Part shown: positions 1 to 64,000 of the stretch, piece after piece
How the letters are laid out: each line of letters starts with the position of its first letter
How positions within the stretch are numbered: the first letter of the stretch is position 1
Assembly (NCBI GenBank): GCA_964247055.1
Contig: OZ176058.1
Location: forward strand, 1,736,001-1,800,000
Length of the DNA: 64,000 bases
From: Paragordius varius
Taxonomy: Eukaryota; Animalia; Nematomorpha
Reading direction: 5' to 3'
Notes under the pieces: model-generated
The model's database searches: none
The model's input: only the letters and a program-made list of their open reading frames with translations
Told to the model about the DNA's origin: nothing
Position numbers and translations under genes: made by a program

Positions 1-26
1 AATAACATTTTTAAGGTCATATTTAG

Positions 27-170
27 TTAACTATTAGACATATGTACATTCTTTGGGCGAATCGACATATGAAACCCGCAAAATTTGAAAATAATCAAGA
101 CGAAATTTATGCAAAATTTTATTTATCTTTTCTGTGTGATATCTTATTGGATGACTCCAATATTTATCAA
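27..170 (+). CDS. HAUS4-like gene, first visible exon (5' boundary uncertain: AG at 25-26 or 36-37; gene probably continues upstream of the window)
   Basis: Open frame LTIRHMYILWANRHMKPAKFENNQDEIYAKFYLSFLCDILLDDSNIYQ ending at CAA|GTACT. A 34-nt GT-AG intron (171-204) joins it in phase 0 to the next exon. Confidence 0.6.
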
Positions 171-204
171 GTACTAAAATTTAATAAATTTAATTAAAAT
201 ATAG

Positions 205-726
205 AAAGACGTCCCAAATTTACCCACCGATGAATTCGAAAACTATAAAACAGCCATATTAAAACTAATTTTATCATATAAAGAATCTGATATTAACCTT
301 GGAATAAAAAATGGTAAAAACAGTCCAGATTTTGAGTTACCCGTTGTGAATAAAGATATTTTATACAAAAATTTGGACACCTACCTTTGTAAATGGTTAA
401 ATTTACTGATATCAAATGATTTATTAACTAATCTCAAAGACGAATTGTCAAAATCCAAAGCATTAAATCCTGAGAAAAACGATTGTTTGACAAAAGAGAC
501 CAGTTTTACTGAATTGGAAAACTTTTCCATTATTCAAAATATTAAAGATGATTTCAATAGTCCTCATTTATTATCAAATTCAACTTGTCCACAAAAACTT
601 ACAAATTCAGAAATATGTAAAGGACTAAAAAGCTTATTACCAAAATATCAAAGTTTACTGTTTGATATAAAAACCATACCGATGCAACAATCTAATTTTC
701 TGCAATACCTTAAAAACGAAGATATG
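205..726 (+). CDS. HAUS4-like gene, 522-nt exon (contains the track ORF 346-732)
   Basis: ATAG|AAAGAC acceptor, 174 open codons (KDVPNLPTDEFENYKT...QYLKNEDM), ATG|GTATAA donor, phase 0. Confidence 0.75.
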
Positions 727-1010
727 GTATAATTTTAATAAATATAAATATGGGTAAAAATAAATATGGGTAATATCATTTTGTGCATTACGTAATTTAA
801 TGTTTTATAATGAATTTATATATAAATCAATACGAAACTAAATATTATTAATTTTTATATACATTATTTTTTCTTGTTTAAATTGATTTTTTACCTTTTA
901 ACATTTAAATTTAAAATTAGATATGCTCTGAAAATATTTTTTTATTATAATTTTTAATTTGAAATATTAGGATTTACCATTTAATTTTCTATTATAATAT
1001 ATTCATTCAG

Positions 1011-1141
1011 GATTTAAGTTTGAAACATACGGAACTCATAAATCAGTATAAAAGTAAATGTGAATTTCAAATGAAGTTTATGGATGAGAATTGCATTCAA
1101 ATACTAAAATCCAAAGCCAAAGCCTTGGCTGAAAAAGATAA
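1011..1141 (+). CDS. HAUS4: HAUS4-like gene exon (DLSLKHTELINQYKSKCEFQMKFMDENCIQILKSKAKALAEKDK)
   Basis: TTCAG| acceptor and AA|GTAATT donor. Coiled-coil-like peptide resembling, from memory, HAUS4 'ELDRINAQYLEVKCGAMILK'. Confidence 0.6.
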
Positions 1142-1202
1142 GTAATTATAATTTTCGAGTTTTAAAAAATGAAATTTTTTAGAAATTATTATTTTTAATA
1201 AT

Positions 1203-1884
1203 TACAGTTCAAATTCACCCTCGAAAGAATTCGAATTCAAAATTATTTCTTTTTAAACTAATAAAACTTATTAATAATATATGGCATAGTTTATATTTTT
1301 TCAGTATTATTTTAATTTTATACAAGTTTTATTTTTTTAAATATAAAAAAATATGATAATTTATTTGAGGATGAATGTGAATTAGGGTGAGTTTGAATTG
1401 TTTAAGGATGAATTTGAATTATAAATGGTATATTTTTAACGGGGTTTATGTGGTAAATTATTAATTATATATATATATATATATATAGTTTTGGTATTAA
1501 AATTTAAGCAAAATTTAGATTTGATTTGATATTAATAAAAAAAGTTTATATAATTTTTTCCGTGTTTTTTTCATTTATTTTTGGGACGCTTATATACCAT
1601 TTACATTTCAAATTTACCTTTTAAAAACTCAAATTTAAAACAATTGAAATTCACCCTAAAAATAAATTATGTCTGTTTGAACTAATAAACCTTTTTATAA
1701 TATATGAATAGTTTATTATTTTTTCAATATGATTTTAATTTAAAACAAAATTTTATTTTTTAAAAATATAAAAAATATGAGTGATTTTTAATCTAAAAAA
1801 CTTATAATTTTTTTGAGGGTGAATGCGAATTGTTTAAGGGTAAATTTGAATATGGTATATAATTTTTAACGGGGTTTATATGGT

Positions 1885-1923
<39 letters not shown>

Positions 1924-2354
1924 TTTGGTATTTATATTTAAGCAAAATCTATATCTGGTTTAATATTAATAAAAAAAAGTTTATATATTTTTTTAGTCTT
2001 TTTTTCATTTATTTTTGGGACGCTTATATACCATTTATACTTCAAATTCACCTTTTAACAATTTAAATTTAAAACAATTGAAATTCTTTGAACAATTCAC
2101 CCTACAATTATGTGTTCGAACTAATATAACTTATTAATAATATATGGTATGTTTATTTTTTTTCAGTATTATTTTAATTTTATACAGAATTTCATTTTTT
2201 AAAAAAATATAAAAAATATGGGTAATTTTTAATCTAAAAAAACTTATAATTTATTTGAGGGTAAATGTGAATTGTTTAACTGTGAATTTGAATTGTTTAA
2301 GGGTGAATTTAAATTGTAAATGTATATTTTGAACGAGGTTAATATGGTAAAGTA

Positions 2355-2413
<59 letters not shown>

Positions 2414-2975
2414 TTGGTATTTGAATTTAAGTAAAATTTATATCTGGTTTAATATTAATAAAAAAAAGTTTATATAATTTTTTCAGTGTTTTTTCATCAA
2501 TTTTTGGGACGCTTATATATCATTTATACTTAAAATTCACCTTTTAACAATTCAAATTTAAAGCAATTGAAATACACTCTTAAACAATTCATATTTACCC
2601 TAAAAATGGTTTATATGTTTTCAAATAATATAACTCATTAATAATATATGGCATAGTTTATTTTTTTCAGTATTATTTTAATTTAAAACATAATTATTTT
2701 TAAAAAATTTATAAAAAAAGGGAAATAATCTCAAAAAACATATAATATTTTTGAGGGTGAATGTGAATTGTTTAAGGGTGAATTTAAATTGTTTAAGGGT
2801 GAATTTGTATTGTAAATGGTATATAATTTTTAACGGGGTTTATATGGTAAATTTTTATTTATATATATGTTTTGGTTTTCTATTTAAGCAAAATTTTTTT
2901 ATGATTTGATATTAATATATATCTCTTACATATTTAATAAAATAAAGTTTATATAATTTTTTGAGTTTTTTCCCA
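1203..2975. repeat. Four tandem units (about 430-490 bp) each made of a family A MITE plus a TA-microsatellite spacer
   Basis: Recurrent TACCATTTA..TTCAAATTCACC / GGTGAATTTGAA..AAATGGTA ends and a shared spacer with AACGGGGTTTATATGG and TTTTGGGACGCTTATA. Confidence 0.8.
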
Positions 2976-3187
2976 AAGATTTTTGGAAAAAAACAAAAGA
3001 TTTTCATTAATACAGTATAATTTATTTAAATTACAGTAAATTTATAATATCACAAAAAGTAACAATTATAAAGCCTAATATTTTTTATATAGAATATTTT
3101 TTGATTCTTGATTATATATTAAATGAAAAATTTAGTTATAAATCTATCAATTTAACCTTTAACCGACAATTTATATATATATATATA

Positions 3188-3556
3188 TACCATTTACAGT
3201 TCAAATTCACCCTTAAACAATTCAAGTTCACCCTTGAACAATTCAAATTCACCTTCGAACAATTCAAATTCACCCTAAAATAAATTATTTTTTAAGATTA
3301 AAAATTACTTATATTTTTTTATATTTTTAAAAAAAAGAAACTTTGTATCTAATCAAAACAATACTGAAAAAATAATAAACTTTGCCATAAAAATATATTT
3401 AATTATAATGATGAGTTATATTAGACCGAAATTTCACAATTTATTTTTAGGGTGAATTTGAATTTCGAGGGTGAATTTGAATTGTTCAAGGGTGAATTTG
3501 AAGTGTTCAAGGGTGAATTTGATTTGTTTAAAGGTGAATTTGAATTGTAAATGGTA
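3188..3556. mobile_element. MITE family A (TACCATTTAC termini, 21-bp subterminal repeats)
   Basis: Inverted termini TACCATTTAC...GTAAATGGTA in TA context, tandem TTCAAATTCACCCTTGAACAA units in both arms, no ORF. Confidence 0.85.
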
Positions 3557-3559
3557 TAT

Positions 3560-4470
3560 ATTATATAATTAAAGTTTTTTTATCGAAAAAATATTTTATA
3601 TTAGATTAATTTACAAATATATATATATAATTGCAAATAAATTTTTAAACTTTATTGCAATAAAAAATATAGAATTTTAGAATATTATATAATTAAAGTT
3701 TTAAAAAAATATTTTATATTTAATTAATTTACAAATATATAATTGCAAATAAATTTTTAAACTTTTTTCAATAATAAAATAATAGGATTTTAGAATATTA
3801 TATAATTAAGTTTTAAAAAAATATTTTATATTTAATTAATTTACAAATCTATAATTGCAAATTAATTTTTTTTATTGCAACAATATAAAATAGGATTTTA
3901 GAATATTATATAATTAAGATTTTTTTCCGAAAATTTTATATTTAATATTTAATTAATTTACAGATATATAATTGCAAATAATTTCTTAAACTTTTTCTGT
4001 AATAAAAAAAATAGAATTTTAGAATATTATATAATTAAGTTATTCTCAAAAAAATTATTTTATATTTAATTAATTTACAAATATATAATTGCAAATAAAT
4101 TTTTAACTTTTTTTTGTACTAAAATAATAGAATTTTCGAATATTATATAATTGAGTTTTAAAAAAATATTTTATATTCAATTAATTTACAAATCTATAAT
4201 TGCAAATAAATTTTTAAACTTTTTTGCAATAAAATAATAGAATTTTAGAATATTAAATAATTAAGTTTTTGAAAAATATTTAATATTCAATTAATTTACA
4301 AATCTATAGTTGCAAATAAACTTTTAAACTTTTTTTTGTAATAAAAAATAATAGAATTTTAGAATATTATATAATTAAATTTTAAAAAATATTTTATATA
4401 TAAATATTTTATAAATTATATAATTTTAAATCAATTTTTTGTAATAAAAAAATAATAGGATTTTAGAATA
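3560..4470 (+). repeat. About 115-bp tandem array containing the acceptor and first bases of the 4459 exon
   Basis: Seven copies of AATAATAG(G/A)ATTTTAGAATAT precede the real acceptor. Confidence 0.85.
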
Positions 4471-4658
4471 TGAATTATTACAATGCATATTCCCTAATGC
4501 ACAAACAGTTGAAACTTATAGACGCCATTTTCTCCATTTATCAGCTGTTTTGATTCCACAAAAACGCCAGGAATTTCAAGAAAAACAGCTGAAAATGTCA
4601 CATTTTGAAGCACGGTTTTTACCATCTGTTCAAATTGGAAAAAATAAAAATTTGAAAG
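4459..4658 (+). CDS. HAUS4: HAUS4-like gene exon (ILEYELLQCIFPNAQTVETYRRHFLHLSAVLIPQKRQEFQEKQLKMSHFEARFLPSVQIGKNKNLK)
   Basis: AATAG|G acceptor completes codon AA|G. Donor is GAAAG|GTATTT. The peptide aligns by eye with HAUS4 'LRMEELKILSDTYTVEKVEVHRLIR'. Confidence 0.65.
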
Positions 4659-7600
4659 GTATTTAGTTTTTACAGATGTTTTAAAAATTTTAATTTGAAA
4701 AGTTTCTAAATTGATAAAAAGCTATAGGTTTTTGGGGTTAATATAGAAAAAAAATTGAAATTAATTAAAATATAGTATATCGAGGGCAAATCACTTCAAA
4801 TTGGAAATAAAAATTTGAAAGGTATTTAGTTTGTAAATTAAATGAAAATTTAGATTTTATTAAAATTGTTAAAAAGCTATAGATTTTTGGGGTAAATATA
4901 GAAAAAATAACGATATATGTCTTAAAATGCAGTACAATAAGGACAAATCGATTTAAATTGGGAATTACAGTTATTATAAATGAAAGTTTTATTATACTAA
5001 AAAGAGGTAATAAAAATTTATATTCTAAACTGTATAATATATTTGATTATAAACCTAATAATATTTTTTTGAAGCGCGTTTTTTACCATCAGTTCAAATT
5101 GGAAATAAAAATTTGAAAGGTTTTACAGTTTTTACAGATGATTTAAAAATTTTAAGTCTGAAAGGTTTCTTAAAATTGATAAAAAGCTATAGATTTTTGG
5201 GGTTAATATAGAAAAAAAAATTAAAGTTTCCTAAAATGTAGTGCAATAAGAACAAATCGATTTAAATTGGGAATTATAGTTATTAAATTAAATGAAATTT
5301 AGATTTTATTAAAATTTCTAAAAAACTTTGTATAATATATATTTGATTATAAACCTAATAATATTTTTTTGAAGCACGGTTTTTACCATCAGTTCAAATT
5401 GGAAATAAAAATTTGAAAGGTCAGTTTAGTTTTTAAATTAAATGAAATTTTAAGTTTAATTTTATTAAAATTGTTAAAAGTTATAGATTTTGGGATAAAT
5501 ATTATAGAAAAAAAAATCGATATATATCTTAAAATGCAGTACAATAAGGACAAATCGATTTAAATTGGGAATTGAATTATAGTTTTTGAATTAAATGTAA
5601 GTTTAGATTTTATACTAAAAAGAGGTATTAAAAATTTATATTCTAAACTGTATAATATATTTGATTATAAACCTAATAATATTTTTTTGAAGCGCGTTTT
5701 TTACCATCAGTTCAAATTGGGAATAAAAATTTGAATGGTATGCAGTTTTTACAGATGATTTAAATAATTTAGATAAATTTGATATCTTAAAATTGATAAA
5801 AAGCTATAGATTTTGGGGTTAAAATAGATAAAATACGATATATGTCTTAAAATGCAGTACAATAAGGACAAATCGATTCAAATTGGAAATAAAAATTTGA
5901 AAAGTATGCAGTTTTTGAATTAAGTGAAAGTTTAGATTTTTGGAATAAATATTATAGAAAAAAAATTGAAATTTCCTAAAATGCAGTATATCGAGGGCAA
6001 ATCGATTTAAATTTGGAGTTATAGTTATTAAATTAAAAGAAAGTTTAAATTTTATTAAAATTTTTAAAATTCGTGTAAAAATTTTTCTTCTAAACGGTAT
6101 AATATATTTGATTATAAACCTAATAATATTTTTTTGAAGCGCGTTTTTTACCATCAGTTCAAATTGGAAAAAATAAAAATTTGAAAGGTATGCAGTTTTT
6201 ACAGATGATTATTTAGATAAATTTGAAAGGTTGATTTCTTAAAATTGTTAAAAAGCTAAGATTTTTGGAGTTAAAATTGATAAAATATCGATATATGTCT
6301 TAAAATGCAGTATATCGTGGACAAATCGATTTAAATTGGGAATAAAAATTTGAAAGGTATGCAGTTTTACAGATGATTTAGATAAATTTGAAGTTTGACA
6401 TCTTAAAATTGATAAAAAGCTATAGATTTTTAGGGTTAATATAGAAAATTTATCTATAAATATCTTAAAATGCAGTACAATAAGGACAAATTGATTTAAA
6501 TTGGGAATTATAGTTTTTAAATTAAATTAAAGTTTGATTTTATACTAAAAAGTGGTATTAAAAATTTATATTCTAAACTGTATAATATATTTGATTATAA
6601 ACCTAATAATATTTTTTTGAAGCGCGTTTTTTACCATCAGTTCAAATTGGAAATAAAAATTTGAAAGGTATGCAGTTTTTACAGATGATTTAGATAAATT
6701 TTAAGTTTGATTTCTTAAAATTGTTAAAAAGCTATAGATTTTTGGGGTTAATATAGAAAAAATATCGATATATGTCTTAAAATGCAGTATATCGAGGACA
6801 AATCGATTCAAAATGGAAATAAAAATTTTAAAGGTATTTAGTTTTTACAGATGATTTAGATAATTTAGATAAATTTGATATCTTAAAATTGATAAAAAGC
6901 TATAGATTTTTGGGGTTAAAATAGAAAAAAAATATTGATATATCTTAAAATGCAGTATATCGAGGGCAAATCGATTTAAATTGGGAATTATAGTTATTAA
7001 TTAAATGAAAATTTAGATTTTATTAAAATTTCTAAAAAACTTATAAAAAACTTATATTCTAAACTGTATAATATATATTTGATTTTAAACCTAATAATAT
7101 TTTTTTGAAGCGCGTTTTTTACCTTCAGTTCAAATTGGAAATAAAAATTTGAAAGGTATGCAGTTTTTACAGATGTTTTAAAAATTTTAAGTCTGAAAGG
7201 TTTCTTAAAATTGATAAAAAGCTATAGATTTTTGGGGTTAAAATAGATAAAATATCGATATATATCTTAAAATGCATAAATCGAGGATAAATCGATTTAA
7301 ATTGGGAATAAAAATTTGAAAGGTATGCAGTTTTTACAGATGATTTAGATAAATTTTAAATTTGAAAGGTTTCTAAATTGAGTAAAAAACTTAGATTTTT
7401 GGGGATAAAATAGATAAAATATCGATATATGTCTTAAAATGCAGTATATCGAGAACAAATCGATTTAAATTGGAATTATAGTTATTAAATTAAATGAAAA
7501 TTTAGATTTTATTAAAATTTCTAAAAAACTTATAAAAAACTTATATTCTAAACTGTATAATATATATTTGATTTTAAACCTAATAATATTTTTTTGAAGC

Positions 7601-8750
7601 GCGTTTTTTACCTTCAGTTCAAATTGGAAATAAAAATTTGAAAGGTATGCAGTTTTTACAGATGTTTTAAAAATTTTAAGTCTGAAAGGTTTCTTAAAAT
7701 TGATAAAAAGCTATAGATTTTTGGGGTTAAAATAGATAAAATATCGATATATATCTTAAAATGCATAAATCGAGGATAAATCGATTTAAATTGGGAATAA
7801 AAATTTGAAAGGTATGCAGTTTTTACAGATGATTTAGATAAATTTTAAATTTGAAAGGTTTCTAAATTGAGTAAAAAACTTAGATTTTTGGGGATAAAAT
7901 AGATAAAATATCGATATATGTCTTAAAATGCAGTATATCGAGAACAAATCGATTTAAATTGGAATTATAGTTATTAAATTAAATGAAAATTTAGATTTTA
8001 TTAAAATTTCTAAAAAACTTATAAAAAATTTTCTTCTAAACTGTATAATATAATTGATTATAAACCTAATAATATTTTTTTGAAGCGCGTTTTTTACCAT
8101 CGATTTAAATTGGAAATAAAAATTTGAAAGGTATTTATTTAAAATTTGAAGTTTGATTTCTTAAAATTGATAAAAAGCTATAGATTTTTGGAGTTAAAAT
8201 TGATAAAATATCGATATATGTCTTAAAATGCAGTACAATAAGTACAAATCGATTTAAATTGGGAATAAGAATTTGAAAGGTTTGCAGTTTTTACAGATGA
8301 TTATTTAGATAATTTAGATAAAGATTTCTTAAAATTGATAAAAAGCTATAGATTTTGGGGTTAAAATAGATAAAATATCGATATATGTTTTAAAATGCAG
8401 TAAAATAAGGACAAATCGATTTAAAGTGGGAATTATAGTTTTTAAATTAAATAAAAATACTAAAAAGAGGTATTAAAAATTTATATTCTAAACTGTATAA
8501 TATATTTAATTTTAAACCTAATAATATTTTTTTGAAGCGCGGTTTTTACCATCAGTTCAAATTGGAAATAAAAATTTGAAAGGTATGCAGTTTTTACAGA
8601 TGATTTAGAATTTTAAGTCTGAAAATTTTCTAAATTGAGTAAAAAACTTAGATTTTTGGGGTTAAAATAGAAAAAAATATTGATATATGTCTTAAAATGC
8701 AGTATATCGAGGGCAAATCGATTTAAATTGGGAATTATAATTTAGAAAAA
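4659..8750 (+). repeat. Composite intronic tandem array containing the 3' end and donor of the 4459-4658 exon
   Basis: About 9 long copies of TTTGAAGCGCGTTTTTTACCATCAGTTCAAATTGGAAATAAAAATTTGAAAG|GT plus about 7 shorter copies. Confidence 0.9.
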
Positions 8751-9280
8751 AAGTATATTTTGTAAGTTGATTTGACAAACGTTGGAAAAACATTAAAAAA
8801 TCTATATTTTATTATAAAATAATTTAATAAAGCCCAACTATATTTGGGTTAATTTTATGTAAAGTATAGTTATTATAGTAAAAACCATTTTTTTAAAACT
8901 CTAACTTATGAATGTCACTCTGAGGCGCTAAAAAAATTTTAGCATACTGTTGTAAATAATTATATCCAACAGCTAAATAATATATAAAAAATAAAATTAA
9001 TCTAAAAATGTGCGTGAATACAATAAAAAATGAAATTAAACGTACAGATGTATAATTTTAAAGTCAAATATACTTTTAAAAGGAGCACTGTACTTTTTTT
9101 AACTTGTTTTAAATTGCCAAGTATTAAATAGCGATTTAAATTAAAAAAACACTTAGTTGTTTCTTTTATTTTAAGCTTTACAAATGGGTTGTCTCCTAAA
9201 AGAAAAATATTTATATTTATGCTTTTTTCATGTGTTGTCCGACTTAATTTTTTTACTGTAATATTTTATTTAATAATTAG

Positions 9281-9474
9281 GTAATAAAATCGATGTTAAA
9301 CCATTCAGTTTTATGGAGAAAAGGCAAAAGGCAGATATAACAAAAAACCTTAATAACTCCTCATCAGAAAACAATAATAATTCTGAAAATAATGATTATA
9401 AAATAATTCCTGATTTAGTTGAAGAATATGTGAAATTGAAACAAAAATTAGCCATTTTATCCGCAACGAAATAA
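9281..9474 (+). CDS. HAUS4: HAUS4-like gene terminal exon, copy 1 (..KIIPDLVEEYVKLKQKLAILSATK*)
   Basis: ATTAG|GT acceptor in the correct phase (G|GT), TAA at 9472-9474 and AATAAA just downstream. LVEEYVKLKQ resembles HAUS4 'LVKEYTVLKQ'. Confidence 0.65.
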
Positions 9475-9508
9475 TCTAAATAAATTTATCTATATTTATT
9501 ATCTATTA

Positions 9509-9798
9509 CAGTAAAAATTGAAATTGACGGACAAAATAAATATAGAGACATATATTTTTTTCTAAAAGGCATCATTACTTTATAAACCTTGTTTTTTTTA
9601 AATATAACTCATTGTTTAAAACTGCAAAGTATAAAATGGATATGTAAATTGGTAAAACAAGCAATTATGGATATTACGATTGTAATTAAGATGTTTATAG
9701 GAAAAAATACGGTTTAAAAAAGTATGGTGAGTTGTGTTTTAAATAAAAAATTGTCTTTATATTTTTACCTTTTGTCCCTATAATTTTAATTTTGACTG
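9509..9798. mobile_element. MITE family B (CAGTAAAAATTGAAAT long TIR, Tc1/mariner-like)
   Basis: TA|CAGT...ACTG|TA ends with about 90-bp imperfect TIR. Many further copies in the window. Confidence 0.75.
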
Positions 9799-9828
9799 TA
9801 TATTAAAAAAATTTAATTTAATAAGTTA

Positions 9829-10031
9829 CAGTATGCATATTTATGGTTGCTAATTTCACACACACTATAGTATGGCAATTTGCAACACATGACAGTAGTG
9901 TATGGAAAAAAGAAAGGAAAATAATTGTTAATTCAACATTGTGTTGTTTTTTTCCATACAATACTGTTGTGTTGCAAATCAGCCCTACTATATAGTTTGA
10001 AATAAGCAAGAACCATTAAAAGCACACACTG
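9829..10031. mobile_element. MITE family D (about 200-bp foldback)
   Basis: TA|CAGTATGCATATTTATGG...CCATTAAAAGCACACACTG|TA, nearly whole-length imperfect palindrome. Other copies at about 13167-13377 and 40680-40865. Confidence 0.7.
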
Positions 10032-10247
10032 TATTCATTATAATAGTAAATGGTGGTCAATCAAAAAAAATTTTCGGGGGTGCTGTCATAAATCTGGAGT
10101 AAATTGTATAATATTATAAGGAAAGATTAGTTTATAATAAATTTTTAGCGGGTTTAAAACCATAATTATCCGCAAATTTAGCAAATATATATTTTCAAAC
10201 TTTTGAATAAGGTTTAAAACCTTTCAATACCATTCACTATATTAGTA

Positions 10248-10756
10248 TACCATTTGCACTTCAAGAGTGTCCTTGAACACTTCAAGTTGGTCCTTGAACA
10301 TTTCAAGTTGGTCCTTGAACATTTCAAGTTGGTCCTTGAACAATTCAAGTTGGTCCTTGAACTTTATTGTTTAGTTTTTTAACTTTTATCAATCAAATGG
10401 TAAAAAATTCATCTATTTTTTGTTTTTAACCTATTTTCTATTAATTTAACATAAATTTTAAATCGATATCAACTTTTAATCTTTGAGAAATCGTATACTC
10501 TTTATTATTTTCTTAATAATTTTGGATATTTATAAGATTTATATAATAAAGAAAATTAGGTTAATAAATGATAAAATTAAAAAATAAATGCAAAAATTAT
10601 GGCTAAATCAAAAAATAATAAATTTAAAGGACCAACTTGAAGTGTTCAAGGACCAACTTGAACTGTTCAAAGACCAACTTGAATTGTTCAAGGATTAACT
10701 TGAACTGTTCAAGGACCAACTTGAAATGTTCAAGGACACTCTTGGTGCAAATGGTA
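10248..10756. mobile_element. MITE family A2 (TACCATTTGC termini, 21-bp TTCAAGTTGGTCCTTGAACAT repeats)
   Basis: Inverted termini and mirrored 21-bp arrays. Second copy at about 13579-14132. Confidence 0.85.
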
Positions 10757-10758
10757 TA

Positions 10759-12259
10759 CAGTATGAGAGTAATTATACATTGCTAGAAAGTTATTAATTA
10801 TATTGCCAAATAGCAAATATACAACAAAGGGCAGTATTATTGGTTAATAATAGAGTAAAAAGTGAAAAAAATAACTATAAGCCAATAATACTGCCCCCTT
10901 TGTTGTATTTCTATTTGGCAATAATAATTAATAACTTTCTAGCAATGTATACTATACCATTTTTCATGCAAAAACATCTTTTTTTCAACCAAACTCAACA
11001 TTTTTTCAAGCCAACATTTTTTTAAGCAAAGACAACATTTTTTCAAGCAAACGCAACATTTTTTAAGCAAACGCAACATTTTCAAGCCAACATTTTTTTA
11101 AGCAAAGACAACATTTTTTCAAGCAAACGCAACATTTTTTCAAGCAAACGCAACATTTTCAAGCCAACATTTTTTTAAGCAAAGACAACATTTTTTCAAG
11201 CAAACGCAACATTTTTTAAGCAAACGCAACATTTTCAAGCCAACATTTTTTTAAGCAAAGACAACATTTTTTCAAGCAAACGCAACATTTTTTCAAGCAA
11301 ACGCAACATTTTCAAGCCAACATTTTTTTAAGCAAAGACAACATTTTTTCAAGCAAACGCAACATTTTTTCAAGCAAACGCAACATTTTTTCAACCAAAT
11401 ACAACATTTTTTCATCCAAACGCAACATTTTTTCAACCAAAGACAACATTTTTTCAAGCAAAAACAACAATTTTTTTAAAATAAAAAAACAATTTTTTTA
11501 TTTTAAGACATATTAAATTTAAAGTTAATGTAAATCAATTTTAACGTGAAATTATGATTTTTATTGTTTTATCACCAATATTTGATATAATTCATTTTCC
11601 AACATATTAAATTAGCCCATAAATTGCATTTATGACATTTGCACATCAAAAGTGTCCTTAAAACACTTCAAGTTGGTCCTTCAATATTTAAATTTTGATA
11701 CTAACGTTTACTAATGAAGCAATAAAATATTTATTATTCAATCATTTTAAACCTATTTTTTTATATAACTTAAACCTTTAAGTGAATACAATTCTTTCAT
11801 AAGAACCGTATAATTATTTTCTATAAATTAACTATATCAAAAAATGTCTAGATTTTGTGGGTTATTGATCGTAATATTTAGTTTAAAACAATAATAAAAT
11901 AATATTGATAAATTAAAGAAAATTACCTCGAAAAAATAGATAATTGCACACAAAAATAACGGTTGTATGGAAACTGCAAAAAATGTAAGGAATTTTAAGT
12001 GAAGGATAACTTGAGACTCTTAAAGCGCAAATTGTGTATATAAATTAGGTGAAATTATTGCTGTAAAAAAGTATTGAAGTGCTGTAAAAAAGTATTGAAG
12101 ATTAATCAATTTACCATCAAATATTGATGATAAAACAATAAAAATTATAATTCTACGTTAAAATTAATTTACATACTTTAAATTTAATATGTCTTAAAAT
12201 AAAAAAATTGGTTGAAAAAATGATGTTTTTGCATGAAAAATGGTATATATATCATACTG
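10759..12259. mobile_element. MITE family C (CAGTATGAG TIR) interrupted by a family A3 element
   Basis: Left TIR CAGTATGAGAGTAATTATACATTGCTAG at 10759. The right TIR is split at 10954, with the remainder (TCATACTG|TA) at 12252-12259. Confidence 0.7.
10955..12245. mobile_element. MITE family A3 (TACCATTTTTCATGCAAAAACATC termini) with an expanded 21-bp array in the left arm
   Basis: Inverted termini, long inverted arms (about 11480-11590 vs 12115-12215), CAACATTTTTTCAAGCAAACG array at about 11000-11460. Confidence 0.75.
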
Positions 12260-12609
12260 TAATATACCATTTACAAATTCACCCTCAAATAAAATATATG
12301 TTTTTAGATTAAATATTAACCAATATTTTTATATATTTTTAAAAAATAAAAATTTTGTTTTAACCTAAAATAATCCTGAAAAAATAATAAACTATATGCG
12401 ATAAAGATATATTTCTCATTATTATAATGAGTTATTATATTAATTCGAATACACATATAATTTATTTCTAGGGTGAACTTGAATTGTTCAAGGGTGAATA
12501 ACTCATCCTGTATTATTAATCCAAATATAATATTTTATTTAATTTGATAATAAAATGTATATTACTGTATTTAATCCGAATATATAATTTTATTTTATTA
12601 CATAATTAG

Positions 12610-12815
12610 GTAATAAAGTTGACGTTAAACCATTCAGTTTTATGGAGAAAAATCAAAAGTCAGACATAACACAAAACCTTAATAACTCATCATCAGAAAA
12701 CATTAATAAAAATGATAATTCTGAAAATCATAATTATGATAAAATAATTCCTGATTTAGTTGAAGAATATGTGGAATTGAAACAAAAATTGGCTATTTTA
12801 ACCGCAAAGAAATAG
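12610..12815 (+). CDS. Duplicated terminal exon of the HAUS4-like gene, copy 2 (..KIIPDLVEEYVELKQKLAILTAKK*)
   Basis: Same ATTAG|GT acceptor and phase, intact ORF to TAG at 12813-12815, followed by AATAAA. Differs from copy 1 by substitutions and in-frame indels only. Confidence 0.55.
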
Positions 12816-14875
12816 TTTAAATAAATTTATCTATATTTATTATCTATTATTACAGTAAAAATTGAAATTGACGGACAAAATAAATATAGAGACATATATT
12901 TTTTTCTAAAAGGCATCATTACTTTATAAACCTTGTTTTTTTTAAATATAACTCATTGTTTAAAACTGCAAAGTATAAAATGGATATGTAAATTGGTAAA
13001 ACAAGCAATTATGGATATTACGATTGTAATTAATTGATTGATATAGGATAAATTAAGGTTTAAAAAAGTATAATTGGTTGTCTTTTGTAATGAAGAAGTG
13101 TCTTGATATTTTTACGTTTTGTCCGTATAAGTTTAATTTTAAAAAAAATTTTAATTTAATAAGTTACAATATGCATATTTATGGTTGCTAATTTTACATA
13201 CACTATAGTATGGCAATTTGCAACACAGGACAGTAGTGTATGGAAAAAAGAAAGGAAAATAATTGTTAATTCAACATTGTGTTGTTTTTTTCCATACACT
13301 ACTGTTGTGTGTTGCAAATCAGCCCTACTATACTATAGTGTGAAATAAGCAAGAACCATTAAAATGCACACACTGTATTCATTTTAATAGTAAATGGTGG
13401 TCAATCAAAAACATTTTTTCGGGTGATAAGTTAGAGTAAATGGTATATTATTATAACGAAAATTAGTTTCCAATAAATTAGCGGGTCTAAATCCATAACT
13501 CACCCCAAAATGACGGCAAATGTAATTTTTAAACTTTTGAATAGTTAAAATTTTTTAATACCATTCACTATTTTAGTATACGATTTGCATTTCAAGAGTG
13601 TCCTTGAACACTTCAAGTTGGTCTTTGAACATTTCAAATAGGTCCTTGAAGAATTCAAATTGGTCCTTGAACAATTCAAGTTGGTCCTTTAACTTTATTG
13701 TTTAGTTTTTAACTTTTATCAATCAAATGGTAAATAATTCATCTATTTTTTGTTTTTAACCTATTTTCTATTATTTAACATAAATTTTAAATCGATATCA
13801 ACTTTTAATCTTAGAGAAACCGTATATTTCTTAAAATAATTTAAAATATTTATAAGATTTTATTACGAAATAAAAAAAATATATGAGTTCTCTGGGTTAT
13901 TAATTAAAATTTTTTATCAAAAACATTTAAAAGTTAATAATTTTGTTTATTTAAAAAAATAGTTTAAAACAAAAAAGTGGTTTTTCAATAAAATTTTCTA
14001 TTTTTAAATGAATAAATACATAATAAATAAAGAAAATTAAGTTAATAAATAATGAATTAAAAATCAATGCAAAAATTATGGTTAAATTAAAAATTTATAA
14101 ATTTTAAGGACCAACTTGAAGTGCAAATGGTATATATCTATTAACCCAAAAGCATAAGATTTATATTGTTGGTAACAATAATAATTATATTAATAGTAAA
14201 TAATTTATTCACAGGTTTAAAACGCAACATAAGATAAATATATATATAGTGTTCATTTTTTTACACAAATATAAAAAATTATAATTTCCAAAAAATTATA
14301 TTAGAGTTTATAAATTATATTAAGATATTTTAACATTCAAAATATTTGTAATATTTAAACAAAAGTACCAGTAAAAATAATTTAAACAATAATCATTAAA
14401 TAATTAATATATCTATATTGCCATATTTACACGTATATATATATATATATATACATATATTTGCATAATAAATATTTAAATTGCATATTTTTTTTAAAAA
14501 AACTCAATATTCAAAAAATTTTTACAGGTGATTGTCACGCATGCTTACGACAGATGCCATTTTTAATTTTATTTTTAAAGACAAATATTACATATAAAAA
14601 TAAAGATATAAAACCTATTTTCGTACATGTAAAAAAATGATTTTTAAATTTTTTTAGTATTATTATATCTGAGGATTTATAAACTTTAATAAATAACACT
14701 AAAAGAGTTTGTTTATGTTAAAAATTGCCGACAATATATGTTCATTTATAAAACTAATATAAATCAGATTATTTATATAAAAAATTTTGCAAAAATTATA
14801 TATATAATAACAACGTAATTGCATTTTGCATAATATGATGATGTTTTTTTAATTTTTAGAGGTGTTTTCGATTTT

Positions 14876-15003
14876 TTAAACTCTTTCGCGACGTCTTCGC
14901 ATAAACCATATACAAGCTCCTATGGTTAAGGCTAAGCACAACAATATTCCAATTACTATGGCGGCTATTATACCAGCTCCAATTCTGAAAGCTTTCTTCG
15001 TTG
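14876..15003 (-). CDS. LDLRAD2-like (SP-CUB-like-LDLa-TM) gene, exon 5: transmembrane helix and short basic tail
   Basis: TTTTAG|CA acceptor; TKKAFRIGAGIIAAIVIGILLCLALTIGACIWFMRRRRERV*. Confidence 0.85.
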
Positions 15004-15839
15004 CTAAAAAAATTAGAAGTGAAAATAAATTGATTTCAACTTTAAATAATTGCGAAATAAAATAATTTCAATTTTAATAATTGGAAAAAATGATATTTTA
15101 AGTAAAAAATATTTTTTAGTTTTAACAGTAAAAATTGAAATATAAGTAAAAAAGGATATTTTATATAGAACCATATAACTCATATTAAATGAGAACAGTC
15201 GATGAAAATAATTTTATGTGGTACCAATATGAAACCAAAAAAGATAGGTTATTTTCCATATGGTAAAGTTTAACACATGGTTTAAAAAAGTTTGGTGTTT
15301 ACACTTTTTATGTTTTGTTAATAATATTATACATATTAGTAAAAGGTTATATGTTTAAAATTCACGAACTCTATTCTAATAAATCAACAATCAGAATATC
15401 TTTTATATTTTCAAAAACGCTAGTTAAATATATCTTTTTAAATTATTTATCTAAAGATTTTTCATAAAATTTATGTTAATAAAAATGTAATAAATTTTGC
15501 CCAAATATAAATATAAAATGCTTCCTTATTTTGAATATATATTTTATATGTTCAAAATTCCCGACCTCTATTATGATACAATCAACATATATAAATATAT
15601 CTTTTATATCTTCAAAAACGCTAGTTAAACATATCTTTTAGACTATTTTTCTAAATTTAACTTATAAATTTATGTTAAAAATGTAGTAAATTTTGCCCTT
15701 AAATGTTAGTATAAAATAAAAATTTAACTTTAATAAAATTTATTGCCGACTTTTATTCCAATATAATCCACAATTATATAATATCTTTTATATTTAAAAA
15801 ACGCTAGTTAAATATATTTTTAGACTTGTTTATAATTTA

Positions 15840-16650
15840 ACTTTTTGTAAATATGTTAATAAAAATGTAATAAATTTGCCCTTAAATATAAATATAAATT
15901 AAAAATTTCACTCTTTATAAAATTTATTTTAATAAATTTGCCCTTAAATATTAATATAAAATAAAAATTTAACCTCCTTATAAAATTTATGTTAATAAAA
16001 ATGTATTAAATTACTTTAAATATAAATATAAAATAAAAATTTAAATTTAATAAAATTTATGTTAATAAAAATGTAGTAAATTTTGCCCTTAAATATTAAT
16101 ATAAAATAAAAATTTAACTTATAATAAAATTTATGTTAATAAGAATGTATTAAATATTGCCCTTAAATATTAATATAAAATAAAAATTTAACTTTATTTA
16201 ATAAAATTTATGTTAATAAAAATGTAATAAATTTTGCCCTTAAATATAAATATAAAATAAAAATTTAACTTTATTTAATAAAATTTATGTTAAAAATGTA
16301 ATAAATTTTGCCCTTAAAAATAAATATAAAATAAAAATTTAACTTTATATAATAAAATTTATGTTAAAAATGTATTAAATTTTGCCCTTAAATATTAGTA
16401 TAAATTAAAAATTTCACTCTTAATAAAATTTATTTTAATAAAAATGTATTAAATTCCCTTAAATTTAAATATAAAATAAAAATTTAAATTTATATAAAAT
16501 TTATGATAAAAATGATTTTGCCCTTAAATATAAATATAAAATAAAAATTTAACTTTATAGAATAAAATTTATCTTAATAAAAATGTAGTAAATTTTGCCC
16601 TTAAATATTATTATAAAATAAAAATTTAACCTCTTTACAAAATTTATGTT
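15840..16650. repeat. About 60-bp AT-rich intronic tandem array
   Basis: Repeating AAATTTATGTTAATAAAAATGTAATAAATTTTGCCCTTAAATAT unit in intron 4 of the LDLRAD2-like gene. Confidence 0.85.
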
Positions 16651-17125
16651 TAAAATTCCCGACCTTTATTCTAAAGTAATCCACAAATAAAAAAAAATTA
16701 TTTTTTAAAACGCTAGTTAAATATATTTTTAGAGTAAATTTTTATATGATTTAAATTAATAAAATTTATGTTAAACATATCTTTTAGACAATTTTCCAAA
16801 TAAACTTTTTAAAAATTTGATTTATAAAATTTTTGTTAAAAATGTATTAAATATTAATATAAAATAGTATATACATCTAGCATCGCAAGTGCGTTCATCC
16901 GAGCCATAATTATAAAAATATCTTTTATATTTTCAAAAACGCTAGTTAAATATATTTTTAAAGTAAATTGTTTATTTTTTTTTTCATTTTAAAAATTTAA
17001 GTATATATATAAATTTATGTTTATAAAAATGTAATAAATTTACTCTTAAATTATTTTTCTAAATAAACTTTTTATAAAATTTATGTTAATAAAAATCTAA
17101 TAAAAATGTAATATAAAATATTTAC

Positions 17126-17242
17126 ATCTAGCATCGCAAGTCCGTTCATCCGAGCCATCTACACAATGTTGAACACCATCGCATTTAAGCTTTCCATTTA
17201 TGCAGTAACCGTCACTTACACACTTGAAGCCATCGCAAACAG
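17126..17242 (-). CDS. LDLRAD2-like gene, exon 4: LDL-receptor class A repeat
   Basis: [38 protein letters not shown] has the six-Cys LDLa pattern with DGSDE. Boundaries CATAG| and T|GTAAAT, phase 1 to phase 1. Confidence 0.9.
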
Positions 17243-17485
17243 CTATGTTTAAAAAAATTAAAAAAAATTATAATACTCCTGAAATATGAGCCTGTTATAT
17301 AAATTTTTAACGTGGCAATTTAAATATATTTAACATAAGCTCTCATTTTTATAAAAAAACTCAGAATTCTTAAGGTTTTAGAAGTTTTTAAGAAAATAAA
17401 AACGTTTAAAGTTGCGTGTTTGTTAAAACAATACACTTGATAAGTACAAGAGTGGACAAAAAATACAGTAAACATTGAAATTTTA

Positions 17486-17686
17486 ATAGGAGTAAGTATA
17501 CATTGCTAGAAAGTTATTAATTTTTGCCAAATATCATATATAATCATATATAACAAAGGGCAGTATTATTGTTTATAGTTAATTTTTTCAATTTTTGCTA
17601 TTATTAGCCAATCATAATTCTCTTTGCTGCATATCCTATTTGGTAATAATTAATGAAAAATTAGCAATGTATACTTACTCATACTG
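17486..17686. mobile_element. MITE family C copy
   Basis: GAGTAAGTATACATTGCTAG ... CTAGCAATGTATACTTACTCATACTG|TA-type inverted arms. Confidence 0.7.
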
Positions 17687-18844
17687 TATATGGACATAAC
17701 AAAACATAAAGACAAATTTTTTTGCAAAAAGACAGTCGTACTTTTTTAAACCTAATTTTTCCTATATAAATTGTAATATAATTGATTTTGATACCAATAT
17801 TGCATACTTTGCAGTTTAAAAATCAATGAGTTATAAGTTTAAAAATAGTAGAGCGGCCTTATGTAAAAAAATTTGTTTTTATGCTTTTTTATGTTTTCCC
17901 CTACATTACAGAGAAAATTGAAATTATATGGACAAAACTTGAAAATATAAAGACAAATATTTTTTTCAAACAAGACAACCAAATATTAACTTGATTTTAA
18001 GTCATTAAACACTTGAAGCCATCACAAAGAGCTATGTTTGAGGGAGAAAAAAAGTAAAAAGATTTATTAAATATAAAACATTCCTAAAATATAAACCTCA
18101 ATCTTTATATAAACATATGACTCGTTCGATTAGTAAAGTATAGTTTTGAATCAGTAACGAATCGAAAAATGCGACGAGAGGGGCGCATTTACAAATATAT
18201 GATCATTAAAAAATAGAATAAAAATTGAAATTATACTATGGACAAAACTTGAAAATTTAAAGACGAATATTTTTTTCAAATAAGACAACCCATACTTTTT
18301 TAATCTTGTTTTTTTTATAACTCATTGTATTAAACTAAATGTCAATTGCTAACACAATCAATTATGTACTTTTTAGGACGGTTGTATTTAAATTATTCTT
18401 ATAGGATAAATTAAGATTTAAAAAAGAATAGTTTTCTTTTGAGGTAAAAGTTTGTCTTATGTTTTGGTAATCAATTTATAGTGTATATATATATTTTTAT
18501 CAAAAAACAATCAAACTTTTAAAATTATTTGTTTACAATCGAAAATTAATATAATTAATTGTGTTAGCAATTTCCATATTCATTTAGACTTTTAATCAAT
18601 TTTAAACAATAAGTTACACTCAAAGCCAAGTTTTCAAAAGTATGGGGTTATCTTTAGAAAACAATATTTGTCTTTATATTTAAAGGTTTTGTTCGTATAA
18701 TTTTAATTTTACTGTATAATATATATATATATATATATATATCATGATGCCGCCATCTAACGCAAATTATTTTGCAAGTTAGGACATCCATTTAATAAAA
18801 TATTTTATATATATATATATATGCTAATATTCTGTCAAGAAAAT

Positions 18845-19190
18845 AGATTATTAAAAAAATAGCTATGAAACAAAACTTTAATTTTTTCAAGAAAAATTCA
18901 AATATAAAAATTAGTTTTTTAACCTCTTTAAAGATTAAAAAAAATAGCTATGAAACAAAAATTTAAAATTTTTAGAATCAAATCAAATATAAAATTAACT
19001 TTTTTTCTTTAAAGATTATTAAAAAAATAGCTATGAAATAAAACTTTAATTTTTTTCAAGAAAAAATCAAATATAAAATTAGTTTTTTAACCTCTTTAAA
19101 GATTAAAAAAATAGCTAAGAAATAAAACTTTAATTTTCGAATTTTCAAGAAAAAATTAAATATAAAATTAACTTTTTAACCTCTTTTAGC
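18845..19190 (-). repeat. About 72-bp array containing the exon 3 donor junction of the LDLRAD2-like gene
   Basis: Units contain TTTTTAACCTCTTT, which is AAAGAG|GTTAAAAA on the minus strand. Confidence 0.75.
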
Positions 19191-19319
19191 CATGGGCGTA
19201 ACCAAAATATCAAAACCGCGGCCTGGGCCCTTAGTAGATCCACCAGTAAGTTCGGCAACCAAATTGTTTGATTTGAAAATTGTTGGTTTTGGCATAGGGG
19301 ATTCACAAGTCATATCAAT
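19181..19319 (-). CDS. LDLRAD2-like gene, exon 3 (second half of CUB-like domain)
   Basis: TTACAG|ATTGAT acceptor; IDMTCESPMPKPTIFKSNNLVAELTGGSTKGPGRGFDILVTPMAKR; AGAG|GTTAAA donor; phases match both neighbours. Confidence 0.8.
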
Positions 19320-21000
19320 CTGTAAAAATTTTAAAGAAATAAAAATTTTTAGGAAAATAGAAATTTTTATAAAAAAAATGAAACTCAAAAAAAGTTTTCG
19401 CAATATAAATAAGTCATTTTTACAAAAAAAAGTAGTTAATAAAAGCTTTTGCCAAATTTAAATTAAAAAAGATTTTTCACAAAAAATTTTAGTTAACATT
19501 AAACCCTAAGAAATTTTTTAAAATTATATAATAAGTTTAATATTTATTATGTGACATAAACATAAAGAAATATATTTGTATTTTATTTCAAAAAAAAGTC
19601 ATTTTTTACAAAAAAACAAAATTTTAAAGTCGTTTTGGCATTGGGGATTCGCAAGTCATATCAATCTGCAGAAAAAATAGTTAAAATTTTTTAGAAAATA
19701 TAATATTTTTGAAAAATTTGATATTTAAGACAAATATATTTTTTTTTAAAAAAAGATTGTCCAATGGAGTTTTTACAAAAAAGATTAGTGTTATTACATT
19801 ATATATATAATATAAATATATATTACGAACAAAATTGAATAATTTTTGAATTTTTATCATAAAATGAATTAATAATTGTTAGTTTTCATATCAAACTGAA
19901 TTTTTTTAAAATTTTTTTATCTGAAACTAAAAAACTTTTGCATGTCATTTTTAGAAAAAAATGTTGTTTAGTATTAATCTAAAAATTTTTGAATAAAAAA
20001 TTTTTTTTACAAAAAATTTAAGTTTCAAAATTCATGGTTTTGGCATAAGGGACTCGCAAGTAATAAAAAGAATAATCTTAAAAAAATTATTCAAACATTT
20101 TTTTTGTGAAAAACTCATTTTACATATTTTAATCAAAAATAAATTAAAATATTTTTGACAAAAATTTGAAGTAGAAATATAGTGTTATTTAAAAAAATGA
20201 ATTTATTTTAAATATTTTTTAAAATATTCACAATTGTATCAAAGATCAGCAGTGATATCTATCTGTTAAAATATTAAGAAAAATTTTATAAAAAAATATT
20301 TTTAAAAATTTGACATTTAAAACAAGTTTTATTTTTTAAAATTGTTTTTGATGAAAAAACTAGTGTTATTTGAAAAAAATTAATATAAAACACAAAAAAT
20401 TGAATATTTTTTGAATTTAAAAAATTAGGTTTATGATTTAAAAATTGTTTTTTGGCAAAGGGGTCCAAGTCATAATAATCGGTAAATTAAATTAAAAAAA
20501 GGGTTCTATTATAAAAAATAAGGCTGAAATTATGGTAATGCGTTAATAAAAAAATTTTTCACAAAAATAAAATTTAACATTAAAACCATAATTTTTGCAT
20601 AGTATTTAAATTTTTTTAGCGTTGGTATAAAGGATTTGCGCGTTATATCAATCTGAAAAAAAACTCATCTATATGAATATTTTAAGTTTATACTTTTTTG
20701 TTTATTTTTTCAAAAAAACTTTTTTTAAATTTCTCAAAATTAATAAATATTCGAATCTAAATTAAAAAAAATAAAAATCCGCTTCAGTACGATCATTCTC
20801 AGCAAATAATTTAAAAAATTATTCTAAAATTTAACTTTAAAAACAAACGCTTCAGTAGGGAGTCGATATATTTTTTTTTAAAAAAAACTTGGATATCCTT
20901 TAAATTATTATATTTAATTAATTAATAAATGTCAAATTTAATTGATAGATTTTGAAAAAAATGAAAAAAAAAACATATTTATAGAACAATTAAAAAATAC

Positions 21001-21209
21001 CGCTTCAGTAGGGTCATTTTCAGCAAATATTCTAAGCCGGGTATTACAATCTTTAATATCATAATCCTTGAATCGAACTAAGAAATGTTGATCAAAACCA
21101 GCAGTTCTGAGTCGAACTCGACAAGCTTTTCGCCCCTCGAAAGGTTTATAAATTAATTCAGCTCCCTCTGTCCTATGCACAGTTTCTCCACAATCTTTTG
21201 TCATGTCAT
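21001..21209 (-). CDS. LDLRAD2-like gene, exon 2 (first half of CUB-like domain)
   Basis: TCTTTAG|AT acceptor; DMTKDCGETVHRTEGAELIYKPFEGRKACRVRLRTAGFDQHFLVRFKDYDIKDCNTRLRIFAENDPTEA; GCG|GTATTT donor. Confidence 0.85.
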
Positions 21210-21887
21210 CTAAAGAAAATTTAATTATAAAATGAGTTAATTTAATATTCTTAAATATATAAGTTTTCAAAAGCTTAAAAATTTTTATAAAAATTTATTT
21301 ATTAATGAAGATTTTATAGGAAAATCAATAATAATGAAGCTATCCTACTTTTTATAAAGTTTAAGATTTATGTTAATAATTAAAAGCTTTCAAGATAAAA
21401 AATCAAATGTTTTAAATTAATTTTAATATTGATAACCAGCCTAAAATATAACTAATTATTTACTTAAACATTTTCTCATAATTACCTGTTCAAACCTATT
21501 AGCTAAAACTAAGTTAGATTATAGAATAATATTGACATACCTAAAATTTAATTTTAAATATTAATTTCTCTTAGTAAATCTGCTTAAATGTTTGAAATAA
21601 AATTCAAAATTTTAACCATTTAGGTTTCCTTATTTAAAATGCTTTATCAATAACGCTTGTTTTATATAAAAAAAGTGATATATATCTTATCATCATAAAA
21701 TAGCCAATATATCGAATATAATATATCATATGAATTACAGTTTTTAAAAGCTATCATAGTCACGGTTTTTATTTACATTTCATCCTTTTGAAATTTATTT
21801 TTTATAAATATATAAAAAATATTTTAATAATATGCTTAAAAATGGAAAAAAACTAATATCTAATATGCAATATATAAATAAAAATTA

Positions 21888-21922
<35 letters not shown>

Positions 21923-24900
21923 ACCTTGTCCCAAATATCTAATTATTGTCAATATAAAAGCGTATATAAAAAATACACCATAGGGGTTTGCTTATATGGT
22001 ATAATAAATTTATCGATATATCGAAAAAACAAAATGCAAATTTTATGCAAAAAAATAAATATTTAGTATAATCAAAAAATCTAAAAATTATAGAGATGTC
22101 GCAAAAGTAACAAATTGTATAATAATAAAATATATACTTACATATGTAAAAAGATAATTTGTAATTAGAATTATTTTTTGTAAATTGTATTTATTGATTT
22201 TTTAACTTTTAAGCAAATATATTTGAGTAAAAAATCTAAATTAGTAAAACAGAAAATATAGAATTAAGGCTGAAATTTTATAAAATCAAATCTAAATAGG
22301 CGGTTTTTAAATTAAGAAAAAATATTCCAAAAATCAAAATTAAAATTTATCCAAAAATCATTTTTTATATTGTAAAATGGATTTAACCTTATATTTTGTA
22401 AAATTTCTTAATAATGTAAAATGCATCATTTTTCAGTTAGCTACAAATCAATTAAATATTTACCCTACAAAAATTTATAAAGCAGGATAAGATTTTGACT
22501 TTAAGTAACTTGTTAATTTAGATCGGAATTATATAAAGTATTTTTATATTCATAAATATTAAGTTTTTAAACAAAAACGTAATTGTATGTATGTATGTAT
22601 ATATATATATATATATATATATTTAGTGGTGGTCTAATATTTATAAATTTTTTTGAATATTTAAATAAATGATTTTTGGATGTTCTGTAATAAATTTCTA
22701 ACATATTTGATTCAAATTTAAAATTTAAGTAATCATGCTCCATAATTGTAAGTTTTTAAAATTTAAAATTGTACGGACAAAATGTAACTTAAAGACAAAT
22801 ATTTTTATTTTTAAAGTAACCATATATTTTAATTTTAAATAAGCTATTTAGTTACAAGAGTTATGCATAGAATTGATTGTGCTATTAATGTATATTTCTA
22901 TTCCACACTTTACCATTCTAAACAATTAGTTATTTTTCAAAAAAATTAAAAAGTATCGTTATCTTTTAAAAAAAAATTTTATATTTTTACGTCGGTATAA
23001 TTTCAGTTTTTATTGTAACAAAATTAAAAATATAATTTACAAAATTTTCATAATCTTCAAAAATTTTGCCTATTTATTTCATACTTCAAATACCAAATAT
23101 CCAAACTTACCTTTTAATAAAATACTAAAAAAAAATTTAAAATATCCAAAACAACTATTGTTTATATACCAACATTTCAAATTCACCCTTGAACAAATCA
23201 AATTCTGTGTTTTCGAACTAATATAACTCATTATTAATATGCAATATATCTTTATGACATAGTTTAATATTTTTTCAGTATTATTTTAATTTGCAGCAAA
23301 ATTTTTTAAAAAATATATAAATATATAAGTAATTTTTATTCTTAAGAAACAGATATTTTATTTGAGGGTGAATTTGAATTGTTCAAGGGTGAATTTGAAT
23401 TGTAAATTCATAATATATTTGTTTATACAGTATAAGTAAGTATATATTGCTAGCTAGATATTAATTATTGCCAAATAATAGTAAATACAACAAAGGGGGC
23501 AGTATTATTGGCTTATAGATATTTTCTTCTTTTAACTCTATAATTAGCCAATAATAATTCTTTTGCTGCTAAATATGCTATTTGGCAATAATTAATAACT
23601 TTTTTTATATGGAGTTTGCGATAATTATCAAGAAACTCAGGTAAATTTTGTTTAAAATTAGAATTATGCTTAAAGTTTTTAATTTTTTTTCCTATATACA
23701 GTAAAAATTGAAATTATACGGACAAAACGTAAAAATATTAAAAACAAATTTTTCTTTCAAAAGACAACCAACCATACTTTTTCAAACCCTAATTTATCCT
23801 ATTAACAACATTTAATTACAAATCGTAAAATATGTAATTGATTGTGTTTCCAATCACATCTCTATTCTATACTTTGGAATTTAAAACAATGTTATATATA
23901 AAAAAAAATTAAGAATTAAAAAGTATGGCTGTATTTAAGAAAAAAATATTTGTCTTTATATTTTTACCTTTTGTCGGTATAATTTCAATTACTAACTCTA
24001 TCTCACATATATAACCGCAAAATTATCCAAATTGCGTTTTAAAAATGTAAGTTTTTATTTTGTATTAACATTTATCAATTTTTTTCAAATAATTGGCATA
24101 TATTTAAATTTCAAATACAAAACTCATTAGTATTGGGCAAAAAAACATTACGATAATTAGTAAAATTAACACTATTTTAATACACTGGAATCATTATTCT
24201 AATGACAAATATATATATATATATATATATATTTATAAAACAGAGAGATAATATTGGAAACAAAAACATAAAATATATTTCTGTTAATTATATGTTTTAA
24301 AACTAATTTTTCGATATTAGATCCAAAAATGTTGAATAGTATAAAGCATTTGTTACTGATTGTTAAAATAAATTATAGGGTAATGTTTAATTTTTTTGAT
24401 ATATACGTAAAATTTGAAATTATATGGACAAAACGTGAAAATATAAAGACAAATATTTTTTTCAAAAAGACAACCAACCATACTGTTTTAATCTTGATTT
24501 TTTGATATAACTTATTGTTTTGAACTACAAAGTATAATATAGAATCGCAAATTGGTAACACAATCAATTATGTATTTTAGGATTTTAATTAAATGATTAG
24601 ATAAATTAAGGTTTAAAAGGTGTTATTTTTTGAAAAAAAATTCTTTCTATTTTTACATTTTGTCCGTATAATTTTAATTTTTACTGTAAAATTTTTACAT
24701 ATATCCGTAATTTGTTTATAGATTATTTTTTATATTTAACATTGGTTTACCGATACAAAATTTTTACGCAATTAATTTTTCATTTTTTTCTTATCAAAAA
24801 GTTGATAATTTGCAAAATAATAAGTTTTTAAATCAAAAAACATTAATTAATAAATATTAACTTTTATATATATAAAATAAAAATTAAAATTAAAGTAAAA

Positions 24901-26867
24901 TAAAATAAATTATAAAAAAATGACTGCCGTAATGATATATGATCGCGTTCTTCGAACTTTTTTATTAAAATATAAAAATGTAAATTTACAAAACAGTTTT
25001 GTCATATTAAAACGTCAAAAAATAAGTTTTAAAATATATAATTAATGATTTTTATTTCCGCTAGAATATTACATATTTTAAAATAATAAACTTATAACTA
25101 AATATTTCAAATTAAATATTGTTTAACATTAAAGATGAAATCTAAATTTCCACCATAATCAAAAGTAGTTAACTAAGACAAAGTCACTATAATCTATAAA
25201 GCTGACCATATTAAATTATGTAAAATAGGAATATTTTTAAATATATAATTAGAATTAAATTTAATCAATATTTTATTTTAGAAAAGCGAGATGGTATAGT
25301 AAAAAGCGTAGGCCAGTGAGTTTTTTGTGTTAAAACCTCAAAACTCAACAATATTGGTATTTAATTACTAACAACCCTAGGCTTAACTAAAATTTCAAGA
25401 GTTACATTACAGTTTAGGTTCTTTTAACTTCTTTATTGAAAAAATAAAAAAAGATTCAAAATTTTTATTATACCATTTAAATGTCATTAAATTCACCCTT
25501 CAAGTCTTAAACACCCTCGAACATTTCAAATTCATTGTAAAAAAATTATATGTTTTTGGATATCAAATATTACCGATATTTTTCAATGTTAAAGTCAAAC
25601 TTTGTTTAAAATTATAATAATACTAACTAACTATGCTATAAAGAGATATTTCACATCATTATTGAATTAAGCCAAAATGAGATGATACTTTGATGAATTT
25701 GAAATGTTTAAAGAGAAACTATCATAAATATACTATTTACATTTTTAATTTACCCTTGAACAATTCATATTCACCCTAAAAATAAATAAAGTGTTGTTTT
25801 AAGATAAATATTTAATTTTATATTTTTAAAAAATGTAATTTTGTTTAAAATTAAAATAATACTGAAAATAAAATAAACTAAGCCATAAAGATATATTTCA
25901 TATTAATAATGAGTTATAATTAGCCCGTAAAGACATAATTTATATTTAGGATGAATTTGAATTGTTCAAGGGTGAATTCGAACTGTTTAAGGGTGAATTT
26001 GAATTGTTAATGGTATATATAAGTGGTTTATAAAAATTTAAACGAAAAAAAGATATACATGAATGCTATACGGATGTTCAAATATTTTTTTATTTTTTTT
26101 CAATCTTTTACTTGTAATGAAACTTTAATTTGGGGGTTCAAGACATGTCTTTATCATATAATTTCTCTGTTATATCGTTTAATATCAAAATTGCATAATA
26201 TCATATTGATTTTAAACATTTTGTATGTGATAGGGGTTATTTTAGGAGTTTACTTTGAATTGTTTAAAAGAACTTTATTGTGTTAAAAATAGGATAATCT
26301 AGTATCGATAATATATTGAAAATACTAAACTGTTAACTAATACTGATACATTTCCCCAAAAAAGTCATCTATTAAAAACTATGAGTAGCCTGATTTCGGT
26401 TAAATGAGTTGGAAATCTTTTTGGATAGATATTTTTTTATATAAATAAGCTATAGTTTTCCAAGATTTATCTAATAACACGGAATATTATTATTTTTAAA
26501 TATTTATTGGAAACATTTTAAATGGGAAAATAAAACTAAACTAGATAAATATCCAAAACTTAACCAGATATTTTCAACAACCTACAAAAAACTTGAATAG
26601 TTTAAAATTTTTTCAGATACGCTCGCTTTATAAAAATTGGCTTAAATAACAATTCCTATCATAAAATTTTATTTTATAAATTATAAAATTCCAAATTAAA
26701 AAAATGACCAACATGAGATAATTCAAAACAGTTGTTAATTCAAAAAATTTAATTTATTAGTAATTACTAAAGGGTAAATATGTTAACAAAAATTATAAAG
26801 TCTCTAGCTTAAAAAAGTAAAATATTTAATTTTTTAAAATTAAAAAAATTTATTTCAAAAAACTTAC

Positions 26868-26964
26868 ATTTCTGATGGATTATGTCGGAATAACCGAAAG
26901 TCGTAGCAAATATAAGTAAGGAAAAAAGATTGGTTAAAATTTTTTGCGTAGGATATTTTTTCAT
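26868..26964 (-). CDS. LDLRAD2-like gene, first coding exon: signal peptide
   Basis: MKKYPTQKILTNLFSLLIFATTFGYSDIIHQK then T|GTAAGT consensus donor; T+AT gives Tyr with exon 2. The five exons total 690 nt (229 aa plus stop). Confidence 0.8.
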
Positions 26965-27156
26965 TTTTTGATAATTTTAGAAAAGAATTTTTAAACTAAA
27001 ATATCTAAATTTACGATTTTCCCAATTTAAAGTATATTTGATTTCTTTTATGAGTAATAATATATCGGTAAAATTTTCGGCAATAAACAATATAAAATTT
27101 TATCAATAAAAAATATTTGAAAAAAAAAATGGGAACAAAACAATAAATATATTTAT

Positions 27157-27187
<31 letters not shown>

Positions 27188-28337
27188 ATATTTATATGCT
27201 ATATTTTCAACGCAAAACAATATTTGTTTTATATTTCTTATTTTTTAGTGTATTGATTGATTTTTTTACATTTGCGCGAAAAAAATATAAAAATATTGAG
27301 AGAAAGGAAATGCACATTCCATATATATACAGCAGCGTATAGTATAAAACAGCAAATGGTTGAAATATAACATTTTTTACGTACATTTTAACATTAAGTT
27401 GGTTGTTTAATTGCAACCCTTCGTTGTTTGTTATCATATGCTACCGTTTTTTCGTTAAAATCAAAAATGTATGCAAAAAATAGATAATGTGCGTAAGATA
27501 AGCACATGAAATATATAGGGCGCGCATAATTAAAATATATACAAATTTTATATATGGAGTTTGGTTTTATTTAATTTTTTAAGGTATATCAACAAATTTT
27601 TTATAGGTCAATTGGCTATCAAATCTAAAGTACAGTAAGAATTGTTATAAAGACAAACAAATATTAAAAGACGAATATTTATTTAACCACACTTCTTAAA
27701 AAGCTTGAATCCTGCCTTATTAATATATTTACAATATGAAATGTATAAATGATATATTACCAATTTATATCTCTATTTTTTCTTAATTTGCAACACCAAA
27801 CGATAAGTAAAATTTAAATATATATTTGTCTTTTTTTTAGTATAAAACGTATTTTTACGTTTCATCTGTATAATTTTGATTTTTAATGTAAAATTTTAAT
27901 TTTAAAACTAAAAATAAACAGTAATACATACTGTATAATAAAGTTTGTCCATAATTCGATAATCAAAAGTAATGTTAAGTATTGGCAAAAAATGGTTAAT
28001 TGCAATCAGTCGTTATTATAGACCATACTCTACTGTAAAGAAAGCATTTTATTTTTATCACATAATCTTTTTTTTAAGTAATTTTTTTTTTTAAATCAAA
28101 ATATCCTATTTTGAATTTTTAGGGATCATATTGGGTGTTTTTTAGACTTTTAAAAAAGAATTGTTTTTGTTGAAATATAAATAAAAGCATTTGTTTGCAT
28201 TATTTTTAATATAAATAGCTTTTTTATAATTGTGACCACTAGATCTAAAGCAGGAGCCTCCAACACAAATAACTTGACAGGTGCATTTCGGAATGAAAAA
28301 TCCAATCGCAAGATATATGGGAATCTACAAAACAATA

Positions 28338-28605
28338 TACCATTTATAATTCTAATTCACCATCTAACAATTTAAATTCACCCTCGAACAATTCAAATTC
28401 ACCTAAAAATAATTTTGTTTTCGGGATAATATAACTCATCATTATGAAATATATTATTACGACATAGTTTATTTTTTTTCAGCATTATATTAATTTTAAA
28501 TAGGATCCATAAAATAAAGGTATTTTTAATTTTAAAAAAATACAGGTGAACTTGAATTGTTCAAGGGTGAATTTTGTCAAGGGTGCATTTGAATCGTAAA
28601 TGGTA
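28338..28605. mobile_element. MITE family A copy
   Basis: TACCATTTA...TAAATGGTA termini with 21-bp units. Confidence 0.8.
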
Positions 28606-29402
28606 TATATGGGAATCAACATATAATATATTAGATTATAAACAAACAAGACTGTAATGACTAATAATTTATTTTAACAATTTTTTTACCAAAATACGGA
28701 AAGACTTATTCAGAAAATATGTTTAAAATTAATTTTACTTAAATTTTTGGTTAAAATTTATGGCGTTTTGCAAAAATTATTTTAGAGGGCCTTGTGTTAG
28801 ACAGCCTTCAGTTGTCTTTTAAAATTTAGATAACATCAATCGAATACAACTGATACATAATATAACTTAAAAAAGTGTTGTGAAATGTTTATAAATACCC
28901 ACTGAAAATAAGCAATAATACCTTCCATTTATTAGTTTTTTTTGGTCTATATAAAAATTCAAAAAAAAGTTTGCATTTAACGTTTAAAATTTAAAATAAG
29001 TTTTACGATTTCACATTTTATATTTATATAAAATGCGTATATATGGCCATATAATATTATTTTAATTTTACCCAATCTTATAGATAGTTTTTAAGGTATT
29101 TATTTATTTCAGATCGCTTTGGGTTAAAAAATCCGTCAAAAATTTAGCACTTAAAAAAAATACGTCAAAAAAATAATGATTTATTTAAATTCTTTTACTG
29201 AAAATTCAAATATCTGTTTATATTTTAAATTTTGTGAAAATTAATTTTAAGAACGCTAAATAAAGAAATTTTAAGCATAACTGTATATATGGTAAAACAA
29301 AAATTTGTTGCCATTTACTGATATAAATTATAAGGTAAAACATAAATTACATAATAATTTATGAAAATATTTGAAATATTTTTATTTTTTTTTAAATTAA
29401 AC

Positions 29403-29440
<38 letters not shown>

Positions 29441-29880
29441 ATAGTTGAAAATGTAAAAAAATTGAAATTTGATATTTTTCTCAGAATTTCTATATACTTT
29501 GATATTTTTCTTTTAATAAAACAATCCTAGAAAATATTTTTTTATATTAGCATATATTTTTACCTGGAGTTCACCTTGGTGACGCCATTTTTATCACAAA
29601 AAAGTAGGAAGAAAACAGAAAAGATTTAATATCAGAAAATTAATAAACATTCTTAAATTTATTTTTTTTGAATTATACTGCTATATAAAATCTATAAATA
29701 AGTAATTTTTAGAAATTTATTAAAAAGCGAAAAAAACCAAATTTTTTAAACCATAAAGAAAGTCTAAATATAAATAAAATGTAAGAAAAAATGAATGCTA
29801 GATGGCGTATTTTAATGGATTGCTCTGCCCCGTAAATAAAGAGTTTTAAGTGTTTTCTTTTCATTTGCTGTACACAATTA

Positions 29881-30151
29881 CAGTAAAAATTAAAATTATA
29901 CGAATTTAAAAATATAAAGACAGAATTTTTTTTTAAAAGACAACCTCATATTTTTTAAAATCTTAATTCATCTTATAAAAAACATTACGATTGTAAAATA
30001 TATAATTGATTGTGTTACCAATTGATATTTCTATATTATACTTTGTAGTTTAAAACAATCAGTTATATATAAAAAAATCTAGATTAAAAAAATATGGTTG
30101 TCTTTTTAGTAAATAATTGTCGTTATATTTTCATAATTTCAATTTTTACTG
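29881..30151. mobile_element. MITE family B copy
   Basis: TA|CAGTAAAAATT...AATTTTTACTG|TA. Confidence 0.8.
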
Positions 30152-30741
30152 TATTTGAATGTTTTATCAGTGCTTTCATTGCCAAAACTTGGATTTATTT
30201 AAAAAACAATTAAGTTTGCCATGATATTTTAAATGCGAACTGCAAAAATCTTCTGGAGTGCCGGTTATTGAATACCCCTACTCTACAGAGATTTTATTTA
30301 ATTTTGTACATAAACTAGTGTTTTAAAACATATTATGTTTTAAAAATAAATAATTTTGCTAACAAAAAAGCTTAAATTTACAGTTTTTATCTTTTAAAGT
30401 TAAAAATTGGCATAGTTTGAAACTAGATAAAACAAACAGCTGATTTTAAAACAATACGAAAAATTTGTTGCTAGCCAGGTGTTAATAGTAAGCGATTCTC
30501 AAAAAAAATGTAAAGAAAAAAATGGCGTTTGAGAGCTTATTTTTAAATTTTCCTGTTTTTAAAGGCGATTGCAGTTAAAAGCCAAATGCATATGTTTTTA
30601 AATTTGATGATCCAATTAATATTTAAAATATTTTGTCCAATATTTTTAAAATCAAAAAAATTATGTGGTACAAAACACCCCTAAAAAGTAAGTTGAATAG
30701 AATGGCATTTTAATAGGAGTCAATACAATAAAATCTAAATA

Positions 30742-31130
30742 CACCATTTACGATTCGAATTTACCGTTGAATAATTCATTGTTACCCTCTTACAATTCAA
30801 ATTCGCCCTTAAACATTTCAAATTCACCCTTAAATTCAAATTTACCCTCGAACAATTCAAATTCCTTCTTAAATAATTCAAATTTACCCTCGAACAATTC
30901 AAATTCACCCTAAAAATAATTTATGTGTTTTCGGGCACTATATAACTCATTACTAATATGAAATGTATATTTATGACTTAGTTTAGTATTATTTCATTAT
31001 TATTTTAAATTTAGACAAAATATATTTTAAAAATATAAAATAATGTGGACAAATTTCAATTTTTAAAAATACATAAATATTTTAGAGTGAATTTAAATTG
31101 TTCAAGGGTGAACTTAAAGTGTAAATGGTA
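30742..31130. mobile_element. MITE family A copy
   Basis: CACCATTTAC...GTAAATGGTA with a long left 21-bp array. Confidence 0.75.
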
Positions 31131-33299
31131 TATTTAATATTTTTTTACAGCATAAAATTAAAAAAATCGAACTGATTGCCTTTGAGCTTAGTTAATTATG
31201 ATCATAATATATAAGTTAACAAGTATATTAAGGTAAAATTAACCGCCAAAATTGGTTTTAATAGTTACAATAATATCTTGGAAACAATCAATAATATTTA
31301 CTATAATTCTAAAAATTTAAGATACATCTATTAAAATCATAACTACGGTAAAAATAAAATTGTACTGAAAAAAAACTTAAAAAAAATACAAAACATATGT
31401 TTTTTTAATTCAATTTTATTGAAATCTTGATTTCTTTAAAAACTCATTTTTATAGACTTATAAAAATGATTTAAACTGGAAATAAACTCAAATTTATTAT
31501 TTTAAATTGGAATTAAACGGACAAAACATAAAAATATGACAAATTTTTTTTCGAAAGACAACCATACTTTTTTAACCTTAATTTTTCCTTTATAAACTAT
31601 TTAATTATGATTGTAGAATAAAATTGATTGAGTAAGGAATATATATCACACTTCTTACTTACTATATAATAAGTTAGAATCAAAAAATCAAGATTTAAAA
31701 CGTATGGTTATCTTTTAGAAACAAATGTTTGTCTTTATATTTTTACGTTTTGTCCGTATACAATTTTAACTGTAATAGAGTTTTAAACTGGTAAAATACT
31801 CAATTATATACATTTAAAATTGTAATTATACGGACAAAAAGTTAAAATATAAAGACAAATATTTTTTTTTAAAGACACCCATACATAAACTTAAATTTAT
31901 CCTATAAAAATCATTCAATTACAATTGCAAATTACGTAATGTTAATGTTATTGATAAAAATATTTATTTCACACTGTGTCAATTAAAACAATGACATATA
32001 TTAAAAAAATTAAGGTTTTAAAAAAGTATGGGGTTGTTTTTTGAAAAAAATATTTGATTTTTACGTTTTGTCCGTATAATTTTGATTTTAACTGTATTGA
32101 AAAAATCAAAGTTTTAAAAAGTATGGGGTTGTCTTTTGAAAAAAAATATTTGTCTTTATATTTTTACGTTTTGTCCGTATATCCAATTTCTATTCTATTA
32201 AAAATTGTAATTAATAGTTAATGTGAAAATTATTATTGGCTTTTAAAATATAATGTATTGTAATTTAAAAAATTCACAAATTTTGAAATGATTAATTTAT
32301 AAGTGGTAATTAGGAATAGCCAAGTTTATTTTATATTAAATAAAATAATTATTTAATATTTTGATTGGTTTTGGTAAATTATAAAATTTTTCCCATATTA
32401 ATATATATCTGGAATTAATTTAATATACGAGAGTAAAATTAATAAAAAATAAATAACGGATATCATTGAAAAACTGTTACTTAAAATACCATTATAAAAA
32501 TAAATTAATTATATATGGTTTCAATTCACTATTAATATGGTGCAAAATTTAAAAAGTTTTATTTCATACACTTTTAACAAAATCCTTAAATATAACTGAT
32601 GTACAAATTAAAAAAATGGAAATTTGAATTTGCAACATAAAATTATTATTTAAGTAGTATAACCATTAAAATATCGTTGGTTTCTTTTAAAATGAAATTT
32701 TAATTATATATTATATATTTCCATTTTTATACAAATTATACAAGTTATTATCAAAATTTAATCATTCACAGAATCGAAAAATATAAAATAAAGTAAAGAA
32801 TTTGTATTTTTAAAGCATTTTACTAGATTAAAGTTAAAAACTTTGTATACATTATATTATACAAATTATAAAATAGAATTTATGTGAAGAAATTATCATA
32901 AAATTGAAAAAAAAACTTTTTTTATTGAGTCCTATATTATATATATATATATATATTTATCTTTTTGTATGCACTAATAAAAACATTATTAACACACCAT
33001 GCAAATATGCGCTCTCTTTTTAAAATAAATTTTTTTTAAAATATGATTTTATGGGAACAATCAAAAAAAATTAGTTATCACCGACCTAATATAATTATTA
33101 AATTTCTTTTTAACCCATTAAAAATTAGATTTTATAAATATTTAAACTAAAATTTAACACAACTAACCATATGTTTTAATTAAATTTAATTTTATATGTA
33201 AAAAAATTACACTATCATATCCTTGGATACAAATCATTCATTCATGTACTTCGATACAAATTGGGTAATTTTTGAACACAAAAATTTTAAAATAAATTA

Positions 33300-36200
33300 A
33301 AAAAAATCTGAAATTATACGAAAAAATATAAAGACAAATATTTGTTTCTAAAAGACAACTAACCATACTTTAAAATCTTAATATTTTTTATATAATTATT
33401 TGTTTTGTTTAACAAAAATATTATTATTACTTTTAAAATCTTAATATTTTTTATATAATTATATGTTTTGTATAACAAAAATATTATTATGTTCTAATTT
33501 TAAAATAAATTTACAGTAAAAACTCAAATTATACGGACAAAACGTAAAAATATAAAGACAAATATTTATGTAATTTTGAACACAAAAATATTATTATTAA
33601 GTTGAACCTTTAAAATAAATTTACAGTAAAAACTGAAATTATACCGACAAAACGTAAAAATATAAAGACAAATATTTTTTTTCTAAAAGAAAACCAACCA
33701 TATTTTTATAATCTTTACTTTTACAGTAAAAACTATTATTCAGAAGGACAAAACGTAAAAATATAAAGGCAAATTTTTTTCCTAAACAACCAAATTTTTA
33801 TAATCTTTAATTTTACAATAAAAATTGAAATTATTCATAAGGACAAAACGTAAAAATATAAAGACAAATGTTTTTAACTAAAAGACAACCAACCATACTT
33901 TTAAAATCTTGATTTATTTTAATTAATATAACTCATTGTTTTAACTTTGATATAAATTGGATAATTTTTGAACACAAAACTATTATTGTGTTGAAACTTT
34001 AAAAATAAATTTACAATAAAAACTGAAATTATACGGACAAAACGTATAAAATATAAAGACAAATATTTTTTTAAAAGACAACTAACCATACTCTTAAAAA
34101 TATTTAATTTTATAGTAAAAACTCAAATTATACGGTCAAATATTTGTTTTTAAAAGACAACAAACCATACTTATCAAAATAAATATTTCAAATTTACAGT
34201 AAAATGGAAATTATACGGTTAAAAAGTACAAAATTTAAAGACCAATATTTTTTTTCTAAAAGACAACCAACCATATTTTTATAATCCTAATTATAAAACT
34301 CATTGTTTGATACAAATTGGGAAATTTTTGAATAAAAATATTATTATGTTGTAATTATAAAATAAACTTACAGTAAAATTCAAATTATACGGTCAAAACG
34401 TAAAAATATAAAGACAAATATTTTTTTCTAAATGACAACCAACCATACTTTTAAAATTTACCTAATTGTTTTAACTTTGATACAAATTGGGTAATTTTTG
34501 AACAAAAATATTTTTTTGTTGTAATTTAAAAATGAATTTACATTAAGAATTCAAATTATACGGACAAAACGTAAAAATATAAAGACAAATATTTTTTAAA
34601 AGACAACTATATTTTTATAATATTTAATTTTACAGTAAAAACTATTATTCAGAAGGACATATCGTAAAAATATAAAGACAAATATTTTTTTCTAAAAGAC
34701 AACAAATCATACCTTTAAAAATAAATAATTCAACTTTACAGTAAAAACTCAAATTATACGGACAAAACGTAAAAATATAGAGATAAATATTTTTTTTCTA
34801 AAAAACAACCAACCATACTTTTAAAATCTTTATATATTTATAACTCATTGTTTTAACTTCGATACAAATTGGGTAATTTTTGAACACAAAAATATTATTA
34901 TGTTGTAACTTAAAAATAAATTTACAGTAAAAACTGAAATTATTCAGAAGGACAAAACGTAAAAATATAAAGACAAATATTTGTTTCTAAAAGACAACCA
35001 TCCATACCTTTAAAAATAAATAATTCAACTTTACAGTAAACACTCAAAACGGACAAAACGTAAAATTATAGAGAAAAATATTTTTTTCTAATAACCAACC
35101 AACCATACTTTTCAAAATAAATATTTCAATTTTACAGTAAAAACTGAAATTATACGGAAAAAATGTAAAAATATAAAGAAATATTATTTTATGTAATTTT
35201 AAAACAAAAATATTATTATTTTGTAATTTTAAAATAAATTTACAGTAAAAATTAAAATTATACGGACAAAATGTAAAAATATAAAGACAAATATTTTTTT
35301 CTAAAAGACAACCAACCATACTTTTAAAATCTTGATTTATTTTAATTACAATAATACTGAAATTATACGCAAAACGTAAAAATATAAAGACAAATATTTT
35401 AAAAGCAACCAACCATACTTTAAAAATAATTTTAATTTTACAGTAAAAACTTATACGGACAAAACGTAAAAATATAAAGACTAATATTTTTTTCTAAAAG
35501 CAACCATACTTTTAAAATATAACTCATTGTTTTAACATTGATACAAATTGGGTAATTTTTGAACAAAAATATGATTAAGTTTAAATGTTTTAAAAAAATA
35601 TTTTATTCAATTTTACAGTAAAAAATGAATATATACGGACAAAACGCAAAAATATAAAGACAAATATTTCTTTCTAAAAGACAACCAACCATACTTTAAA
35701 AAATAAACATTTTAATTTTACAGTAAAAACTGAAATCATACGGACAAAACGTAAAAATATAACGACAAATATTTATTTTATGTAATTTTCAAACAAAAAT
35801 ATTATTGTAATTTTAAAAATAAATTTACAGTAAAAATTAAAATTATACTATGGACAAAACGTAAAAATATAAAGACAAATATTTTTTTATGTAATTTTTG
35901 AACACAAAAATATTATTATGTTCTAATTTTGAAAATAAACTTACAGTAAAATTTAAATTATACGGACAAAACGTAAAAATATAAACAAATGGTTTTTTTC
36001 TAAAAGACAACCAAACATACTTTTCAAAATAAATATATCAATTTTACAGTAAAAACTCAAATTATACTGACAAAACGTAAAAATATAAAGACAAATATTT
36101 TTTTCTAAAAGAAACCAACTATACTTTTAAATCTTAAATTGAGTAATTTTTGAACAAAAATATTATTATTATGTTATAACTTTAAAAAATTACAGTAAAA

Positions 36201-38752
36201 ATTCAAATTATACGGACAAAACGTACAAAATATAAAGACAAATATGTCTTTCTAAAAGACAATCAACTAGCCATACTTTTTAAATCTTTATAATAATGGG
36301 TAATTTTTGAACACAAAACTATTACTATCTTGTAATTTTAATTTTTATGTTTTGTCCGTATAATTTCAATTCTTACTGTATAATTATTTCAATTTTACAG
36401 TAAAAACTCAAATTATACCCACAAAACGTAAAAATATAAAGACAAATATTTTTTCCTAAAACACAACTAACCATACTTTTAATATAATGATTTATTTTAA
36501 TTTATATAACACATTGTTTTAACTCCGATACAAATTGGGTAATTTTTGAACACAAAAATATTATTATCTTGTAATTTTAAAATAAATTTACAGTAAAAAC
36601 TGAAATTATACGGACAAAACGTAAAAATTTTAAGACAAATATTTTTTTCTAAAAGACAACCAACCATACTTTTATATCTTGAATTATTTTAATAATCTAC
36701 TTATTGTTTTAACTTTGATACAAATTGAGTAATTTTTGAACAAAAATATTATTATGTTGTAACTTTAAAAAAAATTTACAATAAAAACTCAAATTATACG
36801 GACAAAACGTAAAAATATAAAGACAAATTTTTTCTAAAAGACAACCAACCATACCTTTAAAATCTTGATTTATTTTAATTACAGTAAAACTAGAATTATA
36901 AGGACAAAACGTAAAAATATAAAGCAATATTTTTTTCTAAAAGACAACCAATCATATTTTTAAAAAATAAATATTTTAATTTTGCAGTAAAAACTAAAAT
37001 TATACGGACAAAATGTAAAAATATAAAGACAAATATTTTAAAAGACAACCAAACATACTTTTCAAAATAAATTTAAGTATAAATTGAAATTATACAAAAA
37101 ATATAAAGACAAAATTTTTATCTAAAAGACAGCAAACCATAATTTTAAGATCTTGATTTATGTTTAAAATGGCAAAGTGTGAATTTTAGAACAAAAATAT
37201 TATTTTGTTGTTATGGAACTTTAAATTAAAATATTTTAATTTTACTGTAAACCTGAAATTATACGGATAAACCGTAAAAATATAAAGACAAATATTTGTT
37301 TTTAAAAGACAACTAACCATACTTTTAAAATCTTAATATTTTTTATATAATTATTTGTTTTGTTTAACAAAAATATTATTATTATGTTGTAATTTTAAAA
37401 TAAATTTACAGTAAAAACTAAAATTACAAGGACAAAACGTAAAAATATAAAAACAAATATTTTTCTTTAAAAGACAACCAACCATACTTTTAAAATCTTA
37501 ATTTATTTTAATTTTACAGTAAAAACTAAAATTATACTACGGACACAACGTAAAAATATAAAGACAAATATTTTCTTCTAAAAGAGAGCCAACCATACTT
37601 GTAAATTTTGATATTTATATAATTATTTATTTGTTTTGTTAATCAAAAATATTATTATGTTGTAATTTTAAAATAAATTTACAGTAAAAACTGAAATTAT
37701 ACGAACACGTAAAAATATAAAGACAGATATTTTTTTATAAAAGGCAACCAACCATACTTTTAAAATATAACTCATTGTTTTAACTACGATATGGTTTTTG
37801 AACAAAAATATTATGTTCTAACTAAAAAAATAAACATTTTAATTTTACAGTAAAAACTGAAATTATACGGGCAAAACGTGAAAATATAAAGACAAATATT
37901 TTTATCTAAAAGACAACCAACCATACTTTTAATATAATTTATTTTGACTCATTGTTTTAACTTTGATACAAATTGGGTAATTTTTGAACACAAATATTAT
38001 TATTATTATGTTGTAATTTTAAAATAAATTTACAATGAATTAAATTATTCACAAGTATAAAACGTAAAAATATAAAGACAAATATTTTTTTCTAAAAGAC
38101 AACAAACCATACTTTTCAAAATAAATTTTTCAATTTTACAGTAAAATTGAAATTATACGGACAAAATGTAAAAATATAAAGACAAATATGTTTTACACAA
38201 CCATAATCTTGATTATTTTGATACTTATTGTTTTAACTTCGATACAAATTGGGTAATTTTTGAACACAAAAATATTATTATGTTGTAATTTTAAAATAAA
38301 TATAAAAATTGAAATTATACGGACAAAACTAAAGTCAAATATTTTTAAAAGACAACAACCATACTTTTAAAATCTTGATTTATTTTAATATAATTCATTG
38401 TTACTTCGATACAAATTGTTTTAAACACATAAATATTATGATTATGTTGTATTAAAATAAATTTAAGAAAACTGACATTATACGGACAAAACGTAAAAAT
38501 AAAAATGACTAAAAGACAACCAACCAGCCAAACTTTAAAAATTTTGATTTATTTTAATATAACTCTATGTAGTTAAAAGTGTGAGATAGAGATATATTAC
38601 TAACACAATCAAATATATATTTTATTATTATAATTAGATATAATTTATATAAAAAAAATTAAGTTTTATAAAAGTATGGTTATCTTTTAGAAAAAAAATT
38701 TGTCCTTATATTTTTACGTTTTGTCCGTAGTATAATTTCAGTTTATACTGTA
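33300..38752. repeat. Satellite-like array of about 39 head-to-tail family B left TIRs ending in a complete MITE
   Basis: Repeated CAGTAAAAACTGAAATTATACGGACAAAACGTAAAAATATAAAGACAAAT..AAAAGACAACCAACCATACTTTT interspersed with GATACAAATTGGGTAATTTTTGAAC. Inverted TIRs at about 36345-36380 and 38670-38750. Confidence 0.9.
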
Positions 38753-39659
38753 TTATGGAATTATATGATTATTTACATAAATATTCAATATCTTTTAAAC
38801 TTTAAAAGATTTTATTTAACATACAATCCTTATATATTTTTTTAATCGTATTGATATTTCATCTGTTAAATGGTTATTTTTAAATCTGTCAAACATATGG
38901 ATAATTTATTTATTAAAGTAAAATTGAAATTTAACGGACAAAACGTAATAAGGACAAAAAGTTTCATAAATTTTTTTAAATGAACCTATAGTTTTTACAA
39001 AACCGTTTAATTGGCAACACAGATAAACATTAAATTTATGTATACCATTTACACTTCAAATTCACCCTCGAAAAATTCAATAAAATAAAATATGTGTTCT
39101 TTAAGATTAAAAATTACCTGTATTTTTTAAAAAAGAAATTTTGTTTAAAATTATACTGAAAAATAATTAACTACGCAATAAAAATATATTTAATATTAAT
39201 AATAAGTTACATTAGCTGCACGAAAACACAATTTATTTTTAGGGTGAATTTGAATTGCTAAAGGGTGATTTTGAATTGTTAAAAGGGTAAATACAAATTG
39301 TATAATAAATATTGATGTTTGAGAAATTATGTTGTTTTCTTAAAAATTATCTTTTGTTTTTGTTGAAAATTTTTTCTTTGTAAAGATATAAACCCTCTAA
39401 GTTTGAAAGAATTTTAATAGCATATCTAATAATGTTTAATACAAATATCTAATTTTCCAACACCTAATTAAGACCAAATATCACGTTTGTTTTAAACCTA
39501 CAACCAATAATATTTAGTTAATATATTATTCGATAAAATTAACTTTTTAATTGCAATTTTTCGGAAAACGTATAACTCTAAAATATCTTAATTTAATTAA
39601 GGCTTGTTTTATGAATTTAAATATAGTTAAATAAAACAATCCGCTCACTGATTAATATA

Positions 39660-39905
39660 TACCATTTACAATAATTCACCCTTGAACAATTCAAATTCAC
39701 GTGTTTTTTAAAATTAAAAATTATCCATATTTAAAATAAAAATTTTATTTTAAACTAAAATAATAAACTAAGCCATAAAGAAATATTTCATATTAATAAT
39801 GAGTTATATTAGTTCGAAATACACATAATTTATTTCTAGGGTGAATTTGAATTGCTAAAGGGTGAATTCTAATTGTTCAGGGGTGAATTTGAACTGAAAA
39901 TGGTA
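39660..39905. mobile_element. MITE family A copy
   Basis: TACCATTTAC...AAATGGTA. Confidence 0.8.
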
Positions 39906-39974
39906 TATTACTGTAATAAAAAAATTTTAACCTAAAATTTTTATACATTTCAATAACTAATAATTTATTTCAAA

Positions 39975-39978
<4 letters not shown>

Positions 39979-40021
<43 letters not shown>
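39979..40021. repeat. (TA)n microsatellite (others at about 1888-1921, 2361-2410, 40125-40157, 63226-63262)
   Basis: Pure TA run. Confidence 0.95.
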
Positions 40022-40024
<3 letters not shown>

Positions 40025-40121
40025 GTAAAATTTTGCGACTGCCATAGTTTTTCAAAAAAATCAATTATTAAATATAGTAATAATAATATATTAATATAAT
40101 TTGTGGATAATACATTTTTGC

Positions 40122-40167
<46 letters not shown>

Positions 40168-40215
40168 AGCATACATACTATATTTTTCATATATGCTCTC
40201 ACAATGACCAATATA

Positions 40216-40612
40216 CAGTAAAAATTGAAATTTTACGGACAAAACGTAAAAATATAAGGAAAAATATTTTTTTCTAAAAGACAGCCACCATACTTTTTTC
40301 AAACCTTAATTTTTCCAACATAAGCTATTTAATTACAATCCGTCATATATAGAATTGATAATCAATTTTATAAATTGCAATTTGAAACATATTTTTACTT
40401 TATAATTTAAATTTTTTTTTCGTTTGACAAAGATCACTTGTAGTAATCGAAATATTATAATAAATTTATATAATTTTTGCTGAATTATTGCTTATATAAT
40501 AATGAGAATTATATTTTGATAAATCTAGTTAGTTAGTGGTTGTCTTTTAGAAAAAAATATTTGTCTTTATATTTTTACGTTTTGTCAGTTCGTATAATTT
40601 CCATTTTTACTG
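40216..40612. mobile_element. MITE family B copy
   Basis: TA|CAGTAAAAATTGAAATT...CATTTTTACTG|TA with long TIR. Confidence 0.85.
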
Positions 40613-41052
40613 TATTTTTACAGTAAAGAGCTATAATATTAGATATTCGTGCGTTTTTTAAATTGTTTAATCAGAATATGTATTTTAATGGTTGCTTATT
40701 TCACACTTATAGTATGGCAGAATTTGCAACCCAGGACAGTAATGTATGAAAAAAGTAAGGAAATAATTGTTTATTCACCATTGCGTTGTTTTTTTCAATA
40801 CACTACTGTATTGTGTTTCAAATAGCCCCCTACTATAGTGTGAAATAAGTAACCATTAAAATGCATAATTTAATTAAACACTTAAAAAAATTTCAAGGTT
40901 TTTTTTTTAAAACATAAAATATTTAAACTTTTTTTAGTAAAAATTTAAAAAACCTCGCATATATCCAATAATTAAGGTTGTTTACTGTATTTCAATTTTA
41001 TATTTTATAAAATTTAACAGTAAATATTTAATATAATTCAATTTTATTTGAG

Positions 41053-41186
41053 TTATTTGGGTAAAAAATCGCATAAAGAGACAAAACCACATTGGCCCAT
41101 ATTATTTCGTGACATTAGTTTAAGACATTTGGAAGCTTGACCAATAGCTATTTCTAAGGTACTTCGAGGGCGTTTTCCTTGTAATT
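41053..41186 (-). CDS. RanBPM: RanBP9/10 (RanBPM) C-terminal half, terminal exon
   Basis: ATTAG|AA acceptor; ELQGKRPRSTLEIAIGQASKCLKLMSRNNMGQCGFVSLCDFLPK* matches the RanBP9 end '[43 protein letters not shown]' (from memory). Confidence 0.85.
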
Positions 41187-41764
41187 CTAATATTGATGAC
41201 ATAATATATATGATAAAGTATAAATTTGGTTTTTGTTAATTATTTCATAAAAAGAATTTTGAAATATAAATTTAGTTAATTATTTCATAAAAAGATTTAA
41301 GAATTTAAGGATATCAAAGATGTTTTTTGAAATATAATTGAAATTTTTTTCGTTATTTATTTATTTCATAAAAATAATTTAAGCTTTAAGGATATCAAAG
41401 ATGTTTTTTGAACTACAAAAGAAAACTTAAAAGAGAAAATAAGAAAATCATAAGAGAACAAAACCTTAAAGATAAATATTAACTAAATATTTTTCCTAAG
41501 GGTAAAACATATTTTAAAACCTATCATCACCGTTGCAAAATAAGGCTTACAGATGTAAATTGGATATATTAACATTGCTAGAAAATTTTTAATTATTGCT
41601 AAATAGCATATGCAGTAAAGAGAATTATTATTGGCTAATAATAGTAAGTATAAAGTGAAAAAAATAACTATAAACCAATAATACTGCTTGTTTTATATGC
41701 TCTTTCATGGCTATAATTTAAAACATTCTATGTATACATATTCATACTGTAAAAACTTTATATA

Positions 41765-42131
41765 TACCATTTACAGTTCAAATTCACTCTTAATTTAAAT
41801 TCACCCTTAAACAATTCAAATTCACCCTTGAACAATTCAAATTCACCCTCGAACAATTCAAATTCACCCTAAAATAAATTATGTGTTTTTTAAGATTATA
41901 TATTACCTATAATTTTTATATTTATAAAAAAACAAATTTTGTATGTAATCAAAATAATACTGAAAAAAATAATAAACTTTGCCATAAAAATATATTTAAT
42001 TTTAATTATGAGTTATATTAGATACAAGTTTCATAATTTTGTAGGGTGAATTTGAATTGTTCGAGGGTAAATTTGAATTGTTTAAGGGTGAATTTGAATT
42101 GTTTTAGGGTGAATTTGAACTGTAAATGGTA
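41765..42131. mobile_element. MITE family A copy (in the last intron of the RanBPM C-terminal half)
   Basis: TACCATTTACAGTTC...GAACTGTAAATGGTA perfect termini and mirrored 21-bp arrays. Confidence 0.9.
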
Positions 42132-42313
42132 TATTACACAATATAAAGATTATAGATTTTACAGTTTATTCTTAAAAATTACTCCTTACTGTCGATCAAA
42201 TCCAAAAAATATAATATAAATCAAGGCAAAAAAAAGTAGAAATTTACCAAATAAAATAAAATATGTTTAATAAAAAAAATTTTATGCTAAAAAAACTAAA
42301 AATTAAATTTTAC

Positions 42314-42425
42314 CCAAAATAATGCTATTTAGTTGGAGAGCTAATGGTTCTCGATTAAGGGGATCTAAAATACCCTTAATGATAGATTCCCATGGATTTG
42401 AATAAGCTAAAACACTAAAGGCATC
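42314..42425 (-). CDS. RanBPM: RanBP9/10 (RanBPM) C-terminal half, CRA-domain exon
   Basis: AATAG|GAT acceptor; DAFSVLAYSNPWESIIKGILDPLNREPLALQLNSIIL matches the CRA motif [44 protein letters not shown] donor. Confidence 0.9.
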
Positions 42426-42804
42426 CTATTATGAAAATTATATATAAATATAAAAGTAATTTTATTTTTATTTATAAATGTGAATGAAAAAAATATATAT
42501 TATTATTCTTTAAAAAATGTTCTTTTTATTTTTATTAATATAATTAAAAATATTTTTATTAATTAAATAAATAGATATAGAAATATAGTATATAAGTAAT
42601 TGAAAAGATTGTGAAAATTTTAATTTATTTTTACATAAATTCAATTTAGTTTAACATTATATAGTTGCATTTATAACGATGAATATTCAACTAAGATATG
42701 CAAAAAAAACTTTCTTATTTAATTAAATTTCAAACATTATATTATATAATTTTATTAACAGAATAAAACAGTAAAACAAACTTAAAATATATAAAACTAA
42801 TATA

Positions 42805-43103
42805 CAGTAAAAACTAAAATTTCATTAAAACAAAACTTGAAAATATAAAGACGACAAATACTATTTTCAAAAGACAACCATACTTTTTAAAACCCCAATT
42901 TTTGCTATATAAAATATTTGATTACAATCGTAAACTACATAATTAATTGTGCTACCAACAATTTACATTGATATTTGATATTTTGCAATTTAAAACAAGC
43001 AGTTATATTTAAAATATTATAAGATTCAAAAAATATGGTTGCCTTTTAGAAAAAAATATTTGTCTATATATTATTACGTTCCGTATAATTTCAATTTTTT
43101 CTG
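42805..43103. mobile_element. MITE family B copy
   Basis: TA|CAGTAAAAA...TTTTTCTG|TA. Confidence 0.75.
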
Positions 43104-44279
43104 TATTAATAATAATATATTTTATTTTTTATTTATAGAAATAGGAATTTAGTAGTTAAGTAAGGAAACAAAAAAATATATAAAACAAATTTATTAAAAT
43201 AATTTGAATATTTTACAAAAAATATACTATAAACATCTCAATTTTTAAATTTTTAATTAAAGTAAAAAATGAAATTATACCACAAAACGTAAAAATATAC
43301 CATTTTAAATTTAAATTCACCCGTTAATTATTATTAATTCACCCTTGAACAATTCGAATTCACTCTTGAACAATTCTAATTCACCCTAAATTATGTGTTT
43401 TCGGGCTAATATAACTCATTATTTATTAGTAATATGGCATAGTATATTATTTTTTTCAGTATTATATCAATTTTATGCCAATTTCATTTTTTAAAAATAT
43501 AAAATAATATAAGTAGTTTTTAATCTTAAAAACACATCATTTATTTTTAGAATAAATTTGAATTTGAACTGTTCAAGAATTAATATGGATATGGTATATA
43601 TCAAACCAATTTATTAGTTATATATTGAATATTTTACAAGTAAAATATCTGAAACATTCCAATTTTACAGATTTTGAAATCAAAATATGGAAGGACAAAA
43701 ATATATAAAGACAAATTTTTTTTCTAAAACATAACTCCATACTTTTTAAATCTTGAATTTTTAAATATAACTTACATTATTTTATTAAACTACAAATTAT
43801 AATATAGGAATGTCAATTGGTAACACAATCAATTATATGTGCATTAGCAATTCAAATTCACCCTCGAACAATTTAAAATCACTAATAATAAATTATCAGG
43901 CTAATATAACTCATCTTTATTAAGAAATATATTCTTATAAAATAGTATATTTTCAGTAGTATATTAATTTTAAACTGAATATTTTTAAAAAAATAAAAAT
44001 ATAGGTAATTTTTAAATTTAAAAAACGCATAGTTAATTTTAGGGTGAATTTGAATTGTTCGAGGGTAAATTTTGTTAGTGAATTTGAACTGGATATGGTA
44101 TATTTTACGATTGTAAATAAATGAGTTTTATATGGAAATTTTAGATATTTAAAAAAAATGGTCTTTTACAAAAAAATATTTGTCTTTATATTTTAACGTT
44201 TTGTCCGTATAATTTCAATTTTTACTGGATATACTTAAAAAAAATATTATTTTTTATTTTAATAAAATAAATACGTATA

Positions 44280-45010
44280 AAAAATCTCTAAAAATGCTAT
44301 ATATTCTTAAAATAATTTTAATAAAAAAACTTTCAAAATGGTAAAATATTTCATCCTTAATTATTATAAAACTATAATATAATATAATATACATATTATA
44401 TAAAAACTCTAAAAAATGGTTAAATATATAATTTTGGAATATTATTAAAATTATAATATTTTAATATAATTATATTTATAAAATAAAAAAACTCTAAAAA
44501 ATGGTTAAATATATCATTCTTTAAATAAAATATTAAAAATAATAATTTGATATTACGTATAGAAAAAACTCTAAATGCTTAAATACATCATCTTTAAAAT
44601 AACTTAAGTAATTATAAAATTTAAATATCTAAAAATATATACGTATAGTAAAGAACTCTATAAATGGTTAAATACATCATCTTTAAAATAATTATAATAA
44701 TTATATAATTTAAATATCTTAAAATATATACTGTATGGAAAAAAAATTCTTAACAAGGATAAATATATTATTTTTAAAATAATTAATATCTTATAATAAA
44801 ACTTTATGGAAAAAAACTCTAAAACAACTTAAATTTTTTTTTAAAATAATTATTATAAAACTATATTATAATTATACAAGTTTATTATTAATAAAAACTC
44901 AAAAAAGGTTAAATATATCATTAAAATAATTATAATAAAACTATAATTTATATAATATATTTATAAAAAAATTCAAAAAAAGTCTAAAAACTTCTAAATA
45001 AAGTTTAAAA
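44280..45010. repeat. About 60-70-bp degenerate AT-rich intronic array
   Basis: Recurrent AAAAACTCTAAAAAATGGTTAAATATATCAT. Confidence 0.75.
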
Positions 45011-45121
45011 CTTCCAAATAATAATAAAATATAATTATACAAATTTATCATAAATAACTCAAAAAAGTCCAAATTTTAATTTTTATTAGAAATTTCAAAT
45101 AAAATTCAAAATCTTAAATAC

Positions 45122-45261
45122 TTGTAATTGCCTATCAATCTCATCAGCGGTATAGGGAATTATAAGGGTAGATTGTTTTAATTTTTGTCCTTTGTTTGCA
45201 AATTCACTCAGATTTTTATCGTTTATAGCCGGCGTTTTGATATTCGTGTTATTAGTTGAGC
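45122..45261 (-). CDS. RanBPM: RanBPM C-terminal half, exon preceding the CRA core exon
   Basis: AATAG|GC acceptor; STNNTNIKTPAINDKNLSEFANKGQKLKQSTLIIPYTADEIDRQLQ; CAA|GTATTT donor, phase 0 into DAFS. Confidence 0.7.
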
Positions 45262-46899
45262 CTATTTATAAAAGAATTAAAATAATTAAGAATTATTATA
45301 AAAATTTATAAATATATTTTTTCTGAATACTTGAATTAAATGTACTTTTAAAAAATAATTAATATAATTCAACATTTTTTATCGTTTTATAATTTCTATG
45401 TTAATATATTTATTTATATATATATATATATAAAGTAAACATTTCTATTTTCAGTTTTTTTAAAACAATTATTAATTTTTTGGAAAAAATAATTGGGAAT
45501 TTCGAAATTATCGTTTATAGCTGGCGTTTTGATATTACTGTTATTGGTTGAGCCTATTTAATAGAAATAAAATAATTAAGATTTATTAAAATTTATTTAT
45601 GAAAATATTTTTATTTTTTATTCCTCGAAATTTTATTAAAGCTAATTAATATTTTTTATCGTTTTATAATTTCTATTATAATATTTATATAAAAAATAAA
45701 CATTTTGATTTTCAATTTTTTGTTAATAACTGTATTTTTATAAACAACTCGTTAAAAAATAACTAATTTTTTTGCAAATTCACCAAATATTTATCTTTAA
45801 AACTTTATTGCTATATTGTTATAGGTTGAGCTTATATAATAGAAAATTCAGATTTATCTTATAAAATATTTTTATATTTTATTCCTCAATATTTTATTAA
45901 AGATAATTAATATTTTTTATTATTTTATAATTTCTATTTTAATATATATATATCATATCCATTTATAATTTGCTATTAAAAACTGTTTTTTATAAACAAC
46001 TTATTATTTTAGAAAAAATAACTAAATTTTTTTTGCAAATTCACCCAAATTTTTATCGTTTATAGCTGGCATTTTGTTTTTCGTGTTATTGGTTGAGCCT
46101 AATTAAATATCAAAATTAAATAATTAAGATATAAATATAATTTTATTTTTTCTTTATAAATTATTTCATAAAAATTACTTTTTGGGGAATTTAAAATTTT
46201 TAATAATTAACTGTTATTAATTCTTTTAATATTTAAAAAATAACCTCATTTTCAATAGTTGTGACTACTGTTTTTTTTATAAACAACTATTTATTAGTAA
46301 AAATAATTAATTTTTCTTACAAATTTATCAAAATTAATTGTTTAATATCGTGGTTTTACTATTAATGTTAATTAAAGAGCTTGTTTAATAAAAATAAAAT
46401 GAATAAAATATATTTTAAAAATCCCAATTTATTACATCTAGGTATTTGTATTTCCTTTTATAATATTTTATTTAATTATTTTTCAAGGATTTCACAATTT
46501 TTATCGTTTAATTAATAATTTTTTTATTTAAATAGCTAAAAAATAACCATTTTTAATACATGATTTTTTTAATATGGTAAAAATATAATTTTTTTTGCAA
46601 ATTCACCCAATATTTTATCGTTAAATAGACAGATATCGAGGTGAAAAAAAACTTAGAATTAAACCAAACCATGACTTTTAAAAGCTCATTTGAAAAGTTT
46701 TTTTTTGAAATTAAACTCAAGCTATTAATAATAAAAACTGCTTTTTTCTTTTGGCTTGTCAACATTTCAAGTTATATTATCGATGTTTTCTAAAACTATC
46801 AAATTTTTGAAAAACATATCGAGTTGGTGGTGAAACACACTTATAATTTAGAAAGGAATTATTAAATAAAGGTCATTCATTATATTTCCATTAAAACCA

Positions 46900-49700
46900 A
46901 TTTTAAAATTTTCTAAACCATCTACAATGAAAAAAAATTCAAATTCCAATGATTTTTTTTCAAATTTTTCATCGAATTTTTATTATCCTTATTTTCTACA
47001 ATGTTTTTTGCCAAATTAGAGTTTGTGTTTTGCTTTTTAAGTTTTTAAAAGATAAAAAACTTTTTAAACAACGGAATTTTCGAACAAATTATTTAATTAT
47101 GAATATTTAAATAATTTAAATTCATGTTTTTTTCAAATTTTTCATCGGAATTTTTATATTATCATTATTGATAAATGCCATCAAATCTTTGAGAGTTTAA
47201 GCTTAGCTCTTTAAGTTTTTTGAAAAAATATTTAAATAAAAATACACTTTAAACTTAAATTATTTAATAATTAAATATTTAACATAATTCAAACCGATAC
47301 TTTTTTCTAAGCTTTTTGATTTTTATTCTCATTTATTTTTTAACTGCTGATTGGCAAATTTTGTAAGTTTAAGTTTCGATCTTTAAGTTTTCAAAAGATC
47401 TTTGGAAAAAAAAATATTTAAACTATGAGTTCCCCAACAAATTATTTAATATATAAATAAATATTAACCATAATTTAAATGAATCCTTTTTTCGTTAGGC
47501 TTTTCATTTCATTTCATTTTATTATTATTTTTTATAAATGCCATCAAATTTTAGTTTTCAAAAGATGTTTGAAGAAAAAACTTTTTTAAACCATTAACCT
47601 AACTAATTATTAAATATTTAAAAAATATTTTCCATAATTTACACCAATATTTTCTTCTTAAAACTTTTCATTTCAAGTCTTATTATCATTATTTTCAAAG
47701 GCCATCAAATTTTTTAAAGTTTAAGTTTTGCTCTTTAACTTTTCAACAAAAGACATCATATATATTATTGTAAATTTTTATTCAAATACATTAAAACAAA
47801 TAAAGAACAATTATAAATATATATGTAAAATCTAACCATTACTTTTTATCAAATTTTTTAAAGTTTAAATTTCGATTTTTAAGTTTTTAAAAGATATTTG
47901 AGAAAAAAACTTTTTACATAAATTTCCTAACAAATTATTTAAAATTCAAGTATATAACATAATTTAAACAAATATTTTTCCTTTATGCTTTTCATTTGAA
48001 GTCTTCTTATTATTATTATCATTTTTTTCCTAAAGCCATCAAATTTTAGCGCTCTTTAAGTTTTCAAAAGATATATGAAATTTTTTTTACAACAAATAAA
48101 GAATATTTAAAAATATTATATATAAAATATCTAACCATAACTTTTTTCTTTAGGCTTTTTATTTAAAATCTTATTATTTCTAATTACATCATTATTTTCT
48201 AGTATGTTATATGCTTAATTTTTGTAAGTTAAAGTTTTAGATTTTGAAAAAAAAAACTCTTTAAACCATGAATTTCCTCACAAATTAAAGAACAAATTAA
48301 GATTAATTATAACTAACAAATGCTTTTTTCTTTAGAGACTTTTCATTTAAAGTTTTATTATTATCATATCATTATTTTCTAAAGCCATCAAATTTAGAAT
48401 TTTAAGTATTACTCTTAAAAGTTTTTTTATATTATCAAAACAAATTATCTAAAACTCTCAAAGTCATGAAATTAATTTCCATTAAAAACAAATTAAGAGT
48501 AATTAAAAATATATACAGTAAAAATTGAAATTATACGGCAGAATGTAATAATATAAAGAATATTTTTTCAAACTACAACCCCATACTTTTTAAAACATTA
48601 ATTTTTCTCATCTAAGCTATTTGTTACAATTGTAAAATATAGAATTGATTGTGGTTAGTTTTAATAACTCTTATTCAAATTTTGATATTATGAACAATGA
48701 GAGTTATACTTAAAAAAATTAAGAATTAAAAAGTATGGCGTTGTTTTTTAGAAAAAAATATTTGCCTCTATATTTTTACATTTTGTTCGTATACAGTTTT
48801 TACTGTAAAATCTAACCAATATTTTTATTAAAAGTTTTATTATCATCATTATTTTCTAAAGTCATCAAATTTTAGGTTCGCTTTTGGTTTTCAAAAGATA
48901 TTTGAAACAAAAAACTTTTTAAACCTTAAATTTCCCACAAATTAATCAATTATGGATTTATCATATTAAAACCAATAGTATATATAGTTTTTTAGGCTTT
49001 TCATTTAAAATTTTATTATTATTATCATTTTTTCCAAAGCACCATTAAATTTTGGGCTCAGCTTCTTAAGTTTTCAAAAGATAATTGAGAAAAAAACTTT
49101 AAAACACCTCAAACAATTTAATATATATATAACATAAAACAAATATTATTTCTTTTTCATTTGAAGTTCTGTTATTATTATTCTATAAAGTGTTTTAATT
49201 GCCTAATTTTTATAAGTAAGTTTTCAAAAGACATCAAATATTATTATTGTAAAAAAAATTATCTAATAAAACTTTCAAAGTCTCACATGAAATTTCCTTA
49301 AAAAAAAACAAATAAATATATTTCTTAACATAATTTAAACAATTACTTTTTTCTTTAGGCTGCTTTTCATTTGAAATTTTATAATCATTTAAAGTATTTT
49401 TATCATCATTATTTTCTAAAGCCATCAAATTTTTAAGAGTTTGAACTTCGTTCTTCAAGTATTCAAATTATTTCAAAAAAAAACCTTTTAAACTATAAAT
49501 TTCCCAAAAAAAATTAAAAAAAACTTTTTAAACAATAAATCCTTCCAACGAGACATTCAATATTTAACATATTAAAACCAATGGTTTTTTAGGCTTTTCA
49601 TTTAAAGTCTTATTATTAGTAATATCATCATTATTTTCTAGAGTCATCATTTTAAGCTTTTTAAGTTTTCAAAAGATACTTGCGAAAAAAAACTATTTTC
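46900..49700 (-). repeat. About a dozen degenerate tandem copies of the 49347-49452 exon with flanks
   Basis: Recurrent TTAGGCTTTTCATTT..TATCATTATTTTCTAAAGCCATCAAATTT..GTTTTCAAAAGAT. Interrupted by a family B MITE at 48516-48805. Confidence 0.8.
49347..49452 (-). CDS. RanBPM C-terminal half, most 5' exon found (acceptor uncertain)
   Basis: NEVQTLKNLMALENNDDKNTLNDYKISNEKQPKEK then A|GTAATT; A+GC completes Ser with the next exon. Needs an AAG acceptor (TTGAAG|) because an in-frame TAA lies 12-15 nt upstream. NEVQTL resembles RanBP9 'RELQAM'. Confidence 0.5.
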
Positions 49701-49740
49701 TATTAATCTATATATTTATAAAAATGGAAAATGCTGGCTT

Positions 49741-50604
49741 TGTGATCTGGTACAGGAAAACCGGTAGACCCAATCAAATCCAAATATCGAAAAAATATAA
49801 TCATTAATGAATGGCCCGACAATAGCTTCGCCCTTTTTTAGAAATAGGGCCCCAGTTCGGGCCCACCCCGTGTGAAAAATGGGTTTTTTTTTTGAAAACA
49901 CAAGTCCACAAAAATCGTGTCTTTGAGACAATTTTCCGGAGAACGTGTTGGACCATTCAATTTTAAATACGATTTTTGTTTACATATTTTTGATCGCGCT
50001 GAACATAGTCGAGTCACTTTTTTGATTTAGGCCCTCTTTTTACCCCCTCCCCCCGTAAAATGCCATTTTTTTCAAAAAACAAAGTCCACAAAAATAATTT
50101 TCTAAATCGATTTTTCGCCCTAGGTATGAGACCGTAAAAATTCAATAAAGATTCCACGTATTCCCTGTTAAAAGGCAAAAATTTTAGTCCACCGTTTATT
50201 TGATGATAGCTGCTGGGTAAGGAGCTACCCGCTAAAAACTAATTTTTCATATAACTTTGTGATCTGGTACAGGAAAACCGGTAGACCCATTCAAATCCAA
50301 ACTTCGAAAAAATATAATCATTAATGAATGCCCCGACAATAGCTTCGCCATTTTTTTGAATTAGGCCCCCAGTTCGGGCCCACCCCGTGTGAAAAATGGG
50401 TTTTTTTTGAAAATGACAAGTCCACAAAAATCGTGTCTTTGAGACAATTTTCCGGAGAACGTGTTGGACCATTCAATTTCAAATATGATTTTTGTTTACT
50501 TATTTTCGATTGCGCCGAACATAGCCGAGCCACTTTTTTGATATAGGCCCTCTTTTTACCCCCTACCCCCGTAAAATGCCACTGTTTTTCAAAAAAAGTC
50601 CACA
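49741..50604. repeat. GC-elevated about 350-bp direct repeat pair (49741-50090, 50258-50604) with a 167-bp spacer; class unknown
   Basis: Both copies run TGTGATCTGGTACAGGAAAACCGG...AAGTCCACA. Confidence 0.9.
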
Positions 50605-51001
50605 AAATTTATTTTTATATAATTGTAAAAACTTAAAAATTTCTCTAATATTGATAAATGAATTAGAGTTACGTTTTCCGGAAAATTGCTCGTGTAAATT
50701 AATATTTTTTTATTAAACCATATCTTTTACCGAATAAGTATTAGTCGCATACCCAATAAAATTGCACAAAATTACATTACATAGCAATATTTAATTATGG
50801 ATAAAGGAGCTAATAAATTTTATATAATTATAATAATGGTTGAAAATGTATTATATATTTAATTATTTTTTATTAATAAATATATATTTATAAATTATAG
50901 AGGTCGCATATATCTAATAATTCAAAATAATTAAATACTTATTTATTAATAAATTTTTCACTATTAATAGTATGTATTTTTATTGTTTTTACATGATAGT
51001 A

Positions 51002-51330
51002 TACCATTTACAATTCAAATTCACCCTTAAACATTTTATAAATTCACCCTTAAACAAATCAAATTCACCCTTAAAACAATTTAAATTCACCCTCGAACAA
51101 TATAAATCCACCCTAAAATAAATTATGTGTTTTTTACATTTAAAATTATCTTTATTATTTAAATTTTAAAAATATGAAATTCTGTTTAAAATTAATATAA
51201 TGGTGATAAAATAACAAACAATGCCATAAGAATATATTTCTTATTAATGATGAGTTATAATAGTTGAAAAATCATAATGTATTAGGGTGAATTCGAATTG
51301 TTCAAGGGTAAATTTGAATTCTAAATGATA
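51002..51330. mobile_element. MITE family A copy
   Basis: TACCATTTAC...CTAAATGATA with 21-bp units. Confidence 0.8.
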
Positions 51331-51559
51331 TATATATATACAATAAAGAGAAATATTATTGACCTAAAGTTATAATTTTGCCTTTATTCATCAATAAAAA
51401 GCTCTCTTTACTGTATATGTTAGCCGGTTAATATTACATAAAATATAGCAAGAAAGTTATTTATTCAAGCAAACACTTTACCTATTCTATATATAGAAAT
51501 ACATTGCCAACTTTTTATTAAACATTGCCAGATATTTCTAAATGAAAATTATTTTAAAT

Positions 51560-52000
51560 TAACATCAATGTTACCAAGGTTTAACTGGATGATAAATGAT
51601 ATTTCAGTTTTAATTTTATATTAAATAAATTTGTCAATAGCAAACTTTATGCTGACGATGACCAAAGTAACATAATTTAAAATTGGTTTTTTTTTGAAAA
51701 ACATTTAAATATAAATGGTATAAGCCTTATTATATAAAAATGTAATATTTGGTTTAAACTACTTTTTGACCAATTTATTTAAATTTGTAATTATAAGAAA
51801 AATGATTTAAAATTTTAAAGTCATCTTTAAAATCAAAAATATGATGTGATTGTTTCAGACAATTATATAGAAAAAGTGTTATATAAAAGTGTTTTTATAT
51901 CGATTCCACCCAAAATATCTCAAATATCACGCCACCAAAATTTTGCTATAAAAAGCTTTTTTAGAAAGAGATCTAGATGAGAACTACTAAAATTTTTCTT
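51560..52000 (+). mobile_element. Highly decayed non-LTR retrotransposon reverse transcriptase fragment (CR1/L2-like)
   Basis: Ordered remnants: TS..(P)QG (about 51563-51580), SKLYADD (51638-51658), KC, (G)VIVSD, IEKV. Frameshifted, no long ORF. Confidence 0.5.
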
Positions 52001-55000
52001 TAATAAAGCATTTATTCACTTTATAATGCAATTTATATTTAAGATAATATGAATTTATTATGTTTCGATAATTATGAAATATATATAAAAAATATTTAGT
52101 AGCAAATTTGCATGATACAAAATGTTTTTATAATGTAAAATTTTAAAATCATCTCAAAATTTTTTGCCCATTTTTTTCATATTTTTTTAAGAACGCTAAT
52201 ACATTGGGCAAATAATTGCATCTTATAATTAAATAACTTAAGACAGCTTATAAATTAAATTCCAGAAATTTTTTAATATTTTTTTTAATATCAGCAGTTT
52301 GCCTCCATTATGTTTTGGACTTATCCGACGTTGATAGTAAAGAAGTTATAAAACTGTAAAAATTATAATGTCGTTTAATGTAATATAGTAAAAGAGAGTT
52401 TGAAAATTGAATTATAACCAAAAAACTTTGTAAACATTATGTTTAATACTTTAAGTCGGGAAAGAAATACCCCAAAATGTCACGGCGTACAAAAAATGGA
52501 AAATATACTGAAGCGTTTCATTGTTTTTTCACAGTTTAAACCACGCTACCAAATGCCATAAAACTCTTAAATTTTAAATCTACAGAAAAAATAAAATTAT
52601 ATAGATAAAATATAAAACAAAGACAAAATATTTTTTTCAAAAGACAACCTTATACTTTTATAAACCTTACTTTATCCTATAAATAAAATTGCAATCTTAA
52701 ATCCAATTGACATTCCTATATACTTTGTAGTCTAGAAATTATGAGTTATATATAAAATAATCAAGATAAAAAAAGTATAGTTGTTTTTTTAAAAAAATAT
52801 TTGTCCTTATATTTGAAGTTTTGTCCGTATATTTTTAATTTTTACTGTAAAAGTATAACGTTTTTTTGAGCTAAAATTTTTTGATATTTCAATCTAACAC
52901 TTAATTCATATTGCGGTATCTCATTTTGCGTTTACTATCAATAATCTAGCCTATTTTATGGGGGTTAAAAGTCGAAACTTTTATAATTCAAAAAAAAATT
53001 TAAAATCTATTAGATTTGTTTTTATCTTTAATATAGAATTTTAGTACATTTTTGAAATTAAAGCATTTTAGCATCGTATTCAATCCGATACCAGTGAGGG
53101 GGGTATAAAAATATTTTGATGAAATATACATTGCGTTTGAAATCGGGTGGTATATAAATAATCTAATGCATATATTCTGATAAGAAAATGTATCATAATT
53201 ATCATGGTACTTTTGGTTTGTTTTAAAAGCAAAGTAACAATGCTTTAACAATTCAGGTAACTACCCCCTACATACAATGGCAAATTTGCGCACATTTTAT
53301 CAAATAAAATTTGATGAAAGCTTAAGGCTTTCGAAAAAAAATATCACAAACATATTTTATAACTACAGATAAATAGCAAAATAATATTACTTAATATTTA
53401 ATTTTTAAATGTGGGTTTCGAAAGTCCCATAATTCATAGTTTTATTTAAAACGCAAAGCCGAGATTGTGCGAAGCTAAATTTTTCGATCAATATAAATTT
53501 TTTTTTGCAAAAATAATAATATTTTTACTAAAATTTTGTCGAAACGTACATAGAACTTTATGAGAAAAACGGTATAAAAACGCTTTTAGGAACTAAAACT
53601 TTTTGATGTTGAACATTTATATTACAGTTTAAGTTATTTACAGTTATACGACTTCTAAATAAGAAAGCTCCAAAACACGATCGCAACGTTGATATGTTAA
53701 TTTAAACACATCAAGATTTTCCTCGTAAAATGTAGCCTGAAAATTTTTTGTTAATTATATGTTTAACTAATTATTATAGAACATTTTTTGCCTGTCGCAT
53801 TAGCGATTAAAAAAATCCATGAAAAAAATGGCGACACAAAAGTTGGAGATGAGGATGTTTTTTTTTCAATTTTTCATTTTTTAAAATTTTTTTAATGCAA
53901 AAGTCAAAAAGTATTTCTGAAATTGCTTGAACCTTAAGTACTTTTTATTTATTTTTTTAAATGATTCTGCGATATAAACTGCCCCACAATGTAATGGAGT
54001 TTAAAATATAAGTTCCTTTTCAACTTATGTTAAACATAATTTTTCACAAGGTTTCAGCCAAATTTGAAGCATATCAACATGTAAATTAATCTGAGGTAAT
54101 AAACATGCTCAGCATCATCGAACTGTATGTAAAAAGTTATCTTAAAAACCAAAGTCTATAGTATGCAATAAAATTTTGATATAATTTAATTTTTATAAAT
54201 AAGTGTGCATTTTTAAAAAATATATTTAGTAGGTATCAAAAATTAGTATTTTTTATCGTACAGTCTGAAAATTTTACATCTATTATAATAGCTAGTCTAT
54301 TTTAGTGCAAAAAAATTAGGGTTTGGAGCACATTTATATAATAAAATTTTATCTTAAAAATGGAAGAATTGATGTGGCAGATATGTTAATAAGACTTGAT
54401 TTGTGTGCAGTATGTAATCAAAACCAAAAAAATAATTCGTAATATTTACATCTTTTGTTAATAAATTTGCAGGTTTATTCTCCAAATTGTATTCTGGATA
54501 TTAAAATTATAAAATATAGGGTTATATTACGTTATATATTTTATCATTGTTTTGTCAGCCAATTTTATGAACATACATTTATCCAGATTGACAATATCTT
54601 GATACGACAAAGTATATTATTTTTAATTATTTTTGAAAATATTATAAATCCTTGTTTTATTAAATAGTAGCTTTTTGAAATTTAATGGAGTTTTTACTCC
54701 AAGCACTTAGTTTATCTATTTCAATCACTGTTCTGCATTAATTTACTGTCTTATATATTTAATATCATTTTTGTAAATTATACATATCTAATATATTGCA
54801 AAATATAATGGCAAACGCTCTATTTAACCAGAGACATACTTTAAATTTTAAAATATTACATTTGATTTTTTGTGTTATAAAATTTTATCCCAAAGATTTT
54901 TCAAATAGTATTTTAAAATCCTTAGTCAGTCATTTTAAATTTATAGATAATATATTATTTTTTTTCAATAAAACAATTTTTTTTTAATATACATGAATTT

Positions 55001-55255
55001 AAACTATTATACATTCTTTTATTCAATGGAATCGCGACTTTTTCATTTAATATTGGCAGAGAGCATTTACAGTAAAGAGCAGTTTTATTGGCTTAAAGGA
55101 AGCATAATGGTACATTATTACATATTTTTTAGGCATAAGTTAAGGATATTTACGCTAAATATAAATCAAGGCTGCCTTACACAAATGGCACCTGCGGGTT
55201 ATCTCTATAAAAAAATTTTAATAACTTTTTAAATTCATATTAATTAGAAGAAAAA

Positions 55256-55571
55256 ATGACTCTGTTAATTGGTTCGTCCACAAATTCTGAGCTCCGAGCA
55301 AATCGAAACAACAGTAACAATAGCAATAACCCAGATAATACAACAACCATGTTAGATGATGAAGGATGGCAAGATGGAGGTAATAATGATGAAACTCACC
55401 AAATGGCATCAAATTCTTTTGCTTGTGCTAATCAATTCCCAGCAGACCTAATTCCACTGCTGTATCCCAATGTGAATGAAAGTGAAACACCCCTACCCCG
55501 GGCCTGGAGTTCAAAGGATAAATTTAACTTTCTCGGTCTATCGCAGGATAGATTAACCGTTAATTATAAAG
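55256..55571 (+). CDS. RanBPM: RanBP9/10 (RanBPM) N-terminal half, coding exon 1
   Basis: ATG at 55256; ...[37 protein letters not shown] is the typical RanBP9 pre-SPRY segment; G|GTAATA donor. Confidence 0.9.
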
Positions 55572-56763
55572 GTAATATGTTGTGTGTTAGTAAGTATGTA
55601 TTATGTTTAAAATAATCGGATATTGAACAAAGACAACCTTTTTTCAAGCCTAAGCAACATTTTTTTATCCGCCACATTTTTTTAAGCAAACGCGACATTT
55701 TTCATTCAAACGCAACATTTTTTCATCCAAATGCAACTTTTTTTAAGCAAAAACTACTAAAAAAAATGTTACTTTAGACTGAAAAGTGGTTTGTATGTTT
55801 TTTGAAGAAATTTTAGATTTTAGAATTTTTGGGCTTTTTTGATAATTTTATTTTTGATAATTTAAGAAGTTTTTTGGTATTTTTAGGTTATTGAAATAGT
55901 GTTTATTTTTTGTAAATTCTTAGATTTTTAATAATTATATGTGAATTTCATAGGGTGGTATTTTTAATAATTTTTTGAGAAAATATAATTTTTTCTTCAA
56001 TAAAATTTTTGGGATTTTTTCGTTAAATTACTATGTGGAGCTCATTAAGTAAAATTTAATTTTCTCGGGATGTCGTAGGAAAGATTACCTTCAATTATCA
56101 AAATATATTAAATGTTTGAGAATGTTTTCGAACTTTTTAAACTGTTTTTTCTGAAATAATGGTTTTTTTGGCATTTTTGTTGATAATTGCTTCGTTCTCT
56201 GGAAGTTTCTTGAAGTTTTAAAAAATTCGTATTAATAACTTATTATGAAATAATTATTAAATTATCAAGGTTTGATGTAAATATAAGTAAGTTTTTTAAA
56301 ATATCAATCTTTTTTATATCATTATTTAGTCAATGTATTCTGTCATATATAACAGACTGAGTATAAGTTAAAAAACATAACATAAATATATTATAACCTT
56401 TGATTTATGAATATGGGGGATCAAATGAAAAATTTAAAAAAATTTTAATGTCGAAATATATTGGATGTAAGCGCATGCGCACAATCGTATCGTCTGCTTG
56501 AAACAGTTCAATAAATAATTTATTGTCCGTTAATCTAATTTCCATTTACTCATACTTTGCTATTTATATAAAAATCAATACATACTTCAGCCTAACTAGA
56601 AAAACTATATTATAATTTCGTTTCGAAAAGCCATCTTTACTAAACTAAGTATGTTTCTCTTTGTTCTTTAAACCAGTCCAAAACTGGCTTCGCAGACCGC
56701 ATTTTCGACTCAAAGAATCCGGCGAGCGGCATTTCAAATATATATATGTGGGATTCATAAATA

Positions 56764-56972
56764 CAATATGAGTAAATATATATTGCTAGAAAGTTATTAA
56801 TTATTGCCGCCAAATAGCATATGCAGCAAAGAGAATAATTATTGGCTAATGATAGTAATAAAAATTGAAATAAATAACTATAAGCCAATAATAATCTACT
56901 GCCTGCCCTTTGTTGATTCTGCTGTTTGGCTATAATATAACTTTCTAGCAATGTATACTCTTATTCATACTG
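56764..56972. mobile_element. MITE family C copy in RanBPM intron 1
   Basis: TA|CAATATGAGTAAATATATATTGCTAGAAAG...CTTTCTAGCAATGTATACTCTTATTCATACTG. Confidence 0.8.
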
Positions 56973-57522
56973 TTTTAATATACGTGTGCAGCCCGCAAAC
57001 ATTTAAAAATCGATAATTTTCAAAAATATGCTTATAAATGCGGTTGAAATATAATAATTTCCCCATATGAATGTTCAATTATATATTTCGAACGCTGCCC
57101 GCGAAGCCATTTGTGTTAAACACTCGTGTATTATATCATGTGGTCGAAAGATCATGAATAACTTTTGAAATATAAGCACGACAACCAATTTTTTACTCTG
57201 CATATATAAACCAAAATTAACGTAATATTGACAATTTTTTTTAATAAGGATGCAGGTAACGTACACTTTTTGGATTACACTTCACAAAATAGGAAATAGA
57301 GATGTATATATATAACTTAACCAATTATGTTTTTCAATTTGTAGTTAAATAATTTATATATGGAAAATTTAGGTGGTTGTCTTTAAAAAAATATTTAGGC
57401 GTATATGATATCAATTTAAACGTCGTATAATTTAATTTTTACTGTGGAAAATACTAAAAAGGTATTTTAAATTTGACACTTGTTTTTTGATAAGTTTTAC
57501 TTATATTTTATCTTTTATTTAG

Positions 57523-57687
57523 GTATTGGAAAAACGCATAAAGATGCAGCTAGTATACGGACACCCTACCCTATACCCGCCACGTGTGGACTTTACTATT
57601 ACGAGGTGCGAATCGTTAGTAAAGGTCGCGATGGATATATGGGGATTGGATTCTCTTCCCAAGCCGTTAGTATGAATCGATTACCAG
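57523..57687 (+). CDS. RanBPM: RanBPM SPRY exon 2
   Basis: TTTAG|GT acceptor; [55 protein letters not shown]; CCAG|GTTTTT donor. Confidence 0.92.
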
Positions 57688-59800
57688 GTTTTTTAGGAAT
57701 TTGGAAGATTTTAAGAAATTTTGTTTTAAAGTTTTAGAAATTTTTTAGTTTTTTAATTTTAAGAGTTTTTAAAGTTTTCAAAGTCTTATAAGGTTTAAAA
57801 AATGGAAAAAAATGATAAGTTTAATCAAGAGTTTTGGGGTTTGAAAGTTAAAATTAGTTTGAGATTTTTGACATTTTAGTTTTGAAGTTTGAAAAATTGA
57901 AAAAAAAGTTATTGGTTTCTCTTCCCAAGCCGTTAGTATGAATCGGTTACCAGGTTTTTGCGATTTGGAAGATTTTGAGATGAAAGTTTAATAAAAAGTT
58001 TTAGTAGAAAAGTTTGAAAGTTTTAGTTTTAGATTTAGAGTTTTAGAGGTTAGGTTTTCAAAAGTAAGAGTCTTATAAGGTTTAAAAATTTTCTTTTTTT
58101 AGGTTTTATGGGTTTTCTTTTAAAGCTTTTAATATGAATAGATTACCATTTTTTTGAGATTTTAAGAATTTGAAAAAGTTTGTTTTTAAAGTTTAATTAA
58201 AAAAGTTGATGTTTAAAAAGTTTTAGTTTGAGATTTAAGTTTAAAAGTTTTAGTTTAAGATATATGGGAATTGATTTCTCTTCCCAAGCCGTTAGTATGA
58301 ATCGGTTACCAGGTTTTTGAATTTTGAATTTTAAGATTTTTAAGATTATGAGAGAAAGTTTTAGTTTTAAAGTTTTTTAGTTTTAAGAGTTTTTAAAGTT
58401 TTAAAATAAAAAAAGTTTAATTTGAGATTTTAGAAAATTTAAAAATATGGTTTCTCTTCCCAAGCCGTTAGTATGAATCGGTTACCAGGTTTTAGGAATT
58501 TGGAAGATTTTGAGATGAAAGTTTAATAAAAAGTTTTAGCAGAAAAGTTTGAAAGTTTTGAGATTTAAGTTGTATTAAAAGTTTGTAAAGTAAGATTGAT
58601 GAATTCGAAATTTTTATAATTTTAGGGAAAGTTTTAGTGGAAAAAGTTTAATTGACAGTTTTTAAAAGTTTTTAAAAGTTTTTACACGTCTTAAATGTCT
58701 TATAAGGTTTAAAAAATGGAAAAGTTTTTACTTTTTTGAGTTTAAAATAAGTTTTTTTTAAATACTTTTATATCCTCTCTTCCCATTATGAATCAGCTTC
58801 CAATGAACTTTTTTAGCTTTTTGAATTTTTTTAAAGGTTTATTTAAAGTTTAAAATAAAAATTTTAAAGTTTAGGTTTTTAAACAAAATTTAGATAAGTT
58901 TTTTTTTAAATTTTTATAAGTTCTCTTCCCAAGCCGTTAGTATGAATCGGTTACCAGGTTTTTGAATTTTGAATTTTAAGATTTTTAAGATTATGAGAGA
59001 AAGTTTTAGTTTTAAGAGTTTTTAAAGTTTTAGTTTTAAGTTTAATAGTTAAATTAAGAGTTTTTAATGTTTGAGAAATTAAAAAAAAGTTTTTAAGTTA
59101 TATTTAAGTTCAAAAGTTTTAAACAGTTTATTATTTTAAGAAGGATTTTTAGTTGTAAAGTTTAGGTTTTAAAAGTCATAAGAATCTTATAAGGTTTTAA
59201 TAAGTTTTTATTCTTTAAGTTTTTTAGTTTAAAAAAAAAGTTTTTTTTTAAATTTTTATGGGTTATATTCCCATGAATTTTGTAAGGTTTAAAGTTTTTA
59301 AAATAAAAGTTTTAAAGTAGTTTAGGTTTTTTACAAAAAGTTTTAAAATTCATTAAATTTCTATGACATCTCTTCCCAAGCCGTTAGTATGAATCGATTA
59401 CCAGGTTTTTGAATTTGAAAGATTTTTGGAATTTTAGGCAAATTTTTAGAAAATTTTAGTGAAAAATTTTATTTTTAAAAGTTTTTAAGTATAAGAAGAA
59501 AAGTTTTAAATTTTTATGGGGTTTACTTTCAAGCTTTTTAATATGAATTGATTACCAGGTTTTTTTTGATTTTACAAAATTTTAGTGATTTTTTTTTGAG
59601 ATTTTTGACATTTAAGTTTAGAAAGTTTTAGTTTTAAAGTTTTATTAAATGTTTTTAAAGTTTATAATATAAAAAAAATGAAAAAGTTTTTATGTTTAAG
59701 AAAAGTTTTTTTTTTAATTTTTATGGATTTTCTTCTCAAGCCGTTAGTATGAATTGGTTACCAGGTTTTTTTAAGATTTTAGAAATTGTTTTTTATTTTG
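57688..59800 (+). repeat. Tandem array of the RanBPM exon 2 3' end plus donor
   Basis: TTCTCTTCCCAAGCCGTTAGTATGAATCGGTTACCAG|GTTTT at about 57917, 58275, 58451, 58922, 59389, 59730, plus 3-4 decayed copies. Confidence 0.95.
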
Positions 59801-61768
59801 AGAAAATTTCAGTGGCAAAAAAACCTATTTTTGACAAAAAAGAGTTAACAACGAATTTATTTTATTTGAAACTTTCAAAATCTTTTAAAACATTTTCTAA
59901 AAAACAATTTTTAGATTAAACACAGTTACGGTTACCATGGCGACACTCTTTCTTTGTGTTTCAGTATAATGATAAAAAGCTTTTTTTGACAAAACAAGAG
60001 TTAACGAAAGTATTTCATTTGAAACTTTCAAAATCTTTTAAAACATTTTCTAAAAAACAATTTTTTAAACACAGCTACGGTTACCATGGCGACACTCTGT
60101 GTTTCTGTTTCAGTATAATGATAAAAAGCTTTTTTTGACAAAAATGAGTTATTGAATGGAAAAAAATGAAATTTAAAACTTTCAAAACATTTAATCTTTT
60201 AAAACTTTTCCAAAAAACAATTTTTAGGTTTAAACACAGTTACGGTTACCATGGCAACGACGGAGGGTCCTTTTGATGTTAAACAAAGATAAAACCTATT
60301 TTTAAAATGAAATATCGAATAAAACAAAATGAAATTTAAAACTAAAACATTAAAATCATTTAAAACATTTTCTAAAAAACAGTTTTTAGGTTTAAACACA
60401 GTTACGGTTACTATGGCCATACTCTGTGTTTCTGTTTCAGTATAATGATTAAAAGCTTTTTTTGACAAAAATGAGTTATTGAATGGAAAAAAATGAAATT
60501 TAAAACTTTTAAAACATTTAATCTTTTAAAACTTTTCCAAAAAAGCCAATTTTTAGGTTTAACACAGTTACGATTACCATGGCAACGACGGAGGGTCCTT
60601 TCAATATAATGGTTAAAACCTATTTTTTTAGAAAAAATGAAATATCGAATAAAACAAAATGAAATTTAAATAAAATCATTTGAAACTTTTTTTCAAAAAA
60701 TATTTAAATAATATAGTACGGTTACCATGGCGACACTCTGTCTTTGTGTTTCAGTATAGTGATAAAAACCTGTTTTTTGAAAAATTGAAATATCGAATTG
60801 AACAAAATGGAATTTAAAATTTTCAAAACTTCAAAATCTTTTAAAACATTTTCTAAAAAACAATTTTTCAAACACAGCTACGGTTACCATGGCGACACTC
60901 TGTGTTTCTATTTCAGTATAATGACAAAAACCAGTTTTTTGAAAAAATGAAACATCGAATTGAACAAAATGAAATTTAAAGCTATAAAGACTTTTGCAAC
61001 TTTTTTTTCTAAAAACAACATTTTTCTAGGTTGGGATAAACACAGTTACGGTTACCATGGCGACACTCTGTGTTTCTGTTTTAGTATAATGTTAAAACCT
61101 CTTTTTGAAAAAAAGCTTTTTTTAAAACTTTCAAAATCTTTTAAAATCTTTGAAACTCTCTAAAACAACTTTTTCAGGTTGGGATAAACATAGTTACGGT
61201 TACCATGGCGACACTCTGTGTATAATGTTAAAAACCTGTTTTTGAAAAAATGAAATTTTCAAATTAAAGTTATGAAAATCATTTAAAACTTTTTGAAAAC
61301 ACTTTTCTAGGTTGGGATAAACATAGTTACGGTTACCATGGCGACGACGGAGGGTTCTAATATGACGACCTATTTTTTTTGTTAAAAACTACTTTCTTAC
61401 AAAAAAGGAATTTTGCAATATTACCTACCATAATTAAAATTTCAAAACTTAAAATCTTTTAAAACTTTTTGCAAAAACAACTTTTCTAGGTTGGGATAAA
61501 CATAGTTACGGTTACCATGGCGACACTCTGTCTTACCTATTTGAAAAAATGAAATATTGTATTGAACAAAATGAAATATCGAATTGAACAAAATGAAATT
61601 ATAAAACTTTAAAAAGACTTTTAAAACTTTTTGAAACTTTTTGTAGGTTGGGATAAACATAGTTACGGTTACCATGGCGACACTCTGTCTAATAAAATAT
61701 CGAATTGAACAAAATGAAATTTAAAACTTTAAAAAGACTTTTAAAACTTTTTGAAAACACTTTTCTAG
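59800..61768 (+). repeat. Tandem array of the RanBPM exon 3 acceptor plus 5' end
   Basis: Twelve copies of (TTCTAG|GTTGGGAT)AAACA(C/T)AGTTACGGTTACCATGGCGAC before the real exon. Confidence 0.95.
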
Positions 61769-61936
61769 GTTGGGATAAACATAGTTACGGTTACCATGGC
61801 GACGACGGGCGTTCCTTCTGTTGTTCTGGGACGGGTCAGCCCTATGGTCCAACTTTTACCACGGGGGATATCATTGGGTGTGGAATTAATACAGCTGAAA
61901 ACTATTGTTTTTACACGAAGAATGGCGTGGATTTGG
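61769..61936 (+). CDS. RanBPM: RanBPM SPRY exon 3 (gene continues beyond the window)
   Basis: TTCTAG|GT acceptor; [56 protein letters not shown]; G|GTTAGT donor. Confidence 0.92.
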
Positions 61937-63221
61937 GTTAGTTTAAAAATTAATTATTTTAATTTAATTTTATTTATTTTAAATTAAAATATTATTTAAA
62001 ATTAATATATATTTGATAGTTTCTATATATATAATTTTTTTGTAAAGTATTGTTTTTGAATTGACACGGCTGACAATTATTGTTTTTACACGAAGAATGG
62101 CGTAGATTTGGGTTAGTTTTAAGAATTAAAATTAATTTTTTTTTAATTTTAAAATTTTTATAAAATTTAGATATTATTTAAAATGAATATATATTTGATA
62201 GTTTCTCTATATATAATTTTTTTGAAAAGTATTGTTTTTGAATTAACACGGCTGACAATTATTGTTTTTACACGAAGAATGGCGTAGATTTGGGTTAGTT
62301 TTTGAGATTTTAAAATTAATTTTTTTTAATTTTAATTTTTTTTTGAGAAAATTAATATATTATTTAAAATTTATATATATATATATATTTGATAGTTCCT
62401 ATATATATAATTTTTTTGAAAACTAATTGTTTTTGAATTAACACGGCTGACAACTATTGTTTTTACACGAAGAATGGCGTAGATTTGGGTTAGTTTTAAG
62501 AATTAAAATTAATTTTTTTTTAATTTTAAAATTTTTATAAAATTTAGATATTATTTAAAATTTTAGTTTTTATTTGAAGTTTTTTTGATTGATTCATGTA
62601 TTTATTTTTTTTAATTCAATTTCATGATTTTGGCGAGTGTAAAAAGATTTTTATATTGATATTTTATAAGTTTTTAATAAATTATAAAAAAAATTTAAAA
62701 AATCGCCATTTTTTGCTATATATAGTTCAAAAAATATCGTGGATTTTGGGTGACATTATTAGAAATTTTTTTTTGAGAACAGTAAAATATAAATAATTTT
62801 TTAATATTAATGATTTATTTTCAATGATTCATATATTTATTTCAACATCATTTTTAATATTTTCAGAGTTTTTTTATTATAATTTTTAAAAAACTGGCCG
62901 ATTTTAGCTGTATTTTTGGAAACAAGGCTTAATATTATTTGTTATAGTCTAAGAATGTTGGGTTTTGTAGATTAATTTTGATTTTTTTGAAAATTTTCAG
63001 AAAATAAATTATTTTTTTGGAATTTGTTATAAATTATTGTTTAAAATTGAAATATTTTCCTAAATACAAAATTAAAAATACAGCTAAAAACTATTGTTTT
63101 TAGCACTATGAATGGCGTGGATTTGGGTTAGTTAAAAATTAATTAATTTTTTATGAAAATTTTCTAAATTTTATTTTGAGAACATTAAAATATTATTTAA
63201 AATTATTATTTATTTGATAGT

Positions 63222-63267
<46 letters not shown>

Positions 63268-64000
63268 TTGAAAAGTATTGTTTTTGGATTAAAATACGGC
63301 TGATAATTATTTTTTTTATGCGAAGAATGGTGTGGATTTGGGTTATTATTTGAAATTTTTTTATGTTTAATTTTTAGATATTCTTAAAAAATATAAAAAT
63401 ATAGTAAATTAAATTTTTTTTTGATAATGTTTTTCGAATTTGCGGTTGTTAAAATTTGTAATCAATAAATATTTATTTTATTAATATTTTCTGAGAACGA
63501 ATTTTTATGTTAAAATAATAATTTGATTTATAAAAGGTAGTACAATGGATTAACTAAAAAAAATTATAATAAGATGTAAATTAAACAAAATTTGAAAAAA
63601 TATAAATATAAATTATGATAACAAAAAAATTGCAAAGTGTGCAATGTTCGAAAATTTTGGATATAGTATAAATTAATAAATTTTACGAGAATTCATCAAA
63701 TTATTATTTAACAATATTTATTTTAATAATTTCTTAGTTAAGAATTTTTTGAAACTATAGTTTTTACACGAAGAATGGATTTGAATTATATTTTTGAGAT
63801 TTTTTATTTAATTGATTTTTGACTCTGCAAAAATTGTATTTTGATTGAGTTTTTAACAAATTATAAAAAAAATTGAAAAATGGTCTTTATATATATATAT
63901 ATAATATATTTGAAAACACAGGTGATAGATTTTTTTACAAGAATGGCGTGGATTTGGGTTAATTTTATGAATTAAAATTAATTTTTTTTTTTAATTTTAA
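61937..64000 (+). repeat. Tandem array of the RanBPM exon 3 3' end plus donor
   Basis: ACACGGCTGACAATTATTGTTTTTACACGAAGAATGGCGTAGATTTGG|GTTAGT-like copies at about 62065, 62245, 62440, 63080, 63295, 63760 (decayed), 63935. Confidence 0.95.

What the first reader, a model, noticed from the sequence alone, without database searches (positions are those of the whole stretch)
3560..64000. Genome-style pattern: long introns built from tandem 'echoes' of their own splice junctions
Seen in all four coding units: segments straddling an exon/intron boundary are tandemly amplified into the intron. Donor echoes lie downstream of the true donor (4659-8750, 16870, 18845-19190, 20780-20880, 57.7-59.8 kb, 62-64 kb). 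Acceptor echoes lie upstream of the true acceptor (3560-4458, 18010, 19630-20660, 45.5-46.6 kb, 59.9-61.7 kb). Many retain intact GT or AG. The short introns (34 and 284 nt) lack them. Inference: either a junction-focused duplication process drives intron growth with decoy sites ignored by exon definition, or the echoes are used. Several junctions read AG|GT (GAAAG|GT, CCAG|GT, CTAG|GT, AGAG|GT), the form of recursive-splicing ratchet points, so arrays might let a short-intron spliceosome remove multi-kb introns stepwise. I do not know of this being described as a genome-wide mechanism. Caveat: exon-derived repeats are simply easier to notice against an AT-rich background.
Basis: partly seen in the sequence, partly recalled or inferred. 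Interest (0 to 1): 0.88.

Follow-up and report, generated by a model that had tools for sequence, protein, structure and literature searches.

The report
Introns inflated by exon-edge repeats
In this very AT-rich animal genome most long introns are swollen by head-to-tail copies of the neighbouring exon's edge and its splice signal; single cases of this are known elsewhere, it is unusually common here, and I found no sign that the copies are used in splicing.

Summary
In the four genes of the window, 13 of 21 exon-intron junctions have at least one local copy spanning the junction. Four introns of 2.1-4.6 kb are 84-95% local tandem repeat. The 34- and 284-nt introns have none. DNA contigs from two independent samples carry copy-specific pieces of the RanBP9 arrays at 99-100% identity, so this is not assembly stutter.

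The polarity (donor copies downstream, acceptor copies upstream) follows from geometry for any tandem duplication that spans a junction.

Copies are closest to other copies at fixed higher-order offsets (91-100% identical) and only 81-86% identical at best to the true junction. So founding was old and amplification inside the arrays is recent. GT/AG decay no slower than neighbouring bases.

Junction enrichment is modest once arrays are collapsed (2.4-3.8-fold, P about 0.002-0.0003). It is absent in raw coverage, because half the window is locally repeated.

The recursive-splicing idea has no support: motifs are partial, introns are short, and no RNA covered the gene.

The kind is already described as amphioxus "mirage" minisatellites and the human F7 intron-7 repeat. 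Earlier notes of this scan report the same pattern in other windows of this genome. It is a new, unusually dense member of a known kind.

The parts
3586..4440 (+). Acceptor-copy array of gene 1 exon E1. Period 112, higher-order period about 351. Seven copies of the last ~60 nt of intron plus the first 14-22 nt of exon. The AG is kept in 6 of 7.
4459..4658 (+). Gene 1 exon E1. The gene is an orphan with no homologue. The frame joins exon 1011-1141 to exon 9281-9474.
4603..8779 (+). Donor-copy array of E1 with 16 copies of two types (56-nt and about 30-36-nt exon part). Higher-order period 489. It fills 89% of the 4622-nt intron and contains a perfect 541-nt run at offset 489 (6999-8028).
9281..9474 (+). 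Gene 1 terminal exon E2. There are no upstream acceptor copies, but the whole exon is duplicated downstream.
12591..13826 (+). An 89%-identical duplicate of 9262-10497. Its left breakpoint lies 19 nt upstream of E2's acceptor. It carries a copy of E2 (about 12610-12813) with intact AG, an open 67-codon frame and a stop.
15351..17127 (-). Array abutting the donor of gene 2 exon Z. Units of 74/151 nt derive from the first ~80 nt of the intron plus at most 2 nt of exon. One copy at 16870-16905 has a 40-nt exon part and an intact GT. The array makes up 84% of the 2122-nt intron.
17126..17242 (-). Gene 2 exon Z (LDL-receptor class A domain).
18005..18045 (-). Single acceptor copy of exon Z, with intact AG and about 30 nt of exon.
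18845..19186 (-). Donor copies of exon Y. Period 84 with a 6-8-nt exon part. AGAG|GT is kept in 2 of 3.
19181..19319 (-). Gene 2 exon Y (second part of a domain that looks CUB-like by eye; no Pfam match).
19606..20713 (-). Three to four dispersed, decayed acceptor copies of exon Y.
20770..20860 (-). Two donor copies of exon X. Both have lost GT.
21001..21209 (-). Gene 2 exon X (first part of a domain that looks CUB-like by eye; no Pfam match).
45495..46439 (-). Four acceptor copies of the gene 3 exon that starts at 45261, spaced about 270-290 nt apart.
46900..49707 (-). About 12 copies of a whole small exon of gene 3 with its flanks. Only the copy at about 49350-49458 is open. The donor GT is kept in 2 of 12.
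56052..56128 (+). One decayed donor copy of RanBP9-like exon A (donor at 55571). It is 73% identical and the AGGT is deleted.
57523..57687 (+). RanBP9/10-like exon B (SPRY domain). It ends CCAG|GT.
57894..59812 (+). Eight donor copies of exon B with a 43-54-nt exon part. AG|GT is kept in 7 of 8.
59854..61706 (+). Twelve acceptor copies of exon C of two types (35- and 57-nt exon part). Higher-order period 327. AG|GT is kept in 8 of 12; four of the seven distal copies have deleted it.
61769..61936 (+). RanBP9/10-like exon C (SPRY domain).
62052..64000 (+). Seven donor copies of exon C. Period 182, higher-order period 377. GT is kept in 6 of 7. The array runs off the end of the window.

Best explanation
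These are 'mirage'-type minisatellites, meaning neutral by-products of local tandem duplication in a genome that duplicates short segments very often.

Step 1 (inferred). A segment of roughly 75-460 nt was duplicated in tandem. One breakpoint lay at most 60 nt inside an exon and the other lay in the adjoining intron, which was then short.

Step 2 (follows from geometry). The copy that stays joined to the rest of the exon remains the working junction. The other copy is stranded in the intron. Donor copies therefore always lie downstream and acceptor copies upstream.

Step 3 (shown). Each seeded array then grew by multi-unit duplications within itself, as ordinary satellites do. The newest copies are 91-100% alike at fixed offsets.

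Step 4 (shown). Copies decay with an AT bias. Their GT/AG are neither protected nor purged.

Step 5 (inferred). The copies do no harm because within one intron all donor copies lie 5' of all acceptor copies, so no acceptor-then-donor pseudo-exon is formed. The true donor is also the first in 5'-to-3' order, as in human F7 intron 7.

Duplications inside exons, or containing both borders of an intron, would be removed by selection. What survives in a short intron is therefore mostly junction-spanning.
For: - Junction-spanning copies occur at 13 of 21 junctions. All 13 flank introns longer than 1.6 kb, apart from the whole-exon copy of terminal exon E2, which lies downstream of the gene. None of the 4 junctions of the 34- and 284-nt introns has one.
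- Four introns are 84-95% local tandem copy. By coordinates they collapse to about 0.38, 0.63, 0.42 and about 1.1-1.2 kb.
- The nearest relative of almost every copy is another copy at a higher-order offset (489, 535, 377, 327 or 351 nt; 91-100% identity). Identity to the true junction is at best 0.81-0.86. A perfect 541-nt run lies at offset 489.
- Fixed differences between the true exon and its copies are mostly synonymous (3 of 4). This fits the exon continuing to evolve under constraint.
- G/C columns vary about twice as much as A/T columns in the copies.
- GT is kept in 72 of 74 dinucleotide cells. Within each large family that is no more than the adjoining exon-side bases (1.00 vs 0.98, 0.94 vs 0.91, 0.93 vs 0.88). 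AG is kept at 0.78 against 0.72-0.74 for its neighbours.
- The exon sequences of the RanBP9-like gene align to human RanBP9/10, so the exons are the source and the copies are derived.
- Copy-specific 150-260-nt pieces are present at 99-100% identity in DNA contigs from two samples, at depth similar to the unique flanks.
- Published precedents behave the same way: amphioxus mirages (PMC3087553) and the human F7 IVS7 repeat with silent pseudo-donors (PMC1557585).
Against: - Junction bases are still 2.4-3.8 times more often tandemly copied than collapsed background.
- Exon-side breakpoints all lie within 60 nt of the junction, although the exons are 117-209 nt long.
- At least two junctions were hit by two separate events with different exon breakpoints: E1 donor at 4603 and 4624, and exon C acceptor at +35 and +57.
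- Copy-to-copy divergence is lower in the exon-derived part than in the intron-derived part.
- Minority variants are mildly enriched at third codon positions (46/34/63, P=0.012).
- No RNA data show that the copies are ignored.
Confidence: 0.62

Rival explanations
1. A mutational hot spot is tied to exon edges. Breakage or template switching would be favoured at the GC-richer exon / AT-rich intron boundary, or be coupled to transcription or splicing. Founding duplications would then really be aimed at junctions rather than merely filtered by selection.
For: - Enrichment is 2.4-3.8-fold in collapsed coordinates.
- Array edges lie 0-60 nt inside exons at 6 of 21 junctions against 0.38 expected.
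- All exon parts are at most 60 nt long.
- The same junction was hit repeatedly with new exon breakpoints.
- A 1.26-kb duplication starts 19 nt before the acceptor of the last exon.
- Arrays with at least 2 copies cover 19% of collapsed genic DNA against 6.7% of the rest.
Against: - Short ancestral introns plus purifying selection predict most of these features.
- Raw coverage shows no enrichment.
- Recent growth is internal to the arrays, not from the true junction.
- Much of the intergenic DNA is transposon-derived and probably younger, which lowers its count of events.
- The sample is only 21 junctions.
Confidence: 0.2
2. The copies are used. AG|GT copies would act as ratchet points for stepwise or nested removal of the kilobase introns, or as regulated decoys that tune splicing.
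For: - AG|GT is intact in 14/16, 7/8, 2/2 and 8/12 copies of four families.
- Splicing from the true donor to the AG of a donor copy would regenerate the same donor sequence.
- The genome also has introns of 22-34 nt (and earlier notes of this scan), so long introns might be hard for its spliceosome.
Against: - Only 4 of the 12 half-exon families have AG|GT at all, a share no higher than the 4 of 10 true exons here that end in AG.
- Donor-copy AGs follow purine-rich exon sequence (T fraction 0.20-0.35, against 0.40-0.75 at true acceptors). Other AGs lie between the nearest T-tract and the ratchet AG.
- The regenerated donor at acceptor copies would be GTTGGG, unlike the A/T-rich true donors.
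- Distal copies have deleted the motif.
- There is no excess conservation of GT/AG.
- The introns are 1.7-4.6 kb, whereas fly recursive sites lie mostly in introns over 40 kb (PMC6110457).
Confidence: 0.05
3. Ongoing gene conversion between the true exon and its copies keeps the exon-derived parts alike. Earlier notes of this scan proposed this for the SPT16 gene.
For: - Exon-derived parts of copies are less diverged from each other than intron-derived parts (0.44 vs 0.72 variants per A/T column, 0.88 vs 1.29 per G/C column).
- Minority variants show a mild third-position excess (P=0.012).
- Single copies share an exon-specific state, for example 59345 (CGA) and 6128 (the AAA tract).
Against: - Fixed differences persist in most copies, for example GCG against GCA in 14 of 16.
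- The true copy is almost never a copy's nearest relative.
- Intron-derived parts have four times more gapped columns, so their apparent divergence is inflated by alignment error in low-complexity sequence.
- Serial founding at different times would also produce a third-position signal.
Confidence: 0.1
4. Assembly artefact: long-read stutter created or multiplied the copies.
For: A perfect 541-nt run at offset 489 (6999-8028) could be stutter. No read or contig bridged a whole array.
Against: - Copies differ by 10-35%, so each is unique.
- At least 10 copy-specific pieces of 150-260 nt occur at 99-100% identity in contigs of two samples and of a third, low-depth run.
- Depth over the arrays is similar to that of the unique flanks.
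Confidence: 0.03

Closest known systems
'Mirage' minisatellites of amphioxus (Adh3; globin genes BflGb6 and BflGb9)
   Same: - Tandem repeats whose unit spans an exon-intron boundary.
- Both 5' and 3' boundaries are affected.
- Many units keep AG/GT.
- Regular splicing was reported unaffected.
- Units show concerted evolution within clusters, and the edge copy is excluded from it (PMC3087553).
   Different: - Amphioxus has a few loci with 1-6 units of 10-160 nt. Here 13 of 21 junctions in one 64-kb window are affected.
- Arrays here reach 4.2 kb and have higher-order periods.
- Some introns here are filled from both ends.
- The host is a different animal lineage with about 20% GC.
Human F7 intron 7 37-bp VNTR, whose first unit spans the exon 7 donor
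   Same: The authentic donor is followed by identical pseudo-donors that stay silent. The most upstream site is chosen (PMC1557585).
   Different: It is a single locus with short units, on the donor side only. Splice-site choice there was shown by experiment. Here it is inferred.
Recursive-splicing ratchet points of Drosophila and vertebrates
   Same: An acceptor and a donor are juxtaposed (AG|GT) inside an intron.
   Different: - Known sites lie mostly in introns over 40 kb, tend to sit near intron midpoints, and are supported by RNA intermediates (PMC6110457).
- Here the motif is an accidental by-product of exons that end in AG or begin with GT. It lacks a good acceptor context in donor copies, decays, and lies in introns of 1.7-4.6 kb.
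Intron gain by tandem duplication of an AGGT-containing exon segment (Rogers model; potato RdRp case, PMC4974935)
   Same: An internal gene duplication creates extra splice signals.
   Different: In that model both breakpoints lie in the exon and a new intron is born. Here one breakpoint lies in an existing intron, which simply grows.

Membership tests
Mirage-type minisatellite (tandem repeat spanning an exon-intron boundary) | A head-to-tail array lying in the intron and contiguous with the exon | tested here: met
   Objective arrays end 2-56 nt inside the exon at 6 junctions. TRF gives periods of 74-489.
Mirage-type minisatellite (tandem repeat spanning an exon-intron boundary) | The unit holds an exon-derived part, the splice dinucleotide and an intron-derived part | tested here: met
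   Alignments of 12 families. The exon parts of the RanBP9-like gene encode residues conserved in human RanBP9/10.
Mirage-type minisatellite (tandem repeat spanning an exon-intron boundary) | Units evolve in concert within the cluster, and the authentic edge copy stands apart | tested here: met
   Nearest relatives are other copies (91-100% identity). The true copy is at most 0.86 identical to any copy.
Mirage-type minisatellite (tandem repeat spanning an exon-intron boundary) | Normal splicing uses the authentic site only | not testable with these tools
   RNA run X6 had zero depth on exons B and C.
Mirage-type minisatellite (tandem repeat spanning an exon-intron boundary) | Length polymorphism between alleles or individuals | tested here: inconclusive
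   Contig joints that skip 109-373 nt inside the arrays occur in samples X1, X3 and X5. The short sides are only 21-43 nt, so they could be repeat mis-joins.
Recursive-splicing site | Juxtaposed 3' and 5' splice sites (AG|GT) | tested here: inconclusive
   Present in 4 of the 12 half-exon families, with 31 intact copies. Absent in the other 8.
Recursive-splicing site | A strong pyrimidine tract directly upstream of the AG | tested here: not met
   Donor-copy AGs have T 0.20-0.35 and Y 0.20-0.50, against medians of T 0.60 and Y 0.70 at true acceptors. Earlier AGs intervene. The feature is met only in the exon C acceptor copies.
Recursive-splicing site | The motif is conserved above its neighbours | tested here: not met
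   Retention of GT/AG equals that of the adjoining bases within families. Four of the seven distal copies lost the motif.
Recursive-splicing site | Located in very long introns | tested here: not met
   Introns here are 1.7-4.6 kb, against more than 40 kb in flies.
Recursive-splicing site | Splicing intermediates, saw-tooth coverage or lariats in RNA | not testable with these tools
   No RNA covered the locus.

The most novel reading that the evidence does not exclude
The AG|GT copies form a working ladder. The kilobase introns of this genome, which also has 22-34-nt introns, would be removed in many short recursive or nested steps through the donor and acceptor copies. Junction duplication would then have created a splicing aid rather than junk.
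Probability: 0.05. Interest if true: 0.85.

Novelty: new member of a known kind. Interest (0 to 1): 0.45.

Why it matters
If the density seen here, and in the other windows noted by this scan, holds across the genome, this animal is a natural experiment in two respects.

First, introns here have grown several-fold, not only by transposon insertion but largely by amplifying their own borders. That is a concrete and datable route of intron expansion.

Second, hundreds of genes would carry arrays of near-perfect decoy splice sites next to the real ones. RNA from this species could show directly how a spliceosome picks the outermost sites, through order, exon definition or scanning.

It also matters in practice. 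Such arrays will mislead gene finders and repeat maskers in this genome.

Tried and rejected
- RNA test. RNA run X6 gave zero depth on exons B and C, so use of copy sites could not be examined.
- Identity of gene 1. I found no hit among 1.84 billion representative proteins, no lead from the protein atlas and no Pfam family. Its exons rest on open frames and splice signals only.
- Orthologous introns in relatives. The search for homologous proteins with exon C returned only hits at or below 83% identity from other animals and no close relative. No cross-species comparison was possible.
- My first, sensitive BLAST criterion (word 7, E<=1e-3) turned out to be non-specific. It gave a local hit for 63% of random positions outside arrays. 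I replaced it with hand-checked alignments that include the GC-richer exon part, an objective array map, an edge-coincidence test and a collapsed-coordinate baseline.
- My early estimate of 20-40-fold enrichment was dropped in favour of 2.4-3.8-fold.
- Transposon family: rejected. Junction queries hit only their own intron, and depth over the arrays equals that of the flanks.
- Rfam and tRNA scans found nothing.
- The species was not identified. Earlier notes call it a hairworm relative. The Gordionus genome preprint has no occurrence of 'intron' or 'tandem' in its main text.

Full report
**What the window is.** The window has about 20% GC. It holds no tRNA or Rfam RNA and is full of tandem repeats, with 142 TRF rows. 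I built four gene models.

- Gene 1 (+ strand) has exons ending at 170, then 205-726, 1011-1141, 4459-4658 (E1) and 9281-9474 (E2, with a stop). Its introns are 34, 284, 3317 and 4622 nt. It has no detectable homologue.
- Gene 2 (- strand) has exons X 21209-21001, Y 19319-19181, Z 17242-17126 (an LDL-receptor class A domain) and a terminal transmembrane exon 15003-14876.
- Gene 3 (- strand) has an exon starting at 45261 and a small exon near 49350-49458.
- Gene 4 (+ strand) is a RanBP9/10 orthologue. Exon A ends at 55571, exon B is 57523-57687 and exon C is 61769-61936. These were fixed by alignment to human RanBP9/10 chains.

Self-alignment of each junction against the window shows same-strand copies only in the junction's own intron. 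Alignments show that each copy carries an exon-derived part, the splice dinucleotide and an intron-derived part.

| Junction | Copies | Exon part or note |
|---|---|---|
| E1 donor | 16 | 56 nt or about 30-36 nt |
| E1 acceptor | 7 | 14-22 nt |
| Exon B donor | 8 | 43-54 nt |
| Exon C acceptor | 12 | 35 nt or 57 nt |
| Exon C donor | 7 | 54 nt |
| Exon Z donor | one 40-nt copy, plus an array with at most 2 nt of exon | |
| Exon Z acceptor | 1 | |
| Exon Y donor | 2-3 | 6-8 nt |
| Exon Y acceptor | 3-4 | |
| Exon X donor | 2 | GT lost in both |
| Gene 3 acceptor | 4 | |

A stricter search added two more. One is a decayed donor copy of exon A at 56052-56128. The other is a whole copy of terminal exon E2 at about 12610-12813, with an intact acceptor and an open frame. 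In all, 13 of 21 junctions are affected. Gene 3's small exon is copied whole about 12 times.

**The arrays are real DNA.** Logan contigs from two samples of the same species label (X1, X3; depth about 300-500) and from a third low-depth run (X5) carry at least 10 copy-specific pieces of 150-260 nt inside the gene 4 arrays, at 99-100% identity. Depth over the arrays is similar to that of the unique exon flanks. No contig bridges a whole array, so copy number is not proven. The perfect 541-nt run at offset 489 (6999-8028) remains unchecked.

**How much of the introns is repeat.** Four introns (3317, 4622, 2122 and 4081 nt) are 84-95% local same-strand repeat, and the X-Y and Y-Z introns are 32%. 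The A-B intron of gene 4 scores 0% by this map, although one decayed donor copy lies in it. By coordinates, collapsing each array to one unit leaves about 0.38 kb (gene 4 B-C), 0.63 kb (gene 1 E1-E2) and 0.42 kb (gene 2 Z-TM). The fourth intron (gene 1, 1142-4458) collapses only to about 1.1-1.2 kb, which still includes MITEs. These introns were therefore short before the arrays grew. That last step is inference.

**Polarity.** If a segment spanning a donor is duplicated in tandem, the upstream copy stays attached to the exon and the downstream copy lands in the intron. The mirror holds for acceptors. A second consequence is that all donor copies in an intron lie 5' of all acceptor copies. No acceptor-then-donor pseudo-exon is created.

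**How the arrays grow.** Nearly every copy's closest relative is another copy at a fixed multi-unit offset:

| Pair | Identity | Offset (nt) |
|---|---|---|
| 7099/7588 | 100% | 489 |
| 6128/6611 | 99% | 483 |
| 57894/58429 | 95% | 535 |
| 62052/62429 | 98% | 377 |
| 60161/60488 | 93% | 327 |
| E1 acceptor copies | about 0.91-0.93 | about 351 |

Identity to the true junction never exceeds 0.81-0.86. Founding was therefore old, and growth since then is ordinary satellite-like amplification inside the array. At two junctions two nested founding events are visible, with different exon breakpoints: 4624 then 4603, and +35 and +57 of exon C.

**Decay and selection.**
- GT is kept in 72 of 74 dinucleotide cells of donor copies. 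In each large family the adjoining 12 exon-side bases are kept just as well (1.00 vs 0.98, 0.94 vs 0.91, 0.93 vs 0.88).
- AG is kept at 0.78, against 0.72-0.74 for its neighbours. The splice signals are neither protected nor purged.
- G/C columns vary about twice as much as A/T columns. This fits neutral, AT-biased decay.
- The true exon is closer to each copy than the copies are to one another in the exon part. In the intron part there is no such difference. This is expected if only the exon is constrained.
- Three of four near-fixed exon-versus-copy differences are synonymous.
- Two weak signals remain unexplained. The exon-derived parts of copies differ less from each other than the intron-derived parts do, though the latter have four times more gapped columns. 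Minority variants also lean towards third codon positions (46/34/63, P=0.012). These could reflect serial founding, some gene conversion, or alignment noise.
- The whole-exon copies of gene 3 kept the donor GT in only 2 of 12. This contrasts with the half-exon copies and hints at selection against true pseudo-exons. The copies are old and not independent, so the hint is weak.

**Is the process aimed at junctions?**
- An array edge lies 0-60 nt inside the exon at 6 of 21 junctions, against 0.38 expected (P about 1.5e-6).
- The window is saturated with local repeats. About half of random positions, and 26-30% of positions outside the arrays, also have a strong local same-strand copy. Raw coverage therefore shows no enrichment.
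- Weighting each base by 1/(copies+1) to approximate pre-expansion DNA gives a baseline of 22% (at least one copy) and 11% (at least two copies). Junction bases score 11/21 and 9/21. That is 2.4-3.8-fold, with binomial P of about 0.002 and 0.0003.
- This modest excess, the breakpoints within 60 nt of the exon edge, and the repeated hits at one junction leave room for a junction-linked or gene-linked mutational bias. I put that at about 0.2.
- Short ancestral introns plus removal of exon-disrupting duplications predict most of the pattern without any such bias.

**Recursive splicing.**
- AG|GT is intact in 31 copies but exists in only 4 of the 12 half-exon families. That share is no higher than the 4 of 10 true exons here that end in AG.
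- In the two big donor families the ratchet AG follows purine-rich exon sequence, and other AGs lie between it and the nearest T-tract. The T fraction upstream is 0.20-0.35, against 0.40-0.75 at true acceptors.
- At exon C acceptor copies the regenerated donor would be GTTGGG, unlike the A/T-rich true donors.
- Four of the seven distal copies have deleted the motif.
- Fly recursive sites lie mostly in introns over 40 kb (PMC6110457). These introns are 1.7-4.6 kb.
- The RNA run I could lay had no reads on the exons. The idea is therefore unsupported rather than refuted.

**What is known.** Tandem repeats spanning exon-intron boundaries are described as 'mirages' in amphioxus Adh3 and globin genes. 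They occur at both boundary types, with AG/GT often kept, splicing unaffected and concerted evolution within clusters (PMC3087553). The human F7 intron 7 VNTR starts in exon 7, and its pseudo-donors stay silent because the most upstream site is chosen (PMC1557585). The structures here meet the sequence-level features of that kind.

What differs is scale: most long-intron junctions are affected, the arrays reach kilobases with higher-order structure, and some introns are filled from both ends. Earlier notes of this scan report the same pattern in other windows and pieces of this genome (SPT16, DGAT1, PSMB1, RUVBL1, ERp44 and others). I did not check those. The Gordionus hairworm genome preprint has no occurrence of 'intron' or 'tandem' in its main text. 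I did not identify the species.

**Verdict.** It is a dense, genome-style occurrence of a known kind of repeat, best explained by neutral tandem duplication and array growth in ancestrally short introns. A junction-linked mutational bias remains possible, and a splicing function is unlikely.

Noticed in passing
window 12591-13826 (copy of 9262-10497): This is a duplicate of gene 1's last exon and its downstream flank, 89% identical. It keeps the acceptor AG, an open 67-codon frame with an in-frame indel, and the stop. It could be an alternative last exon or a young pseudo-exon.
   Followed up: partly
window 6999-8028: Two perfect copies of the 489-nt higher-order unit (a 541-nt exact run at offset 489). 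This is either a very recent duplication or assembly stutter. It was not covered by the reads call.
   Followed up: no
window 46900-49707, - strand: About 12 whole copies of a small gene 3 exon, of which only one is open. The donor GT is kept in 2 of 12, far less than in the half-exon copies. That would fit selection against complete pseudo-exons.
   Followed up: partly
window 171-204: A 34-nt GT-AG intron in gene 1 (gtactaaa...atatag). This fits the very short introns noted elsewhere in this genome.
   Followed up: no
window 33156-38570: A 5.4-kb satellite with units of about 100-195 nt. It is built around a MITE-end motif (TTTACAGTAAAAACT...GGACAAAACGTAAAAATATAAAGAC) that also occurs singly in introns, for example at about 9500-9560 and 18700-18760.
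   Followed up: no
window 2260-3548, 25948-26008, 30784-30911, 39241-39893, 41792-42123, 51010-51125; variant at 10257-10737 and 13588-13693: A dispersed element carrying short internal arrays of a 21-nt unit (AGGGTGAATTTGAATTGTTCA, or the variant AAGGACCAACTTGAACTGTTC) in both orientations. It is probably a MITE family.
   Followed up: no
window 10960-11498 and 55634-55751: The same 21/77-nt minisatellite (TTTTTCAAGCAAACGCAACAT) occurs between genes and again about 60 nt inside the RanBP9-like intron A-B. It is probably carried by a transposon.
   Followed up: no
window 49700-50610, - strand: Two adjacent copies (offset 516) of a GC-richer segment with overlapping open frames (...FHTGWARTG...). 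It is probably a transposon fragment duplicated in tandem.
   Followed up: no
window 57300-63200 (reads): Run X5 carries a different organism label but holds pieces of this locus at about 4-fold depth that are identical or nearly so (0-1 differences, apart from one more divergent piece). It may be a host or mixed sample, or a labelling difference.
   Followed up: no

What the first reader, a model, noticed from the sequence alone, without database searches (positions are those of the whole stretch)
41053..61936. RanBPM split into two halves on opposite strands, head-to-head
Seen: SPRY-coding exons 1-3 run rightward on + from 55256, while four phase-compatible exons coding the RanBP9/10 C-terminus (CRA core DAFSVLAYSNPW and terminal ..IGQASKCL..) run leftward on - from 49452 to a stop at 41053. 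I found no SPRY, LisH or CTLH exons on - between 49.7 and 55.2 kb or inside the + introns, so the minus part has no visible 5' half. Its splice sites and frame look intact. Established: RanBP9/10 is a single SPRY-LisH-CTLH-CRA polypeptide, and C. elegans eri-6/7 and Drosophila mod(mdg4) build one mRNA by trans-splicing opposite-strand pre-mRNAs. Inference: this is (a) a natural split gene transcribed divergently and trans-spliced, (b) a real inversion carrying the 5' exons, (c) a CRA-only partial duplicate (in-frame ATG GCT in the 49347-49452 exon gives about 154 aa), or (d) a contig misjoin.
Basis: partly seen in the sequence, partly recalled or inferred. Interest (0 to 1): 0.92.

Follow-up and report, generated by a model that had tools for sequence, protein, structure and literature searches.

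The report
RanBP9/10 gene split by an inversion
The first three and the last four coding exons of one conserved scaffold-protein gene (RanBP9/10) point away from each other across a transposon-filled 5.8 kb gap, which looks like one junction of an inversion, but I could not tell whether the animal really carries it or how a full-length protein would still be made.

Summary
On the + strand the window carries RanBP9/10 coding exons 1-3 (55256-61936). On the - strand it carries the last exons, from 49452 down to the stop at 41053. A profile of 29 orthologues matches positions 9-176 on + and 515-593 on -. Positions 177-514 (end of SPRY, LisH, CTLH, start of CRA) match on neither strand. Copies of the exon 3 donor continue to the window's end, so the + gene runs on past 64 kb.

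The closest relative available, the nematomorph Gordionus, has one collinear 24 kb gene with two of its 3' introns at the same protein positions as here. The flank of the first - exon is single copy in two individuals. An RNA-like run covers that exon and exon 1 at similar depth, and covers the unique spacer hardly at all.

Best reading (0.62): these are the two ends of one single-copy gene, separated by an inversion junction in the repeat cluster at 49.7-51.35 kb. I could not decide between a young or heterozygous inversion, an assembly error, trans-splicing (about 0.17) and an old partial duplicate (about 0.17). The sequence beyond 64 kb and the RNA reads at the 49452 acceptor could not be reached.

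Other notes from this scan describe the exon-copy arrays in this genome. None describes this split.

The parts
55256..55571 (+). E1: first coding exon of the RanBP9/10 orthologue (ATG at 55256; ends ...NYK-G in phase 1; donor GT at 55572). RNA-like coverage begins at about 55.0 kb.
   Evidence: profile positions 9-66, E 2.8e-19; X11 depth 30.9 and 44.5 in 54940-55339
57523..57687 (+). E2: start of the SPRY domain ([10 protein letters not shown]...NRLPG)
   Evidence: profile positions 61-121, E 5e-35; 79% identical to Gordionus
57688..61768 (+). Intron 2, made largely of copies of the E2 end plus donor (57911-59775), followed by copies of the acceptor plus E3 start (59918-61684)
61769..61936 (+). 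E3: SPRY core ([13 protein letters not shown]...NGVDLG); ends in phase 1
   Evidence: E 5.6e-36; Pfam SPRY 44.7 bits
61937..64000 (+). Start of intron 3. It holds at least five scored copies of the E3 end plus donor (62063-63346), plus weaker copies as far as 63959. The + gene therefore continues beyond the window.
49347..49452 (-). C1: first visible minus-strand exon (NEVQTLKNLMALENND...). It is the one open copy in a tandem array of about 170-bp units. The acceptor is AAG at 49453. An alternative in-frame donor would end the exon at 49341.
   Evidence: RNA-like depth; no significant homology
46700..49711 (-). Array of C1-unit copies on both sides of C1. On the upstream side it stops at the edge of repeat R1.
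45122..45261 (-). C2: low-complexity linker exon ending ...EIDRQLQ in phase 0. Copies of its acceptor side lie upstream at 45508-46622.
   Evidence: no significant homology
42314..42425 (-). C3: CRA core (DAFSVLAYSNPW...NSIIL). The intron positions on both sides match those in Gordionus.
   Evidence: E 1e-11
41053..41186 (-). C4: last coding exon (...IGQASKCLKLMSRNNMGQCGF...PK, stop TAA at 41055-41053)
   Evidence: E 3.7e-11
49716..50610 (.). R1: two tandem units of a 516-bp repeat. Its depth is about 10,000 times the single-copy depth. Candidate breakpoint repeat.
50990..51360 (.). R2: a MITE-like element built on 21-bp repeats, with many copies across the window
51354..54940 (.). Mostly unique spacer at single-copy depth, broken by short repeats near 52.6-52.9 and 54.0-54.3 kb. 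It has almost no RNA-like coverage outside those repeats and no exon-copy arrays. Probably the original 5' flank of E1.

Best explanation
These are the two ends of one single-copy RanBP9/10 (RanBPM) orthologue. In this sequence they are separated by one junction of an inversion. The junction lies in the repeat cluster at 49.7-51.35 kb (R1 plus a MITE).

The inverted block would run from upstream of exon 1 to the intron before C1. That leaves exons 1-3 on the + strand, followed off-window by the missing middle third, and leaves the last four exons on the - strand pointing away.

SHOWN:
- the exon content of each strand;
- the absence of the middle third from the window;
- the + gene continuing past 64 kb;
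- a collinear gene in the nearest available relative;
- single-copy depth next to C1;
- RNA-like coverage of both C1 and E1.

INFERRED: the inversion itself, because its second junction is outside the window.

HOW A FULL-LENGTH PROTEIN IS MADE, my ranking:
1. About 0.38. The inverted order is absent from the functional chromosome copy. It is either a young or heterozygous structural variant (about 0.20) or an error inside a contig (about 0.18). The mRNA is then spliced normally in cis.
2. About 0.17. The inversion is fixed, and the two divergent pre-mRNAs are joined by trans-splicing at the C1 acceptor.
3. About 0.07. The inversion is fixed, and the gene is expressed as two separate polypeptides or is dying.
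For: - The ortholog profile matches positions 9-176 on + and 515-593 on -, and nothing for 177-514 on either strand. tblastn with 19 orthologues gives the same picture.
- Copies of the E3 donor fill the sequence out to 63959, so intron 3 leaves the window.
- E3 ends in phase 1 and C1 starts in phase 0, so the missing middle exons are needed for an open frame.
- Gordionus RanBP9-like is one collinear 24 kb gene. Its introns before DAFS and after ...AIL lie at the same protein positions as C2|C3 and C3|C4.
- The X1 contig 49403-49728 (C1 to the R1 edge) has depth 331.8, like every other unique spacer contig (293-355). X2, from a second individual, has the same junction. So there is no near-identical second copy.
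- In the RNA-like run X11 the depth is 45.5 in the C1 bin and 44.5 in the E1 bin. It is 0-5 through most of the unique spacer and 16 just upstream of the C1 acceptor, where the DNA is about 10-fold repeated.
- The C1-unit array stops at the R1 edge and does not resume after it. The spacer beyond has no exon-copy arrays and looks like 5' flank rather than intron.
- The window contains no N.
Against: - The second junction and the middle exons were never seen, so 'inversion' is a model fitted to one junction.
- No RNA contig or read joining the halves was listed, and none showing the sequence spliced onto C1.
- The short-read contigs break at every repeat, so continuity across R1 and R2 is not independently shown.
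- Reads were laid at 90% likeness, so transcripts of a diverged second copy could have contributed to the C1 depth.
- C1 and C2 lack homology support.
- The C1 acceptor (ttgaag) is weaker than the other acceptors of the gene, which are ttag or atag.
Confidence: 0.62

Rival explanations
1. Trans-spliced split gene (a sub-case of a real, fixed inversion). The + pre-mRNA (exons 1-3 plus the middle exons) and the - pre-mRNA (C1-C4) are transcribed divergently. The last middle-exon donor is joined to the C1 acceptor in trans. This restores one SPRY-LisH-CTLH-CRA mRNA, as in C. elegans eri-6/7.
For: - Both halves are intact, single copy and covered at similar depth in the RNA-like run. RNA depth drops just upstream of the C1 acceptor.
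- C1 starts inside the conserved first CRA helix (consensus ...LLEFGRELQAL against C1's NEVQTL), so C1-C4 alone would lack part of the domain.
- The junction is rich in transposons, as in eri-6/7, where Polinton-induced inversion is repaired by trans-splicing (PMC11414722).
- There is no gap in the window.
Against: - No joined transcript was seen.
- The donor-side intron is outside the window, so pairing repeats cannot be looked for.
- The MITE in the spacer has no copy in the + introns inside the window.
- The C1 acceptor is weak.
- The mechanism is rare.
Confidence: 0.17
2. Assembly error. The animal's gene is collinear, and a block was inverted inside a contig by a false join in the repeats at 49.7-51.35 kb.
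For: - It explains everything else with no special biology: single copy, intact frames, equal RNA depth, and a C1 that looks like an internal exon.
- The short-read contigs of X1, X2 and X5 all break at R1 (about 10,000-fold depth), at the MITE and at three other small repeats. The join is therefore not independently verified.
Against: - There is no N anywhere in 64 kb of very repeat-rich sequence, which points to a long-read contig.
- The largest repeat in the spacer is about 1 kb, well below long-read length.
- The junctions from unique sequence into the repeat edges (49403-49728 and 50732-51025) are present in two individuals.
Confidence: 0.18
3. Old partial inverted duplicate. The + gene is complete beyond 64 kb with its own CRA exons. 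The minus C1-C4 block is a diverged extra copy, either a decaying fragment or a CRA-only gene of 154-156 aa that starts at the ATG inside C1.
For: - Local duplication is rampant in this genome.
- An in-frame ATG GCT exists in C1.
- Laying reads at 90% likeness could have let transcripts of the true copy cover this one.
Against: - The C1 flank is single copy, and its 326-nt contig is unbroken. Any other copy must therefore be roughly 8-10% or more diverged (my estimate from the contig's continuity). Yet all four exons keep open frames and AG/GT borders.
- C3 and C4 are 70% and 62% identical to Gordionus, much as E1 is at 71%.
- A fragment without a promoter would not be expected to match E1's RNA depth.
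Confidence: 0.17
4. Gene fission. The inversion is real and fixed, and the two parts are translated separately: SPRY-LisH-CTLH from the + strand, and a 154-156 aa CRA tail from a new promoter near R1. They then associate without a covalent link.
For: - The ATG in C1 is the first in-frame ATG after an in-frame stop at 49470-49468.
- RNA-like depth is present at C1.
- From my own knowledge of CTLH-complex structures, not tested here: the C-terminal CRA helices pack against the LisH motif, so the two pieces could in principle meet.
Against: - The cut falls inside the first CRA helix rather than in the long disordered linker.
- RNA depth just upstream of C1 (16.1 at 49515) is no more than expected from background times the roughly 10-fold DNA copy number there. 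It is 0 at 49626 and 49651.
Confidence: 0.07
5. Nested arrangement. A complete minus-strand gene has its 5' and middle exons to the right of the window, and the + exons 1-3 are a partial inverted duplicate lying in one of its introns.
For: The middle exons are to the right of the window in any case.
Against: - RNA-like coverage begins sharply about 250 bp upstream of the E1 ATG, as expected for a real first exon.
- The E1 words are all present in X1 (share 1.00).
- E1-E3 are as well conserved as any orthologue.
- E3 donor copies fill the downstream sequence, as they do for active exons here.
Confidence: 0.03

Closest known systems
RanBP9/RanBP10 (RanBPM; yeast Gid1/Vid30), scaffold subunit of the CTLH/GID E3 ubiquitin ligase. 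Compared here with PDB 7NSC chain A and 9SOC chain A, and with Gordionus sp. XP_065316830.1.
   Same: - Exons 1-3 encode the conserved N-terminal motif and the first two thirds of the SPRY domain.
- C3 and C4 encode the CRA C-terminus, matching human RanBP9 residues 650-728.
- Intron positions around C3 are shared with Gordionus.
   Different: In Gordionus, as seen here, and as far as I know in other annotated animals, all domains are encoded collinearly on one strand. Here the 5' and 3' parts diverge, and the LisH and CTLH exons are not in the window.
C. elegans eri-6/7
   Same: The two parts of one ancestral gene lie next to each other on opposite strands after a transposon-associated inversion. 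The gene is collinear in relatives or other strains (PMC11414722).
   Different: - For eri-6/7 the joined mRNA and the pairing direct repeats have been demonstrated.
- Here no joined RNA was seen, and the donor-side intron is outside the window.
- In eri-6/7 it is the upstream part (eri-6) that was inverted. Here which block moved is undefined.
Drosophila mod(mdg4) and lola
   Same: 3' exons encoded on the opposite strand are joined to common 5' exons by trans-splicing.
   Different: Those loci use many alternative 3' modules to make isoforms. Here there is a single 3' module that is needed to complete one conserved domain.
Inversion misassemblies and heterozygous inversions in long-read genome assemblies
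   Same: They give the same picture: a conserved single-copy gene whose parts face away from each other at a repeat, with no other anomaly.
   Different: Scaffolding-type inversions are normally bounded by N gaps. There are none in this window.

Membership tests
RanBP9/10 (RanBPM) orthologue | N-terminal conserved motif plus SPRY domain | tested here: met
   E1-E3 match profile positions 9-176 (E 3e-19 to 6e-36). E3 passes Pfam SPRY at 44.7 bits against a cut-off of 26.3. Only the first two thirds or so of the SPRY domain are in the window.
RanBP9/10 (RanBPM) orthologue | LisH and CTLH motifs after the SPRY domain | tested here: inconclusive
   Neither is present on either strand of the 64 kb. 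They are expected beyond the right end, which could not be read.
RanBP9/10 (RanBPM) orthologue | CRA C-terminus (DAFSxLAYxxPW ... GQxxxCLxLM ... GxCxF) | tested here: met
   C3 and C4 match RanBP9 650-728 and RanBP10 516-594, and profile positions 515-593.
RanBP9/10 (RanBPM) orthologue | All domains in one polypeptide made from one mRNA | not testable with these tools
   No transcript contig spanning the parts could be obtained.
Trans-spliced inversion-split gene (eri-6/7 type) | Two parts of one ancestral gene on opposite strands, with relatives collinear | tested here: met
Trans-spliced inversion-split gene (eri-6/7 type) | The arrangement is real in the animal's DNA | tested here: inconclusive
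   All unique spacer segments and the unique-to-repeat edges are present in two individuals. However, the contigs break at each repeat, and no long piece spans the spacer.
Trans-spliced inversion-split gene (eri-6/7 type) | No intact collinear copy elsewhere in the genome | tested here: inconclusive
   The C1 flank is single copy at 31-mer level. A diverged copy is not excluded, because the rest of the genome was not available.
Trans-spliced inversion-split gene (eri-6/7 type) | A mature mRNA joining exons from the two strands | not tested
   The single read-laying run listed no X11 piece or loose end at C1 or E1. Only binned depth is available.
Trans-spliced inversion-split gene (eri-6/7 type) | Repeats that let the two pre-mRNAs pair near the splice sites | not testable with these tools
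   The donor-side intron lies beyond 64 kb. Within the window, the spacer MITE has no copy in the + introns.

The most novel reading that the evidence does not exclude
A conserved, single-copy animal gene (RanBP9/10) was cut by a transposon-associated inversion in a nematomorph-like lineage and is kept functional by trans-splicing of two divergently transcribed pre-mRNAs. This would be a second natural eri-6/7-type case, here in a core E3-ligase scaffold gene of a little-studied phylum.
Probability: 0.17. Interest if true: 0.85.

Novelty: new member of a known kind. Interest (0 to 1): 0.5.

Why it matters
Natural cases where an inversion cuts a conserved gene and trans-splicing repairs it are very few. 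A second one would show that the eri-6/7 route is not a nematode oddity. It would also offer a system for asking how two pre-mRNAs find each other.

If the split is instead an assembly or haplotype artefact, the finding flags a structural error in a chromosome-scale assembly of a poorly sampled phylum. That error would produce two truncated gene models.

Either way the question can be settled cheaply, with the neighbouring sequence and the RNA run that already exists.

Tried and rejected
1. FETCHING THE LOCUS BEYOND 64 KB THROUGH AN ANNOTATED OR TRANSCRIPT-DERIVED PROTEIN OF THE SAME SPECIES.
- The three word-index searches covered lengths of 120-1410 aa, and the profile-free search was added. 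None returned a protein more than 82% identical to the window.
- Exact look-ups of two window ORFs found nothing.

2. SYNTENY. A tblastx comparison of the 10 kb flanks of the Gordionus gene against the window gave no hit. Neighbours therefore cannot say which block moved.

3. MIDDLE EXONS OR THEIR COPIES IN THE SPACER.
- tblastn with word size 2, and hmmsearch with all filters off, found nothing for profile positions 177-514.
- A search for copies of the presumed end of the upstream exon plus a donor found only chance-level matches.

4. HOMOLOGY SUPPORT FOR C1 AND C2. There is none. The codons just upstream of the C1 acceptor read FEYLK in frame, after an in-frame stop. This resembles the conserved LEFGR/LEYGR. 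However, a second frame gives an equally good short match (ILEE.R), so I do not count it.

5. RNA GENES IN THE SPACER. No Rfam family and no tRNA were found.

6. LARGE INVERTED REPEATS AROUND THE JUNCTION INSIDE THE WINDOW. Only MITE-sized pairs were found.

7. RNA RUNS CARRYING THE SAME SPECIES LABEL (X6-X10). They hold none of the sampled words, so they were not used.

Full report
THE SEQUENCE. The window is about 20% G+C, has no N, and is a eukaryotic region rich in introns and repeats.

CHECK OF THE PLUS-STRAND EXONS.
- I translated all six frames. I then compared the window with 18 full-length RanBP9/10 orthologues, with the closest relative found, and with a 594-position profile built from 29 orthologues with all filters off.
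- On the + strand, E1 is 55256-55571, E2 is 57523-57687 and E3 is 61769-61936. Together they match profile positions 9-176, with E-values from 2.8e-19 to 5.6e-36.
- E3 alone passes Pfam SPRY.

CHECK OF THE MINUS-STRAND EXONS.
- C3 (42425-42314) and C4 (41186-41053, stop TAA at 41055-41053) match profile positions 515-593, with E 1e-11 and 3.7e-11.
- They also match solved human RanBP9 residues 650-728 and RanBP10 residues 516-594.
- Splice borders and phases were read from the DNA. All are AG/GT and fit in frame.
They are open and fit in phase, but have no significant homology.
- They correspond to a low-complexity stretch that is also long and unconserved in the relative.

WHAT IS MISSING.
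- Profile positions 177-514 cover the end of SPRY, LisH, CTLH, the linker and the start of CRA. They give only noise (E above 5) anywhere in the 64 kb, on either strand.
- E3 ends in phase 1 and C1 begins in phase 0, so the two visible parts cannot simply be joined. The middle exons are required.
- The sequence after E3 is filled with copies of the E3 end plus donor, out to 63959. In this genome such copies occupy the 5' part of introns.
- So intron 3 leaves the window, and the + gene continues to the right.

THE RELATIVE.
- The best-matching protein is RanBP9-like of Gordionus sp. m RMFG-2023, a horsehair worm (XP_065316830.1, 806 aa).
- It is 71-82% identical to E1-E3, and 70% and 62% identical to C3 and C4. 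Other animals reach at most about 59% for C3 and 36% for C4.
- Its gene is collinear on one strand over 24 kb.
- The introns before DAFS and after ...AIL lie at the same protein positions as C2|C3 and C3|C4.
- The split arrangement is therefore derived, if it is real. The flanks of the Gordionus gene share nothing with the window.

THE SPACER.
- C1 is the one open copy in a tandem array of about 170-bp units (exon plus short flanks). The array runs from about 46.7 kb to 49711.
- At 49716 the array abuts R1, which consists of two units of a 516-bp repeat. The array does not resume after R1.
- Next come about 370 bp of low-copy sequence, a MITE (50990-51360) and about 3.6 kb of mostly unique DNA without exon-copy arrays. 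E1 follows.
- No Rfam family and no tRNA lie there.
- I read this as follows. A short remnant of the intron upstream of C1 meets the original 5' flank of E1 somewhere in the repeat cluster at 49.7-51.35 kb.
- One inversion, running from upstream of E1 to the intron before C1, reproduces exactly this picture.

PUBLIC READS.
- Runs X1 and X2 come from two samples of the same coded organism. They are deep DNA runs in which unique contigs have word depth of about 330 (range 180-440).
- Every unique spacer segment is present in both runs. That includes the contig from inside C1 to the R1 edge (X1 49403-49728, depth 331.8, no differences; X2 49486-49728).
- That depth equals the depth of the other unique contigs (293-355). 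There is therefore no near-identical second copy of the C1 flank.
- The contigs are short and stop at each repeat. R1 has depth of 2-5 million, about 10,000-fold. Continuity across R1 and the MITE is therefore not independently shown.
- Run X11 has 24 Mb of contigs and comes from the same sample as X2. It behaves like RNA.
- X11 depth is 45.5 in 49340-49539 (C1), and 30.9 and 44.5 in 54940-55339 (5'UTR and E1).
- Through most of the unique spacer X11 depth is 0-5.
- It is 16.1 at 49515, where the DNA is about 10-fold repeated, and 0 at 49626 and 49651.
- After allowing for background times copy number, C1 is covered at least as deeply as E1. The coverage falls just upstream of the C1 acceptor.
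- The table did not list any X11 piece or loose end at C1 or E1, so I have no joined contig.
- Reads were laid at 90% likeness. Transcripts of a diverged paralogue could therefore have contributed.

WEIGHING THE READINGS.
- Recent duplicate: excluded by the single-copy depth.
- Old duplicate: would have to keep four open, spliceable exons and ortholog-level conservation, which is possible but not favoured (0.17).
- Nested minus-strand gene with the + exons as the duplicate: fits poorly with the sharp RNA start upstream of E1 (0.03).
- That leaves one single-copy gene with an inversion junction (0.62).
- Within that reading, a scaffolding error is unlikely without gaps. A false join inside a long-read contig across repeats of 1 kb or less is also unlikely, though not excluded (0.18).
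- A young or heterozygous inversion would leave both halves intact, and the other chromosome copy would supply the mRNA (0.20).
- A fixed inversion needs either trans-splicing (0.17) or two separate products or decay (0.07).
- Separate products are disfavoured because C1 begins inside the conserved first CRA helix (consensus LLEFGRELQAL against C1's NEVQTL).
- The precedent for repair by trans-splicing is C. elegans eri-6/7, where Polinton transposons induced the inversion and supplied the pairing repeats (PMC11414722).
- I could not test for pairing repeats, because the donor-side intron is outside the window.

WHAT COULD NOT BE DONE.
- No protein of this species is in the searchable collections. 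The sequence beyond 64 kb could therefore not be fetched.
- The decisive checks are simple and are listed under next steps.

SCORES. The exciting reading has a probability of roughly one in six. I score interest at 0.5.

Noticed in passing
window 57688-64000, 45262-49711: Introns here are largely built from tandem copies of the neighbouring exon edges with their splice sites:
- E2-end plus donor copies at 57911-59775;
- acceptor plus E3-start copies at 59918-61684;
- E3-end plus donor copies at 62060-63959;
- whole C1-unit copies at 46700-49711;
- C2 acceptor-side copies at 45508-46622.
C3, C4 and the Gordionus gene show none. Earlier notes of this scan report the same thing genome-wide.
   Followed up: partly
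window 49716-50610: Two tandem units of a 516-bp, relatively G+C-rich repeat. Its word depth in the DNA runs is about 10,000 times single copy, and it is also present in the RNA-like run. It occurs only once in this 64 kb. This copy differs from the family majority at several positions.
   Followed up: partly
window 50990-51360 and about 20 other places (for example 1200-3570, 25480-26030, 30800-31140, 39040-39910, 41760-42140, 43300-44070): A MITE-like element of about 340 bp, built on 21-bp repeats (AAATTCACCCTTAAACAATTC). It is scattered through introns and intergenic DNA.
   Followed up: no
window 9277-9471 and 12606-12812 (+): Two similar open segments of 65-69 aa (LGNK[IV]DVKPFSFMEK...LVEEYV.LKQKLAIL). 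They lie 3.3 kb apart, each followed by the same conserved antisense-open stretch. This is a local duplication of an exon or a small gene. Pfam gives nothing significant.
   Followed up: no
window 14879-21294 (-): A minus-strand gene with an LDL-receptor class A exon (17100-17267, Pfam E 1e-8), a transmembrane-like exon (14879-15067) and a 118-aa open segment (20941-21294). No Pfam family was found for the last two.
   Followed up: no
runs X6-X10 and X5: - Five RNA runs filed under the same species label hold none of the sampled words of exon 1 or of the 8.5 kb stretch.
- A run filed under another organism (X5) holds parts of the spacer at 3-6x. Some of those parts are identical and some are about 6% different.
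- This suggests mislabelled or cryptic species, or mixed samples, among the public runs.
   Followed up: no
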